Shown here in pieces: positions 1 through 64,000 of a stretch of DNA of 64,000 nucleotides (position 1 is its first letter; each line of letters starts with the position of its first letter). The translations under genes were made by a program, and so were the position numbers. Source of the stretch: a virus. The stretch lies in IMG/VR virus record IMGVR_UViG_3300047462_000172. The stretch is one strand, 5' to 3'. The notes below the pieces were generated by a model that was not told the origin of the DNA, ran no database searches, and saw only the letters and a list, made by a program, of their open reading frames with translations.

Positions 1-564
1 GAAATTGAACTCGTGGATGAATCACCTCCTGAAAATATTGATAATTATACAGACGAACAAGAAGTAGGAAAAAGTGAACACCCATTAACTGTTTGGAAAA
101 GTGTTAACAAACAAGATCCTCGATTAATAATGTTCTCTTTAAAAAATCCCCAGGGTGCTTACTTATCACATGTTTGTGGTCATTTTGATGATAATTTTTT
201 TGTTGCACAAAAAGCTTGGACAGATCCTTCATATAGAAGAAAGGGATATATTTCAGCATTGTACAAAACACTATATGATAAATTGCTAATCAAAATTGCA
301 AGCGATACACAACAAACACCTGCAATGAGAGCAGTTTGGAATAGTCTACCTCTACCTGTTAAAGTATTTGATAGTCAAACTAAACAAATTTTGGACCGCA
401 AAGAGATCAGCGATGATCAATTGTATGATGGTACTGGCAGATACAGATTAATTTTAGAAAATGGTTGGCAACCTGGAGATATTGGTATCCCAGGTGTCGG
501 TGCAACCGCATTACACGAATATGTAATTTTTACACAACCTGATAGATTGATAAAGGTAATTTAA
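1..564 (+). CDS. GNAT-fold acetyltransferase-like protein, 5'-partial
   Basis: Frame is open from base 1. 'AWTDPSYRRKGYISALY' resembles GNAT motif A (acetyl-CoA binding R/Q-x-x-G-x-A/G). Confidence 0.55.
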   Translation, partial: EIELVDESPPENIDNYTDEQEVGKSEHPLTVWKSVNKQDPRLIMFSLKNPQGAYLSHVCGHFDDNFFVAQKAWTDPSYRRKGYISALYKTLYDKLLIKIASDTQQTPAMRAVWNSLPLPVKVFDSQTKQILDRKEISDDQLYDGTGRYRLILENGWQPGDIGIPGVGATALHEYVIFTQPDRLIKVI

Positions 565-735
565 ATGAACGAGTGGGTACACAAAAATGGTTTTCGTTAT
601 ACAGACGAGAATGCACACTTCTTATCTGATGGTGGAATTATACCAAAAGTATGTCCCTACTGTAAGTGTGAAGTAGAACGTCCAGAAACATCTGAACAGT
701 ATTTGGACGAGCATGAAGAATGTTTTCCTATGTAA
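565..735 (+). CDS. Small Cys/His-rich protein (56 aa, not in ORF track)
   Basis: ATG directly after the upstream TAA. Reads MNEWVHK...CPYCKC...HEECFPM. Confidence 0.45.
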   Translation: MNEWVHKNGFRYTDENAHFLSDGGIIPKVCPYCKCEVERPETSEQYLDEHEECFPM

Positions 736-1212
736 TTAAAGAAATGTATCTGCAAAACCCTTGCACATATCCCTAATTTCACGATCAGACGTTTCAACAA
801 CATCAAACATCTTCTTGGATTCAGGTTGAGTTGGGTCAATATACCCACAATAAACACGACGAATTTTCTTTGCATTTAACAAATCCGTGCAACTCTTGCC
901 TTCTCGATCGTGCATATGCTCACTACATGGGCTTAATGTCGTAATAATCACACTTCTACTTGGTACATCACCGTACTTCTTCTCGTACTTCTCGATTGCT
1001 GCACGTTCTGCATGGACACGATGTCCATCTTTAATTCTGTAATTTAGTGCTCTTACTTGATTGCCTTCAGGATCAAGCAAACAAGCTGCAACCCAACCAA
1101 ATTTTCCATCATCTCTTTGTTGACCCTTTAGTACCATGCTACCTAAACCACGAAGGATGCGATCAAGGTTTGGATGTTCGTGATTTTCGGATAGGATCTC
1201 GTGGACTTTCAT
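736..1212 (-). CDS. Zn-dependent cytidine-deaminase-superfamily protein, stand-alone RibD-deaminase-like domain
   Basis: HAE motif, TTLSPC-x11-C, and 'IRRVYCG..DP', spaced as in the RibD N-terminal domain. Confidence 0.8.
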   Translation of the reverse strand: MKVHEILSENHEHPNLDRILRGLGSMVLKGQQRDDGKFGWVAACLLDPEGNQVRALNYRIKDGHRVHAERAAIEKYEKKYGDVPSRSVIITTLSPCSEHMHDREGKSCTDLLNAKKIRRVYCGYIDPTQPESKKMFDVVETSDREIRDMCKGFADTFL

Positions 1213-1795
1213 GTTGATATTTAGGTATTATTGGATGATGAAAGAATATAGATTTAACTATGGACATCGAGTTTCATATGACCCCAAAGGACCATGCAGA
1301 CATATGCATGGACACGATGGTCTGATTCGAGTTGAGTTTAGCAAAGACTTAAACTACGACAAATCTACTGATCTTGCGATGACGGGTGTCAGTACTTTCA
1401 TTCAACACTACTTGAATGGTAAGTTCCTGTTGGACTTAAGTGATCCATGGTTTAACAACATTACAGGACTTGAGCCTGTGTGGAAACCTTCTAAGGAAGT
1501 TGGCGAAAAACCTATGTTGAGTGGGTTCGTTCCTCGACGAGTACTAAACACAACAAACGAGACCGAGCTTGAAGCGACTCATATTTATCGCTACTCGTTT
1601 ATAGCGTATGGTGTTTACACGAAGCAAATGTCGGGAGTTGAAAAAGACTTCTTCGATAGCTTCACATTTACACCATTTCCACCAGATCCACCAAATCTCG
1701 CTAAGTGGATTTACAAGTTTATAGAACCACTAAACGTGCAGGTATCAAGGGTAGACTGGTATCAATCAGGTCAGAAAGAAGGCTCCTACTTCTAA
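1211..1795 (+). CDS. queD: QueD / 6-pyruvoyl-tetrahydropterin synthase family protein (copy 1; true start probably 1235 or 1238)
   Basis: 'YRFNYGHRV...CRHMHGHDG' C-x3-HGH Zn motif. Also DLSDPW and P-D-PPNLAKWIY, matching the usual PTAEN-type segment. Confidence 0.75.
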   Translation: MLIFRYYWMMKEYRFNYGHRVSYDPKGPCRHMHGHDGLIRVEFSKDLNYDKSTDLAMTGVSTFIQHYLNGKFLLDLSDPWFNNITGLEPVWKPSKEVGEKPMLSGFVPRRVLNTTNETELEATHIYRYSFIAYGVYTKQMSGVEKDFFDSFTFTPFPPDPPNLAKWIYKFIEPLNVQVSRVDWYQSGQKEGSYF

Positions 1796-1825
1796 ACCAA
1801 TAAATAGTCTCATCAGGAGATTATA

Positions 1826-2005
1826 ATGACTCTATTGCAAGAAGTATTTAAAGAGATGAAGAAAATGGAAATGCCCAAGCAGCGCAATTTGGTTGCTATG
1901 GGGCATGGACGTGTTGCTTCAGGCGCTGGTGCACATATGGATAAAGGCGGAAAGAAGGCTCCTCGCAATCGTCAAAAGCAACAATGGAAAAAGGAAACCT
2001 GGTAA
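1826..2005 (+). CDS. Small basic protein (59 aa, not in ORF track)
   Basis: TAAATA at 1801-1806 and GGAG RBS. Reads MTLLQEVFKEMKK...RNLVAMGHGRVASGAGAHMDKGGKKAPRNRQKQQWKKETW. Stop overlaps the next ATG. Confidence 0.6.
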   Translation: MTLLQEVFKEMKKMEMPKQRNLVAMGHGRVASGAGAHMDKGGKKAPRNRQKQQWKKETW

Positions 2006-2304
2006 TGAGTCTTATTAAAGAACTAAACAATTCACTAAAACCAGTTGTTGTAGATCCAGTACTTGAAGCAATGGCTGAAGTAGATGCTACTCATCTTGAA
2101 GATGAACAGATCGAAATGCTTGCTGATTATATGAATGAAATGATTGGTGATGCAAAAAAGCAGGGCAATGCGCTGGATATCGAAAATGCTGCTGGAATGG
2201 CACTCGAAGATGTTGCAGGTTTTGAAACCGCACCAAAGAAAGTTTTACAGTCAACCGTAGCACGCCTCGTGAAGGCTTACGTTGACAAGTTTGGCACTAG
2301 CTGA
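2005..2304 (+). CDS. Hypothetical acidic protein
   Basis: TAATG stop/start overlap at 2003-2007 gives the start MSLIKELNN. Confidence 0.6.
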   Translation: MSLIKELNNSLKPVVVDPVLEAMAEVDATHLEDEQIEMLADYMNEMIGDAKKQGNALDIENAAGMALEDVAGFETAPKKVLQSTVARLVKAYVDKFGTS

Positions 2305-2554
2305 TTTTATGAAAACGGTGCTTCCACTCAATAAAGGAAAGCACTTAAGTCGAATAACGGTCGACGATGTAGCATTCTATTACTCGAAAGGTTGTAGAGT
2401 GATGCCACTCGTTCACGCCTTCTATTTTGACGAATTGACTTCACTTGAAAGTCGTGGTAAAATTTGTCTAGTTCCAACAGCTGTGTTAGAACGCTACCAC
2501 ATGAACTTGAAAAAACGTATACAGGAAAGAGCAAAAAAACATGCCCGAAAGTAG
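2282..2554 (+). CDS. Hypothetical protein
   Basis: ORF track entry, co-directional with its neighbours. Confidence 0.45.
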   Translation: MTSLALADFMKTVLPLNKGKHLSRITVDDVAFYYSKGCRVMPLVHAFYFDELTSLESRGKICLVPTAVLERYHMNLKKRIQERAKKHARK

Positions 2555-2722
2555 TGATTGGTTCTCATATCATCCAGCCCTTGGTCAGAAGTTGACTCCG
2601 CACGAACAATCAATGTTCGATGAACGAATTGCAGAATACGAGAGTATTCTTGCAAAAATTAAGTACCTCGAAAACCAGAAAAATCTCCCAGAAAAAGAAC
2701 ATATTTTGGGCTATAATTAACG

Positions 2723-2752
2723 TTGACAATTGCACCCTTAATATGGGATAAT
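2723..2752 (+). promoter_or_regulatory. sigma70-type promoter for rIIA/rIIB
   Basis: TTGACA-18 bp-GATAAT. Confidence 0.7.
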
Positions 2753-2783
2753 CTCTAAACCATTGGCAACACGGTTAGAGTAA

Positions 2784-5039
2784 ATGAAATTGCATACAAT
2801 TGAACACGAAGTCGAACGAAGCAATGTTTCAACCGAACAAGTATTCACAATTAAAACAACCGCAAAAGCGTTTTCAATTTTAAGCGATGGTCTTTACACG
2901 GATCAAAAACTTGCAGTTATTCGTGAACTTTCTTGTAATGCTTATGATGCACACATCGCAGCAGGAAACGCTGATACACCATTCGAAATTCATTTACCAA
3001 ATAAACTCGAGCCGTGGTTCAGCATTCGAGATTTTGGTACTGGATTGTCAGACCCAGATGTAATGTCTCTTTATACAACGTACTTCGAATCAACCAAAAC
3101 AAACAGTAATGATTACATTGGTGCTCTTGGTCTTGGATCGAAGAGTCCATTTTCATACACAAAAGCATTCGAAGTTGTTTCACGATTTGGTGGAATGCGA
3201 AGAATCTATTCTGTCTTCATTAATGAAGCTGGTCTTCCTACAATTGCTCGTCTTGGTGAATTTCATACCGATGAGCACAATGGTCTTGAGATTAAGATTA
3301 CAGTAGACAATACTGCTGACCAACAAGCATTCTATGAAAAGACTGCAAAGTGTCTTCGTTGGTTTCCTGTTAAACCAAATGTGGTTGGTGCACCATCATT
3401 TACGTTTACACCTATTCCGAAAGAGCGGATCGAAGGTGAAGGCTGGAAGATGTTCGAACCAAACTTTGCAGGCGATTACAGTAAGATGACTGCTGTGCAA
3501 GGTAATGTTGCTTACAAAGTTGACATTACCAAACTTGGATTGTCGTTTAGCGATACAAAAATTCTTGAACATTCGCATTTGGTTGGGTTCTTTGATATTG
3601 GTGAACTTGAAGTTGCTGCAAACCGTGAAGAAATCAGGTACGATGATCGTTCAAAGGCTGCACTAACTGCAAAAATTGCAAGTTGCCGAGTTGGTGTTCT
3701 TAAGTCGATTGAAGATCAGGCTGACGAACTTAAGGATAAGTGTTGGTGGGATGCTATCATTCAATTGAATGCACTTGCAATGAAAGTATTCTCTGATCGC
3801 ACAATTTTTAAGCGATTTGTTGAAGGTACTGAAAATGCTATCCTTAAGAAATACTTGAAGTATTGGGAAGATGGCGCAGTATTGGAGACTACCCAACTGC
3901 GTGGGCACGAGATCTCTATTTTTGAACAAACGACCAACAAAGGTAGTCGCACATTAAAGCGAAAAGAGTTTGGTCGAGGTCTTTCTCCTGAAGCACACAT
4001 CTTTATTTTCTACAATGACCTACCTACGGGTGGTGTTGCTCGTGTTATGGAATGGACTCGAAACACTCGAATCCCTGACTCGAACCATCGTCCTGTTTCT
4101 GTTGTTATTCGTCCAAAGAAAGATTACGAAGACGCGACATTCAATATCGATGATAAAGGTGAGAAGCACATACTCAAAAAACTGTGGACTGAAGAGGACT
4201 ACGTTAAAGAGCTTGCAAAGTTTCGTGAAGAGTTGGGAGATGTTAAATTCTTCCTTGCAAGTAAGGATACACCTGTCCCTGAACGTAAAACTTCTTATTA
4301 CAAACAGGAATTGCCTGTCTTTCAATATGGAACATTGACTGGTAAGTATAAGCAGACAATTGCTTGGACTCGTACACCAGATGTAGACCTTGCTGCTGGT
4401 GGTCTTTACTTTCATCTTCTAAATGGCACGCACATTGCGCTTCCTGATAAAGATGGAGAATTGCAGCCTATTGGTTGGGGTGTATCGATGGTACATTCAA
4501 ACCTCACAACTACAATTGATGAGATTAATGCATACTTGGGTACAAAGTATACAATGAAAAATCTCTACGGATTTGGTTCACAAGCGATCAACAAGATTAA
4601 GAAGAACCAAAACTGGGTTAATATTTTTGATGTCCTTCGTGAAGTTGTAAAGAAGTATGATGAAGCTTCAAAGTTCTTTGACTCGCTTGACATTACTTCT
4701 GACATTATGGGAATCAAGTTCCGTTGCACTAAACCTCAAGACAAGGAGTGGCAAAACAGGGTGCTTGATCTTGATGTTAATTCATCGTTCCGAAAGACAA
4801 TTACTCCTCTAATGGAGGATTACAAGAAGTTTGGCAAGTTCACACTTAGGACGAGGTTTGCTAAACAGATAAACATTGACTTGAAACTTGGATTGTTTGA
4901 TAATAAAGGTCAACCTTATTTCAACGCAACGGACTTTGAAAAATATCCGATGTTAAATTTGATTCATAATCTTACAAATACTTCAGGCAAAGAACTGAAA
5001 ACATTCTTCGACTACATCGCATTAATTGATAGGAGCTAA
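2784..5039 (+). CDS. rIIA: RIIA-like protein (N-terminal GHKL/HSP90-type ATPase domain)
   Basis: 'AFSILSDGLY..AVIRELSCNAYDA', 'DFGTGLS', 'IGALGLGSKSPF'. 751 aa, directly followed by rIIB. Confidence 0.9.
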   Translation: MKLHTIEHEVERSNVSTEQVFTIKTTAKAFSILSDGLYTDQKLAVIRELSCNAYDAHIAAGNADTPFEIHLPNKLEPWFSIRDFGTGLSDPDVMSLYTTYFESTKTNSNDYIGALGLGSKSPFSYTKAFEVVSRFGGMRRIYSVFINEAGLPTIARLGEFHTDEHNGLEIKITVDNTADQQAFYEKTAKCLRWFPVKPNVVGAPSFTFTPIPKERIEGEGWKMFEPNFAGDYSKMTAVQGNVAYKVDITKLGLSFSDTKILEHSHLVGFFDIGELEVAANREEIRYDDRSKAALTAKIASCRVGVLKSIEDQADELKDKCWWDAIIQLNALAMKVFSDRTIFKRFVEGTENAILKKYLKYWEDGAVLETTQLRGHEISIFEQTTNKGSRTLKRKEFGRGLSPEAHIFIFYNDLPTGGVARVMEWTRNTRIPDSNHRPVSVVIRPKKDYEDATFNIDDKGEKHILKKLWTEEDYVKELAKFREELGDVKFFLASKDTPVPERKTSYYKQELPVFQYGTLTGKYKQTIAWTRTPDVDLAAGGLYFHLLNGTHIALPDKDGELQPIGWGVSMVHSNLTTTIDEINAYLGTKYTMKNLYGFGSQAINKIKKNQNWVNIFDVLREVVKKYDEASKFFDSLDITSDIMGIKFRCTKPQDKEWQNRVLDLDVNSSFRKTITPLMEDYKKFGKFTLRTRFAKQINIDLKLGLFDNKGQPYFNATDFEKYPMLNLIHNLTNTSGKELKTFFDYIALIDRS

Positions 5040-5041
5040 AA

Positions 5042-6166
5042 ATGGCATCATATGTACGGACAAGCGATCACCTTGCGATCGTATTCGATAATGGAGAAAA
5101 CCTTACCGTTTATCCAAGCAACCCAAACTACACAAAAATTGTCGCTGCCTTGAAGGCAAAGAACGATGCTGAAGTTCGCAAGCTCGCTACTCCTCCTGTT
5201 AAGGCTGTCGAGAAGGTAATTCAGAAAGCAATCAAGCGTGGTGTTGGTTCTGTCCAACTTCGTGCTGGTATCGTTTACTACAACGATGAGCCAATTCATA
5301 ACTCACTTGCTGATCGAATTGTTATGATAGCAAACGAAGGGTTTGATATCGAACCAATGACAAAGTTCCTTGCAAATTTGCAAGAGAACCCAAGCTTCCG
5401 TGCTGTCAACGAATTGTATGGCTTCTTGGAGAAGGGCAATCTTCCAATCACAGAAGATGGACACTTCTTGGCTTACAAGCGAGTAAAGGACAATTACAAA
5501 GATATCCATTCGGGTACGTTCGACAATTCTGTTGGTGTTGTTGTCAGTATGCCTCGTAATAGAGTCAATGAAGATCCAGAAAAGACTTGCGAACAAGGAT
5601 TGCATTTCTGTTCTCGTAGTTATCTGTCTTCGTTCGGTAATGATAGCGGTCATCGCACGATGATTTTGAAGATCAATCCTCGTGATGTTGTTGCGATCCC
5701 AACAGACTACAACCACGCAAAAGGTCGCTGCTGTCTTTATGAAGTAATTGGCGAGCTTGAACATTCTCGTGAAGCACCACTCGAAGGTTCGTTCCGTCCT
5801 TCTGATAAGTATGTTGCACCAATTGAGGTTGATGAAGAGGAGGAGTATGAAACCGAAGAGGAATTTACTGCAGAACCTCAAAAGGATTTTCCTAAAGAAG
5901 AAACAGATTCTAATGAAAAAATTGTTGCATATCAAACCAATGGTGATACGTACACTGAATTTGATACAATTCAAGAGGCAGCAAAATTTGCATTTATTAC
6001 GCCAAGTGCAATTCGTCGTGTATTAAAAGGCGATCGAAAAACTGCTGGTGGATATCATTGGAAGATTCAAAAAGTTGACGTTGTATCACCTTCTGCGAAT
6101 CTCGATCCTGATTCTTTCACGTACGATGACGAAGAAGACGATTTGGATCCAAACGATTACTATTAA
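5042..6166 (+). CDS. rIIB: RIIB-like protein with a C-terminal NUMOD1-like helix-turn-helix
   Basis: 'NPSFRAVNELYGFL..LPITEDGHFLAYK', 'CEQGLHFCS', 'KINPRDVVAIPTDY..KGRCC.YEV'. The tail 'EFDTIQEAAK..SAIRRVLKG.RKTAGGYHWK' is NUMOD1-like. Confidence 0.9.
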   Translation: MASYVRTSDHLAIVFDNGENLTVYPSNPNYTKIVAALKAKNDAEVRKLATPPVKAVEKVIQKAIKRGVGSVQLRAGIVYYNDEPIHNSLADRIVMIANEGFDIEPMTKFLANLQENPSFRAVNELYGFLEKGNLPITEDGHFLAYKRVKDNYKDIHSGTFDNSVGVVVSMPRNRVNEDPEKTCEQGLHFCSRSYLSSFGNDSGHRTMILKINPRDVVAIPTDYNHAKGRCCLYEVIGELEHSREAPLEGSFRPSDKYVAPIEVDEEEEYETEEEFTAEPQKDFPKEETDSNEKIVAYQTNGDTYTEFDTIQEAAKFAFITPSAIRRVLKGDRKTAGGYHWKIQKVDVVSPSANLDPDSFTYDDEEDDLDPNDYY

Positions 6167-6666
6167 TGTTTAGTCCAATCACATTTTGGTTATCATTTTC
6201 AGGATTGTTTGCAATCATAACTATTTGTGCGGTAATAAATGCAAGTTTGGATAAGCACCTAAAAATTCTTCTTCCGACCTTGAAAGAGAAAGTTCTCCCA
6301 AAAATGCGAGAACTTGGGCACGATAGTCAAGCACGGGATTTATCTAAAGAAAGAATCCCAGTGCTGCAAAATTGGCAAGATGCTGCTATTTGGTACAGCC
6401 TAATAACATTGGTCTTACAATTCCTGCTACTTCTCGCAGGTGGATTCGTAGTTTGGTCCAATAGGTTTCCATATATACTTTTAATGATCATTGTAATGCT
6501 ACTTGGATCGATGGTAATGTTTTTTCCAAGAACACTGATACGAAGGTACAATACAAGAAAAGCGATTGGATTTTATTTCCTGGCTTATGCCGGATTAATG
6601 AAAGAACAACAAGAGAGAGACGATGTCCTCAACGCAAACAATATTGGAGAAGACTCACACATTTGA
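6166..6666 (+). CDS. Membrane protein (about 3 TM segments)
   Basis: Three long hydrophobic stretches. Confidence 0.65.
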   Translation: MFSPITFWLSFSGLFAIITICAVINASLDKHLKILLPTLKEKVLPKMRELGHDSQARDLSKERIPVLQNWQDAAIWYSLITLVLQFLLLLAGGFVVWSNRFPYILLMIIVMLLGSMVMFFPRTLIRRYNTRKAIGFYFLAYAGLMKEQQERDDVLNANNIGEDSHI

Positions 6667-6813
6667 GTTTTCCGAGAGTGAAATTACACAAATTTTAGGA
6701 TCTGCTGTTAAGCAGATGGTTCGAATTGCAGACGAACCACAATCCGAAGCAGACATTGCAACTCTCGGTAAAGTAATCGAAAAATGTTCTCGCATCTCCC
6801 GCAAAAATAAACG

Positions 6814-6842
6814 TTGACCCTAATTTACCCATCCTGTATAAT
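6814..6842 (+). promoter_or_regulatory. sigma70-type promoter
   Basis: TTGACC-17-TATAAT. Confidence 0.8.
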
Positions 6843-6872
6843 TCTCCTATCGTAAACGATTTAGGAGTTTGT

Positions 6873-7148
6873 ATGAATTTTATTACGCAGAGCATTTTAT
6901 TTGCACTTGCTGTTCTCGTTATCTTACTGCTCGTGTATCGTGCATTAATGAAGAGTGTTGAACGAGCTGAACAGGAACGCAAGAGTGAAATTGCACGAGC
7001 TCGAATCGTTCGCAATATGAAACCAAATTGGGATAAGGTCTCAAACTACAAAGACGTTCAAGTGAAACGTAGTCGATACAAGCACGTCGAAAGTGCTCCA
7101 AATTATTTTGATCTGATGGCACAGAAACAGAACAAGGTGAAACAATGA
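6873..7148 (+). CDS. Membrane-anchored hypothetical protein
   Basis: N-terminal TM helix and AGGAG RBS. Confidence 0.65.
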   Translation: MNFITQSILFALAVLVILLLVYRALMKSVERAEQERKSEIARARIVRNMKPNWDKVSNYKDVQVKRSRYKHVESAPNYFDLMAQKQNKVKQ

Positions 7149-7414
7149 CACGTCAAGAGTTTTTGGACAAGGCAAAGGAAGAACTTTACGCATCGATTCA
7201 AGCCATCGAAGATGGAGACCTACCGTTTGCAAGGTCAAGTGCTGCTCGTGCTGCATCGCTGATTACTGATGGGTGGCAAGCAGATCGTCCTGCAAAAACA
7301 GATACTGTTCAGTTGACCAAAGGTGTTAGTGTTGGTCCTATTAAGCTAACCAGCACATCAAAGAATACTGGACGATCGATGCTCGGAAATCTACTTCGTC
7401 CTTCAGATGATTAA
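7145..7414 (+). CDS. Hypothetical protein
   Basis: ATGA overlap with the upstream gene. Confidence 0.6.
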   Translation: MTRQEFLDKAKEELYASIQAIEDGDLPFARSSAARAASLITDGWQADRPAKTDTVQLTKGVSVGPIKLTSTSKNTGRSMLGNLLRPSDD

Positions 7415-7417
7415 TCC

Positions 7418-7446
7418 TTGACCCTTATCCTGATTTAGGGTATAAT
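7418..7446 (+). promoter_or_regulatory. sigma70-type promoter
   Basis: TTGACC-17-TATAAT. Confidence 0.8.
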
Positions 7447-7475
7447 CTCCTATAGGCAAACTATAGGAGAGGTTT

Positions 7476-7784
7476 ATGAGTTCAGTTAAGATTGAAAAGA
7501 CGAGCGATCAAACCGCAACGTTGACGTTTTCGGTTTGTCGTCTTGGTTCCTTCCTTACCGAAGGTCGATCAAACAAGATCAAAATCAACATTACCGATAG
7601 TGATGAGCTTCGGTTAATCTCTGCGAACCTCAATCACCTTAAGAACACAAAGTATCAAGGTCTGCTCACAGTGAATTTTAGTGAGGGGCAAAAATACCAA
7701 CTCGATCAGTCAATTTGGCACGCACTTGCAGCAGCTCTCCTTGCGTTTGCATTGTGTGTTGATTGTGCGAAACTTGGAATCTGA
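7476..7784 (+). CDS. Hypothetical protein
   Basis: AGGAGAGG RBS, downstream of the promoter. Confidence 0.65.
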   Translation: MSSVKIEKTSDQTATLTFSVCRLGSFLTEGRSNKIKINITDSDELRLISANLNHLKNTKYQGLLTVNFSEGQKYQLDQSIWHALAAALLAFALCVDCAKLGI

Positions 7785-7838
7785 TATCATCGCTCCATAA
7801 ATAGGCATACTAACCTGTGTCATATATGGAGCACAATT

Positions 7839-8438
7839 ATGGATTTGTTGAAGCAGATTTCTGAAGATATTAAGTCTTATCGCGCATTTGTTGAAACTCT
7901 CGTCGAAAAGATCGAATCAATCGAAGAAGACCTTTCGCTTGAAAAGCGCTTGGGATTACTTGAAGCAGCATACTACCAAAACGACAATCCAAAGGCAGCA
8001 GGCAAACCAAACGATACGATTGAGTTTGAGCCTCAACAAAATGTTGCAAAACCACAACAAATTCCAGGTCCACCAAAGGGAATGGGTGGCAATAAAATGA
8101 CTGGTCGTATCCAGTTAATGTATAATCCTGCAACTGGTAAGGTTGAAGATGCAAAGCAGGCACAAGGTCCAAACACAGGACCAGCACCTGGTTATGTTGC
8201 AGCAAATGCACAACAACTACAAGATGCATTGAAGCACATCGAGGGAATGGATAAGTCTCTTGCAGATAAAATTGTTGCAGGTAATGTTCAAGTATTCGTT
8301 CCGCAGAATCCACAATCTCAAGCTCCAAAACTAACACGAAATGTACAACAACACGGTGGTATGAACCGCATTGAAATGAGTGATCAGGATTTCAAGAATG
8401 CTCAAGCTGCTGCTGATCAGATGACATATCAGAAATAA
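7839..8438 (+). CDS. Hypothetical late protein (Q/P/G-rich; possible virion or prohead-core component)
   Basis: CATAAATA at 7796-7803, GGAG RBS, coiled-coil-like N-terminus. Confidence 0.6.
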   Translation: MDLLKQISEDIKSYRAFVETLVEKIESIEEDLSLEKRLGLLEAAYYQNDNPKAAGKPNDTIEFEPQQNVAKPQQIPGPPKGMGGNKMTGRIQLMYNPATGKVEDAKQAQGPNTGPAPGYVAANAQQLQDALKHIEGMDKSLADKIVAGNVQVFVPQNPQSQAPKLTRNVQQHGGMNRIEMSDQDFKNAQAAADQMTYQK

Positions 8439-8588
8439 TTCTAAACCCTCTTAATCGTTATCGCGGAGCTCCGTTTTAAGGAGACCGTTTTTCTTCACCC
8501 CATTATTCTGTACCCCATTGTCATTTCAGTTGATAACTGTTCCAACAATCTGTAAACTTGCACGACAGTTCTTATTCTTGGAGCTATT

Positions 8589-8999
8589 ATGGCATACTAT
8601 CAGTACATTTTAATCGCATTTGGACTCTTTGTTGGACTCTACCTGTTGGTGAAGTTCTATCGTTATGATGGAGCTAAAGTAAACAGCCCTTTGGCACCTC
8701 TCCCAGAAAAGACTCCTGAGCCTATTGTTGAAATAAAAGAAGAGACAATTGCTCCAACTCCTATTCGTCCTAAACTCCCTGAGCCTATTACATTGGTTCA
8801 ACGATTGAATTTTCGTTATGAATTTGCTGATGTTAAACTTTGGCAAAAGGATGGTAAGGCAATTTTGCTTTGGAAGAATGCAATTGGTAAGAGGATGCAA
8901 AATTCCTTGAATGTTGGTTCTGACCACAGAATGTTTGTTGATGCGTGCAATATGATTGAAGACTCCTTACACGATTTAAAGAGGATAAAAATCAAGTAA
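8589..8999 (+). CDS. Membrane-anchored hypothetical protein
   Basis: N-terminal TM helix followed by a Pro-rich linker. Confidence 0.65.
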   Translation: MAYYQYILIAFGLFVGLYLLVKFYRYDGAKVNSPLAPLPEKTPEPIVEIKEETIAPTPIRPKLPEPITLVQRLNFRYEFADVKLWQKDGKAILLWKNAIGKRMQNSLNVGSDHRMFVDACNMIEDSLHDLKRIKIK

Positions 9000-9700
9000 T
9001 GTGGGAGCTTTGTCTTTTCTTATGTGGAGGTGGAGCACTTATCAGTACTGGATCCTACTTGACACACGTTGTACGAAATAAGTATACAGAAAGTCCAAAG
9101 ACAAAGTTTAAGAAGCTGACAAAATTACTTGACATTAAAAATAGTCCTAATTGCATTAACTGCTATAATGTGATTACTGAAGACTTAACAGAGATAAGAA
9201 GAAAAAGAAGCCTACCATCTACACTTTGTCAATTCTGCCAAGCGAAACTTGATCAGGATCAAGAACGTGCAAACAAGTATAAACTCGAGAGAGATTTAAA
9301 AGAAGAGACAGAGCGGCTTGCTACTTACTATACAAAGCGTGCTGAAGAAGAATTTAAGATTGCCAATGCTCCGATTACTTCTTCAGGAATGATTACAATC
9401 TCTGTCCCTTACCAATCTACATTTGTAGATCAACTTACAAATAGACTTAATCAAAAATATCCACATGCGCGGGTTAAATTCAAATACGCAAATGGTTGGG
9501 GAGATGAGGTGATGTCTCTTCGTAGCATGTATTCACACGACTATAGTATGAACATGAACTGGTTGAATAATGTTGGTGCTAAAATCTATACAAAGTTAAA
9601 CCTCTATGTTGATAAGTCCTCACAACATCCTGTTCAAATGGAAGAGGAAATTTTTCAACAAGCATGCGAGTTGATTGATAAAAGTGATCATTTACCGTAA
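8999..9700 (+). CDS. Hypothetical protein with CxxC...CxxC
   Basis: CINC and CQFC pairs, N-terminal hydrophobic segment. Confidence 0.55.
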   Translation: MWELCLFLCGGGALISTGSYLTHVVRNKYTESPKTKFKKLTKLLDIKNSPNCINCYNVITEDLTEIRRKRSLPSTLCQFCQAKLDQDQERANKYKLERDLKEETERLATYYTKRAEEEFKIANAPITSSGMITISVPYQSTFVDQLTNRLNQKYPHARVKFKYANGWGDEVMSLRSMYSHDYSMNMNWLNNVGAKIYTKLNLYVDKSSQHPVQMEEEIFQQACELIDKSDHLP

Positions 9701-9701
9701 G

Positions 9702-9730
9702 TTGCCAAATCGCCTTAAATAGAGTATAAT
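9702..9730 (+). promoter_or_regulatory. sigma70-type promoter
   Basis: TTGCCA-17-TATAAT. Confidence 0.75.
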
Positions 9731-10128
9731 TTGGGTGATTCTATTGAGGTGAAAAATGGACGAACTAACGCAGGCATTCTTTGGTGCTAATGTTGTTTTG
9801 GTAGTGGTTGAACTTTACTTGATGATGAAAATTTACTGGATCCCCAAGAGTTTTTAAACATGATTAAAGACCAAATGTTCACCACAAACCCTGCACCTGA
9901 TGCATCAGTACCAAGTGTTCCTAATGGTGTGGTTGGAATCGCAACTGTCTTTTACAGTGGGTTAGGAAATAAGATCGTTAAGGCAGAGCCAAATTTATTT
10001 CACCAGCACTTAAATGCAATTCGTGATCTTTACGAGACAAAAGAGGCTGAGCAGAGTGCTGAGATTGAAAGGTTGCGATTACTCGTTTTGGAGTTGCAAG
10101 GAAAGTTGGATAAGATAAAGGCTACGAT

Positions 10129-10386
10129 ATGAAAGATGCAATTGTTTATTATCTTTGGAACTATGGAATCCTTATTGGTGTTCTTTCTGCGATCTTTTTT
10201 TCGCAGATTTGGTACTTGAGTTGGTTCTATATCCAATTTTCAAAAATGTTCTCTTGGTTGCCAACCTGGGGAACTACTGCTTCTAAAATAAGGAACTTGA
10301 CGAGTGCTTTCGTTTTTTCCGTATTTTCAATTTGTGCGATTATAGTCGCGGGTATGATCGTTTACTTCAAAGTACATTTATCATGA
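10129..10386 (+). CDS. Small 2-TM membrane protein
   Basis: Two hydrophobic helices, ATGA-coupled on both sides. Confidence 0.6.
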   Translation: MKDAIVYYLWNYGILIGVLSAIFFSQIWYLSWFYIQFSKMFSWLPTWGTTASKIRNLTSAFVFSVFSICAIIVAGMIVYFKVHLS

Positions 10387-10703
10387 CAAAGGAACCTCAA
10401 ATGGAACGAAGACTAAATGTTCGACACAAAGCACGAACAAAGGTACATATTCGTACTGAAGGGAAAACTGCGAGACTTTGTCAGGCTGTTAACCTCTCTG
10501 CAACTGGTGTTGCTGTTATCACAGAGGAAATGGGACTTCGAACCGGAATGATTTGTGAACTCTCGTTTGCGGTAAACCTTGGTGCTGTTGTTAAAATCCA
10601 TAAACGCTATGCACGAGTTGTTTATGTCAAAAATGGTATAACTGGTTTTATGATGGAGCAGTTTGGTGCTACTATCACAAACATTAATGGAGGAAAGAAA
10701 TGA
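10383..10703 (+). CDS. Stand-alone PilZ-domain protein (c-di-GMP receptor fold)
   Basis: 'ERRLNVRH' (RxxxR) and 'NLSATG' ((D/N)xSxxG), then beta-strand pattern and 'G+.F' ending. Start taken at the ATGA overlap 10383. Confidence 0.8.
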   Translation: MTKEPQMERRLNVRHKARTKVHIRTEGKTARLCQAVNLSATGVAVITEEMGLRTGMICELSFAVNLGAVVKIHKRYARVVYVKNGITGFMMEQFGATITNINGGKK

Positions 10704-11140
10704 GCGATACACTGAACAAGGCAACTGAAAAGTTGCACAAAACTATTGATAACGTCAGTTCAAGCCTTGACCAAGTGTTCTTGGATATGAACTCTGTCTT
10801 TGCAGAAGTTGATAAGGCATTTCGTCAAGATTTTGGGTTTACATCGAAAACGACTCTTACGAAAACTACAACGATCAATGGAAAGACGACCAAGGTTAAG
10901 GTTGCAGTTGATGGAGACCTTGACCTTAAGCAAAACTCCGATGGTACTTTCACAATCAATGGTGTCAAGTACAAGAAGGTAAATCCTGCACCAACAGAAG
11001 TTAACGTAGATCCAACGGATTTCAAGGTAGATCCTGCACCATCAGAAGTCAAAGAGCCTCCTGAAGCAACCAAAACTGATATCCAGAAAGTTCTTAGCGA
11101 TGCACAGAGCACATTGACGAAACTTTTTAGGAATCGATAA
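10700..11140 (+). CDS. Hypothetical protein with an internal PAP(T/S)EV repeat
   Basis: ATCCTGCACCA(A/T)CAGAAGT occurs at 10983 and 11031. Confidence 0.6.
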   Translation: MSDTLNKATEKLHKTIDNVSSSLDQVFLDMNSVFAEVDKAFRQDFGFTSKTTLTKTTTINGKTTKVKVAVDGDLDLKQNSDGTFTINGVKYKKVNPAPTEVNVDPTDFKVDPAPSEVKEPPEATKTDIQKVLSDAQSTLTKLFRNR

Positions 11141-11622
11141 TGGAAAGATTCTTTATTGGTGATATGGTTAAGCTAAATGTTGACCATCCTATTTGGTACA
11201 TGAAGAAGGGAAAGATTGTTGCTCAATCTAAAGATCAGGAAGATCACTTTATCGTTTGTATTGAAACTAATGGTAAGAAAGAGCATGCACAAGTTGCAGG
11301 ATACCAATTGATCCTTATCAATAAGGATCCTTCATTCAATAAGTTCATGACTGAGACATTACCAGAGTTGATTAAACAAGGAAAACCAGCTGTCGATGTT
11401 GACAATGATGACAGTAATGTTCTTGAGCAACCACCTCCTCCTAAACCTCAACAATCAGAAACTTACGAAGTACAAAGGTCAGCAGTTCAGAATGGAATTA
11501 AGGAAGCATTTACGTTGGGATATCAACAAGGATATGTAGCTGGTTATCAGGCATGCTCTGACGATATCAAATCGTTGATGATTGCAAATGGTTTGATTCA
11601 GAAGAAGGAAGAAGGAAAATGA
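11140..11622 (+). CDS. Hypothetical protein (N-terminal SH3/KOW-like beta pattern)
   Basis: 'F.IGDMVKL....KGKIV' pattern. Confidence 0.55.
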   Translation: MERFFIGDMVKLNVDHPIWYMKKGKIVAQSKDQEDHFIVCIETNGKKEHAQVAGYQLILINKDPSFNKFMTETLPELIKQGKPAVDVDNDDSNVLEQPPPPKPQQSETYEVQRSAVQNGIKEAFTLGYQQGYVAGYQACSDDIKSLMIANGLIQKKEEGK

Positions 11623-11999
11623 AACTAATAAACAGAGGAGTGTTGGATTACTTTCGTGATCATGCGAATGCCTTGCACAAGGCTATTGGTCAATGCAAGA
11701 GTCCAAACGACAGGATCAAACTATCAATGACTCGTACAGAAGCAGAGGTGCTCGTTGATCACTGGGAACTTTTGTTGATGGTTGCAAATAGTGAAGAGGA
11801 ATTTCCTTCCGGTCCAGTCTCTGATTTGCAGAAGAAGATTGCAATCGACTGGGTTAAACAGTGTGCTGAATCGTTGCCATTTACACCACCTGATTTTCCT
11901 GAACAAGCATATCAAAATGCTGGGACTACAATGTCCGATAAAGACTTTCGTGAAGGAATCCAAAAGTGGAATGAAATCGAACGAGGGGAACGCAAATGA
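11619..11999 (+). CDS. Hypothetical protein
   Basis: ATGA-coupled ORF. Confidence 0.6.
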   Translation: MKLINRGVLDYFRDHANALHKAIGQCKSPNDRIKLSMTRTEAEVLVDHWELLLMVANSEEEFPSGPVSDLQKKIAIDWVKQCAESLPFTPPDFPEQAYQNAGTTMSDKDFREGIQKWNEIERGERK

Positions 12000-12651
12000 G
12001 TACTTCAGGTGGTTGGTGCTCTCGTGCTGGATTTGAAGATTGTTTTTGTGGAGCAGTAAAGCCACAATACGACGGTAAAGACGATACGATAAGGGAACAA
12101 GCTGAAATCATAGAAATACTTGAAGCTGCACTAACGCGTATTCTAGGTACAGCTAATGAACCAGGACAACAAGGCAATCGTGAAGTGCAGATTGCAAATA
12201 TCGCAACGATTGCTGCTGATGCGTTGAATCCACCACTCGAGTATCCACGCAAATGAGCATGTTAGATGAAGATGGGTCGCAATGGTGGCACTTTTACATT
12301 TGGTTAGGTTCTGTCCGAATTGAACTTCCACGTCCTCTTACAAGATGGGAGAGGATCCGTTGTTGGTTCTCTCCGTTTAGTTATCAAGAGAGTTTCGAAA
12401 TACCAAGTTTTAGCAAAGCTAAAATACAAAAATACCCAATTTTAAGGATCAACAATGATTTTCTCAATTTGGAACGGCACGTGGAATGACGTACCCGTTT
12501 TAGTCAATAACAAAGATAGGTTTGGATTCAAAACTGTTCTTGCCATTTGGTGTGAGAATATTGTATCGTTGGTACTTGGGATACCAATGGCAATTTACAT
12601 ACTGTTATTTTTGGGTTTTGCGCATTTGATAGATAAAATAAAAAGGAAAAA

Positions 12652-13125
12652 ATGACATTCAAAAGCACGAAAAGATTTGGACCGATTTCAGTTGGACATA
12701 GACAATGGCGAGATGATGGGCACTGCGCATTTGTCCATGGATATGGAAGGTATGTTGAATTTGTATTCGAAGGTGAACCAGATCATCGTCAATGGGTCCT
12801 TGATTTTGGTGATCTAAAAGATGTCAAAACGTGGATCGATCAGCAATGGGATCATAGACTCTTACTTGCAAGCGACGATCCTCTGTTAGATACATTTTTG
12901 GTACTACACGATGCTGGTGGCTGCAACATTAATATAATGGATATCAGGCAAGGTTGGGGACCTGGGATTGAGGGTAGTTGCAAATTTTTGTACGATCAGA
13001 TTCAACCAATGATTTCCGAAAAGACAAACTATAGAGTACGAATCGCAAGCGTTCGAGTTTGGGAACACGAGAATAATTCCGCTTACTATATCCCAATGTA
13101 TGGGACACGAGAGGAATTAAAATGA
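12652..13125 (+). CDS. queD: QueD / PTPS family protein (copy 2)
   Basis: 'FKSTKRFG...GHRQWRDDGHCAFVHGY', 'WVLDFGDLK..K.W....WDH', 'V.VWEHENNSA'. Confidence 0.85.
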   Translation: MTFKSTKRFGPISVGHRQWRDDGHCAFVHGYGRYVEFVFEGEPDHRQWVLDFGDLKDVKTWIDQQWDHRLLLASDDPLLDTFLVLHDAGGCNINIMDIRQGWGPGIEGSCKFLYDQIQPMISEKTNYRVRIASVRVWEHENNSAYYIPMYGTREELK

Positions 13126-13619
13126 GAAATTTGGTTATGTACCCAGTAGATGCAGATGAAATCTTTCAAACAGTTGAAAGATTGCCTGACTCCGAAGCAG
13201 TTGGTGATTTAAGTGGTTATATTAAGGTAAGTCTCCAAACGTACTTTAAGAACGACGAGCATATGAATGCACTACTTGAACAGATGAGAATCAAATGACA
13301 ACAGTCTACCATGCAGCAATTTATTGTAAGTACGAGGGTGCAACTCAAGCACAAGGTATTTTTGCAACTGAAGAGGAAGCACGTAAAGCTGCTCCTTGGT
13401 TTACAGAAAATGCTGAGTACTTTAACAAAAAGGATGGGTTGGTCTTTCACGTTTCGCAATTTGAATTCAACAACAATGCAACTTTTGATCCTGAACTTAA
13501 TTCGCTCGTTGAACGTCTTCAGTATAAAATAGATGATCCAGATAATATGTACAAAGGAACAACATTCGAACCAAATTCAGAAGATATTGAAATGTTAGAG
13601 AAACTTAAAGGATACCAAA

Positions 13620-13799
13620 ATGCCACTCTATGAATACCGCTGCAAGAGTTGTCAACATGTGTTTACAGAACTTGCAAAATTTGAAGATAAGATCAAGTGC
13701 CCTGAATGCAAAAAGAGCACAGAGAAGTTGATTGCAACAACCAATCATCCAGTTTTTGTTCACCAAACACGTTTCCGCAAAAAGAGAAGGCGAGCATGA
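13620..13799 (+). CDS. FmdB-family zinc-ribbon protein (59 aa, not in ORF track)
   Basis: MPLYEYRCKSCQHVF...KCPECKK matches the MP.YEY.C..C...CP.C pattern. Confidence 0.8.
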   Translation: MPLYEYRCKSCQHVFTELAKFEDKIKCPECKKSTEKLIATTNHPVFVHQTRFRKKRRRA

Positions 13800-14008
13800 C
13801 CGTCTCTATCATACGACGTGGTACATTACCCGAAGAACTCACTTATCAATCATTATGTTTTAAGTGTTCAACATTGTTTACATATAATTTGGTTGATACA
13901 AAATGCATAGAAGATAGGGATGGGACATACTATCAAATCCCCTGCCCACTTTGCAAAAGTCAATTAACGATTTTAAAGCACAACCTCAAACCATATACAG
14001 GAAAATAA
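13796..14008 (+). CDS. Zinc-ribbon protein
   Basis: CFKC...CPLC. ATGA overlap with the FmdB-like gene. Confidence 0.6.
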   Translation: MTVSIIRRGTLPEELTYQSLCFKCSTLFTYNLVDTKCIEDRDGTYYQIPCPLCKSQLTILKHNLKPYTGK

Positions 14009-14012
14009 ACAA

Positions 14013-14270
14013 ATGGAAATTCAGACAAAGAGAAGTTGGAAGCAAAGAATTTGGATTGGTATTAAGGTTGCATATAATGTATTCCTGATCCTTTTTGTCC
14101 TTATCCTTGCAGATTGGAATACAAGGCTTGAGGATCAGCAACTGACGATGTATCAGGATATTGCAATCCTCGATCATAACCAGGCAACCCTTCAGAAGGA
14201 ACTTGATATCCTTGATCAAGCACTAGGCGATCTAGTACAAAGTAAGGTTGAAGGAAAGACAAAGCTATAA
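14013..14270 (+). CDS. TM plus coiled-coil protein
   Basis: One TM helix followed by heptad Leu repeats. Confidence 0.55.
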   Translation: MEIQTKRSWKQRIWIGIKVAYNVFLILFVLILADWNTRLEDQQLTMYQDIAILDHNQATLQKELDILDQALGDLVQSKVEGKTKL

Positions 14271-14700
14271 TGAATATTGCGTACGTTGAAAAAGACCCAA
14301 TAAATAAAAATTTATTTAGGGGTGGGTATTTGAGAACCGACGAGCCATGTGGACATGGAGAAGTCTCTCATACTTCATTGGAGCGTCTAACGTAATCCTT
14401 TGGTGAGTTTCAATATTTACATGAAATTTTCAACTGAAAAATTTTTGACCATGTCCTATTTTAGGTGCAAATTTGGTTTCAGCAGCCTAAAATAGGATAA
14501 AAAATTTTTGACGATGCATGAAATTATAGGATTTCAATATTTTAGCCTAAAAATACATGAAAAAATTTTATTGGTGGGACAACTCATGCGTATAGAATAA
14601 ATTTTTTAGGAATTAAGGTGATTTCCAAAAAATTAAATTCGTTGGCTATCGTAGAATCCACATCTACTGCCAGGTCAAGGGACCTCGGTCTTGTTTTTTG
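14271..14700. other. AT-rich non-coding spacer at a strand switch, with internal direct and inverted repeats
   Basis: No ORF. AAAAATTTTTGAC twice, TTTCAATATTT twice, CATGAAA three times. 12-bp inverted repeat TCCTATTTTAGG 14454-14465 / CCTAAAATAGGA 14486-14497. Confidence 0.75.
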
Positions 14701-14705
14701 GACTC

Positions 14706-14738
14706 GCAGTAGTCTCACCATCATAGTGAGACTACTGC
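14706..14738 (-). terminator. 13-bp hairpin closing the leftward gene arm
   Basis: GCAGTAGTCTCAC-N7-GTGAGACTACTGC, 13 bp past the last leftward stop. Near-identical copy at 17219-17250. Confidence 0.6.
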
Positions 14739-15668
14739 TGTAAGTGCTTGATTACACTATATAACTTATCACTCTGTCATCATATTGAGTTGATGCAACA
14801 GCCCACTTGCCACTCTCGCCCATTGCAGCCACTTGTTGCATGAACGACTCCCATGTATGCTTCCACATGTCAGCATCATCACTGATGTTGAACCATAAGT
14901 CTCTCATCTCACAGACATCATCATTGACATTCTCTTCTTTGATCACACCAACAATCTCAAGAGTGTTGACACTCAACTGATTTGCTATCAAACAAAGATT
15001 GACTTGTTTCATTTACATTCACTCTGTAAGAACAACAAGAACATCATCATACTATTATAGTTGTTAGTCAATGAGCACACGCAAGGAACACTACCTTGTC
15101 TTGATACTCCTGCTCGCTGATCATCCTACCATCTCCTTAGTTATCCAGACAGGCAACCGACTGGTGCAACTGATGCAACCATCTTCATCCATCAATGATA
15201 CTTCTGTGAAGTTGTCATTGAATACCAGTGGGCACTTCAGTGCATCCAACACAAAGTGAAGAACAGGCTCTTTGGGGTGAGTAGCCTTCCACTGTTGATA
15301 CTTCTTCTTGGTCAATGCTGCTGCAACGTTCATATGCTTCTCCTTGACTGGTAGAGATACCTTACATCTATGACCCTATCAAATCAATGGGCACCATCCA
15401 CAAACGTATCAGCACGAGTAGCCAAGTAGACTCGTAGTGCAAAGTCCTGATTCGCAGGAGGATCCATTCCAAGGACCTGATCGAGCTTGGCTAGTGCCTG
15501 CTTCTTACCTTCCTCAGGAGTCCGCTTTGACATCACGTAGTTATCGATCGCCTCGAGCAGCGGGAAGTTCTTTCGCATATCGTCCTGATCGAACTTCGCA
15601 TTCAAAATGTCTCGTAATCGCATGATGGTCTCCTTGACTGATGAGGGGATCTTACCCTATTGTTTGGT

Positions 15669-16070
15669 TTAGGACAACCGATCATCGACACCAGTCTGCC
15701 AGTGGTCCTGATAGGTAGGATAGTCAGCAGCAGCGGTCTCGTAGTAGATATGTCCTTCTCGTGCCATCTGCTCGATCAACTCCTTCGCTTCTTTCAAGCC
15801 GATGTTGAACATCACACGAGCAGCCTTGATCATTGAGACCTTCTTGCTGCCACCGTACTGACCGGTCGTCGCGTTCTTGATCTCATTGAGCTGCTCAGCG
15901 GAGATCGTATACGTCTCTCCGTTCCAAGCAGTCCGAACCTGAAGGACATTACCCTTATGCAGGCTCATGAACAACGCGCTGTCATACGCGAAGAGGCGGA
16001 GGGCGATTTCGACCAACTGCTCATCGGTGGTCGTGCGAATCATCTTCACTTGCTCGTAGTTCATTTGCAT
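15669..16070 (-). CDS. Protein with a ribosomal bL12 C-terminal-domain-like motif (paralogue A)
   Basis: 'KKVSMIKAARVMFNIGLKEAKELIE' compared with the bL12 CTD K..VIK.VR.....GLKEAK..VE. Confidence 0.65.
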   Translation of the reverse strand: MQMNYEQVKMIRTTTDEQLVEIALRLFAYDSALFMSLHKGNVLQVRTAWNGETYTISAEQLNEIKNATTGQYGGSKKVSMIKAARVMFNIGLKEAKELIEQMAREGHIYYETAAADYPTYQDHWQTGVDDRLS

Positions 16071-16134
16071 CTCCTTGATTTGATGAAGAGAGTATACACT
16101 ATTGGGTGATCAGGTCAATGGCTGACCTACCTGT

Positions 16135-16374
16135 TCACACCTCCCTTATCCCTAGATCACCCTTCTGCTCGATCTCTTTGATCAGATTCTCGATTGCAGC
16201 GATCACTTCGTCGTGCTTAGCACGAGGACGAAGGTTAAGTGAACGAGCGTAGAAGGTCTTCATCGAACGACCAGACGAGTGCTTCATTCCAAGCTTCTCG
16301 AGTTTGATCATGCTGATTGCAGCCTTCAATCGGAAGAGTTCGATACCATTCGGACGATCGATTATGATTGACAT
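16135..16374 (-). CDS. Hypothetical protein
   Basis: AAGGAG RBS in a cassette header; start MSIIIDRPNG. Confidence 0.6.
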   Translation of the reverse strand: MSIIIDRPNGIELFRLKAAISMIKLEKLGMKHSSGRSMKTFYARSLNLRPRAKHDEVIAAIENLIKEIEQKGDLGIREV

Positions 16375-16479
16375 TTGAATCGCTCCTTCAGTTGATAGGG
16401 AGAGTATCGCTCTCCCTATCATTTAGGTCTATCGTCTCACCTTAGTAATTGAACAAATCGATTTACGTGAGGACTATGA

Positions 16480-16839
16480 CTATATCTTCTTACAATTCGC
16501 GTGATAGGTCGAGGCGCCTGCCTTAGTCATGTTCAACTCTTTCATGAAAAGTTCGATAATCTCTCCACGAGAAGCTTGAGGATTCTGCTTGAAGATCAAC
16601 AGGGCACGCTCTTTCTTACTCAAACCACCAACGCTTGCCTCAGCCTTGACTTCAACGACTTCTTCCTGTGCAAGATGGGAAACTTCCACAACCACTTCGA
16701 CAGGAGTCTCCTCTTGAACTGACTTGATTCGTGCTTCAACAATCGACCAAACATGAGGATACTCTTTACCAGACTCCTCAGTCCAAACCAAGAGACCGTT
16801 GCGACGAAGACTGGTGCAATTGAAGTTATCGATCATCAT
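16480..16839 (-). CDS. Protein with C-terminal 'AGASTY' helical module (putative DNA-binding)
   Basis: SKKERALLIF...SRGEIIELFMKELNMTKAGASTYHANCKK. Confidence 0.7.
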   Translation of the reverse strand: MMIDNFNCTSLRRNGLLVWTEESGKEYPHVWSIVEARIKSVQEETPVEVVVEVSHLAQEEVVEVKAEASVGGLSKKERALLIFKQNPQASRGEIIELFMKELNMTKAGASTYHANCKKI

Positions 16840-16882
16840 GTGTGTTTCTCCTTACGTTGAAGAGATTATCGCTGACCTTACC

Positions 16883-17008
16883 CTATTGATCCACAGTCTC
16901 AGCAGTCAGGATCGAAGTCGTAGGGTAGGGGAGGTTTGACTCTTTGGTCCAAACAAGAACATTGTTTCGGTAGAGTGAAGTCACCTCGATTTGTTCGTTG
17001 ATTTCAGT
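16883..17008 (-). pseudogene. Start-less paralogue of the N-terminus of 16480..16839
   Basis: Reads EINEQIEVTSLYRNNVLVWTKESNLPYP versus TSLRRNGLLVWTEESGKEYP. Near-identical cassette header, but no in-frame ATG after AAGGAGA. Confidence 0.6.
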
Positions 17009-17096
17009 GGTTCTCCTTACGATGAAGAGATTATAGATAAACTTATCGTTGATGGGAAGAGGCTGCCCTATTGTAGGACAGCCTCGTTGGTCTTAC

Positions 17097-17165
17097 CTAA
17101 TCTTCGATAGGTTCGAACCTAATCATCAGTCGATCAATAAATGATTTCTTGATCTCGTATTTCAT
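17097..17165 (-). CDS. 22-aa peptide with its own cassette header
   Basis: TCAAGGAGATATCAATG, then MKYEIKKSFIDRLMIRFEPIED*. Confidence 0.5.
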   Translation of the reverse strand: MKYEIKKSFIDRLMIRFEPIED

Positions 17166-17261
17166 TGATATCTCCTTGATTTGACAAAGATATCATCCCA
17201 CTTTAATCAAATCAAAACAAGTAGTCTCACCATCATAGATGAGACTACTTGAACTTATTCG

Positions 17262-17423
17262 TTATTCGTTGATCGAACCATAAAGTCTTGTACCATTTTC
17301 ACTAACTCTTTCAATACCTGACCCATATGGTTCACCATTGTTCTGATTAGTAATATCAATAAAGACTTCTAAAGACTTGTCCTTGACATTACTAAGAATG
17401 TTGATAAGTTCTTGAATTGTCAT
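17262..17423 (-). CDS. 53-aa protein (not in ORF track)
   Basis: TCAAGGAGATGTAAATG, then MTIQELINILSNVKDKSLEVFID... Confidence 0.6.
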   Translation of the reverse strand: MTIQELINILSNVKDKSLEVFIDITNQNNGEPYGSGIERVSENGTRLYGSINE

Positions 17424-17840
17424 TTACATCTCCTTGATTGAATTGATGAGGAGAGTATAAGTCCTCTCCTCATTCAAGTCTATAGTCTCACCTACTCATC
17501 ATAACAACTTCTTCCACAAAATTCATCAATAAACGAGAGCACTACCTTGTCCTTAAGCATGCTCTCGTTTATAATTTCGAGTGCATGAGGTACATCATCG
17601 CCCATTGCGATACACCACTTGAAGTCAATATCCTCCTCATACTTCTCGTTAATTGCATCTTGCCTTTCTTCATCATCCATCAGTGCTTGGGTGAGAGAGA
17701 ATAGAATGTGCTTGTTGTCCTTATCACGCCAAACACACCTACTACCAAATTCCTTCTCTAACTTCGTAAATGACATTGAGATCTCCTTGATTTGACAAAG
17801 AGATCATCCTTGATCTCTTCATCTAAGTCTCTTGTCTCTC

Positions 17841-18155
17841 CTACTTTATTTGTCCTACTTTCATTATAATGTAGTATTGGTCAGGCTCTTCACTTTCTTC
17901 TTCATCTTGGTAATGTACTTGACCAATCCATTGTCCACTTTCATTCTTATTCCACTTGACAATAGAACCAGAATTGTTGTTGAACTTACCATTCTTATTC
18001 CACATGACAATAGAACCAGAATTGTTGTTGAACTTACTTACATACTTCTTGAGTTTCGCAACTGTATTGCTTACCTTACAAACCTCACTTGACCAATCGA
18101 TTGAAGTAGGACCACATGAGTAATTGATCTCGTCAACAAACACCAATACGTACAT
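17841..18155 (-). CDS. Hypothetical protein with an internal 16-aa tandem duplication
   Basis: KFNNNSGSIV(M/K)WNKN twice. Cassette RBS present. Confidence 0.65.
   Translation of the reverse strand: MYVLVFVDEINYSCGPTSIDWSSEVCKVSNTVAKLKKYVSKFNNNSGSIVMWNKNGKFNNNSGSIVKWNKNESGQWIGQVHYQDEEESEEPDQYYIIMKVGQIK
17942..18037. repeat. 2 x 48-bp tandem direct repeat (1 mismatch)
   Basis: CATTCTTATTCCAC(T/A)TGACAATAGAACCAGAATTGTTGTTGAACTTAC at 17942-17989 and 17990-18037. Confidence 0.95.
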
Positions 18156-18407
18156 TTGGTTCTCCTTGAATTGATGAGAAGACTATCACTCATCCTCATC
18201 ATCAGGAGAAGGACACTCATCCTCATCAGACATGTTGATCAGGTAAGAGATCACCATATCCTGAGCATTATCCTGAATGAAGGCTTTCACTTGTTCTTTA
18301 GACTGACCACCTGCAAACGGTTGGATCTCTTCAAACGAAAACGAGATAGTAATCTTCATGTGATCTCCTAATTGATGGGGAGAGTATAACCTCTCCCCAT
18401 CTTCAAG

Positions 18408-18941
18408 TTAAGCGAGTGCTGCAACAGCAGTCGGGTTGACAATATATGTCATCTTGTCAACTCTGATCGCAATGATCGATTCGACCGCATAAGTCCGAAT
18501 GATCACTTTGTTCTGAAGTCCACCTTGCTCTCCCTCCTCAGAACGAGCAGGAAGTCCAGGAATTTGATCTTTCGGAGTCAAAATACCATCGACACGATAG
18601 TGGACATCACCAGCCTTCAGGAAGATCACTTCCAAGTATTCATTTCCGTTGTGATTGACAAACGGAGTTCCAGTCTCTCGTTGACCCCAAGCACGAGGAG
18701 ATAACTGAAACGATTCAGGATCCTTACCTTCAGCAGCGAGACGTCGCTTGACCATATTGTCGTAAGCATTGACATGTTTATTACTAAACACCATGACATT
18801 CGAACCGATCGTGATCTTCGATACTCTCCCTTGCAAAGGGTTTTTTTGACCACCAGTCAACTTGACAGCAGTTTCAGTATCAAGTCCGATGAAACTTGCA
18901 CCATTCACCTTGTCTGTCATAATTTCGCGAACTGTCGACAT
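18408..18941 (-). CDS. Hypothetical protein (177 aa)
   Basis: AAGGAGAACCAAATG header; long clean ORF. Confidence 0.75.
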   Translation of the reverse strand: MSTVREIMTDKVNGASFIGLDTETAVKLTGGQKNPLQGRVSKITIGSNVMVFSNKHVNAYDNMVKRRLAAEGKDPESFQLSPRAWGQRETGTPFVNHNGNEYLEVIFLKAGDVHYRVDGILTPKDQIPGLPARSEEGEQGGLQNKVIIRTYAVESIIAIRVDKMTYIVNPTAVAALA

Positions 18942-19305
18942 TTGGTTCTCCTTACGTGATTTGGAGATTATCGCTTAGTCTTGGTTTAGGGTCAACTAGA
19001 AGACAGTGATTTCTCCTCAGAGAGTGATATGGATCCCAAAATCTTCAAGACCAACACTATCATTCAAGTCATTGATCACATCAACGACACTCCCATCACA
19101 GCCACAGTTGAACTCATCCTGAATTGCCTCGAGAAGAGCATCATAATCGACATCAGAGATATCGATGCTGCTCTCACCAAATTCCTTGATCATTTTCTTG
19201 AAGAAATGATCAACACCCTTCACCACATCAGACATCTCAACGATGATTTTCATGTGAACTCCTAACTGATGGGGAGAGTATACAGTATCTGTTGTTAGGG
19301 TCAAC

Positions 19306-19335
19306 AAAAAAGAAGGGAGTGTGCTGTCCTCCCTT
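19306..19335 (-). terminator. Intrinsic terminator
   Basis: On the minus strand: AAGGGAG-N9-CTCCCTT followed by C and T6. Confidence 0.7.
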
Positions 19336-19347
19336 TAAAGGTGTGGA

Positions 19348-19866
19348 TCACGAATCCACTGGAGAATATGGCTTATAAATCACGCGGTTAAACGCTTCTT
19401 TGATTGCTTTCAGATCCTTTTTCAGATGAGACATCTCGTATTGGACGTGAAGATTCTGAAGAATCTGTCTCTGTTCTTCGATACTCTTCACACCAAACTC
19501 TGCGAAGTGAGCAGCACAGTGTTGTGCATACTCACCCTCAAACTTATACTTACCAACCGATTCTATATTTCGAATCGCACTGTCGCTGACATTCGGATAC
19601 TTCAACCGCAACTTCGCGTACGTCAGCATCCGATCACCAACATACTTCAAGAGGTCAGGTGCATCAAACCGATACCGACGGTCAGGACTAAAGTCAACGT
19701 GAGGAACCTCACCTTCCTTACACACATGCAAGTTTGCACTGCAAGGAAGTTTCCAATGATTGGAGGGACGTGAATTCTCCCAGTATCCATCAGAGAGTTG
19801 TCCTACCAACTCACAATCAAAGAGAGTCTTCTGTACTGCATTCGCGAAATAGATGTTTGTGTTCAT
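19348..19866 (-). CDS. Hypothetical protein (172 aa)
   Basis: Own TTGACC promoter at 19896-19901. Confidence 0.7.
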   Translation of the reverse strand: MNTNIYFANAVQKTLFDCELVGQLSDGYWENSRPSNHWKLPCSANLHVCKEGEVPHVDFSPDRRYRFDAPDLLKYVGDRMLTYAKLRLKYPNVSDSAIRNIESVGKYKFEGEYAQHCAAHFAEFGVKSIEEQRQILQNLHVQYEMSHLKKDLKAIKEAFNRVIYKPYSPVDS

Positions 19867-20938
19867 TTGGAGAGTATCACTTTATCTCGTGTTAGGGTCA
19901 ACGTCTCATCTATCCAACAAATCCCACTCTTATCCCACTTCCTTGACATAGGAAGGAGCATACTCGATCATAAACTTCGACACATCATCGAAGAACTCTT
20001 CAACCAACTGCTGGTACATTCCATCTTGTGTCTGACTGATAAGTTCATCAGCATCGACTTGAGCAAGTAGGGAGTTTGCACGTGTCTCTGAATCGTTTCC
20101 AAGATCACGAGCCATCTCTTTTGCGAACCCAAGTTGTTCTCGCAACACAACATGCGCTGCCAACTTTGCAAGGTCTTCAGGACCAAGTTTGACTGCAATA
20201 TCTTCGATGAACTGTTTCGTAGCCATTTGTATTCTCCTAACTGATGAGAGGAGCTTACTCCGATTTACCGTCCACGTAAAGAGTGAGATAACCTGCATCA
20301 GTTTGATACGTGATCTCATTCTCACTCTTATCGTCGATCAGGCTCTCGTCTCCGTTGAGTGCAGCGAGAAATTCAGGATACTTCTTGAGTGCTTTCTTGA
20401 GTGTGAGTTCGTCCTCTTCGATCATTCGTAAGCGACCAACGAACTCACCACCACACCACATCAATTCGAAGTACTGGCTATTATAGAGAAAGCCAACACA
20501 CTCAATATGGTCGTCAGTAAACGTTTTTGTAATCTTGATGCTCATATTAACCATTCTCCTCATCCACGAAGTCTGTGCTTGATAAAGAGACTATATCAGA
20601 AGTAAGCAACGATGCCGACGGCACTCACCGAGACGGAGACGATGCAGTCGAGTTCACCTTCTTCTTGATGATCATCTTCAAGAGTAAGATCGTACTTGAC
20701 CTTTGTTGCAATCTTCGTAGTGTTTCCAAGCCAATCAATCACGTAGACTGATTCCAACACTTCACAGCGAGGGCGGTTGTGTTCGAGAATACTAACAGGT
20801 TCAGTCAGTCCCTCGCCAAGTTCAATTGCAGACTCGAGTTGACTATCAGTGAGTTGAGTAAGATCGACGAAATCCATAGCCATTTTTAAGTTCTCCGTTA
20901 ATTGATGGGAGGAGTATCCTTACCCCTCCCATTCAAGA

Positions 20939-21451
20939 CTACGGTGAGGCTACGAGTTCATTGCCTCCTCGTTTACGACCACCCGTGATGATCACGAGTC
21001 CAAAACCAAGCATCGTCAGTGCTGCAACTGCAGAGTCTGCATGGATCTCAGGTGCCATCGTCGGCGAAGGGATCGTAGATGCTGCAAAACCAACATTTTG
21101 AACTGCACTAGTGAGTGAAGTGAACTCATATCCGAGTAGATATGTGCCAGCCTTCAGACCATTGAAGAGAAAGTCATAGTTATGACCACTCAAATCACCA
21201 GCAGCGAAGTTCAAGTCCGATGCAACGATACTGCCACTTGTCAAACTCGTAATCACCACATTGCCAGTGATTCCAGCAGCAGGAGTCGTCGATCCAGTGA
21301 TCAACTCGCTGTCGCTGTTGACAGAAAAGAGAGAAGTGTACTCAGTACCAGTCTGAATTTCCTGGTTGACAAAGTCTTCATTCACCTGTGCATTTGCAAG
21401 AGTACCCACGAGTGCCAGTGCAGCACCAAAACCCAAATGTCGAAGTTTCAT
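20939..21451 (-). CDS. Exported protein with signal peptide and VPEID/PEP-CTERM-like C-terminal sorting signal
   Basis: N-terminus MKLRHLGFGAALALVGTLANA|Q. C-terminus 'APEIHADSAVAALTMLGFGLVIITGGRKRGG' has a PE(I) motif, a TM helix and a basic cluster. Confidence 0.7.
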   Translation of the reverse strand: MKLRHLGFGAALALVGTLANAQVNEDFVNQEIQTGTEYTSLFSVNSDSELITGSTTPAAGITGNVVITSLTSGSIVASDLNFAAGDLSGHNYDFLFNGLKAGTYLLGYEFTSLTSAVQNVGFAASTIPSPTMAPEIHADSAVAALTMLGFGLVIITGGRKRGGNELVASP

Positions 21452-21480
21452 ATCAATCTCCTGGTTGAAGTTAAAGAACT

Positions 21481-21520
21481 ATTACCCTAAATATTCTACA
21501 ATATTTAGGGTAATAGTCAA
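21481..21520 (-). promoter_or_regulatory. sigma70 promoter embedded in a perfect 15-bp inverted repeat
   Basis: ATTACCCTAAATATT-CTAC-AATATTTAGGGTAAT. On the minus strand TTGACT...TAGAAT, with the -10 across the loop. Confidence 0.75.
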
Positions 21521-22697
21521 CCAGTCTCACTTAATCAATAAAGTCCATCGTTGTGAAGTTCATCGAAGAACCGATCAGTATAGCGCTTGCCTCTCACCAC
21601 GAAATAGAGAAACATTGAAATGAATGCACAGAACATGAACACCCAGATCAGAATTGCACCAACCAGATACACCAAACCCCTCAATACTTGAAGCATCAAC
21701 ATTTTTCTCTACTCCTTGTTTAGGTGGGGAGAGTATCCATTACTCTCCCAATTGGGTCAATAGCCTCACACTATTTTAGTGAAGTTTTGCAGGAATGTAT
21801 AATGAATTGTCGGTCTCGAAACACCCATCGCCATCATATTTCCGTACAGCGCTGGTAATGACCATTTTGTTGTTGGAGACATGATCGCTATCATGGTCAA
21901 TAGGCTTGATAACTGCACCAAAACCAACCATGATGTTGTATGGGAATCTTTGATCGTAATGTACCAAGCGTTTCGGTTTCATTTCCTATCACCACTCATG
22001 AAGAAACTGAATATCAATAAGATTCCAAGTGGCCATGCGATGCAAAGTAATATGAACTTCACAACCTTCCACACCCACATCCAGAAGTCAGACGACTGGG
22101 CATCAGTACCTTTGATCCACAATACCGTAATTAGTACGTAGACCACCAAGAACGCTTCAACCCAGTTCATCGAACTCATGAGGGGATCTTACCCTGTAAT
22201 GACATTCGGGTCAACGAGCAGATCTTTCACGAGATAACAGAGGATCTCCTCCGTTTGCACTCGGAGCAGCCATGTGCTATCGATCTCGTGTACTGGCCAG
22301 TATCCGTAATGCACGAAGTAGACATCGTCGTGAAGTTGACGTGCTTCTTCCAAAGTTGGCATGATTGTGTTCATATAGAGACCTTACGCCACCCAACCAA
22401 ACACTTCTACGCATCTCTTTGGTGCAGGACGCTCCTTGCTCCAACGAAGAAACTTCGTGATCATCTTGTTGGGATCAATCGTCATTCCATGCTTCCAGCC
22501 AAGCATCCAGAGACGAGCGTGCTCTTCACTCTCAACCTGCCTACGCTTCTGCTCATCGGTCAATTGCCCACTAACATAGCGAGAGGTTGCATGATAGACA
22601 GAAGGACCACCAGGCACCCAATCGGCGTCCCAAGTCAAGCCAACCTGATAGCCTTCGTTGAAGGAAGAGGTAGTGGGATCAATCATGTCTAACTGTT

Positions 22698-23051
22698 TCA
22701 TGTAGAGACCTTCCTATATTCACGCTCAGCCTTCAAGTTGGCTGCCTCATTTAACTGGCGATGATATTTGCAGATTCGCGGAAAGCCACGAAAGTCCTTC
22801 ATCCAGTTATCAATCTGCCAAGGGAGCAGAGTCTTGTGCTTCAGGTAATACTTCGCGGTGATCGTGCCATCCTTCGCATCAGCACCACTGAACCCAATCG
22901 TGTTGTCAAGTTGGGTGGTGTTCGCTACTTTCTCGGCTTCAGTCTGCCGATTGAAGAGAACAACCAGCGCACGTCCGATAACATGCGGACGCTTCGCTTC
23001 GTCTTTCAGCATCTCGATCAGAACATTGCGGTCTACGATTTTCATTTGCAT
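22698..23051 (-). CDS. Hypothetical protein (117 aa)
   Basis: AAGGAGA header, clean ORF. Confidence 0.7.
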   Translation of the reverse strand: MQMKIVDRNVLIEMLKDEAKRPHVIGRALVVLFNRQTEAEKVANTTQLDNTIGFSGADAKDGTITAKYYLKHKTLLPWQIDNWMKDFRGFPRICKYHRQLNEAANLKAEREYRKVST

Positions 23052-23708
23052 CTCTCCTTACGTTGAAGAGATCATAGCATATCGTGGTCTTCCATCCAAC
23101 GGACTGTCGCATCGGAGACGCCTGTTTTCTTCCAGTGCCTTGCGCGTGCAGATGCATTTTTCGATCGTTTCTTGCTTGGTGAGCCGCCTGGTGGTATACT
23201 TGAAATTGGCATGAACTCAACCAACTTCACGATCTCGTGATTGCTTGCAAACTCCTGGCAAGCATCCAGCGTTCCGCTGAATACAACTCTACCTTTAAAC
23301 CGCATACCGAAAGGATCTTCGAGTACTTCACGCACGTCTGCATATGATGTGAAGTTTGTCTCTTTGGTCGTTCTAAACGTAACGTTGTTGATCAGCACTT
23401 TCATATCAGGTTTCCTTTGCGAGATCGAGAGCCTCCAACCCTTCTTCAATCAGGGCAAGTTCCAGTGCTGTTGCACGATTCGCTTCACCTCCACGAACAA
23501 TCCAGTCAGTAATGTCAACCGCACGATTCTCGAGAATGTAGATCATGATCTCCAACACTTCTGCACTGACTTCAATTCGTTTCATTTCCAATCCTTAATC
23601 ATATCCTTCAACGTCTCCACCGAGAATATCAATGTCGAAGCACCAACGATAATCAAGTTAATCATTCATTCTCTCCAGTTATCCAACAAATCCCACTATC
23701 ATCCCACT

Positions 23709-24017
23709 TCACATTGAGTGGTACGTCTCTGTCGCAGGATCGCAGCAGCCACCTTTGTCGGCTTTGCGAATGGCGATAGGCTTTCGTTCAGGATCAAGCA
23801 TATTGTACGTAGTCGTCATCACGTTGACATGCTTATCGTAGTGTTCTTGATCGGTGCATGTGTAGTAGTCATTAGTACCAAGATCAGCCTGCGAACGTGC
23901 AGCGTGTGCACGTGCAAGTTTTCGATTGTGAGCTGCCATCGAACGAAGCGCACCAGCTTGAGTCTTGCAATGAGCAACAATGTGAAGGGTAATATTGTGA
24001 TAAACTACGTATTGCAT
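23709..24017 (-). CDS. Hypothetical protein
   Basis: AAGGAGAACCAAATG header with promoter. Confidence 0.65.
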   Translation of the reverse strand: MQYVVYHNITLHIVAHCKTQAGALRSMAAHNRKLARAHAARSQADLGTNDYYTCTDQEHYDKHVNVMTTTYNMLDPERKPIAIRKADKGGCCDPATETYHSM

Positions 24018-26969
24018 TTGGTTCTCCTTAACGATAGGGGAAGGATAGACCTCTCCCTAGTTAGGGTCAACGAGTGTACCGAATGATTCCGAACCAAAGA
24101 GCATCAGAACCATCGAATATCTCAACGATCTGATCGTTGTCTCTCAACATCTTCGCCAATGCAACGAAGATTGGTGTAGGATCTTCTCGGTGATCACAAC
24201 CAGAGAACTCAGTGATGATTGACCCATCTTCAAGACGAAAACCAATATGCTCAAATCCATCAGCACTGAAGTGCGCTTCACCTTCTACTTGTCGGAACAC
24301 AATCTTCTCCTATTCGCCTATGAATTCAAGGGCATCTTCACTGATCGACAACTCTTGCGGTTCAGTATCGATGAGTTCAGCGTCCGTGAGAACATCGTCT
24401 TCCGACATCTCACCATCGTTCACTTGGTTGACGAGAGCCTCGACAGCCTCGGACGATTCGCCTTCGACTTCCCAGATCTCACGAACAATTACGGTTCGAG
24501 CGACACGAAACTTTGCCATTTGATTCTTCCTCAGTCGTTGAATATCGTGAGTTTATAATCCTTCAAACGAGTGCACGCTTCAAGCGACTCTGCGGTCGGC
24601 TTGTATATCCAAGCCAATACCTCATCATCAATAGTGCCACACCGTTCTGCACCAACTCGAGCGAATGTAGCCTCAGTACCCATATCACTGACCAACGTAA
24701 TCGTCGGAGGTGGGTACGGGAGATTCAAATTGCTGATTTCAGTACAGAAATACTTACCTGTACCACAATGCGTGAACTGTTTGACGCTATACTTCATTCT
24801 TCGTCCTCCTCATCAATATCATCATCTTCATCGCATTCAACCTGATCGGCAAGGATGTCAGCCCAGAAGTGTTCGTGTTCCTGAATCCAGGCAACGATCG
24901 CTTCGCAAGCTCCACTGTTGTCTCGCAAGAATTCCAGCAAGTCGCCAACCGCAACGTTTGGAGCAAGTTGACCGAAGCGCATCGGATCCTGATAGCCGAG
25001 TGCGTGAGCGATCTTGCAGAGTCCCTCGACACCACGATTGCCCTCGAGGGAGTAGATCTTTTCCTGATCCATGAACTGTTCGAGTAAACGAGGCATTCGA
25101 TTCTCCGTTTGTTTCAGTAAGCGTATATTACTTATAACTTGGGTCGTGGGGAAGTGGGCTCATGCAACCATTCGGACGAACTCGCTCACTTGCAGGACGA
25201 CGAGCCCAGAATTCCTCGCGCAGACGCTCGACTTCAGCGATCCGTTGATCAAGTTCCGCTTCACTGATAGCGAGTGGCTTACCATCAATCGGACTCAATG
25301 GGTTGATCGTCGGAATACCATCAATCACTGTGTATAGTTTGCTCATGTCAAACAGTCTCCGTCTCGTTATCGCCAATTGCAAGCGCCTGCTCGGGTTTCA
25401 AGTAGACGACATAGTTCCTCTTACCATCACGATTAGGATAATCGATGAAGAGGATGTAGCCATCTTGCACTTTTGCATGCTCGTGAGTCTTCAGGATATT
25501 CAACACCTTCTTGACCATAGGACCAGTTTCCCAGTACCTTCCTAAGCATCCACACATGCAACCCTGTTTGCCAGAGTATACATTCTCAACACGACCAGTA
25601 TGAAGTCCCATCCACTCCCACTCACGAACTTTACGAATCACCGCCATGTTCATCTCCTTGTTCAGATGGGGAGAGTATACGCGATCTCAAGTTTAGGTTA
25701 AGCGACTGACGCTCGCTGAGGATAGGTTTGGTCGAGTATCGCTTGATCGATAAGTTCGATCTCTTCCGCATACTGACGGATCAGCGCATGGTTTATCTTA
25801 TAACCAGGCGGTGGGTAAGGAACTACTCTGTTCTCCCAGGTAATCTTATTGACCAACGTCAACTTCCTCGAGACGAGTTCTTCGATCGGTAAGAGTGAAT
25901 AGTTCATGCTGCTTGCTCCTGATCCTCGAATATCAATTTGGTCCTGTAGATATACTCTACAACCTTGATAACGACACCGATGTCTCCAAACCCTTGTTCA
26001 GTTGCGAATCGTGAAAGATTCATATACAATTGAACTGCGTCGGAGGTTGGAGCATACTTCTCAACACGTTGATTGAGAAGTTTCGCTTTGTGCCAGCGGG
26101 TGGTATCAGCACCAACAGCCTGGTTGTTTGGATCCCATTGATCGGGAGTGTAATTGCAACTTACCTTAATAGAACGGACTTCTTCTACCTTAATCATAAT
26201 GCCCTCTACTGGTTAATCAATAGGGGCATTATATACTGAAATCACATTCTATGCAACTTCTATCCCACTCTCATCCAACTTCTCGGATATAGGCTCTCTT
26301 CAGTGCCTTCAACGCTGCTTGAGGAGTCTTGTATGAAAGACAGTTTGTCTCTATCTCTGTCTGTTTACGGACAAAGATTTGATTGCTTTTGCTTTTCAAC
26401 GTGTGAAATATTCGTAATGATCCACCCCAACCACCCTTTCGTTCATTGATGGTACCAACATGAACACCATTGAGGAGGATCTTGTACATGTGTCCACCCC
26501 AACCATTACCATCATCAACGAGAGTCCATTTGTTCATATTGCTTTCACCTTGATGCTGTCCATGTAGAAGGCACCACCATCCCCATTCCATTGTCCATAG
26601 CCAACGGGCAGACCGACAGCCTTGCTGCTCTCACTATCATTCAGTAGTAGCTTTGCTTGCATGTCACGAGCAATGCTCTTTAACTGCTTCTTTGTGAGAG
26701 GAGCAGCACCAGCCCAGCCAGTCTTGAACTCGATTGTGAGAGTGTAGGTTTTCTGTTTCATGTTGCTTTGACTCTTGGAACAATGTAGTTGCCATCTTTG
26801 TCAACAAAGTAATCACAATGATCTCTCTTACAGAAGGTCTTGCCTTTGCGAGTCAGTTCATACTCGTAATAGCCCTCGCCAGTATGAGGAAGTGCTCGTA
26901 CAATCGTTGCCTCATTGACTTCGTTAGTATAACAACGAACATAAATCTTATCGCCAGGATTGTATTGTT

Positions 26970-27209
26970 TCATGTTGCCCACGGTTGTTTGAAAGTAGGG
27001 AGATTATGGTCTCTTTCTTCTTGACAGTCTACACAGTGCCGCACACCTTTCATTGCCTTACGGCGTGCTTCAGGGATAGACTCACCGCATTCAACACAGT
27101 GTGAAGTACCTGGACCAGATGGGAGCATTGAACGAGCGAGAGCCACTCGTTCTTCTACAGTTAGTGTAGCACGCTCTTGTTCATCATCAGGTGAACCATA
27201 TCCGCTCAT
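26970..27209 (-). CDS. TraR/DksA-family C4 zinc-finger protein
   Basis: 'CVECGESIPEARRKAMKGVRHCVDCQE' fits CxxCGxxIPxxR...CxxCQ. Confidence 0.85.
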   Translation of the reverse strand: MSGYGSPDDEQERATLTVEERVALARSMLPSGPGTSHCVECGESIPEARRKAMKGVRHCVDCQEERDHNLPTFKQPWAT

Positions 27210-28255
27210 ACGAAGAAGCATACTGCATATTGATCGTAATAGGGAATGATCTGACTATCCTCGTACGACCGGCCCATCAGAGCAGCAGCCTTGCGGGCCT
27301 CCTTCTTGTTCGGGAAGATGAAACGAGTGCCCCAGAAGGCATTGGATTTAGCCTGGAAAGTGTGAAAAAGGATGTTTGACTTCTTCAACGCATCGTAGAA
27401 CTGGCAACCTTTCGGATGATGGAGCGGAGGATGATCCCAGCACTTCCATTCCATTTCCTTCTTGAAGAGTTGAAGCTTCTCGGCTGCGGTCATCTTGCCT
27501 GCAATGATCATTTACTCTTCCTCGCTTTCCAGATATGCGAGTACTTTCAATCGATCTGTCTCTGAGAGCAAGTTGAGTGCTTCTTGAAGAGCACCCTGCG
27601 CTTTATCGAGATCATCCTCTACGAGAATTGCAATCTTAACTATCGTTTCCATTTCAGTTAACCGTCCTGTTTTTCAAGTAGACTTCTTTAATAAATGCAT
27701 TCGGAACCTGCCCTGTATCAGGGTCATATTCCTTAACCTCGTGCAACTTGATCTTACCAAGCAGCACTTGTTTCTGTGCAACCTCTGCCCAACTCTTCAA
27801 CCACTCTTGTTGGTTGACAGTAGCGGTACCATCGGGTAAAAATTCACAATTAGCAAGAAAGTCAGCGGATAGTTTTAATTCCATCCACTATTTAGTTGGG
27901 ATCAAATCCTCAGTGTTATGGTTCAAGCCTATATGTCCAAAGGATCTTTCTCAACATCGGCGAATCGCTGATATAATAGTTCGTAAGACCGCTCATGTAA
28001 ACGAGCACTGTGCCACCACCGACAGACTTCGCACCAGTCGGTATGTTGTTTTCATTGATGAGGGATTTAAAATCCCTCACCTTCATTGAAGATGCTTGTT
28101 TGATCATATGGATCCTTCGGGTAGTTGAACTATGTACTGAGAACCATCATACTCAACAACCAACTCCACTTCACCATCCTCACTCTCGATGATTATGTTG
28201 TCGGAGGAGAGGACGATCTCTCCATTGATCTTGATTTCGATATTGCCTTGAAGTT

Positions 28256-28801
28256 TCATTTGGAAGCCTTTTTTGCATTGTAGAAATACGTGGTTGCACC
28301 TGCTTGACTCATATCTAATTCCTTCATAAAGATCTGGATGACTTCTTTGTTGGAGAGACTCTTGTGCTTCTCATAAAGAGCAGCAGCGAGAATCTGCTTT
28401 CCACCTTTCTTCATCTTTCCGTCAGTCTTCACTTCAACTTGAACACCTTCGCGTGTTTCGGTTGTAGAGACTACCGTACTGTACGATGATTGTGAGGTGA
28501 ATATCCAAGGGGAGTCCACTCGTGCTTGCGCAATCTTCTTCGCAGCCTTGATCAGTGCTTGATCAGGATCGTACTTCTCACCGAGAATGATCGCTTCGTC
28601 AACCAAGCGCTGCGCATACATTCGTGCTTCGATCGGATCGCTGACAGCGAACCCACCGTGCGTCAGATTGTTGATAATCCCATGTGCAGTGGCGAGACGA
28701 TCGGCTGATTCCTCGATCAGAGTTCGAACATCTTGAACTGCACCACACCTACTGGTGTTATCAATATGCAATCGTTCGAGAACGTGATGGACATTTAACA
28801 T
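28256..28801 (-). CDS. Protein with C-terminal 'AGATTY' helical module
   Basis: GKQILAAALY...SNKEVIQIFMKELDMSQAGATTYFYNAKK. Confidence 0.7.
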   Translation of the reverse strand: MLNVHHVLERLHIDNTSRCGAVQDVRTLIEESADRLATAHGIINNLTHGGFAVSDPIEARMYAQRLVDEAIILGEKYDPDQALIKAAKKIAQARVDSPWIFTSQSSYSTVVSTTETREGVQVEVKTDGKMKKGGKQILAAALYEKHKSLSNKEVIQIFMKELDMSQAGATTYFYNAKKASK

Positions 28802-29242
28802 TTCAACCTCCTTAACAACTGGAGGTATATTACCCTTATGCAGTGATAAGGTCTACGTCTGTCTCATCCTCATCGTTGGTCTCGTACAACCAAGGTCTGG
28901 TCTCGTCGAACTCTTCAACCTCCTGACGGGCAGGTCGTTGAGCCAAACGCTGTTTGCGCTCGAACTTATCCAGGTAATTCATTCGCGTCTTAGCCATGTG
29001 AAATCTCTCCGTCAACCTCTTCGATATCATCATCAAGTTCATTGAATCCAAGAAAGGCACCTATAAGTAAGCCACCTATAAATGAACTGAACACCCATAC
29101 TACAAATCCCGTAAGAAACATTTTATACTCCTAAAAAACGTCTACCCACCCCCACATTCCACAATACGGTGGTAAACTACTCCCCTCCCATTCTAAAGGG
29201 GCTTGCCTACATCGTCATTCGGGAATAATATCCCGAATCCTA

Positions 29243-29632
29243 TTATGGGTCAACAGTCCCAGTCATCAGATACTTGAAGATAAACTGAGCAGCCTGAGTA
29301 TATTCACCAAACTTGAAAAACTTGCGACGATCACGCCACGTTTCTGTATCTGGGACATTCGAGTTGTCTTCAAAGTTCTCGACCGTCCCATAGTAGACTA
29401 CGATATCATCGCTGTTGCGATTCTCACTGAATGACACACTCATCCCACTCTTATCCCACTCTACGAGTGAGTTTCGGATATTGTATCCATGCTCACGACC
29501 ATTCTCGTAGATGCTGATCGCCAGCAGTCCTTTTTTAACGAGGTGAGCGGGCAGTCTGTTTAGTTCATCAACCAACTTGCGGAATTCATGCAGTACATAA
29601 TCGGCTTGCGGACGCTCGGTCATATCACAAAT
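29243..29632 (-). CDS. Hypothetical protein
   Basis: GGAGAG RBS before MISICDMT. Confidence 0.6.
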   Translation of the reverse strand: MCDMTERPQADYVLHEFRKLVDELNRLPAHLVKKGLLAISIYENGREHGYNIRNSLVEWDKSGMSVSFSENRNSDDIVVYYGTVENFEDNSNVPDTETWRDRRKFFKFGEYTQAAQFIFKYLMTGTVDP

Positions 29633-29704
29633 CGAAATCATTTCAAACTCTCCGTTAGTGAAGGTAGGGAGATCATAACCCTCCCTACCTTTCACATCCA
29701 CAGG

Positions 29705-30451
29705 TCAGGCAAACTTCTGATACAAAGTACTCGCGTACGCAGCACCCATGCCGAGCTGGTCCTGCAACTTCTGGATGATCTCCTTGCGAGACCAGTCCTT
29801 CGCGGCATACTTCTCGATGATCACCTGCGCCTTCGCCGAAGCAGTGCCACCCGACTTCTTTTTCGCAGCAGCAGCCTTCTTCTTCTTCGGAGCGGTCTTC
29901 TTGCTCTTCACGACAGACTTCCGCAGCGGTCTTACGTTTTCGCGGAGGGTCTTTCGCTTTCGCGGAGCCGGTGCAGGAGCAGGCTCGTTCGCAGTTTCCG
30001 CCGCAAGACCAGCAGCCTCTTCACTTCCACTCGCGGCTTCGGTCTGTTCGATCAGCGCCAAAGCCTCATCAGCAGTACGTTCAAAAATCATGTCAGCCTC
30101 CTTTTCATTTACAACTGTTCGACTGCCAATCCAATCAAGGATGAAATTATCCCTGAATGTTGCCCAGTCGGTGAAACTCTCTACAACATCGCCATCATCA
30201 TCTTCATTACCCTTGATGGCAACAGCGGTCAGGTCATACTCACCTTCAATCGACTTGAGTTCCTGATACGCCTCGCTTGCCATCTTGATCCTGTTCTGCC
30301 ATATTGCAGAACCACCAGCATCATCCTTAATCGGATCACCTTTGGAGTTCACCCGTTGTGTTCCATCAGCGTTCCGCTTCAACAATTCGTTCTTGTTCGC
30401 AAACAAAAACGATCTCTGTTCATCCGTAATCGGAGTACTAAATTCATTCAT
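29705..30451 (-). CDS. Protein with a histone-H1-like Lys/Ala/Pro linker and the C-terminal helical module
   Basis: PAPAPAPRKRK...KKKKAAAAKKK, then SAKAQVII...SRKEIIQKLQDQLGMGAAYASTLYQKF. Confidence 0.75.
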   Translation of the reverse strand: MNEFSTPITDEQRSFLFANKNELLKRNADGTQRVNSKGDPIKDDAGGSAIWQNRIKMASEAYQELKSIEGEYDLTAVAIKGNEDDDGDVVESFTDWATFRDNFILDWIGSRTVVNEKEADMIFERTADEALALIEQTEAASGSEEAAGLAAETANEPAPAPAPRKRKTLRENVRPLRKSVVKSKKTAPKKKKAAAAKKKSGGTASAKAQVIIEKYAAKDWSRKEIIQKLQDQLGMGAAYASTLYQKFA

Positions 30452-30462
30452 TATGCATCACC

Positions 30463-30774
30463 TTACTGTTTCAGAAGTACAATCTCCACGAAGTCTTTGG
30501 CTTCTTTGAGACCAATCTGGGTAATTTCGCGGACACGCTTGATCGCACCAAGCTTATTGGTAGGAGCTTGCGCTTTCAATTCATTCAGCTGCTGGGCGGT
30601 GAACGAAACACGAATCAACGGACTGGTATTCGGAACATCAAATGTGAAATCATTCGAGCGAACACCAACCAACGCCTCGAATGTTTCTGGGTGCGCTTCT
30701 GCCATTCGAAGTGCGATATCAGCCAACTCATCAACTGGCATCACACGAACAGATGCGAGAACAGAATACTTCAT
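30463..30774 (-). CDS. Protein with a ribosomal bL12 CTD-like motif (paralogue B)
   Basis: 'NKLGAIKRVREITQIGLKEAKDFVE'. Confidence 0.7.
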   Translation of the reverse strand: MKYSVLASVRVMPVDELADIALRMAEAHPETFEALVGVRSNDFTFDVPNTSPLIRVSFTAQQLNELKAQAPTNKLGAIKRVREITQIGLKEAKDFVEIVLLKQ

Positions 30775-31029
30775 ATTAAACTCCTATAGACTACGGAATG
30801 TACCAAACAGGTCCACCATAATTCGCATCGAACTTCCTGGCAACAGCCTGTTCGATAATACCAGCAGCGGCTGCACGATCCAACCAATCCTGGATACGCT
30901 TGGTGTCAGTGGAGAGGAATTGAATGATTGCGCCAAATCGAATATCTGGCTCATCGTGGTTAGACATGACTACTCCTCAATTGAACAACGAGGGTAGGAT
31001 ACCTGTTATAGGATTCAGGTCAACAGGAC

Positions 31030-31062
31030 AAAAAAAATGGTGAGACCGTAGGCATCTCACCA
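31030..31062 (-). terminator. Intrinsic terminator
   Basis: On the minus strand: TGGTGAGA-N9-TCTCACCA followed by T8. Confidence 0.8.
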
Positions 31063-31855
31063 AAGTAGGACGTAAGTGTGTTCGTTCTTTACGTTGTCTT
31101 TTTCACTCTGCCTGTTCCGGAGAGTTTTGGATATACTTTACCAATCAATGATGGATCTCTGTTGATCTGTTGGAGATACTCTCTATCATAGAGGTCATCC
31201 AACAAAGTCCTCATCCTGGTGATGACTCGCATGTACATCATTTGCTGTGTCTTCGAATCAGCCTTGTCGATTAACTCCTCAATCTGTTCCATCCTATTGA
31301 TAAGTTCTATTTCACTCACATAGTATCCCTCCCCACCTGGTTGACATTTCAATTCAGCAGGGAGAGGATAGATTGGTACTACTTGGTTGAAAACATCAAA
31401 TTCATTGGTTATTCTCCTTCTAACGTATGAAGGGCAAGCATTGTGAGTAAATGCGCATGGTCCATCTTTTTCAACTTGCCGGTCTTTAGTCTACCTTCGA
31501 TATGCTCGGCTGCGTGCTGAAGGTAGATGATCGCATCCTTGGTTTGGTGAGGAATCCCACTTAATCCCACTTTTGGTTTTTTCGCTTTCGCCTTTGCTGC
31601 CTTTTTGCGAGCAGCCATGGTCTTCTGAAATTTCTCGAGCTGACCAGGCTTCCACTTCTTTCCTGCTGTGCTCATGCTTTTTCCTTTATCAGTGTTGACA
31701 AACGTGCTTGGTATATGGTAAGCTTCTTGCGACGATTCAGAACTTGAGCGGGTCTTTTCTTTCGCCAATAGTAAAGACCATGCTGGCAGCAGGTACAGAT
31801 CTTTGATCGGGCACCTGGCTTGAGGTGGTTATCGCAACCACTGATAATGCATATA

Positions 31856-32251
31856 TTATTCATTATCAACTACCTTTTTACAATTGGTGTAATAGGTAGC
31901 TGCGCCAGCAGGCGTGAGGTTCGCTTTGTCTATCAATGCTTTAATTATCTCGCCACGAGTCGATCCTTGCATCGATCGATATATCTTTATCGCAGCTTCA
32001 GTCTTGGAGCCTGCGGTGGGTTGGTTTGTCTTCTTCTTGGACCTCTTCTTTGGTGCAGGAGGTGCAGTTGCAGGAAAGTCTATCTTCTCGTCAGTTGGCT
32101 CGAACTTACCATCAGTTTTAAGGACATCGAGTTCTCCTTCTATTGTTTTGAATTTGATTCGCTTATCGGTGATGAGCGTAATCTCACCGAGAAGTGTTTT
32201 CTCACCGCGACCATCATCAGATGTCCATCTAACGACGTCTCCTACTTTCAT
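31856..32251 (-). CDS. SH3-like N-terminus plus C-terminal 'AGAATYY' module
   Basis: MKVGDVVRW...GEI; then GSKTEAAIKIY...TRGEIIKALIDKANLTPAGAATYYTNCKK. Confidence 0.7.
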   Translation of the reverse strand: MKVGDVVRWTSDDGRGEKTLLGEITLITDKRIKFKTIEGELDVLKTDGKFEPTDEKIDFPATAPPAPKKRSKKKTNQPTAGSKTEAAIKIYRSMQGSTRGEIIKALIDKANLTPAGAATYYTNCKKVVDNE

Positions 32252-32537
32252 CTTGTATTCTCCGAATGTGTTGCGAAACAGAACCTTGAGCAGTTTCTTG
32301 GAATAGCTTCTTTAGGAATGCCTGTCGCTCAGCCTCAGTCATTGAGACCTCGTACTCCTCCTTCGCCTTTGACCAGCCAATGTATGCAAAATAATTCTCA
32401 ACAATCTCTTCAACCCTCACAACATCTTGAGGGTTGCCAAGTTTTACCAACTGGCGCAACTCGGAAAGTTCATGGTCCATTTGGTCTCCAATAGAGATAG
32501 GGAGACCCTATGGTCTCCCATACTCTTGTTGCTGCAG

Positions 32538-32984
32538 CTAGGCTGCGTGCTTCAGTTTCTGGTAGTAGGTGCTTGCTCCTGCGGGAGTAAGCCCTGCATC
32601 CTCCATGAAGGCGCTCAAGACATCCTTTCGGGGTTTCTTGGCGAGCTTCTTGAAGATTGCTCGGCAGATGCCTGCCTTCGAACCCTCATCTGGACGTCGA
32701 CCCCTACCCGAGCTTCCGGAGGCACGCTTCGTTGCCTTCCCACCGTTTCCTTCGGCTGCAGTGAGAAACTTCTGGTAGTATGTCGATGCGGATGATGGCG
32801 TCAACCCAACATTCTCGACGAAGGCTTCGAGGACTTCCTTGCGCGACTTCTTGCTGTGCATTTTGTGAAAGATCGTTCGAGCCTGTTCCGTCTTCGAACT
32901 GGTTGGTACGACTCGAGTTGCGCGCTTGGTGGCGGTTCGGGTACGTATCGTTTTCGTGGGTGCAGGTGCAGTCTGTGTTTCCAT
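32538..32984 (-). CDS. Protein made of two tandem 'ASTYYQK' modules
   Basis: SKTEQARTIF..SRKEVLEAFVENVGLTPSSASTYYQKF and SKAGICRAIF..RKDVLSAFMEDAGLTPAGASTYYQKL. Confidence 0.75.
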   Translation of the reverse strand: METQTAPAPTKTIRTRTATKRATRVVPTSSKTEQARTIFHKMHSKKSRKEVLEAFVENVGLTPSSASTYYQKFLTAAEGNGGKATKRASGSSGRGRRPDEGSKAGICRAIFKKLAKKPRKDVLSAFMEDAGLTPAGASTYYQKLKHAA

Positions 32985-33465
32985 GTCAGTCTCCTAAATG
33001 ATTAATAAACAAAGTGTGTCGGTCAATCTTCGAGAACTACGATGACTTTAATATCAAGCCGGGTTTCAGCCACCTTGTTGATACTTGCCTCAAGCTCTCT
33101 TGAGGCGGTCAACGCAAATCCCGTTGATGGAGTAAAGATACGTGGGTGGGGGGTAAGGGTCAACAACCCCTAAATCAATCACACTACAATAAACGACTAA
33201 CTCGTTGATTTTAAAAGGAAAGAAAAATCGAAGATTTTCTATATTGAAATCGAAGATTTCTGTTTTGGGGGTGAAGATGGGAGAGATTCAACCCTGAATC
33301 TCTCCCTGTACCTTCTTCACAACAGACTTGTCTTCTATAAGATGGCTGAAATCTTATAGTACTCGTCCGACACACTTACGTAGGACTCACCGACAAAAGG
33401 CATAATACACGATCAAAATCAATTTGTCTATCCGTTAACGCGCCTAACACGTGTTTTTGGCGGAT

Positions 33466-34086
33466 TTATTTTTCTTCCGAGACTAGTTGACTTGTAGAGC
33501 CAACATGCGTATAATCATTTGCGGTGCCCAATGGTTCAGTAATCGCAAGTGTCGATTGAGCAGCACTGACGATCGGGTCAATAATGACCGCCTGGGCTTC
33601 ACGGAACATGATATTTCCCTTGTGAAAGTCAGGACCATATGACTTAAAGAGTTTACCAAGCACTCGGCGAACTTCCGAAAGGTGGTTCATCCTCTCCATA
33701 TCAGCAAGTCCGAGTAATTGAACCATTGCCGTAATGGACTCGAATCGTTGGTTATCGAAGAGACAGAGAGCACCATCGATCTCTCGAGCGGATCCTTTAC
33801 GGAGCCTCTCCATAACAACGACGAGGTATGGATCCTCATTCTTAGGGGAGTATTCGGTCGCTGACTGGATCTTAGGAAACCAAGGGTTATCCTGATGCTT
33901 AAGAGCCTCTGCAATGAAACTCCGGTAAGCCTCATCTCGACAGACCTTAATGACTGTTGGTTCTATTGCATTTGCGAAAACCGATCCGTACTTGCCAGCC
34001 CCAATCTGCTTCATTCCTCGACGCTTGATAATATCCAAGACAAACGTTCCCCTGTCTAGGGGTATCTTCGACATTGCTATCTTCAT
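33466..34086 (-). CDS. Protein-kinase-like (PKc/APH fold) enzyme
   Basis: Gly loop IGAGKYGSVF, VIKV lysine, 'VVVMERL', catalytic DFHKGNIM, IIDP. Confidence 0.8.
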   Translation of the reverse strand: MKIAMSKIPLDRGTFVLDIIKRRGMKQIGAGKYGSVFANAIEPTVIKVCRDEAYRSFIAEALKHQDNPWFPKIQSATEYSPKNEDPYLVVVMERLRKGSAREIDGALCLFDNQRFESITAMVQLLGLADMERMNHLSEVRRVLGKLFKSYGPDFHKGNIMFREAQAVIIDPIVSAAQSTLAITEPLGTANDYTHVGSTSQLVSEEK

Positions 34087-34289
34087 TTACCGTTCTGCTC
34101 CTGCTATCAAGACATGTCCATCGTATATCTTCCGTGATGGACTTTATCGTCAAACCCTGTTGGTATTACCCAACGGCGAGCACTATAACCCATTAACTGT
34201 TATGCCATCAACAGTCCCTCCGTCAGACGCTTGACCGTAATGCGATATAGAGTAGACTCCGGATCGTCATTTAACCAAAGGAGTTTTCT

Positions 34290-34598
34290 ATGAAGCGAAT
34301 TCATCAGTCGAGTACCGTTAAGGGGATCCTTAGGGGAGCGTTGGCGAAGATTAAGAAAGGCTGGACGCAAGGACAGTTTTCTAAACGGACTGGTAAAGGA
34401 AGGTCCTACTGTGCAGTTGGTGCGATGCGTTCTTGCAGCAGCAATTCTATTAAAGGTGTAGACGCAGTGATTCAAGCCAAAAGATTGTTGGTTAAGGCTA
34501 ATGGTATCCGTTGGGGTATCGTTGATTGGAATGATCAACCGAGGCGGACGCAGGCTGATGTTATCGCCGCATTCAAGAAGGCGATAACTCTCGCATAG
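34290..34598 (+). CDS. DUF6197-like basic protein
   Basis: 'GWTQG...YCAVGAM...WND.P.RT..DVIAAF' pattern. Family name is from recall, not a search. Confidence 0.6.
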   Translation: MKRIHQSSTVKGILRGALAKIKKGWTQGQFSKRTGKGRSYCAVGAMRSCSSNSIKGVDAVIQAKRLLVKANGIRWGIVDWNDQPRRTQADVIAAFKKAITLA

Positions 34599-34607
34599 GG
34601 CAGACGC

Positions 34608-34644
34608 TTGACCATAATCGTAGGGTGGTGGAAACTCCACCCTA
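34608..34644 (+). promoter_or_regulatory. Hairpin-embedded promoter of the helicase/MTase operon
   Basis: TTGACC-17-GAAACT, with TAGGGTGG/CCACCCTA arms flanking the -10. Confidence 0.6.
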
Positions 34645-36135
34645 TTGTTAATTATTGGAGTAGTTATGAAGCAGTTGCGTCCGTATCAAGGAACTCTTAA
34701 CCAGAAAGTCAACTCGTTTTTGGCTGATCCTTTGTTAATTCGTGGTCAGGTACATGCACCAACTGGTGCTGGCAAGACTGAATGTTTCATTCACACAATT
34801 AACGACTGGGTAAATATAGTGAACACCATGATTCAGTTGTATGGTGCACCTCGCAAACAGCTGCGTATTTTAATTGCACACCCTCGTATCGCCTTAAGCC
34901 AGGATCAGCTTGCACGCTTCAAGGCATCTTTTAGTTCAGATTTGTTTACCTACACTTCGTTCCATAGTGGCGTTCACTATGGAACCGCTGGTGAAACAAA
35001 CACTTGTGAACCTGGTGATCTTGTGACTTTGATGGAAGGTACTGAAAAGCATCACATTACATTCTCCTCGTACAAGAGCTTGCGTAAGCTTAGTGCAATT
35101 CAATTTGACATCATCATTTGTGATGAAGCTCATAATCTGGTTTCAGATAAAATGGAAGCTACTGTTGCTAGCTTGAATGGAAAGAAGATCCTCTTCTACA
35201 CCGCAACACCGATTGTGAAAGATGATGAGGAAGAAAATGGAATGGACAATCCTGACCTCTTTGGAGTTGTAATCCATCAGCTTGTGCCTTATGAGCTGAT
35301 TCAGCAGCGTTACATTCTTCCTCCTCTCGTTCAATTTATTGATGTTGAAACAGATGCGATGGGTGAAGTTGATCCGATTCAAGCTATTGTGCTTGCATAT
35401 GAAACGCAGCGCCCTCTGGTGACAAAATTTGGTCTTCAATATCATCAGATGTTAGTTGCTTGCTCTGGCTCACCTGACATTCGAATGATTAACGAACGAA
35501 TCAGTGACATTAAAGCCAACCTCCCCAACGTGCGTATAATCACAATCATGGCTGATGGAAATGATCAGTTAATTAGTGGCGTACACGTTGATGGTATGCG
35601 AACTGGCCTTGATCGATTTGAAGTGTTAGATCAGCTTCGTGCTGGTCAAGATGCAATCGTCGTTCACTACAACACTCTTGCTGAAGGTATCGACATCAGC
35701 ACATTGTCTGGTGCTTTTGTGATGCGAGTGCTTGGTCAAGTGAAGTTGATTCAAACGATTGGTCGTCCTGCACGTCCGTATGTTGGTGATTTGGATGCAG
35801 ATGGTAATCCGATCTTCCGCCAAGGAATGGACATCGCCTCTGACAGCCGTAAGAAGCGCTACTCCGTGATCACCTTCATGCGAGTGAATGGTCAGTTGCT
35901 TGGTGAGGATAGCGCTGTATCAGTTGAGCGAGTTGCTGATGCATTTGTCTCTGGTGGTTATGATGACCTTCAAACCTACCTTGATCCGATGGTTCTTCAA
36001 GGCAAGAGCCTTGCACCTCCGAGTGGTGAAAAGGAAGAGACTGATCCTACGATTCTTGACAACATTCAAGACCACGCTCACGTGGAGAACTGGAATCGTT
36101 TGAAGAATGCTGGTGTGATAGGTGACTGGGCTTGA
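34645..36135 (+). CDS. SF2 DExH helicase/translocase (restriction-enzyme ResIII/ISP-like), no nuclease tail
   Basis: APTGAGKT, DEAH, TAT, LAEGIDI, IQTIGRPAR. Confidence 0.85.
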   Translation: MLIIGVVMKQLRPYQGTLNQKVNSFLADPLLIRGQVHAPTGAGKTECFIHTINDWVNIVNTMIQLYGAPRKQLRILIAHPRIALSQDQLARFKASFSSDLFTYTSFHSGVHYGTAGETNTCEPGDLVTLMEGTEKHHITFSSYKSLRKLSAIQFDIIICDEAHNLVSDKMEATVASLNGKKILFYTATPIVKDDEEENGMDNPDLFGVVIHQLVPYELIQQRYILPPLVQFIDVETDAMGEVDPIQAIVLAYETQRPLVTKFGLQYHQMLVACSGSPDIRMINERISDIKANLPNVRIITIMADGNDQLISGVHVDGMRTGLDRFEVLDQLRAGQDAIVVHYNTLAEGIDISTLSGAFVMRVLGQVKLIQTIGRPARPYVGDLDADGNPIFRQGMDIASDSRKKRYSVITFMRVNGQLLGEDSAVSVERVADAFVSGGYDDLQTYLDPMVLQGKSLAPPSGEKEETDPTILDNIQDHAHVENWNRLKNAGVIGDWA

Positions 36136-36165
36136 TTGAAGGCAGGAATAGGGTAAGCTACCTTT

Positions 36166-37413
36166 ATGTTGAAACCAACCAAGACACCACTCGAACAGTT
36201 AATTGCAGCTCCTAGGCTGACGATTGATCTTGCTATTCGTGAACATCGTAACGCGCAGCACATGGCTGGTGAAGCGAAGACGATTCCCTATACGCCATAT
36301 CCGTTGATTGATGAGATCAGTCAGAAGATTGAACCTATATCAACTGGTTGCTTAACTGCTTCAATTCTGGTATTATATACGATTGAGTGGGCGATGTATT
36401 TGGTAGCTAAAGGCTTCAAGAATGTCTCGCTGACCACTCGTACGTTTGATCCAGGAATGAATACCTACTGCGCGAAGTTTGGTATTCGCTACATTACAGA
36501 AGAGCAAGCAAGCAAAATGAAATTTGATGTAGTAGTTGGAAATCCTCCGTATCAATTTGATACAAAGAAAAACAACAAATTGTATGTAGACTTTATCAAA
36601 AAAGCATTCCAACTTTGTAATGATAATGGATTTGTCGCGTTAATAACTCCCGAGTCGTGGAGAACCATGGCTGAGGTATACGACGCGTTCTTTCTTCAAC
36701 AGAACGTCATTTCTCTAAACTTGAAAGAGTGTGGTCGTCATTTTCCTGGAATCAACATCATTTTTAGTTATTTTGTTACGCAGTATACAAACACTTCAGC
36801 AACATCAACAGAAATCATTACTGAAGATGAAGTAGTCAACCGAAAATTACCAGTGATCCTGGGTACAGGAGTTGACGCTCATACAGCTGAAGGCATTTAT
36901 GAAAAGGTGTTAAACAAGACACCATTCGATGTCTTCACCAGTTATACGCATCATACTGATAAAGCCGGAAAACGCTTGACTGTCGAACGCACACAGGACT
37001 CAATCTTTAATGTTCCAGTCTTAAATTCGATCAAAACTTCAAAGAAAGGTGATGTATACATTTGGGCAAATCGTAATTGTGATAAGCAACGTGGGGTACC
37101 ACGAGTAATTGTGTCGACGTGGCCAGCACAATATGAACAAACATTGGTATCTGATACGATTGAAACGTCACAAGCATTCGTGCAGGTTCGCTGTAATACA
37201 ATTGCAGAAGCGACCTCAACTCAATTGGTGCTGAAGTCCAAACTTTACAGATTTTTAGTTAAAACTCTTTGTCCTCAACGTTCATTAACTGTAGGCATGC
37301 TAAAGAAGTTACCCGCTGTTGACGTGACCCGATCTTGGACAGATGCTGAGCTTTATGAACACTTTAAGCTTACTCCTGAAGAGATCCAGTTGATAGAGGA
37401 CACAATCAAATGA
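36166..37413 (+). CDS. N6-adenine DNA methyltransferase, Eco57I/gamma-type catalytic half plus TRD
   Basis: KFDVVVGNPPY, 'LYVDFIKKAFQL...GFVALITP.SW', tail 'W..AELYEHFKLT.EEIQLIE'. No recognisable motif I. Confidence 0.8.
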   Translation: MLKPTKTPLEQLIAAPRLTIDLAIREHRNAQHMAGEAKTIPYTPYPLIDEISQKIEPISTGCLTASILVLYTIEWAMYLVAKGFKNVSLTTRTFDPGMNTYCAKFGIRYITEEQASKMKFDVVVGNPPYQFDTKKNNKLYVDFIKKAFQLCNDNGFVALITPESWRTMAEVYDAFFLQQNVISLNLKECGRHFPGINIIFSYFVTQYTNTSATSTEIITEDEVVNRKLPVILGTGVDAHTAEGIYEKVLNKTPFDVFTSYTHHTDKAGKRLTVERTQDSIFNVPVLNSIKTSKKGDVYIWANRNCDKQRGVPRVIVSTWPAQYEQTLVSDTIETSQAFVQVRCNTIAEATSTQLVLKSKLYRFLVKTLCPQRSLTVGMLKKLPAVDVTRSWTDAELYEHFKLTPEEIQLIEDTIK

Positions 37414-38099
37414 AGCCAATCTTCCAAGACCTGTGCATCAACTTCGATCAGCTACTTTCTACGCCTGACCTCAAGCAGATGCTAAAGGTCCTCGACAAGC
37501 AGTCTCAGGACAAAGAAGCTAAGAAGCGTACTGATCCTATCAAAGCACCTCTCTATGAAGAGTCTGAGAAGTGTCCGCTGTACTTTGGTCTTGGCTTCGA
37601 ATGGCTCGCCTACCACTTCCTGGTTCAGTATGGCAAGTATTGGAACATCTCTCCTCTTCGTATGGTAATGAGCATTGGCTCAACCGAGAAGGACGTTGGT
37701 GTTGATGGGGAGGGGATCACTCACGCCAAGATTGGCAACTTCGTTGGTACGAAGCCTACTCCTGGTTCTCCTGTCTACTTGCAGATGAAGGCAACGTTGG
37801 ACCCAACGAAAGAGTACACACCAAATGATGGTTCACGCCTTGGCAACTTCTTCGCTGCTGCTCAGTGCAAGGCTGCACGCGCGAAGAAGTCGCAGACCGC
37901 GCGTTACGTTGTAATGCATACAGGAAGCAAGCTATCCTACCATTTCAATAACTATGCGCCGAATGTTGAAGAGATCAACTTTAAAGACATCTCTCAGAAG
38001 ATGGATGGTGATTATGGGTTCTTAAACTATCTACGTGCTGAAGTTGGTCTTGATCCTATTGCACAGCCTGAATGCGCAGAGGACGTTGAAGCTGCATGA
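37410..38099 (+). CDS. Putative Mrr-type PD-(D/E)xK endonuclease
   Basis: 'GFEWL...KDVGVDGEG...YLQMK' fits E...DxG(V/I)D...QxK. Confidence 0.6.
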   Translation: MKPIFQDLCINFDQLLSTPDLKQMLKVLDKQSQDKEAKKRTDPIKAPLYEESEKCPLYFGLGFEWLAYHFLVQYGKYWNISPLRMVMSIGSTEKDVGVDGEGITHAKIGNFVGTKPTPGSPVYLQMKATLDPTKEYTPNDGSRLGNFFAAAQCKAARAKKSQTARYVVMHTGSKLSYHFNNYAPNVEEINFKDISQKMDGDYGFLNYLRAEVGLDPIAQPECAEDVEAA

Positions 38100-38503
38100 T
38101 TGATGACATCTACCGCTCTGAAGAACGAATCAAACAAAACGGTGAGGTCTTCACTCCGATGCCCCTTGTTTATGAGATCCTCGACAAGCTTCCTCCTGAA
38201 GTCTGGCACAAAGACAAAACGTTCCTTGACAACTCATGTGGCGATGGCAACTTCCTCGAAGGTGTCCTTCGTCGCAAGGTAGAGAAAGGAATCAAGGTGC
38301 TGAAGGCACTATCAACGATCTATGGTGTAGACCTTATGCCCGACAATGTCCTTCACGCCCGCCAGCGACTCGTTCGAATCGCAAAGGAACTCAATCCTAA
38401 AGTGAAAGAGGACGTATGCCGAGAGATCGTTAACGCAAACATCGTCTGCCACGACGCTCTCACCTACGACTATTCATTCAGCGAAGAACCACTGTTGACT
38501 TGA
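38096..38503 (+). CDS. SAM-binding N-half of a gamma-class DNA methyltransferase
   Basis: Motif X 'GEVFTP', motif I 'LDNSCGDGNFL', 'IYGVDL', 'IVCHDAL'. Ends before any NPPY. Confidence 0.8.
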   Translation: MIDDIYRSEERIKQNGEVFTPMPLVYEILDKLPPEVWHKDKTFLDNSCGDGNFLEGVLRRKVEKGIKVLKALSTIYGVDLMPDNVLHARQRLVRIAKELNPKVKEDVCREIVNANIVCHDALTYDYSFSEEPLLT

Positions 38504-38731
38504 TGACCCTGTTAGGTGATAATGGCTTCGACGTCGCGATGAGCGGGTGGCCCAGGGAGTCCCGGAACGTTGTCTAAAATTTTATATGGGCAGACCACTT
38601 GTATTGTACACCATTTCACGCGAAATTCATACTAATTTATTTGCTTTTTCGCTCGCTATTTCGCTCAGTGAGACAGTTGTAGATAAACCACCGAACCACG
38701 ATAATCACCCTATTGTTAAACAGCGGAGAGA

Positions 38732-39910
38732 ATGATGGCGAAGAAACTAGTTCAAGAAGTCGATCAGTTCGAAGATGACGAAGCGATCGATGGTGGTGAA
38801 GATGAAGTCCAAATGTATGGCGAGAAGGAAGTTCGCTGGTATCAGAAGGCTGCTTGCAATCAAGTCGCTGACGCTCTCGAACGAGGTGTGAAGCGCATTC
38901 TCGTTGAACTTCCGACTGGTGCTGGTAAGACGATTACGTCTGGTCTGATCTTCTCTGATGATCGGAATCGCAAGACTCTCGGAATCAAGAAAGGCAAGCC
39001 TCTGCGTCTACTTTTCATCGCTCACAAGCACAGACTGTTGACTCAGGCTGAGCAAGCGTATGCAGATGCTGCTGGTGTTCAGTTCATTCCTCACTCTGCG
39101 TTCATGGACATTCCTCCTGGCTTGGTCTGGGACATCGCTTGTATTGATGAAGCACACCATGAAGCGATGCAGACGATCCAATACCGTTTGGATAAGTTGG
39201 GTCGCAAGGTGATCATTGGTCTTACGGCGACTCCTGATCGAGCAGACGGAATGCTGATCAAGTTCGAAGAGATCGTTGCTCCGATCAGTCGAGAACAGTG
39301 TGTCGCTGAGGGTTGGTTGGCGGAGACTTCGTTGAACTCGATCGTTGATACACCTGCACAGGACAAGGTTCCGATCACGAAGATGGTCATCGATCAGTTT
39401 GGTCATGAGTTTGGTCAGACGATGATGTTCTTCCGAACGAAGCAGGAAGTTCGTGAGGTCAACGAGTATCTCTCGAAGTTGAAGTTCCGATCCATCGCTA
39501 TCCTAGATCAATCCAACAATGAGTTGGATGACCTTCTGAATCGATTCAGTGCTGGTAAGGTCCAGTTCCTCTTGAACTGCAATAAGATCAATGAGGGCGT
39601 TGATGTTAAGGGTTGTACTGATGTGTTCCTCGGTCGTCAGTATGGTTCTTATCCTCAACTGAATCAAGTGATTGGACGAGCCTCGAGACCTGATTCCGAA
39701 TGTCGTGTATGGGAGTTGATCAATCCGTTGAGTGGTCGGAACTTGGACACTACCGTTGTCGTTGGTACTCCGAAGCGTCATCGTTTGATCTCGAAGCGTC
39801 ATGGTAAGTGGATTGAACAGGACTTCGATTATGTATCTCATCGGAATGAGATCCAGTCGGGGATCACGATTCGTCATGGGACGGCATTGGATCGGGCACA
39901 GCGAGCGTGA
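38732..39910 (+). CDS. SF2 DExH helicase
   Basis: LPTGAGKT, DEAHH, TATPDRADG, INEGVDV, QVIGRASR. Confidence 0.9.
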   Translation: MMAKKLVQEVDQFEDDEAIDGGEDEVQMYGEKEVRWYQKAACNQVADALERGVKRILVELPTGAGKTITSGLIFSDDRNRKTLGIKKGKPLRLLFIAHKHRLLTQAEQAYADAAGVQFIPHSAFMDIPPGLVWDIACIDEAHHEAMQTIQYRLDKLGRKVIIGLTATPDRADGMLIKFEEIVAPISREQCVAEGWLAETSLNSIVDTPAQDKVPITKMVIDQFGHEFGQTMMFFRTKQEVREVNEYLSKLKFRSIAILDQSNNELDDLLNRFSAGKVQFLLNCNKINEGVDVKGCTDVFLGRQYGSYPQLNQVIGRASRPDSECRVWELINPLSGRNLDTTVVVGTPKRHRLISKRHGKWIEQDFDYVSHRNEIQSGITIRHGTALDRAQRA

Positions 39911-39970
39911 GTCGCTGGACGATCCCACTGAATCCAACTAAGATCCCACTATCGAAACACGGAGAGCATT

Positions 39971-41164
39971 ATGATTCCTTTTGACACGAATAAGTTAACC
40001 GTCAAGCACATGCAACTGAAAATGATCAGTGGTGCGTTGGGTGGAATGATGACCGTTCTCGATGAGAAACGGACTGCGAAGGCTGGTAAGGAGGTCTTTC
40101 AGAAGATCAAGGTTCCTTATCAACTGACTCGTGCATTCACGAAAAAGTATCGGATCACGAAATACATCAAGACTGTGCTGACTGCGGTTGTCTTCTACGA
40201 GAACCATGTTGTTTGTGTTGAACGACATCCTCTTGGAAACTTGGGTAAGGAAAAGACCCAAGGTCTGAATGGTGAGGTCTCGTGGGTGTCCGATGCAGAG
40301 AAGAACATTCGTGGAATGTTGGCTCCTCTTGCTCACGAGAAGGACTGGTACATTGATGGATCGTATGTCTATCACGTTGCGAACAAAGACCTTATTGATG
40401 CTGAGATCCTCTCATCGGATCGCAAATTTCGTCAGGTCAAGGTCGATGCTGTCAAGTTATCTGCTCTCGGTGATATTCCGATCGTGGAACAACGAGTGTG
40501 CTTGGCATTCTTTCCTTCGAATGGTGCGATGGCGTTGACTCCTCCGATTTGGAAGACTCTTACGAATATCGGACAGAGGCAGTTGACTGCGAAGGGTGAT
40601 ACACGAGCCGATGATATCGAGGATGACTCTTCGATTACGTATGTTCACAACGAGGCTGATCAGACACAGTTCGATCAGGTCGATCAGATGCTCTGTGTCA
40701 ACCTTGGATTCGCATTGAAAGCAGGACGTGTCCTTTCTGAGGTGTTTGGTTATGATTCGATCGAGCCGCTTGGTCTCGATGATATGATGATTCAACTTCG
40801 GACTGTGAACCTTCCGAACATTGCGAATGAGGTCAAGCAGACTTTCGATACTGGACTTCGATTCACGATTGCGATCGCTTGGTTGATCGGAATGACCAAG
40901 CGTGTTGAGACATTGGACTCGTATGTTGCATTAAGGACTCTCCTTAAGCACTTGACGACGAAGGGTGTCTATCGTAAGGGTGCGTTTCGTCCTGAGTCGA
41001 TCTTTAAGACTGGTGCTTCACTCGATCAGGTCAAGAGGATTTCGATCAAGGAAGCGAAGGCTGCAGTCAAGAGTCTGACGCTTGATGATTTCTTACGCGC
41101 CAGTCGCATTGCCCGAGAAGCAGATAAGGGTGATGCTCCTGTCGTCGATCAATTAGGAGTCTGA
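39971..41164 (+). CDS. Hypothetical protein (397 aa)
   Basis: GGAGAG RBS, long ORF, no motif recognised. Confidence 0.75.
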   Translation: MIPFDTNKLTVKHMQLKMISGALGGMMTVLDEKRTAKAGKEVFQKIKVPYQLTRAFTKKYRITKYIKTVLTAVVFYENHVVCVERHPLGNLGKEKTQGLNGEVSWVSDAEKNIRGMLAPLAHEKDWYIDGSYVYHVANKDLIDAEILSSDRKFRQVKVDAVKLSALGDIPIVEQRVCLAFFPSNGAMALTPPIWKTLTNIGQRQLTAKGDTRADDIEDDSSITYVHNEADQTQFDQVDQMLCVNLGFALKAGRVLSEVFGYDSIEPLGLDDMMIQLRTVNLPNIANEVKQTFDTGLRFTIAIAWLIGMTKRVETLDSYVALRTLLKHLTTKGVYRKGAFRPESIFKTGASLDQVKRISIKEAKAAVKSLTLDDFLRASRIAREADKGDAPVVDQLGV

Positions 41165-41535
41165 GATGAACAATGTTCACATTGAAAAGATCACCCAGGT
41201 CAACATAACGCTGACTGCGGATCAGTGGGACCTCTACACGAGGTCAAGGGACTGCTCGGAAGCGGCAGAAGCGTTGAACAAGACGCTGGAGGAGTCTATA
41301 AATGATGGACTCAGTCGCGAAGAGGTTGTTCTGATGATGGATCAGGTGATGGTGAAATACGCAAACTATGGTGCTTGGGATACTGAACCTCGCTGGGTCC
41401 TTGAACAGATCCTCGATGAAGTGTTTGGAAAGGAAGTTGTTTCGGTGAGGCGTTGACTTGATAGGGTGAGTAATATATACTCTCCGGGCTGATGAAATTT
41501 AACCAACGTGCTATGGTAGCACACGAGGAGTTCAA

Positions 41536-42594
41536 ATGCAGAAGTTAAAGTATGAGTTGATTCGGAACGCGAAGGTACGCGTTTCTGCTTCGAAAGATTC
41601 GAAGAACTTTCCCATCGCGACGATTACCGTCAACGGTATCTACACCCACACGTTTGATCCCGAATCTCGAGTTTCTCGGAACTTGGAGACGATGGACGTT
41701 CAGACGTTGCAGAACTTGATGACTGGAGGTACGTACTTCTTCGTCGAGGGTGTGTTGGTTGACTTCCGATACGGCAACTACAATGGATTCGTCCACGAGG
41801 ATGAGTCGATCAAGCAGTTGGTCAAGGTGATCGGAATCGTTGAGGCAAAGGATCTGTCTACTCGTCTTCAGGAAAACCTGACGTCGAATAAGTACAGTCT
41901 CGGTGCTTCGTGGTCGAAGAATGAGATCCACGTTCCTGAGTACAACGATGGTGGTGAGTTCAAGAGTGAGTTGCTGTTTGGTTGGAATCCGTTCGTCAAG
42001 ACGGTGAACAGTGCATTTATGCTCTGGCGCTTGATCTGTGAGAATGGAATGAGGGGCGTGACATCTTTCTTGAACACGAAGATTCCGTTGATCAATCGTT
42101 GGGAGGAGCATTTGGACATTGCGAATGTTCAGATCCAAAACAAGGTTGATGGAATGGTCAAGAAGCGTCTCGCTGGTATGGGCGATCAGTACGCGACCGT
42201 TGCTGAGTTGCAGCAGATTGCGACTCATGCGCGTAAGCGTTTCGAGCGTACGATGCAGGGTGAGAATGCTCACGATCAATTGCGTACGATCATTCAGGTG
42301 GCTGATCCTTCGATGCATCTTGCGAATGTGTATCGTGAGAATGTGTTTAAGGACAAGCGCTTGAGTGCTCAGGTGCCTGGACATTTGTCTTTGTTCGATG
42401 CTTACAATCTCGCAACTGAGATTCGTACGCACACGAAGGAGACTGATGGTTCAAGTGCTCTCGCACTCGATCGTATGGCGAATGATTTCATCTTCAACCA
42501 TACCGATCTGACCCAGCATGCTTCGCGATTTGTCAAGCCGCGTGATGCGTCCTTCGATAACCACGAGAAAGCGTTCTTCGGAAAGTTGAACTGA
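41536..42594 (+). CDS. DUF932/DUF945-like protein
   Basis: 'AFMLWRLICENGM' resembles the family RLVCxNG motif. Own TTGACT-17-TATACT promoter. Confidence 0.6.
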   Translation: MQKLKYELIRNAKVRVSASKDSKNFPIATITVNGIYTHTFDPESRVSRNLETMDVQTLQNLMTGGTYFFVEGVLVDFRYGNYNGFVHEDESIKQLVKVIGIVEAKDLSTRLQENLTSNKYSLGASWSKNEIHVPEYNDGGEFKSELLFGWNPFVKTVNSAFMLWRLICENGMRGVTSFLNTKIPLINRWEEHLDIANVQIQNKVDGMVKKRLAGMGDQYATVAELQQIATHARKRFERTMQGENAHDQLRTIIQVADPSMHLANVYRENVFKDKRLSAQVPGHLSLFDAYNLATEIRTHTKETDGSSALALDRMANDFIFNHTDLTQHASRFVKPRDASFDNHEKAFFGKLN

Positions 42595-43112
42595 TAGGTA
42601 GGTGAGAGTAGTTGAGTGATCGGAAGCCAGCAGCGATGCTGGCTTCCTCATTTAGGAGATCTACAATGTCGAGATGGAAAGTGCTGAAGGGCTTGTACTA
42701 CGAGGCGTTCTCCGATCGAGATCAGATTCAGAACGTACTCGCTGTCATCGGTGATATCTACAGCGGAACATTTCCGGATGATTCACCAATGGGACTCTAT
42801 ACGGTTGGTGATGTGAAGAACTGCAAAGGGTTTCACGGAAGCATGCCGATGATCCATGAACTCACCGCTTCAATGCAAGGTAGGAGCGTGAGAGGCTTAA
42901 TGATTCATCTTGGGTTGAGTCCTCACGATCCGTTGGTAATTGAACTGCTGAAAGAGACAGATAATCAGCAGGAGAGGATCGTACCAATCATTCACAGATT
43001 GGCTGATAGTAAGTATGGAACACCTGCTATCATTGATGAGTTGAAGATTGCTGATCTTTGTTCTCGAGCAGCACGGACACTCCAAGGGTTGACCTGAAAT
43101 CTGATATAGCGT

Positions 43113-43406
43113 ATGATGGTGGTAATCGGTAGGAGAACCATCATGCGCTATGTTGTTGCATCTGTAGATGTCCTTGGCAGCCCGGAACAGGGCTGGGAAA
43201 TGAATGACGAACGTCAGATCGGTACGATCGAGATAGACGAGGATGTATTCTATGACGACGATGCGATCATGGATGTTCTCGCAGAGTCTGAGTACTTCGA
43301 CCCAAACGATTACACCACGGTAGAGGTTGACGGAGACGAATCACGTCTTGTCCTTATCGACTTCGAAACCGGACGCCCGCTCCTCACTTTGTCCCGAGCG
43401 CAGTAG
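43113..43406 (+). CDS. Small acidic hypothetical protein
   Basis: TTGACC-17-TATGAT promoter; the AGGAGA RBS points to a start at 43143. Confidence 0.65.
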   Translation: MMVVIGRRTIMRYVVASVDVLGSPEQGWEMNDERQIGTIEIDEDVFYDDDAIMDVLAESEYFDPNDYTTVEVDGDESRLVLIDFETGRPLLTLSRAQ

Positions 43407-43472
43407 GGAGAGACGCTTGGCTTGAGGCGCCAACTGGGTATAATTCCTTCATCGTAAATCAATGAAGGAGTT

Positions 43473-44303
43473 TTGAAGATGACGCAAGTACCCGCCCACC
43501 TGAAGGCACGCCTCGAGCAGAAAGTTTTAGAGTGTGTTCTCAAGGCTTCGAAGCACTTTGGACGCAACTACACGACTCCTTACATTCGGTATGATGTCCG
43601 TGGGCGTGTAGGTGGATATGCGCACGGGACCGAGTTTATTAACTTAAACCCGATCCTTCTAATGGAGAACGTCGAGGAGTATGTCAACCAGGTCGTTCCT
43701 CACGAAATCGCTCACTGCATTGATACTGCGAATGGTGATAACCGCCGGACCGGTGGTATTGTCTTCACCCGCAGTGGCAAGATGCGCCGCTCAAAGAGAT
43801 CTATTCACGGACCTTCCTGGCGTGCTATTATGCACGTCTTTGGTTGCGATGCAGACCGCACGCACAATATGGATACGTCAAATGCTCAGGTGAAGACGAA
43901 GACGAAGTACGAGTATAAGTGCCGGGCTTGCAATAAGGCGATCTTCGTGAGTTCTGTCAGGCACAATAAGCAGCAGCGCTCATTGATGTTGTACGGTCGT
44001 GGGGAATACTGGTGCGCAAAGTGCGGACCTGATGGTCAACTTGAGTTCGTTGCAAACCGAGGGAAGGTCTCGTTCGATCAGGCTCGTCAGGCTGCATTGC
44101 AACCGAAGCCATCGTACCCGCCGGTCCCGGTTGCCTCTCAATACGATCCGAAGCCTGAAGTGTCGAATGTAAACCGGGCACGCAAACTCTATGGGATGTA
44201 CGGGATGCTGGGACGAGGTGTCTTCATTCGCAAATGTGTTGAGGCTGGTCTTAAGGAAACGACAGCATCGACTTACTATCAGAACTTCAGGAGCGGTAAA
44301 TGA
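43473..44303 (+). CDS. sprT: SprT-family zinc metalloprotease with zinc ribbon and C-terminal 'ASTYY' module
   Basis: 'INLNPILL...VVPHEIAH', 'HGPSWRAIM..FG', 'YKCRAC...CAKC', tail 'LKETTASTYYQNF'. Confidence 0.9.
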   Translation: MKMTQVPAHLKARLEQKVLECVLKASKHFGRNYTTPYIRYDVRGRVGGYAHGTEFINLNPILLMENVEEYVNQVVPHEIAHCIDTANGDNRRTGGIVFTRSGKMRRSKRSIHGPSWRAIMHVFGCDADRTHNMDTSNAQVKTKTKYEYKCRACNKAIFVSSVRHNKQQRSLMLYGRGEYWCAKCGPDGQLEFVANRGKVSFDQARQAALQPKPSYPPVPVASQYDPKPEVSNVNRARKLYGMYGMLGRGVFIRKCVEAGLKETTASTYYQNFRSGK

Positions 44304-45966
44304 GAAAGTACATTGGTCCAGTTGGTTATGGTGCAAACCCGGAGTACGGTGGTACACCTGAATACGGTCTCAACAGAATGCAGTCATTGTTCGTAACGAT
44401 TCGTGAACTTGCACTCGACCAGGATATAGAACTGTAGAGTTGACCCAAAGTGACATTTCAGGTATACTACCTCCACGGAATGCTATGGGAGGTAGATGCC
44501 TATGAATGTAGAACAGGAACACTTCAATTCGAAAATGCGAGAGATGATGGATGAGGTGCACGATATGGCGCACCGATACGATGCAAAGATGCTTGCAATC
44601 GTCCTGCTCTCACAATCGGCAAACCTCTTTCAAGCGTGCCTTGCCGTACAGCTGATGTCCGAGGATGAGATCCGAAGGACGATTGCCGAAGCGACAAAGA
44701 ACGTATATGATCCTATTCCCGCTGATCAGATGCCAAAGGTTGGCGTTATCGGCAAACCAATGAGGTTATCGTGAACCTAAACGAATATCTGGCTACCTTA
44801 GACCCAGCGATCGCAACTGCTGAGAATGGCTCGTTCGTCGTACAAAAGTACCCATATCATATTGATATGAGCAAATGTCTGAAGTGCAATGGTCCGCTTG
44901 GCTCACCATCTGATAGACGGATTGGTTGCCAAAAATGCGATTACTCACACCCAGCCAGCGATAGTGAATGGGCTGACTATTGCGCACTCCAGCGATGAGC
45001 CTTATCAACATACCTGAGACGTATATTCCTACCGAGGATGAGATGTCCTTCCTCGATCTGATCTTAAGCGACGAGTGCAATCGCTATCCGTTTGATAGAT
45101 TTAGCCTTCACATAGAGAAGGTCCGTGAAGTGCAGCGTAAACTGCGGCACCTAAATGCTGTCTTTCGCAATGAGGAAAATCCAGCAGCCCCATTCTGAGC
45201 TGTTGACCCCAATGATAGGGTGAGCGATAATGGCTTCACAATAAGGAAACACAAAAAGAAGAAGCCCAAGGCAGCAGGTTCGTACTGCTACAGGTCCAGG
45301 TGGTCGATGAACGCCGTTCCTAAATTGCCAAAAACGCAACACCTCCTCTGACTATAGCATTATCGGCTACCTCCTATTTCAGGTCAACACCCTCATCGCT
45401 GTTGACGCCAGCGATTTTTAAAGCGGTGTGTCCAGGGCAGTCGCTTGACCATATGGTGATTTTATGAGAAAATGGTCTTGGACTGACCTCAAAATTCCCT
45501 CCTCGATATTATGTCCAATCGGACGATATTATATCCACTCGGATTATGTCAAATTCACCAAAATTTCACAATTTTTCGTCTGACCCAACTGTTGAAATTT
45601 GATTTTGGACCATATATACTGATCATCTGACAGAGTTTGGATTACTGTTAGCATGAGGCTTCCCCCAAACTCGACGATTTTGCACTGCCACGGTAGCAGG
45701 GATGGGGTGGATACGATTGTATCACCCCTATTTTTATTTATTTTTAGGGGTCATATGCTGGATAGTAGGGCAGTTGGTGCAACTAATATCGAGCCAAATG
45801 GGCAGATCACACTGTATACCCGCGGTATTTGGCTGTCCAATCTCAAAATCCACTCAATAATTCGCTGCTTGAAGTCATTTAAGTCCACTTCTGAAGCAAT
45901 AGTCTACTTCAGAAAGAGGTATCCAATGGGTGAGTTAGTCCCATTCGAACGTCTCTCATCACCCTA

Positions 45967-46059
45967 ATCCCACAAAATCCAACTCGAATCCCACTTTTCA
46001 TCCCACTCATCACCCAAAATCCCAGTTGCATCCCACTCAAATCCCACTATCGTCCCACT
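45967..46059 (+). repeat. Phased array of about 9 ATCC(C/A)ACT octamers
   Basis: Copies start at 45967, 45977, 45988, 46000, (46009), 46019, 46030, 46041 and 46052. Confidence 0.85.
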
Positions 46060-46069
46060 ATCGATTATA

Positions 46070-46810
46070 CTATTTTTGACGTCCTGTGTATACATCCAAG
46101 ATCTGATCAAGTTCAAACAAAAGGTTGTTAACATTGGGGATGAAGTAGCCATCCCCTTCGTCTTTACCAAATATCTTAACCAACTCATAAACTTTCTCTT
46201 TCAATTCATTATCAATCCTATAACAGCGAACCAATTCCAAATCTCGTTGTTGATTATAGATAGAAACAAATTCAGCCTCTCCTTTCTCAGCATAGATTAA
46301 TGCAAACTTATTCCCTGGCATACGCAAATTATGTCTACTACAGATTGCAAACAAAGCAGTAGATTGACGAGCGGCGGCAAGTTTCGCTCTTGCATCTACA
46401 CCCAACCACCCTCTCCAACCTATTGTTTTAAAATCATCATAACGAACATCTGGTTTAATAGGAATGTCAGAGGGGATCTCATCAGCATGTTCCTTATAAT
46501 ACAAAAACCATTTTTCCATTGTGTTTATATCATGCAATGAACATAATTCATGAACAAACTTTACAGCTTCCCACATAGGACGGACCGGACGTTGAATAGC
46601 ATCACCTTGAAAGACATTCGCAGTCCCAAGGAAATCATTCCAAGAGACCCATTCCTTATACACACGCTCTGGATAACGTGGTAGATACTGACATTTTGTT
46701 TCCTTATGCCACTCAATGTATTCACGACGAGAATTTAGTTTCAAGTCTAATGCAGTAGCACGAGCCTGAACAAATGGTTGATATTTTGATTTACGTTTAC
46801 CTTTAGCCAT
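46070..46810 (-). CDS. Protein with two integrase-repeat-like (helicase-associated) units
   Basis: 'EYIEW...LPRYPERVYKEWVSWNDFLG' and 'IPIKPDVRY...GWRGWLG' fit the P..P..Y...W..W..FLG repeat. Confidence 0.7.
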   Translation of the reverse strand: MAKGKRKSKYQPFVQARATALDLKLNSRREYIEWHKETKCQYLPRYPERVYKEWVSWNDFLGTANVFQGDAIQRPVRPMWEAVKFVHELCSLHDINTMEKWFLYYKEHADEIPSDIPIKPDVRYDDFKTIGWRGWLGVDARAKLAAARQSTALFAICSRHNLRMPGNKFALIYAEKGEAEFVSIYNQQRDLELVRCYRIDNELKEKVYELVKIFGKDEGDGYFIPNVNNLLFELDQILDVYTGRQK

Positions 46811-47164
46811 AAAGAACCTTCATATTGTTGTCAAGGTGAAAAATGGTGTAAAACTGCAGGAATACGTTCATTTTTGGAATATGTTGACCCATTTTAACGT
46901 GGTGTCTATGTAAGATTACCCAATTATCTCACCCAATCACCAGTCAAATACCAACGAAATTCCAATAATTAACCACAGTGTATCTAACGTGATCTTCACC
47001 GGGAAAATAGCGCATATTTCCGCAGAAATATTGATTTTTCTCCTATAGTTTTTCACCGAACTATTTACGCTCTCCCACACGTAATGTTTCCATTGGTCTT
47101 CAGACGACATAATAGGTCGTAAAATACATGGTTTGTGGGACAGAATTTCTGGTCTCCCATAAAA

Positions 47165-47194
47165 ATTGACATTCTTTAGCGGTAAGGGTATAAT
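47165..47194 (+). promoter_or_regulatory. sigma70-type promoter restarting the rightward block
   Basis: TTGACA-17-TATAAT. Confidence 0.8.
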
Positions 47195-47769
47195 AGTGTT
47201 TTAGTATTGGAGTTCTTTATGAAAGAGAAACCTGTTTCGCGTGGTAATCCGCTTGCTATTTTGAAAACTATATAACGGAGAACTGATATGTATATGTGGA
47301 TTACAGTTGATGGTGGAGAGACATTTGAAGGGAATCAGGATGATTGGGCGGACTGTTTCTTCTCAAACCCTGATCTCTACAACATTATTGATTTTTGCCG
47401 CAAGCATGATATGCAGGTCAAGATCGAACTCTACCCAACTCCTCATGATCACCGTGGAGTGCTTATTGATGATTATGCATAGAATATGGAATTCGATTGT
47501 TTGGTTGTTTCGTACAAGGAAGCCGACTCATAGAATTATCAGGAAGAAGTGGGCAAGAGGAGATTGCTGGTACGAAATTCAAGAGTTAAGACTTCGACAA
47601 GAGTTAGGAGTTCGATCAGGTAAAAAAGTTGATTGGTATTCGATAGACCTAACGCCAGCATACAATCGGTTTTGGACTTACGAAACGGCTTCTGAATACC
47701 TAACAACATTATTGACGAAAGATCGGAATGAAGTTCCTAAGATAACTGTTATTGAGGAAAGGTGAAGTA

Positions 47770-50483
47770 ATCATGCATCGATTCGATAAATTTCGTTCTG
47801 CTTCTGGTTTTGCAATGATGGGAGCATGCATTGGTGGGATGATTGGAGGAAATGCAGTTTCTGCAATTGGTGGATGTTTGGGACTAGTTGCATTGTTACT
47901 TGGAGATTGGGAATGATGTTAATTATTGTATACCTGATTATGTATTTGGTCTATTCGTTTATAATTGGAATATTCGCACTCGAGTATTCAAAAACGTCTA
48001 TTCCCTCTTGGATGAATATCCTGATTTGGATTGGATATCCAACATATTTTGTATTTGGGTTCATTCTTTGGGGTTATGAGGGATTTATGGAGTGGAAAAC
48101 TTTACGTAGGAAACCAAAGTGATTGGTTCTATAATCATAGTCATTCTTCTATTGTTGATCGGTGGTCTCTGTTGCTTGGAATCATTCGCATATCGGTACA
48201 GATCAGGACAGATAGAGGCTTTCGAAAGACATTTGGACTACGTTAGACAACAACTCTCAAAGGATAAAAAACATGAAATCACTTACTTGGTACGTCTCGT
48301 ACATCGTTCACACACTATTGACTAGGTCATATACGGTTCTTGACCTTATTGTTGGTGCTTTAATATGGAGGTTTCCTTGGGTAGAATTTATGATATTTTG
48401 GCTGGTTTGGGTCGTAATCTCCCAAGCGCTACAATATTGGTACTCAAAAATGAGTGCACCATTTGACGAGGAGAAGACTTGATGAAACCTCTAAGCATTG
48501 CTTATTTGATCTCTGCTGGATTTGTTATTGGGATGATTTTGTGGCATCCTTTGTCAATTTTCGTCCTGTTGGCAATTGGAATCTTTCTGTTTGTCCTTGT
48601 TAAGAACACACCCTATAGTAAGTGAGGTTTATATGAAAGATGGCAGCGTACTTTATGGATTGATAATTGGTGGAGGTATTATATTCTACCTTGCAATATT
48701 TTTCTCATTCACTCATTCGAATAACTTTACTGCTGAGTGTCAATCGAAAGGTGGGATTGTTGCTGTTGTTAATCATGGAAGTCATACAATTTGTATCCGT
48801 CCTGATGCTGAGATTAAGTAATGAATCAACGCCAAATGTTTGTGTTTGCACTTTTGATGTTATCTGCAATGGCAATCGCATTGGCTGTTGCAATAGTTAG
48901 AATTTAGAAGGATTACAATATGGCTATCACTGAACTTGATATGGAAATGCTAAATGCTGTAATTGAGCATGTTCTTGTCCCACGAGTTGCACAACTAACA
49001 GAGAAGCAGAAGGCTCGTTTTGCTGAAATGTTTAAACCAAGCCAATTTGGTAATTTTGACACAATCAAACGAGCATGTATCCTTTGTGATAAGTCAATAG
49101 AGAAGAACAATGCAAGTCCTAAGTAAAATATTTCGAGCAGTCCTAATTTCAAAACGAGATCCAACTTTTAAAATTCAAGGAGAAGAGAATGAGTGTGCAT
49201 GAGAAGACATTGGAAGATCATATTCTTGGCTGTTGGCAAATAACAGATGAGATTGGATTGGTGTTTGAATCTGTTATGGAAGATGATTCTATGACAAAGG
49301 ATGAGATTGCAAATATCTTACTTGGTCTTCAACAACTCTATGCTCGTAAGTTTGATGCGCTATTTCGCAAGTATGAGCAGCAGGTTGGTCAAGGGAAATT
49401 AAAACCATATATTGACCTCGATAAAGAGCCTGACGATATTCTTGCAAAGATCAGATTACGAAAAGATGCAATCGAGAAAAATGAGGGATGGATATGATTC
49501 CTTCAATAACAGATGGTGTATGGGGATTGATTATTACTGGATGGATTGTCTCAATAATTGTTGGTGTATTCATTCTTGGTTTTTTGAATGATTGTGCTCC
49601 TCCTGATGAGACTCTCCCTTGGAAAATTACAAGATACTTTGCATATACCCTTCTTGGATTGGCAGGACAGATTCTCCTTATTTTGTTGGTTAAAGGATTA
49701 ATGGTAGTATTTACCTTTCTCGTGTTTGGATAATCGGTGTTGACCCAAATGCTAAAGTGGTTGTATAGTAAACACGTTTGGTGGGTTGAGATTTTAATCT
49801 CTCCAATTGTATTCGTAGCATGGATAGTTTGGTTTATCTGTGCAATCGTTCATACGATCTATCATATATTTTTCGGAGATTATAGAGCATGAAATTTACA
49901 GATGATCAAATTTCAAACATTTGTTTGGCAGTTATTATTGTTGTTGCACTTCTTTGTAGTGCATTTGGACATTAGTCGTGACAGAGAGCAGAGTTTTATG
50001 GGAATTTGTTCAGGACATTCACTCCTTGAAGCATAAAGTTGCTGCATTGGATGTGTTATCCGACCTTCACCTCGACAATATTAAAGAACTTGCTCGAAGG
50101 AATGCTGAACTTGAACAACGAGTTGCAAACCTTGAGAGTTTGTTGAGAGCGTCTCAACATTTTGTGGATGAACGATAATGGATTACGCAAGTAGAATTGC
50201 TCGGACAGGTTTGATTGCAGGTGGAATTTTCTTTCTATTCCTAATTGCTGCGCATTTGGATACAATTGGCACAGGTTTTGGTTGGGTTAGTGCTCACTGG
50301 AATAACGAGTACCTTTGGTGGGTATTTGGTGCAATTCTCCTAATCTTTATCATTGGCAATATTGGAGAGGCGATGTGGCTGATTGGTATTACTTTACTTC
50401 AAGTAATAAGTAAACTTGCTTTCTATATTGCAATCATCGCAGGACTTGGTTGGATCGGATGGAGATTTCTCCATTGGTTATAA
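47770..50483 (+). other. Cluster of about 10 small hydrophobic, membrane-protein-like ORFs
   Basis: E.g. 47826..48122, 48119..48325, 49488..49733 and 50178..50483, each with 1-3 TM-like stretches. Confidence 0.6.
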
Positions 50484-50532
50484 TTGTTGCCCTTTAGGGT
50501 AAGTTTCAGTATAATCTTTTTACCTTAATCGT

Positions 50533-51306
50533 TTGGAGATCGACATGACTAATGACCAACGCAAACTTCGTGATTTGATTCGTGAAGAGTTTCATCCGAA
50601 GGTTGATGTTCGTTTTAACAAAACGTGCATTACGATCACGATCCTAGGCGATATTGCATTTCAAGTTGGATTTACTGTTTACACTCTCGCCAATGCAGCG
50701 GAGTTTTTTGTTCGTTCAAACGAACTGAACTACACAGTAAACTGCAAGGATCCAAATCGATTCAAACTGATCCCAATCTATGCCACTCTTGGTGGTGAAT
50801 CACCTTACGATCGTGATGATCGTGATGATCGTGATGACATTGAGGATATCGACTTCGAATATATTGATGATGATACCGATTTTGATGCTGAGTTCGACAA
50901 ACTGGTTGCTGAAGTGGATGCTGAGGCTACACAGGAAGAAATTGATCAAGTCGTGAGTGAACTTCGTGATGTTATCTTCGAGACTGTTGAAGATGCTCAC
51001 TTCACTGACCACCCTGAAGCAGGTGGTGGAGTTCCGAACGATCAACCATACGATCGGCAACAATTGGAAGACCTTCAGATTTTGAAGTTGGATTATCAGG
51101 TTGAAGAGTTCCTTACCGCAAACCTTTCCGCTGTCCTTGAGATCACAAAAGGTCAGACTATCGATGTTGAGGTTTTGAAGAACGTGATGAAATTTGCGTA
51201 CTTGGGTGGGATGTGGGAGAATGCTCGTGCTGCAGATTTAGAGATGTTGGCTGAGTACTTCAACTCGAAGTTTAAGTTTCACGCTGAACAGTACGGAGAA
51301 GGGTAA
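50533..51306 (+). CDS. Highly acidic protein
   Basis: Own TTGCCC-17-TATAAT promoter. Long D/E-rich core, with 3 x GATCGTGAT at 50809-50835. Confidence 0.75.
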   Translation: MEIDMTNDQRKLRDLIREEFHPKVDVRFNKTCITITILGDIAFQVGFTVYTLANAAEFFVRSNELNYTVNCKDPNRFKLIPIYATLGGESPYDRDDRDDRDDIEDIDFEYIDDDTDFDAEFDKLVAEVDAEATQEEIDQVVSELRDVIFETVEDAHFTDHPEAGGGVPNDQPYDRQQLEDLQILKLDYQVEEFLTANLSAVLEITKGQTIDVEVLKNVMKFAYLGGMWENARAADLEMLAEYFNSKFKFHAEQYGEG

Positions 51307-51662
51307 TGCGTCCATGTGGAATGTGAGTTTTTCAGTTGAAATGTTAGTTGTCTGATTGGTTTTGTAGATAGATACTCCTACAAAAGGAGCACATTATGTC
51401 TAAACAAACACGATTTGAGAAGAATAAATCAGCCAGCATTAAATTACTTTCTACCGCTGCACTTGAGACCTCTCGCCAAGAGCCCTCACAATATCATGGT
51501 GTCGCTCTCCTCCTTTCAAACCTTCGTGCAGAACTTTACGAAAATTCTGAAGAGTACTGTGTCGTCAAGACTGAACTCATCGATCAAATTGATGAGGCTA
51601 TCGATCGTCTCTTTCGTTAATATTCTCAATTTGTAGGAAACCCACCCTCCAAAAGGGCTTAT

Positions 51663-51729
51663 TATAAATAATTGATGGATATTAAAAAGTTCTTTTAAAC
51701 AAACTAAAATACCCTCCTGTTCATAAATA
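51663..51729 (+). promoter_or_regulatory. T4-type late promoter boxes upstream of the endolysin operon
   Basis: TATAAATA at 51663-51670 and CATAAATA at 51722-51729. Confidence 0.6.
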
Positions 51730-52259
51730 TCCTCTAAGCACACCTTGGAGGGTTAACATAAGAAATGTTTGGTACTCTATCGATGACCAAATGGGGAGTC
51801 TCGTACGTTAACAAGGACGGAACGAACTATTATGTGTCTGAAATAGATCAACCTCTCAACAAGATTGTGTGGACGACAAGAAAAGAAAAAGCAAAACATT
51901 TTGGTTCACAAAACGAAGCATCTAACTGCCTCGATTATATGAAACGAACAAGAAAACTAAATGGTAGTTTGGTACATTTATGACACCAGTCAATTATCAC
52001 CAGTGGTTAGAGCAATTATTGCAAGGTCAGAAAAATAATTCTGTCTACATGATAGAGATGAGGAAGGATAACAACAAATGGTTTCTCTTTGGAGTATCTC
52101 CAAAGGATGTAATAGAGAGAATATATTGGACACCAAATGTTAAAAGTGCACATATATTCACAACTGAACAATCAGTAGAAGAATTTAAGTCTGACTACAT
52201 CTCTCCTCGAAAAGTCTCAATCATAAGGATACCAACATTGGTTGATGCGCTACTAACAT

Positions 52260-52787
52260 TTGGTATCTAAAGGATACATTATGAGCGACTATACAACAGA
52301 TGAAAATTTTCAAGCAGCTATAATTGTTGTATTAAAACACGAAGGTGGATATGTGAACGATCCAACCGATAGTGGAGGCGAGACTTGTTATGGAATCTCA
52401 AAAAGAGTCTATCCTGACCTTGATATTAAAAATCTAACAGAAGATCAAGCAAAACAAATCTACTACAAAGATTGGTGGATCCGTCGATCCTACTATGAGA
52501 TCACAAATTGCACACTTGCAACAAAGGTATTTGATACTGCTGTTAACATTGGTGCAACTAGAGCAAACATTATTCTTCAACGCTGCCTTAACGTAAATGG
52601 ATATCCAAACATTAAGGACGATGGCGACTTGGGTCCAATGACAATCCGTTCAATAAATGCATGTGATCCTCAAATTATCTTGACTGTCTTTCGCACAGCA
52701 CAGGCTAACTATTACAAAGCGGTTGTTGCAAAGAATCCTAAGGATGCTAAATTTTTGAAAGGATGGCTTGCAAGGGCTGCAGATTAA
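52260..52787 (+). CDS. Endolysin, GH108 lysozyme plus PG-binding domain
   Basis: 'HEGGYVNDPTDSGGETCYGIS', 'FDTAVNIG', 'KFLKGWLARA'. Confidence 0.92.
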   Translation: MVSKGYIMSDYTTDENFQAAIIVVLKHEGGYVNDPTDSGGETCYGISKRVYPDLDIKNLTEDQAKQIYYKDWWIRRSYYEITNCTLATKVFDTAVNIGATRANIILQRCLNVNGYPNIKDDGDLGPMTIRSINACDPQIILTVFRTAQANYYKAVVAKNPKDAKFLKGWLARAAD

Positions 52788-53640
52788 AGTTGACCTTAAC
52801 CCTAAAATATCGTATAATAATAGATTACTGGAGATTATAATGTTTTTTCGCCTATTCTCAGACCTTCATAATGAATTCTCAACATTTGAGATGATTCCGC
52901 TCGAAACGGATAAAGATGACGTCCTTGTCCTTGCAGGAGATATAGGTGTTGCAAAAGCGTTGGAGACCTTCGATCCTATCCTTGAATGGGCACCTCGATT
53001 TCGTCGAGTAATCCAAATTTGTGGAAACCATGAATACTACCATGGTTCACTCCTTCGTGTGAAGGATAAAATTCGTGAGAAGCTTGGTCATCTACCAAAC
53101 TGGACTCTTGCAGACAATAATGTTGTTCAAGTAGATAACGTCTCATTCATCTGTGCAACATTGTGGACAGATATGAACAAAGGCGATGCACTTGCAATGC
53201 ATGCAATTCGTGCTGGTTTGAACGACTACAACTATATTCGTACAGGTCCAAACCTAAACAACGCATACTTGAAGAAGATCAGTCCTCATGACATTCGTAA
53301 TGAGCATTTGCACTCGAAAGAGTTTATCTTTAGGTCAATTGTTGAAGAGAAAGTAGCTGGTCAGAAAACAGTTGTTGTATCCCATCATGGTCCTTGCACA
53401 AAGTCAATTGACTATGCAAGATATGGAAACGATATAATCAATTGGGCATATGTGTCGGATCTCTCCAATGAGATTTTGGATACGGAACCTGATTTTATGG
53501 TCCATGGTCATACTCACACGAGTTTTGACTACATGATTGGAGATCATACTCGGTTGATCACAAATCCCCGTGGATATGCTGCTCCTATGGCTCCTCCCGA
53601 AAATCCAGCATTTAACCCAATCCTCCGAATAGAGGTATAA
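52768..53640 (+). CDS. Calcineurin-like metallophosphoesterase (start probably 52840)
   Basis: SDLH, LAGDI, GNHEYY, SHH.P, HGHTH. Confidence 0.9.
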   Translation: MQGLQIKVDLNPKISYNNRLLEIIMFFRLFSDLHNEFSTFEMIPLETDKDDVLVLAGDIGVAKALETFDPILEWAPRFRRVIQICGNHEYYHGSLLRVKDKIREKLGHLPNWTLADNNVVQVDNVSFICATLWTDMNKGDALAMHAIRAGLNDYNYIRTGPNLNNAYLKKISPHDIRNEHLHSKEFIFRSIVEEKVAGQKTVVVSHHGPCTKSIDYARYGNDIINWAYVSDLSNEILDTEPDFMVHGHTHTSFDYMIGDHTRLITNPRGYAAPMAPPENPAFNPILRIEV

Positions 53641-53671
53641 ATAGACCCCAGGCACACTGGGGTTTATCTTT

Positions 53672-53851
53672 ATGAAGGTTGAAGAACTGATGTCGATAAG
53701 AGACAGCAAAATAAATAATCGTGAGAAAGCTATGCTTATTGCAAAAATGCAGAAGGTAGCAGCGAAGAAGAATAACCCTATTGATACAGATATTCCGTCA
53801 GGATGGAATGCTTCGCCATTTCAAGGTACGTCTAACCCTCACAACACATAA
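53672..53851 (+). CDS. 59-aa late protein (not in ORF track)
   Basis: TATAAATA at 53636-53643; reads MKVEELMSIRDS... Confidence 0.55.
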   Translation: MKVEELMSIRDSKINNREKAMLIAKMQKVAAKKNNPIDTDIPSGWNASPFQGTSNPHNT

Positions 53852-53860
53852 AGGTTTATT

Positions 53861-54241
53861 ATGAAAATAGTTGAAATTATGGCTCCGCAACAGCAATGGA
53901 CAGAACGAACAATGGGTGGTTTTGAGATCCATAAAATTAAAGGTATGAGTGGTACTGGTGTTGGTCATTTGTATAGCTACAATGATGAAAACGATGAAGA
54001 AGTACCAGTAAGAATTGAATTTGATTTTGAAATGCCTTCTCGTGGTTCATGGCACGAACCAGCACATGGTGGAATGGCAGAGATAACAAAAGCAACAACA
54101 CAAGATGGACAGGATATTCCTGTTAACTCTTTTAAGTATGACGAAAGTAATATTATTGAAGCGATTGGTGAGTATTACGAAGGTGAAAAGTCATATCACG
54201 CTGATAACTTACGCAAGCGACGTAGAGAAGAAGGATTTTAA
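53861..54241 (+). CDS. Acidic late protein, candidate internal head protein
   Basis: MKIVEIM start, located in the late operon. Confidence 0.6.
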   Translation: MKIVEIMAPQQQWTERTMGGFEIHKIKGMSGTGVGHLYSYNDENDEEVPVRIEFDFEMPSRGSWHEPAHGGMAEITKATTQDGQDIPVNSFKYDESNIIEAIGEYYEGEKSYHADNLRKRRREEGF

Positions 54242-54805
54242 ATGAAAAGCTTAACAACAAAGAAATTACTTGAATTTGCAGGAGTTGATACAACGAAAGG
54301 TGCTGCTAAGGCATTGGTACAGAAGTATCTAAACGAAGATATGGAAGGCATTGAACCAGAGAAACCTGAGCATGGTAAGGAGCGTGGTGAGTTTGATGCT
54401 GTCTCAATGACTAAGAATCAACTGCAAACAATTATTCGTGATGCAAAGGAGATGCAAGATTCTATTCACGATGATGAAGAAATTCCTGAATGGATCAAGG
54501 CAAAGATTACAAAGGCACAGGACTATATTCAAACTGTTGCAGACGTAATGCTATCTCGCCATGAAGATGGTCAAGCTGTTCACGATGATCGAGGTAGTGA
54601 TGAGGAAGATTGCTCTGATATGGCTGGTCCAATGATGGGTGGCATGGAACAAGAAGAATGGGCAGTCAAGCACACAGGTGAGAATACAAAACAGAGTGTA
54701 GCAACACTTCGTCATCAAGCAGCTGCTGCAAAGAAGGCAGGCGATATACACCGTTATCATCAGAAAGAATTTGCAGTACAGGCAAAGACACACTGGGGTA
54801 AGTAA
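54242..54805 (+). CDS. Late protein, candidate prohead-core or internal protein
   Basis: 'SMTKNQLQTIIRDAKEM...IPEWIKAKITKAQDYI' helical motif, with LLE/LNE sites. Confidence 0.6.
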   Translation: MKSLTTKKLLEFAGVDTTKGAAKALVQKYLNEDMEGIEPEKPEHGKERGEFDAVSMTKNQLQTIIRDAKEMQDSIHDDEEIPEWIKAKITKAQDYIQTVADVMLSRHEDGQAVHDDRGSDEEDCSDMAGPMMGGMEQEEWAVKHTGENTKQSVATLRHQAAAAKKAGDIHRYHQKEFAVQAKTHWGK

Positions 54806-55150
54806 ATGAAAGTCAAAGAACTATTTGAGATGACAAACGATCAAGCAGAAGCTAACGCACACAATATGTACGGATCACTTTCACATCCAAAAGCTCAATC
54901 ATATTTGAGTCGTAATGGTGAAGCTGGTGGCGGAAGCGGTGGTGGATCAGACGATGGCTACTCTTGGAAGGAGTGGGCGCATGATTGGTTTGAAGATCAC
55001 TTTGGTGGCACAGATAGTCCTGCAATGTCTGATTTAAAGAATATAAATGGTCGCAATCCTGAAGCAGCGTTTGCAGAAATCGATAAAGCAGATCCAAGCC
55101 TCGAAGATCAGCAAATCGAATACTTAATGAATTATTTGTACGATCTTTAA
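54806..55150 (+). CDS. Late protein, candidate internal head protein
   Basis: MKVKELFE start. Confidence 0.6.
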   Translation: MKVKELFEMTNDQAEANAHNMYGSLSHPKAQSYLSRNGEAGGGSGGGSDDGYSWKEWAHDWFEDHFGGTDSPAMSDLKNINGRNPEAAFAEIDKADPSLEDQQIEYLMNYLYDL

Positions 55151-57324
55151 ATGTTATAGTTTGATAACGAATCGTTAAGAATTCTGTTCACACGAACAAA
55201 CGTTGCACACTTTGGCATATCCTTAAGACGTCGTGCTCCAATATATGTGCAAGAACTTCTTAAGCCTCCAAGGATCTCTTCGATAGTACCTGATACAGAT
55301 CCCTTAAATGGTACTTCAACAACCTTACCTTCCGATGCTCGGTAATTTGCCTTGCCACCATAATGCTTATCCATGGCTTGTTTAGATGACATTCCGTAGA
55401 AGCGCATCCGTTTACCTTCATATGGTGTCTCAATGATCTCACCATTACATTCGGTATGTCCCGCGAAGATCCCACCAGCCATGATGAAATCAGATCCAGC
55501 TGCAAACGCTTTGGAGAAATCTCCTGGGTGAACAATCCCACCATCACCGCAAATTAAACCACCTGCACCATGAGCTGCATCTTGGCATTCTATAATAGCC
55601 GAGAGTTGAGGGTACCCAACACCAGTAATCCTGCGAGTAGTACAGACAGAATTATGAACAATCATATTATTAGCAATAAAACTATGAGTTTCATCATCAA
55701 TTTCTAAATCATATACAGGAACCAGAACTTCATTTTCGATAGTAACGTCGAGAAGTTTAATTATGTGATAGTAGTCATTAAGAAAGCGTTTTTCTAATGT
55801 TTTTGGAACGAACGTTGTAAATGCTTCATTTGTGGCTGTAACTCTATGTGATGATTGTAATTGTGGTTTGTTTACGTTTGCACACCCATCAAATAATACC
55901 ATTGATATAAATTGAAACAATTCAATAATTTGAGTAGATGTATTTGTCAGTCTAACGTTATTATGATCACTATGACCATCACTATCGATTAGTCCATCAA
56001 ACAATCCCCACAAATAGTCTTTTCCTATACAATAGTACTGATTAGGAAGATGTTTTAAGGCTGATTTACCAAACTGGTCTAATAAAGCCGCCCACTGTTT
56101 ACTGTGAAGTGTTAATATAACAACGTTATCTCTTGATGTCTCTACAACACCCTTTCCAACGACATATTGTACAATCCTTTTAACTTTTGCAATAATATCT
56201 GTTTCTGTGTTTTGAAAATACCATTGCACACGACCGGAATAATTCCCACCAAGATATGAATTACCATCACCGAGAAATGTACCAAATAAATATCCAAGCT
56301 CATATGTAGAGGTAATTTCTTTATTATACTCTTCCTCAAATCCGACATGTTTAAAATATTCAGAGATGTCTATTGTAAATGATTCTGTTAAATCAAATTT
56401 AATCTGGCGGGGCATTAATCCGACGCTATCATTTGTATTCAGGTTTACAGCAGGATTCCATTCTAATTTAGAATTACCTGTTTTTGTTGGCTTGTTTAAT
56501 ACTTTATACCCTTGAGATGCAAAAGTATCAGAAGAAACAGTAGATAAATCACCTACATAACATTTGTGGTCTAATGTTAATGACAATGGTTTATGAAAAT
56601 GAGCGTTACGGATTTTCATAACCTTTCGTGAACCTGAACGAATTAAATGTTTAACCGTTGCTGGTTCTCCATTCATATTGATAATTTTATCACCAGGACA
56701 AACATCGATAATATCTTTATATGTTCCATTTGCCATTAAAATGCGGGTATCGCCAGTTAAACAGCCAGGACCAATCCCCACTTTAACAATATCTGCACCA
56801 TGTTCGAGTAGGTCATATACCATATCTCCTGAAATGACATTGCCTGCCATAATGACAGCTGAAGTCTCACTTCGTACTTTACGAACGAACTTCAAAAACT
56901 TAGGTGAGTATCCATTTGCAACATCAATGCAAAGGTATTGCAACCCACGACCTGTTTCTTGGACACGACGTGCTACATCCAAAAACTTACAAAAGTCATC
57001 GTCTGTGATCCCCATTGAATAGAATGTATGAGGATTACGTTTGTGTTTTGGTAAGGAAAAGTAATACACTAATTGATCTTCAGTATAGAACTTATGCAAT
57101 GCTACCGCTATATTATGTGGTACAAGTGCATCTGCCATCGCGAATGTTCCTACAGAATCCATATTCGCTACACAAATTGGTGTTCCTGTATATTCAACTG
57201 GCGAATGTTTAAACTTGAATGTACGAGTAATGTCTACCTTCGCTCTACTATCCAAAGTAGAGCGCTTTGGCATCAGTAGGACATCTTGAAAGTCTAACTT
57301 TACATCTTCAATTATCGTAGTCAT
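55147..57324 (-). CDS. guaC: GMP reductase (IMPDH/GMPR family) interrupted by an intein
   Basis: 'KLDFQDVLLMPKRSTLDSR', ANMDSVGT, DVANGYS, KVGIGPG|SVCTTR, GVGYPQLSA, FYGMSS, YRASEGK, GGLRSSCTYIGA. Confidence 0.92.
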   Translation of the reverse strand: MTTIIEDVKLDFQDVLLMPKRSTLDSRAKVDITRTFKFKHSPVEYTGTPICVANMDSVGTFAMADALVPHNIAVALHKFYTEDQLVYYFSLPKHKRNPHTFYSMGITDDDFCKFLDVARRVQETGRGLQYLCIDVANGYSPKFLKFVRKVRSETSAVIMAGNVISGDMVYDLLEHGADIVKVGIGPGCLTGDTRILMANGTYKDIIDVCPGDKIINMNGEPATVKHLIRSGSRKVMKIRNAHFHKPLSLTLDHKCYVGDLSTVSSDTFASQGYKVLNKPTKTGNSKLEWNPAVNLNTNDSVGLMPRQIKFDLTESFTIDISEYFKHVGFEEEYNKEITSTYELGYLFGTFLGDGNSYLGGNYSGRVQWYFQNTETDIIAKVKRIVQYVVGKGVVETSRDNVVILTLHSKQWAALLDQFGKSALKHLPNQYYCIGKDYLWGLFDGLIDSDGHSDHNNVRLTNTSTQIIELFQFISMVLFDGCANVNKPQLQSSHRVTATNEAFTTFVPKTLEKRFLNDYYHIIKLLDVTIENEVLVPVYDLEIDDETHSFIANNMIVHNSVCTTRRITGVGYPQLSAIIECQDAAHGAGGLICGDGGIVHPGDFSKAFAAGSDFIMAGGIFAGHTECNGEIIETPYEGKRMRFYGMSSKQAMDKHYGGKANYRASEGKVVEVPFKGSVSGTIEEILGGLRSSCTYIGARRLKDMPKCATFVRVNRILNDSLSNYNI
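55651..56763 (-). mobile_element. Intein (371 aa) with LAGLIDADG homing endonuclease
   Basis: Begins CLTGDTRI, has block B 'LTLDHK', 'GYLFGTFLGDG', 'YLWGLFDGLIDSDG', and ends 'VYDLEI..HSFIANNMIVHN'. The +1 residue is Ser. Confidence 0.95.
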
Positions 57325-57507
57325 TTTTTCCTTTTTGCTTTTGGTTGGTTCACATCCATAAAAATGTCCTTATACTTCTCTGTAGAACCAAGGAAGTTCT
57401 GATGTGGAAGTTGAAACTTCGTTTTCTTCTCATAGAAGATTAACGGATCAACTTCATTTAAGTGATCAATGAACTTCTGCCAATAAGCCTCTGCTCTCGT
57501 CATACAT

Positions 57508-58686
57508 TTAAGTGAATCCAACCTTTACCTTGCTACTCTTTGTGCGATCCTTTGGCTTTTTGTAGTTAAAGATTTCGGCAAGTGTCATAGGACCTTTAGC
57601 TTCCTCTACATCATTGCCATGTAGCTTCCGCATCAAGAGTTGTGCACGAGTCTTCTCAAGTTTCTCGAATCGATACTCAGCAATACATCTACCTGGACGA
57701 AGTAATGCATCATCAATATCAGATAGGCTGCTATTGAATGTACAAACAATTTGCAACTTAAGAACATCTCCCAAGATACCATCAGAGAGATTCAAAATAT
57801 TGCTGACAGCCTGATTGCCACCAGCCTCTCGATGACGAAGAACGTTTTCAGCATCTTCAATAAGAAGAATGCTATTAATCGCCTCGCTCATCATAAATGT
57901 GATAAAACCAGGAGAAGACAAATGCTCTGTCAAATCAGGTGGCATATAGATCAACTTCTTATTGTCAATCGTATGCAACAAATGCTTCAAATAGCTTGTC
58001 TTGCCAGTTCCTGGATCTCCATGAAACAAAACAAGTCCACTTTCGCTATCAGTCTTCAATGTGTTGATAATACGTTCGGAGATACCTTCAAAGTCCTCAT
58101 TGTAATTCTCAAATGAGAACTGAGACTTCTTGCTATTCAAAGGAATATCCTTCAAATAGAAGTCTTGATTGCTCTGCGTAATGATATGGATCTTATCCTT
58201 CTTTGTAGGAGGAGGAGCGATAAACTGTTTTGCATATTCCGTGAATGCACCAAGTTCAACACGTTCGTGCTTATCAGAATAGATCGTAAATGCTGTCATT
58301 GTACGACGACGAGTTGGACTGATACGAAATTGTGCAACAGTTCCGATCGTGCTAAATGCAATGTATGCAAGAAACACATTACCTTCAAAGTTTGCAAACT
58401 TATAGATTACCTTTCCATCAACAACGGATTGTCCCAACTTATCTGTCATAAACTTGAAAAATGAAGTTAGTTCCTTCTCCATATAATCCATACCAATTCC
58501 TGGTAGGTCATCATTACCATCATCCTCATCGTCATCGTCATAAGCACCACCATAACGATCAGTGATACCAGTGTGATAAACGAAGTTAACACTATCACCA
58601 AAATGTCGGTAATAGATTTCATAAGGAGATAGAAAGATATCAGCTGGGGTACGAGAAACTTCTGAACGTAATTCGAATTTTGCCAT
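57508..58686 (-). CDS. AAA+ ATPase
   Basis: Walker A HGDPGTGKT, Walker B LLIEDAE, SRH 'IDDALLRPGR'. Confidence 0.9.
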   Translation of the reverse strand: MAKFELRSEVSRTPADIFLSPYEIYYRHFGDSVNFVYHTGITDRYGGAYDDDDEDDGNDDLPGIGMDYMEKELTSFFKFMTDKLGQSVVDGKVIYKFANFEGNVFLAYIAFSTIGTVAQFRISPTRRRTMTAFTIYSDKHERVELGAFTEYAKQFIAPPPTKKDKIHIITQSNQDFYLKDIPLNSKKSQFSFENYNEDFEGISERIINTLKTDSESGLVLFHGDPGTGKTSYLKHLLHTIDNKKLIYMPPDLTEHLSSPGFITFMMSEAINSILLIEDAENVLRHREAGGNQAVSNILNLSDGILGDVLKLQIVCTFNSSLSDIDDALLRPGRCIAEYRFEKLEKTRAQLLMRKLHGNDVEEAKGPMTLAEIFNYKKPKDRTKSSKVKVGFT

Positions 58687-59515
58687 TAGTATTGGTTCTC
58701 TTTTTGAAGTTGATAATGTGCACCTTAAAGGAACTCAATTAGGTTGACAACATTAAATTGACAAACGCTATTAATATATGTAGAGTCATTATAAAGGAGA
58801 ATCGAATATGATGATAAGGTTCAAAAATAAAATGACAATGGCGATCATATCAATGATCGAGAAAGGAAAGACACATGGTGGTATTCCTTCTGTTATAGAG
58901 ATCTCTGTTGATGAAGCACAACACCTCGTGCAAGAGATAAATTCTCTTCGTGGTGATTCTGAATTGCAACTTGAACGATATAGATTTAAACGTCTCGTGC
59001 AATCATTTGTTGATGCACGATTGAGTTTTATCGCAAAGGAATTGTCAGATGAAGAGAAGTTTAAAATTCTAACAGAATGGACAGAGGGAAAGATAGGTGT
59101 TTTCTTTGATGGTGTTCCTATTCGTGTTGTTATCAATGTTGATGCAAATGAAGGGCATGTATTTTAATGTCAACAATAAACAACATCTATGGTGGAAAAG
59201 TATTAATTCCTTTCGCTGATTTTGGTCCTGATACAGTGTTTACACAACTCGAAGGTGGTAGTGTCGTTGCTATTGATGCAGAGTTTGGACTAGGACGTGA
59301 TTTTGTTCATAGTGAAAATTTTGGGATCTTTTCAAAAGAAGGATATGAACAAATTCTTAGAGAACATGAAGCATTTAAGCAGGAATATACTTGGATACCC
59401 TCAATTTGGAAATGGCTACCAAATGAAATGGTTGACAAAACGTAGCTGGAATAGTATAAATACCAATACGCAATAGGATAGACCTGTTGCATTACAAATA
59501 ACCTAGGGGATTCCT

Positions 59516-60601
59516 ATGGCTTCAAAAGAACACTATGACCTATTAGTTTTTATAGGTCGATTTCAACCTTTTCACGCAGGACATAAGAAAGTTATTGAAC
59601 TTGCTCTCGAACGAGCAGATCAAGTTCTTATGCTTGTTGGTTCTTCCTATCAACCACGAACGATTAAAAATCCGTTCACATATGATGAACGTCTATTGAT
59701 GATTTCATCAAGTCTCGAACCAACTGAGGTTGATCGGGTTTCAATTATACCTATTCGAGATTATCTCTACAATGATCAGAAATGGCTTGCACAGGTACAA
59801 CAGATCGTGGAAGCACGAGTAAATGGTGGTGGTTTTGTTCGCACTTCAAATAAGAACGATTACATTCCTCATCCAAAGACTTTGAGTGTTGGTATTATTG
59901 GATATGACAAAGATGAGTCAAGTTGGTACCTCACTGCCTTTCCTCAATACGATTTCATTAACGTTGGTCGCAATTATGTTGATACGATCGATGCTACAAA
60001 GATTCGTGAACTTTGGCTAGATGGACATAGTCCAAATTTCACATCGGGGGTACTTCGCGATAGCGTTCACAATTTTATGTACAAGAAGTTTCCGAAGAAG
60101 GAATACGAACGCTTACAACGTGAACTTAAATTGATTAAACAGGTTAAGGATGAAAAGGCTGTCTACAAGTATCCGATTATTGATCACACAGTTGATGCTG
60201 TTGTTATTCAATCAGGACATGTATTGTTAGTGAAACGTAAATCTGCACCAGGTGAGGGTTTGTTTGCAATACCTGGAGGGTACCTGAATCCAAACGAAAC
60301 ATTGGTTGATGGTATGATTCGAGAACTTCGTGAAGAAACAAAGATCAAAGTACCTGAACCAGTTCTTCGTGGAAGTATTAAAGCACAGCATTGTTTTGAT
60401 GCACCAGGAAGAAGTTTAAGAGGTCGAATTATCACACAGGCGTTCTTAATTCAACTTGCGCCAGGTCCGTTGCCTCAAGTTAAAGGTAGCGATGATGCTG
60501 CAAAGGCAAAGTGGGTACCACTTTCTGAGTTTGAGAAGATGGAAGAACAAATGTTTGAAGACCATAGTTATATAATTCAATATTTTCTAGGGAGAGTATA
60601 A
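59516..60601 (+). CDS. nadM: Bifunctional NMN adenylyltransferase / Nudix ADP-ribose pyrophosphatase
   Basis: 'FIGRFQPFHAGH' HxGH motif and Nudix box 'GGYLNPNETLVDGMIRELREET'. Confidence 0.92.
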   Translation: MASKEHYDLLVFIGRFQPFHAGHKKVIELALERADQVLMLVGSSYQPRTIKNPFTYDERLLMISSSLEPTEVDRVSIIPIRDYLYNDQKWLAQVQQIVEARVNGGGFVRTSNKNDYIPHPKTLSVGIIGYDKDESSWYLTAFPQYDFINVGRNYVDTIDATKIRELWLDGHSPNFTSGVLRDSVHNFMYKKFPKKEYERLQRELKLIKQVKDEKAVYKYPIIDHTVDAVVIQSGHVLLVKRKSAPGEGLFAIPGGYLNPNETLVDGMIRELREETKIKVPEPVLRGSIKAQHCFDAPGRSLRGRIITQAFLIQLAPGPLPQVKGSDDAAKAKWVPLSEFEKMEEQMFEDHSYIIQYFLGRV

Positions 60602-60924
60602 TGCCTTGCTATGATCCACCAATGACACAAGCAGAAATTACTGCTATGGAACAAGAACGCGTACGAAAACAACTTGAGAAATTCTCTCACAATAGTCCTG
60701 TTGCTGACATGCTTTGCTATGTTCTCCGTAAACTTGAAGAAGCTGAAGAACCTGTTAAGATTCAACACCTTCCTGAAAACATCCACGAATGGTGGGAAGA
60801 ACATAAAGAGCGTGATCGTAAGAAAGCTCGTGCTGAAAAACGTAAGTTTGATGAAGCAGCTGAACGTGAACGTGCTTTACTTAAACTGACTCCTACTGAG
60901 AAGAAGCTGTTAGGAATTAAGTAA
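60601..60924 (+). CDS. Hypothetical protein
   Basis: TAATG-coupled to nadM. Confidence 0.65.
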   Translation: MPCYDPPMTQAEITAMEQERVRKQLEKFSHNSPVADMLCYVLRKLEEAEEPVKIQHLPENIHEWWEEHKERDRKKARAEKRKFDEAAERERALLKLTPTEKKLLGIK

Positions 60925-61176
60925 TGACTCCTGTTGAAGAGTTGGCTGATATGTTTACTGAAATCAATCGAATGTTTTGGGCTGGTGAGTTTGTAAAAGT
61001 AAATCAGCTTCTTCTTGATATGTCTATGACCGAACCAACAGAAGTTTTAGTTGGACGATTGCGTATTTGTTCGTGTGCAAGTAAAGACCTCCCTGACTTT
61101 CAATTAGTCGTAAATAGAGTAGACGCAGAGCTACAACGTAGGGGATATGACCCCAAACGACTATTACGGGGATTGT

Positions 61177-61821
61177 ATGAAAGTACGGGAGATAATTCTA
61201 ACTGAAGAACAGCTTCTATTACTTGAATATGGTAAGGTAGGCACAATGGCTGGTGCTATAGCTGGTGGTGCTCTTGGAATAATGGGTGCATATCAGGCTG
61301 ATAAGGCTTATCACCAATCTCACGAACCACCTAAAGTAGCTCAACACCAACCAGTCGTTTTGCCTGAACCAAAGAAAGTAGATCCATCGCATGTGAAGAT
61401 GGCTGAAAAAATTGTTCAGAAGTATAAGGTAGATGCAGGATTTGCAAAGCAAGTTGTTGAACTTGCACATCAGTATGCAAAACCTGATTTTCCTACTGCA
61501 AAAGATATTATTGCAGTTGTAGGAGTTGAAAGTAGTTTTGATCCTAATGCTGTTTCAGGTCTACGTAAAGATCCAGCTGTTGGATTAATGCAAGTTCGCC
61601 CAAAAGTATGGAATATGCATCGTCAAGAACTTGAAGGAAATATCGAGAAGCAAATTGCAACAGGTTCAGATATTCTAAATCTCTATTATAAGAAACTTCA
61701 TAACAAACAAGCAGCAATCGCTGCATATAACGTTGGTATGGGTGAGTATAGAAGTGGTAATACTGCTGAAGGGTATGTTGCGAAGGTAATGCGAGAACTT
61801 AACCAATACGTTAAGATTTGA
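61177..61821 (+). CDS. Lytic transglycosylase (SLT domain), candidate virion protein
   Basis: 'VVGVESSFDPNAVS...AVGLMQV', 'AAIAAYNVG'. Start MKVREIILTE, with TAAATA at 61111-61116. Confidence 0.88.
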   Translation: MKVREIILTEEQLLLLEYGKVGTMAGAIAGGALGIMGAYQADKAYHQSHEPPKVAQHQPVVLPEPKKVDPSHVKMAEKIVQKYKVDAGFAKQVVELAHQYAKPDFPTAKDIIAVVGVESSFDPNAVSGLRKDPAVGLMQVRPKVWNMHRQELEGNIEKQIATGSDILNLYYKKLHNKQAAIAAYNVGMGEYRSGNTAEGYVAKVMRELNQYVKI

Positions 61822-61929
61822 CATTTAATAGATAACCATATATAATAATGCCATTACAGGATTTGTATAGGCAAATCACACTCAAGAGGATAGACCTCAC
61901 GAGTACAACATTTAATAGGAGGATTTCCT

Positions 61930-63342
61930 ATGAACATTCTGAATTTAATTCTCAACACAGACTCTTATAAGCCATCACATTGGCTTCAATACCCTGAAGG
62001 TGCAACCAATCAATTCTCGTACATCGAATCTCGAGGTGGAGAACATCCTTCAACCGTACTATTTGGTCCGCAGACCTTCTTCAAGGAAGTTCTATCAAAG
62101 CAGATTAACATTAATGACATTGATGAAGCTGAAGCATTTATTAATGCTCACATCGGTCCAGGAATCTTCAATCGCAAAGGATGGTTTCACATACTTGATA
62201 AGTATGATGGTTTCCTTCCTGTTCGTATATGTGCAGTACCTGAAGGTACTGTTGTCCCAACAGGGAATATTCTTCTTTCAATCGAATTGACACCAGAAGC
62301 GGAAGCAGATGGTAATTTAGTATGGTTAGTTTCCTACCTTGAGACTGCATTGCTTCGTGCTGTGTGGTACGGTACAACCGTTGCAACGAATTCGTATGCA
62401 ATGAAGCAGACAATCAAGAAGTACCTTGAGATGACTGGTGATCCTTCACTACTTCCTTTCAAGCTACACGACTTTGGTGCACGTGGTGTTAGCTCTTTTG
62501 AAAGTGCTGGCATTGCTGGAGCTGCTCACTTAGTAAACTTCATGGGAAGTGATACGATCACTGGTGTGCTCTATGCTCAGAAATACTACAACACCAAAGA
62601 GATGGTTGCATTCTCTATCCCTGCTGCCGAACATAGCACAATGACAAGTTGGGGTGGTCGTGAAGGTGAAGTGAAGGCAATGGAGAACATGATTAATAAG
62701 TTCTCAAAGCCTGGTTCATTGTATGCAGTAGTTAGTGATAGCTACGATATCTACAACGCAATCATTCAGCACTGGGGAACTACTCTAAAGCACAAAGTAC
62801 AGAAGCATGGTGGAACATTGGTTGTTCGTCCTGATTCAGGAAACCCTATTGAAGTTACGCTTCGTTGTGTGCAATTGCTTGCGGAGAAGTTTAGTTGCTC
62901 TGTTAATGACAAAGGCTACAAGGTCCTCAACCCATGTGTTCGCTTGATACAAGGCGATGGTATTGATGGCGCAATGATCGAGAAGATTCTTGCAAACTTC
63001 GCTAAGCATGGCTTCTCTGCTGACAATATAAATTTTGGGTGCGGAGGAGGACTACTCCAAAAAGTAGATAGAGATACCCTTCGATTTGCAATGAAATGTA
63101 GTTCTATGAAGGTGAATGGTGAATGGATTGATGTATTCAAAGATCCAATCACTGATACCATAAAAAAATCCAAAAAGGGACGCTTGGATCTAGTACGAGA
63201 TGACTATACAGGCGAGTATAGAACTGTTCGAGAAGGTACCGCACGCAGTGAAGAACTTTCGCAACTGGTGCCTGTATTTGAAAATGGTAAGATTCTTAAG
63301 GAATACACATTCGTAGAAGTGCGTGCTAACTCGGAGAAGTAA
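61930..63342 (+). CDS. nadV: Nicotinamide phosphoribosyltransferase (NAMPT)
   Basis: 'LNTDSYKPSH', 'KLHDFGARG', 'SIPAAEHS', 'VVSDSYD', 'VRPDSG', 'IQGDG', 'KKSKKGRL'. Own TTGACA-17-TATAAT promoter. Confidence 0.95.
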   Translation: MNILNLILNTDSYKPSHWLQYPEGATNQFSYIESRGGEHPSTVLFGPQTFFKEVLSKQININDIDEAEAFINAHIGPGIFNRKGWFHILDKYDGFLPVRICAVPEGTVVPTGNILLSIELTPEAEADGNLVWLVSYLETALLRAVWYGTTVATNSYAMKQTIKKYLEMTGDPSLLPFKLHDFGARGVSSFESAGIAGAAHLVNFMGSDTITGVLYAQKYYNTKEMVAFSIPAAEHSTMTSWGGREGEVKAMENMINKFSKPGSLYAVVSDSYDIYNAIIQHWGTTLKHKVQKHGGTLVVRPDSGNPIEVTLRCVQLLAEKFSCSVNDKGYKVLNPCVRLIQGDGIDGAMIEKILANFAKHGFSADNINFGCGGGLLQKVDRDTLRFAMKCSSMKVNGEWIDVFKDPITDTIKKSKKGRLDLVRDDYTGEYRTVREGTARSEELSQLVPVFENGKILKEYTFVEVRANSEK

Positions 63343-63646
63343 TATTATGGTCGTTAAATCTATTACACCTAAAGAAGCGAAAGCGTTAAAAACCTTTCCT
63401 GATAAGATAATTGAAACTTGGAATCAAATCATTATAGAGAAGTGCAAAGATGGACATGCTGTTATACATCAAAATGATATTGCACGACGTTTGGCTGCTG
63501 CTATGGATATCACAACCAACAAAGTCTATGAGACAGGATGGTTGGATATAGAAAATTTCTATCGAAAGGCTGGATGGAAAGTAGAGTACGATCGTCCTGG
63601 CTATAATGAAACATACCCTGCTACATATGAATTTTCGGGGACGTAA
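63323..63646 (+). CDS. Hypothetical protein
   Basis: Follows nadV; 'YRKAGWKVEYDRPGYNETY'. Confidence 0.65.
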   Translation: MLTRRSNIMVVKSITPKEAKALKTFPDKIIETWNQIIIEKCKDGHAVIHQNDIARRLAAAMDITTNKVYETGWLDIENFYRKAGWKVEYDRPGYNETYPATYEFSGT

Positions 63647-63648
63647 AA

Positions 63649-63975
63649 ATGTCATTTAAGATTTTCAAATATCCATTGCCTGTTAAGGAAACATTCACGC
63701 TCGATCTACCTGATGATGCTGAGATCATTCGTGTAGATGACGTTGATGGACATTTTTGGTTGTGGGCAATCGTTAATACGGATCCAACAATACCAACAAA
63801 GACACGATATTTTGAGAACTACAAGACTGGGCAGGAGTTTAAAACCAATCCTCGCTACTTGAAGTACCTTGGAATGGTAAAGATGTTTATCATGCAAGAA
63901 CTTGCTCTGTATGTGTTTGAAAACATCTCTACTGTTCGTCCGTTTACAGAACCTGACGATCAAGGCACTACTTAA
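63649..63975 (+). CDS. Hypothetical beta-rich protein
   Basis: 'IFKYPL...LP..AEII' start. Confidence 0.65.
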   Translation: MSFKIFKYPLPVKETFTLDLPDDAEIIRVDDVDGHFWLWAIVNTDPTIPTKTRYFENYKTGQEFKTNPRYLKYLGMVKMFIMQELALYVFENISTVRPFTEPDDQGTT

Positions 63976-64000
63976 TCATGAAATATGGGCAACTTCCTAC

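Follow-up and report, generated by a model that had tools for sequence, protein, structure and literature searches.

Module copies and their carriers in the window

Six ORFs in the 64-kb window, which is the whole stretch of DNA analyzed, share one C-terminal module that is small, basic and three-helical. The phage is large, uncultured and of marine type, and all six ORFs are present in the ORF list of the window as described. As shown in Table 1, the module occurs seven times, each copy being about 50 aa long. The copies align across about 51 columns with the pattern SK-x3-A-x2-I[FY] ... R-x-E[IV] ... G[LM][TS]-x-AGA[ST]TY[YF]. An HMM built from 118 family members from elsewhere, without any window sequence (the foreign-only HMM), retrieves 7/7 copies among the 1,177 six-frame ORFs of the window, where the E-values run from 1.1e-44 for the two-module ORF through 6.9e-22 to that of the SprT carrier, and the best unrelated ORF has an E-value of 4.8. 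The alignment and this search bear out the seven copies in six ORFs reported in the preliminary description, and the recovery by the foreign-only HMM rules out chance or low-complexity similarity as their origin. No eighth copy was found when an HMM of the seven was compared with the six-frame translation of the window, the next match having E > 1.

Table 1. Module carriers and a repeat array in the window (aa lengths; match to the foreign-only HMM)
Feature	Position	Strand	Length	Parts other than the module	Module	Match
Carrier 1	16480..16839	-	119	acidic 69-aa N-terminal part (pI 4.6)	C-terminal, 16483-16632	72.8 bits
Carrier 2	28256..28801	-	181	129-aa part, family not recognized	C-terminal, 28259-28414	E 7.1e-19
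Carrier 3	29705..30451	-	248	acidic N-terminal part; K/A/P-rich H1-like linker, about 29858-29989	divergent, 29708-29857	E 7.2e-13
Carrier 4	31856..32251	-	131	beta-rich, SH3/KOW-like N-terminus, about 32087-32251; P/K-rich linker, 32024-32086	31859-32023	E 1.5e-21
Carrier 5	32538..32984	-	148 (pI 10.5)	basic N-terminal tail; G/S/R linker between modules	a, 32745-32909; b, 32541-32699	E 1.1e-44
Carrier 6	43473..44303	+		SprT-like Zn metalloprotease, about 43530-43844 (HEIAH); CxxC...CxxC zinc ribbon, about 43902-44030; P-rich linker	divergent, 44145-44300	E 7.7e-07
ATCCMACT array	45977-46048					

The module has a pI of 9.3-10.5, also where the remainder of the protein is acidic. The non-module parts of the carriers show no mutual BLAST similarity except for a K/A/P low-complexity match (E 0.003), which confirms that the N-termini are unrelated, and basic K/A/P-rich, H1-like linkers, which had been noted for several carriers, lie before the module in ORFs 29705, 31856 and 32538.

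The orthologue of carrier 2 in the relative L001 is identical at 0.69 of positions in the module and 0.64 in the rest, and the N-terminal part of carrier 2 is 42% identical to P0101. The N-terminal part of carrier 3 distantly resembles a 23-member cluster of module carriers (e.g., P0073 and P0182), and the ESM Atlas gave no usable lead for it. The architecture of carrier 4 is also found in P0075, P0128, P0143 and P0149; a sequence pattern and a weak PHROG match suggest that its N-terminus is SH3-like. Carrier 5 consists of tandem modules without any other domain, and its AF2 model contains two three-helix units (pLDDT 82-90) connected by a flexible linker. It has 72 homologues of 81-259 aa, none of which is named. 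The public gene call begins at M42, which truncates module 1; the 148-aa form is preceded by a good AGGAG site, and orthologues of full length exist.

Carrier 6 matches the Pfam SprT-like model (PF10263) with an E-value of 1.4e-08 and 34.9 bits against a cut-off of 25.6. With its HExxH motif and zinc ribbon, it is a genuine SprT-like Zn protease, as had been proposed; the ribbon carries the CxxC...CxxC pattern and scores 14.4 bits with Zn_ribbon_SprT against a cut-off of 28.1. The ATG at 43479 is a likelier beginning of its coding sequence than 43473, as judged from a GAAGGAG ribosome-binding site about 9 nt before it.

All six carriers lie behind sigma70-type promoters in the early block, including a sigma70-like promoter upstream of carrier 1 and a TTGACC-N17-TATTAAT promoter upstream of carrier 5. 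No T4-type late TATAAATA box was found between 14 and 45 kb of the window. Between the window and a syntenic relative, conservation in the module matches or exceeds that in the remainder of each protein, where the identities are 0.74 vs 0.57 and 0.60 vs 0.41 in the best cases and 0.46 vs 0.47 in the worst.

Distribution of the module family

The HMM search suggested in the preliminary description yielded 2,578 clusters at 50% identity, in phages and prophages. Among these clusters no Pfam or NCBIfam model covers the module, the PHROGs matched are all unannotated, and the ESM Atlas gave no named cluster for it. The module belongs to a large, previously unnamed domain family of phages and prophages, real and new as a family. 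The earlier view of an undescribed modular system of the cassette-rich block therefore stands in that a curated description is lacking, but the module is not peculiar to that block.

In the family, the module is mostly C-terminal, sometimes N-terminal and often tandem, arrays of 2-4 copies being present in 77/150 top matches. The fusion partners are SprT proteases (repeatedly), Alt-like ADP-ribosyltransferases, DnaJ, MuF-toxin proteins and a second wHTH. The fusion with SprT occurs in 8/150 representatives and also in the IMG/VR loci L006 and L017 and the AFDB entry A0A0F9IV60; in one SprT carrier, the linker matches Pfam HC2, a histone H1-like family. At locus L010, MuF, the module and a lethal-factor-like protease are combined in one protein. 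Other large phages have 4-7 carriers each (five in Vibrio phage Bakedbeans), and the hosts of family members include Vibrio, Colwelliaceae, Hydrogenophaga and a Verrucomicrobiaceae MAG. At the nucleotide level, none of 50,697 phage records matched 28.0-33.2 kb in a megablast search, and in the tblastn search with the two-module protein Bakedbeans was the only phage matched. Single-protein search found no IMG/VR relatives; further IMG/VR loci were located using a degenerate DNA pattern for G-h-T-x-AGASTYY.

The copies of the window have pairwise identities of 25-55%, with a mean of 31.6% among themselves compared with 33.2% against unrelated phages. Because the identity within a genome equals that between genomes, nothing points to a shared address specific to one genome, and the proposal that the six carriers are brought to one DNA site or one host partner found no support. 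The fusions of SprT with the module, of the SH3-like part with the module, of the acidic part with an H1-linker and the module, and the tandem-only form are each conserved across many phages, which indicates old architectures instead of recent grafting. Recent spread of one cassette within the genome is ruled out by the divergence of the copies and by the orthologues that each architecture has elsewhere.

Predicted fold and comparison with known systems

The fold was predicted using AF2 on a 125-sequence alignment, which gave helices at residues 8-19, 24-35 and 39-52 with a pLDDT of 84.5 and no predicted wing. The model is a three-helix bundle in which helix 2, a tight turn and helix 3 have the geometry of an HTH. 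The structural neighbors of a single module, at Z 5-6, are homeodomains, RecX, the MCM winged helix and the BrxR HTH, and models of sigma-70 region 4 are also among them; Z < 8 is the range expected of any small three-helix bundle. For the whole two-module protein, the best Foldseek matches are the tandem-HTH DNA binders Mos1 transposase (N-terminus), the DUX4 double homeodomain and CENP-B, where every PDB match has E > 0.05. The model and its neighbors thus agree with the three-helix, HTH-like domain of the preliminary description.

Helices 2 and 3 carry the canonical G-h-[ST]-x3-A HTH signature. In the turn, G36 is conserved in 52%, [LM]37 in 77% and [TS]38 in 94% of the family, and the conserved G36-[LM]-[TS]-x-A-G-A42 segment fits a classical HTH turn at the level of sequence. 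Helix 3 is the most conserved part (A42 98%, T44 92%, Y45 94%), and its residues A42, Y45 and Y46 may lie partly in the core, not on the surface. The mean net charge of the module in the family is +4.2, and the conserved K8, R24, K50 and K51 are located at helix ends.

Curated models match the module in some family members, mostly below their cut-offs. WH_Rok, GerE, HTH_10 and Sigma70_r4_2 give sub-threshold Pfam matches exactly on the module in family members, and HTH_IclR reaches 45.5 bits on P0035, above its cut-off only by summing four tandem modules; none of the curated HTH models reaches threshold on the copies of the window. Searches of PDB sequences with the 7- and 125-sequence profiles gave repeat-protein artefacts and the non-significant matches DEK_C (E 0.14), Csy4 (0.04) and T4 gp33 (0.3).

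The module shares with the classical tri-helical and winged HTH domains (IclR, GerE/LuxR, sigma-70 region 4, homeodomain-like) a basic three-helix bundle of about 50 aa in which a recognition-type helix comes after a G-hydrophobic-[ST] turn. Unlike them, it has its own signature, SK...A..I[YF]...R..II..F....G[LM]T.AGASTY[YF], it lacks a predicted wing, and its helix 3 is near-invariant across the family instead of variable. An AFDB cluster representative with the automatic name 'KfrA N-terminal DNA-binding domain-containing protein' superposes on the module with a TM of 0.84 and an rmsd of 0.5 Å at 35% identity over 46 residues, and the KfrA N-terminal domain is likewise terminal, small, basic and of the HTH type. 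However, the KfrA_N model (PF11740, cut-off 26.1 bits) matched 0/16 modules at E <= 1 in three phage genomes and is absent from the Pfam scans of 150 family members. KfrA also has a long coiled-coil tail and a role in plasmid stability, in which it differs from the module.

The Rok winged helix (PF23159), the DNA-binding domain of a Bacillus xenogeneic silencer, is the most frequent sub-threshold Pfam match on the module in the Alt-like carriers. On P0072 (76-117), P0046 and P0057, it has an E-value of 1e-4 and 20.8-22.7 bits, below the cut-off of 27.6, and it gave no match on the modules of Bakedbeans, G001 and G002 or on the window copies. The structure of the Rok domain, 5zuz, is among the Foldseek matches, with an identity of 24%.

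The order of HExxH protease, CxxC Zn ribbon and module in carrier 6 mirrors that of SPRTN/Wss1, where a SprT protease and a Zn-binding subdomain are followed by a basic DNA-binding element. The activity of eukaryotic SPRTN requires the basic DNA-binding region downstream of the SprT and Zn subdomains (PMC9240642). That element is a short basic region, not an HTH, and carrier 6 has no PCNA, ubiquitin or VCP motifs, unlike SPRTN/Wss1; the likeness of carrier 6 to DNA-dependent DPC proteases is one of domain order. T4 MotB is an early non-specific DNA-binding protein that alters H-NS-DNA complexes; like carrier 4 in outline, it is encoded by an early gene in a dispensable block and combines a small SH3/KOW-like N-terminus with a DNA-binding C-terminal domain (PMC7827196). 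However, the fold predicted for this C-terminal domain is OB instead of HTH, and MotB has no sequence relation to carrier 4; the analogy is a functional one.

Proposed anchoring on DNA and alternative readings

On balance, the module is probably a small basic tri-helical HTH that binds dsDNA with little or no sequence specificity and tethers fused effectors to the DNA or nucleoid; we infer the binding, its low specificity and the tethering alike. Since the conserved residues of the module are conserved family-wide, its ligand would be generic, most simply DNA itself. The K/A/P-rich H1-like linkers, the basic charge, the tandem arrays and the fusion partners point indirectly to DNA binding, where partners that act on DNA-bound targets or travel with DNA (SprT-like, Alt-like, MuF, DnaJ, second wHTH) count for anchoring. 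In the phage, host RNA polymerase would transcribe the genes of the six early proteins that employ the module. It would act as an anchor, C-terminal in most cases but sometimes N-terminal or in tandem, and hold the fused parts on DNA or the nucleoid. The stand-alone tandem-module protein (carrier 5) could act as a small histone-like or architectural protein, and the SprT-type Zn protease could be aimed at, or activated on, DNA-bound proteins via its module.

If the modules instead read a repeated phage DNA element, they would gather all carriers at common sites of a regulatory or origin-like kind; for example, the tandem protein could read direct ATCC(C/A)ACT pairs spaced 11 bp apart, and two predicted HTH units on a flexible linker would be a natural reader of two such phased half-sites. 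ATCCMACT occurs 25 times in the window against 4.9 expected, a count reached in 0/100 shuffles, mostly as direct pairs or triplets 10-11 bp apart, and the array in Table 1 holds 5 exact copies, or about 10 with near-matches. The syntenic relative L001 has 6 copies in 20 kb, one 11-bp pair among them, whereas in the Bakedbeans loci the octamer is unpaired and at background level. The base-reading positions of DNA-binding domains normally vary with the site, yet the putative recognition helix is near-invariant over > 2,500 clusters from very different phages, and the seven modules are no closer to one another than to those of unrelated phages, which would be unexpected if they read one site. We therefore regard a sequence-specific address, the reading nearest to that of the preliminary description, as quite unlikely.

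The near-invariant helix 3 could equally be read as a surface for protein binding, of the kind that sigma region 4 and T4 gp33 have. The module would then bind a conserved host protein, such as the beta-flap or alpha subunit of RNA polymerase or a nucleoid protein, and recruit the protease and the ADP-ribosyltransferases there and not to DNA. The family-wide conservation of one helix face, the structural resemblance to sigma-70 region 4 together with the weak Sigma70_r4_2 match, and the fusion to Alt-like ADP-ribosyltransferases, whose T4 namesake is annotated in PHROG as an RNA polymerase ADP-ribosyltransferase, are in line with this possibility. T4 gp33 binds the beta-flap of RNA polymerase as sigma region 4 does, and HTH domains of the gp33 type bind the polymerase without DNA (PMC7824862), but the gp33 match to the module profile is non-significant. 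The strong positive charge and the H1-like linkers suit nucleic-acid binding better, arrays of up to four tandem copies are unusual in a partner tag, and with hosts as varied as Vibrio, Colwelliaceae, Hydrogenophaga and a Verrucomicrobiaceae MAG the partner would need extreme conservation, all of which makes a protein partner unlikely. It is very improbable that the module is a signal for virion loading that fixes cargo to the packaged genome for injection with the DNA. T4 Alt and MuF toxins are both classes carried in capsids, and the module is found inside MuF head-protein toxins (L010) and Alt-like ADP-ribosyltransferases of other phages, but the early promoters of the six carriers and the absence of a T4-type late box at 14-45 kb argue against it at this locus, where it would still need DNA binding and thus be a special use of DNA anchoring, not an alternative to it.

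Within the DNA-anchor reading, a broader, fairly unlikely scheme is that of a dedicated phage nucleoid-address system, in which large lytic phages would hang early take-over effectors (SprT protease, Alt-like ADP-ribosyltransferases, J-domain proteins, acidic or SH3-like heads) on one DNA-anchoring HTH. These would act specifically on DNA-bound host proteins such as nucleoid proteins, RNA polymerase and DNA-scanning defence complexes, and the tandem protein would coat or mark the DNA, possibly at the phased ATCC(C/A)ACT repeats.

The principle of a DNA anchor or HTH fused to varied effectors is ordinary and familiar; what makes the finding valuable is how large and coherent the family is, rather than any new mechanism. 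Should the module be a DNA anchor, it would also offer a compact DNA-tethering tag for tool building, and the SprT proteases and Alt-like ADP-ribosyltransferases of phages, together with some MuF toxins, would be predicted to act on DNA-associated targets. A name and a testable function would in that case become available for thousands of phage proteins now called 'hypothetical', of which large marine and soil phages have several per genome, and a curated model of the domain would better annotate the early regions, where large phage genomes are darkest.

Module copies and their predicted fold

The six ORFs reported in the preliminary description to share an 'AGASTYY' module exist, and their ends align as a 51-column block with the claimed signature, where ORF 32538-32984 contributes two copies as claimed. 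An independent profile built from 118 foreign sequences only recovered all seven copies with E-values from 1.1e-44 to 7.7e-07, and the best unrelated ORF in the window reached 4.8. Since this profile also picks up the divergent modules of ORF 29705 and the SprT carrier, both are real members. The alignment and the foreign-only profile confirm the seven-copy observation; the seven-copy profile found no further module across all six reading frames of the window.

The attached parts are unrelated, since without the modules the six proteins give no mutual BLAST similarity except a K/A/P low-complexity match. The SprT carrier is, as proposed, a true SprT-like protein (Pfam, 1.4e-08; HEIAH, CxxC...CxxC). 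The pI of the window modules is 9.3-10.5, with acidic N-terminal parts attached in three cases. For ORF 32538-32984 (−), the publicly called gene, P0001 (107 aa, likewise present in the ESM Atlas), begins at the internal M42 and halves module 1; the 148-aa reading comes with a good ribosome-binding site and with orthologues of full length.

Each module of the 148-aa protein was predicted by AlphaFold2 as three helices with a pLDDT of 82-90, even from the single sequence; with a 125-sequence alignment, the pLDDT was 84.5 and the helices spanned residues 8-19, 24-35 and 39-52. For the two-module protein, the structure search returned DNA binders with tandem HTHs (the Mos1 transposase N-terminus, the DUX4 double homeodomain and CENP-B); for a single module, it returned homeodomains, RecX repeats, HTH domains of MCM and BrxR, and sigma region 4. 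In both cases, the scores are not decisive at this small fold size. Across 125 diverse modules, the column statistics reveal the HTH turn in its classic form, G-[LM]-[TS]-x-A-G-A, a conserved [ST]-K opening helix 1, R/K opening helix 2 and K-K closing helix 3, with a mean net charge of +4.2. The three predicted helices, the HTH turn and the unrelated attached parts support the proposal of an HTH-like module carried by unrelated proteins.

No Pfam or PHROG family was matched by the window copies. Some relatives gave sub-threshold matches to WH_Rok, GerE, HTH_10 and Sigma70_r4_2 that coincide exactly with the module, and one protein with four tandem modules matched HTH_IclR at 45.5 bits. The HMMs of KfrA_N and WH_Rok did not detect the modules in the three phage genomes searched.

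Family size, fusion partners and copies per genome

At E <= 1e-3, the seven-sequence profile detected 2,578 representatives of clusters formed at 50% identity, of which 457 reach <= 1e-10. Among the best 150 of the 2,578, ranked by summed score so that multi-copy proteins are favoured, the module ends no more than 12 residues before the C-terminus in 129 proteins, and two to four copies occur in 77. Clustering of the non-module parts gave 62 unrelated groups. The identifiable partners comprise SprT-like proteases (8/150, with another two carriers from IMG/VR), Alt-like ADP-ribosyltransferases whose modules sit near the N-terminus, one DnaJ protein, a second winged HTH, and a MuF head protein that additionally has a lethal-factor-like protease domain. 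The linker of one SprT carrier matches histone H1-like HC2. Pfam, NCBIfam and the annotated PHROGs have no model that covers the module, and all named homologues are labelled 'hypothetical'. The BFVD/AFDB neighbours (30-39% identity) are uncharacterised phage proteins, e.g., of Agrobacterium phage Atu_ph07 and Rhizobium phages, among them one SprT-like protein and one entry auto-named KfrA_N. Every match in a bacterial assembly is a genuine module; at the one whose context was checked, in Hydrogenophaga, the module adjoins phage terminase and scaffold protein genes.

An identical 167-aa carrier occurs on two contigs of 27,687 bp each, JALVFC010000270.1 (L022, a Thiotrichaceae MAG) and IMGVR_UViG_3300028400_000026 (L007), apparently one phage contig binned into a bacterial MAG. 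At the loci L013 (IMG/VR genome G001, 114.5-115.6 kb) and L014, three neighbouring genes encode proteins of 128-140 aa with an N-terminal module followed by a tail of ~70 aa, and a 432-aa protein likewise begins with the module; these copies share a mean identity of 46.7%. The module is therefore not strictly C-terminal, and local duplication can expand it. Two metagenomic Alt-like ADP-ribosyltransferases, P0072 (844 aa) and P0043 (795 aa), have two clear modules, and by eye the ~600 aa before the ART domain seem to contain several further degenerate helical module-like repeats.

Several carriers per genome are found in large phages, including ones unrelated to the window phage: five in the 155-kb Vibrio phage Bakedbeans (gp4, gp65, gp94, gp180 and gp186, all C-terminal), four on a 136-kb IMG/VR contig and seven on a 292-kb contig. 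The syntenic relative L001 (178 kb) retains at least five of the six window carriers, each with its module, and the modules are conserved at least as well as the remaining protein parts; ORF 16480-16839 has no orthologue within the 20 kb of L001 examined. The mean pairwise identity is 31.6% among window modules vs 33.2% between modules of different phages, and the closest neighbour of every window module is its L001 orthologue or a module of another phage, never a paralogue. This indicates that the copies are old, independently maintained lineages rather than a recently spread cassette or a set co-adapted to a genome-specific target. The earlier idea of one address special to the cassette block is not supported, as within-genome copies are no closer than those between phages and 2,578 clusters exist elsewhere.

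Genomic setting

Five carriers lie in the leftward small-gene block and the SprT carrier in the rightward helicase/methylase block, with sigma70-like -35/-10 elements and Shine-Dalgarno sites at the carriers checked; the T4-type late box (TATAAATA) is confined to the part of the window beyond 51 kb. The rIIA homologue (28-34% identity to rIIA of Ruegeria, Aeromonas and Vibrio phages) and NAMPT indicate a large, myovirus-like phage of T4-like lifestyle without close cultured relatives, of which the window is the early, host-take-over part. One bL12-like protein is kept in L001 (12143-12448).

Features of the window other than the carriers
Feature	Position	Strand	Basis
rIIA homologue, then 374-aa ORF with NUMOD-like segment	2784-6166	+	
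bL12 C-terminal-domain-like small protein	15669-16070	-	Pfam, above cut-off (29.4 bits, E 1e-06 to ribosomal bL12 C-terminal domain)
Second bL12 C-terminal-domain-like small protein	30463-30774	-	Pfam, above cut-off (35.0 bits, E 1.8e-08, same domain)
Intein-interrupted gene of IMP dehydrogenase / GMP reductase type; Hint and LAGLIDADG-like segments in the intein	55147-57324	-	Pfam
NAMPT (nadV) gene, right end of window	61930-63342	+	

Possible role of the module

The best-supported reading, which we consider somewhat better than an even chance, is that the module would act as a generic dsDNA or nucleoid anchor for the fused effectors, where DNA binding itself is inferred from the fold class (HTH), the strongly basic modules, the linkers of H1-like type and the tandem arrays. 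The near-invariance of helix 3 over thousands of divergent members, and the fact that the partners either have DNA-bound targets or travel together with DNA, also argue for an anchor. A conserved protein as partner, e.g., RNA polymerase, to which the sub-threshold Sigma70_r4_2 match and the sigma region 4 structural neighbours would point, is rather improbable. It is likewise unlikely that the modules recognise a shared specific DNA site; the phased ATCC(C/A)ACT pairs are real and would suit a two-HTH reader. This motif occurs 25 times vs 4.9 expected in the window (17195-46048), mostly as direct + strand pairs or triplets with a spacing of 10-11 bp, and is densest where two gene blocks meet (45977-46048; five exact ATCCMACT, about 10 with near-matches). 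The repeats look iteron- or operator-like and are a candidate site for the tandem two-HTH protein.

The generic anchor would have parallels in known systems. In eukaryotic SPRTN, the order of protease, Zn module and DNA-binding element confers DNA dependence (PMC9240642), and the window SprT carrier has the same order with a putative DNA-binding element. The SH3-like carrier (ORF 31856..32251) resembles in outline T4 MotB, an early non-specific DNA binder (PMC7827196). The module represents a large HTH-like family of phages and prophages, new and as yet unnamed, with several uses per genome, a useful family and an instance of a familiar design principle.
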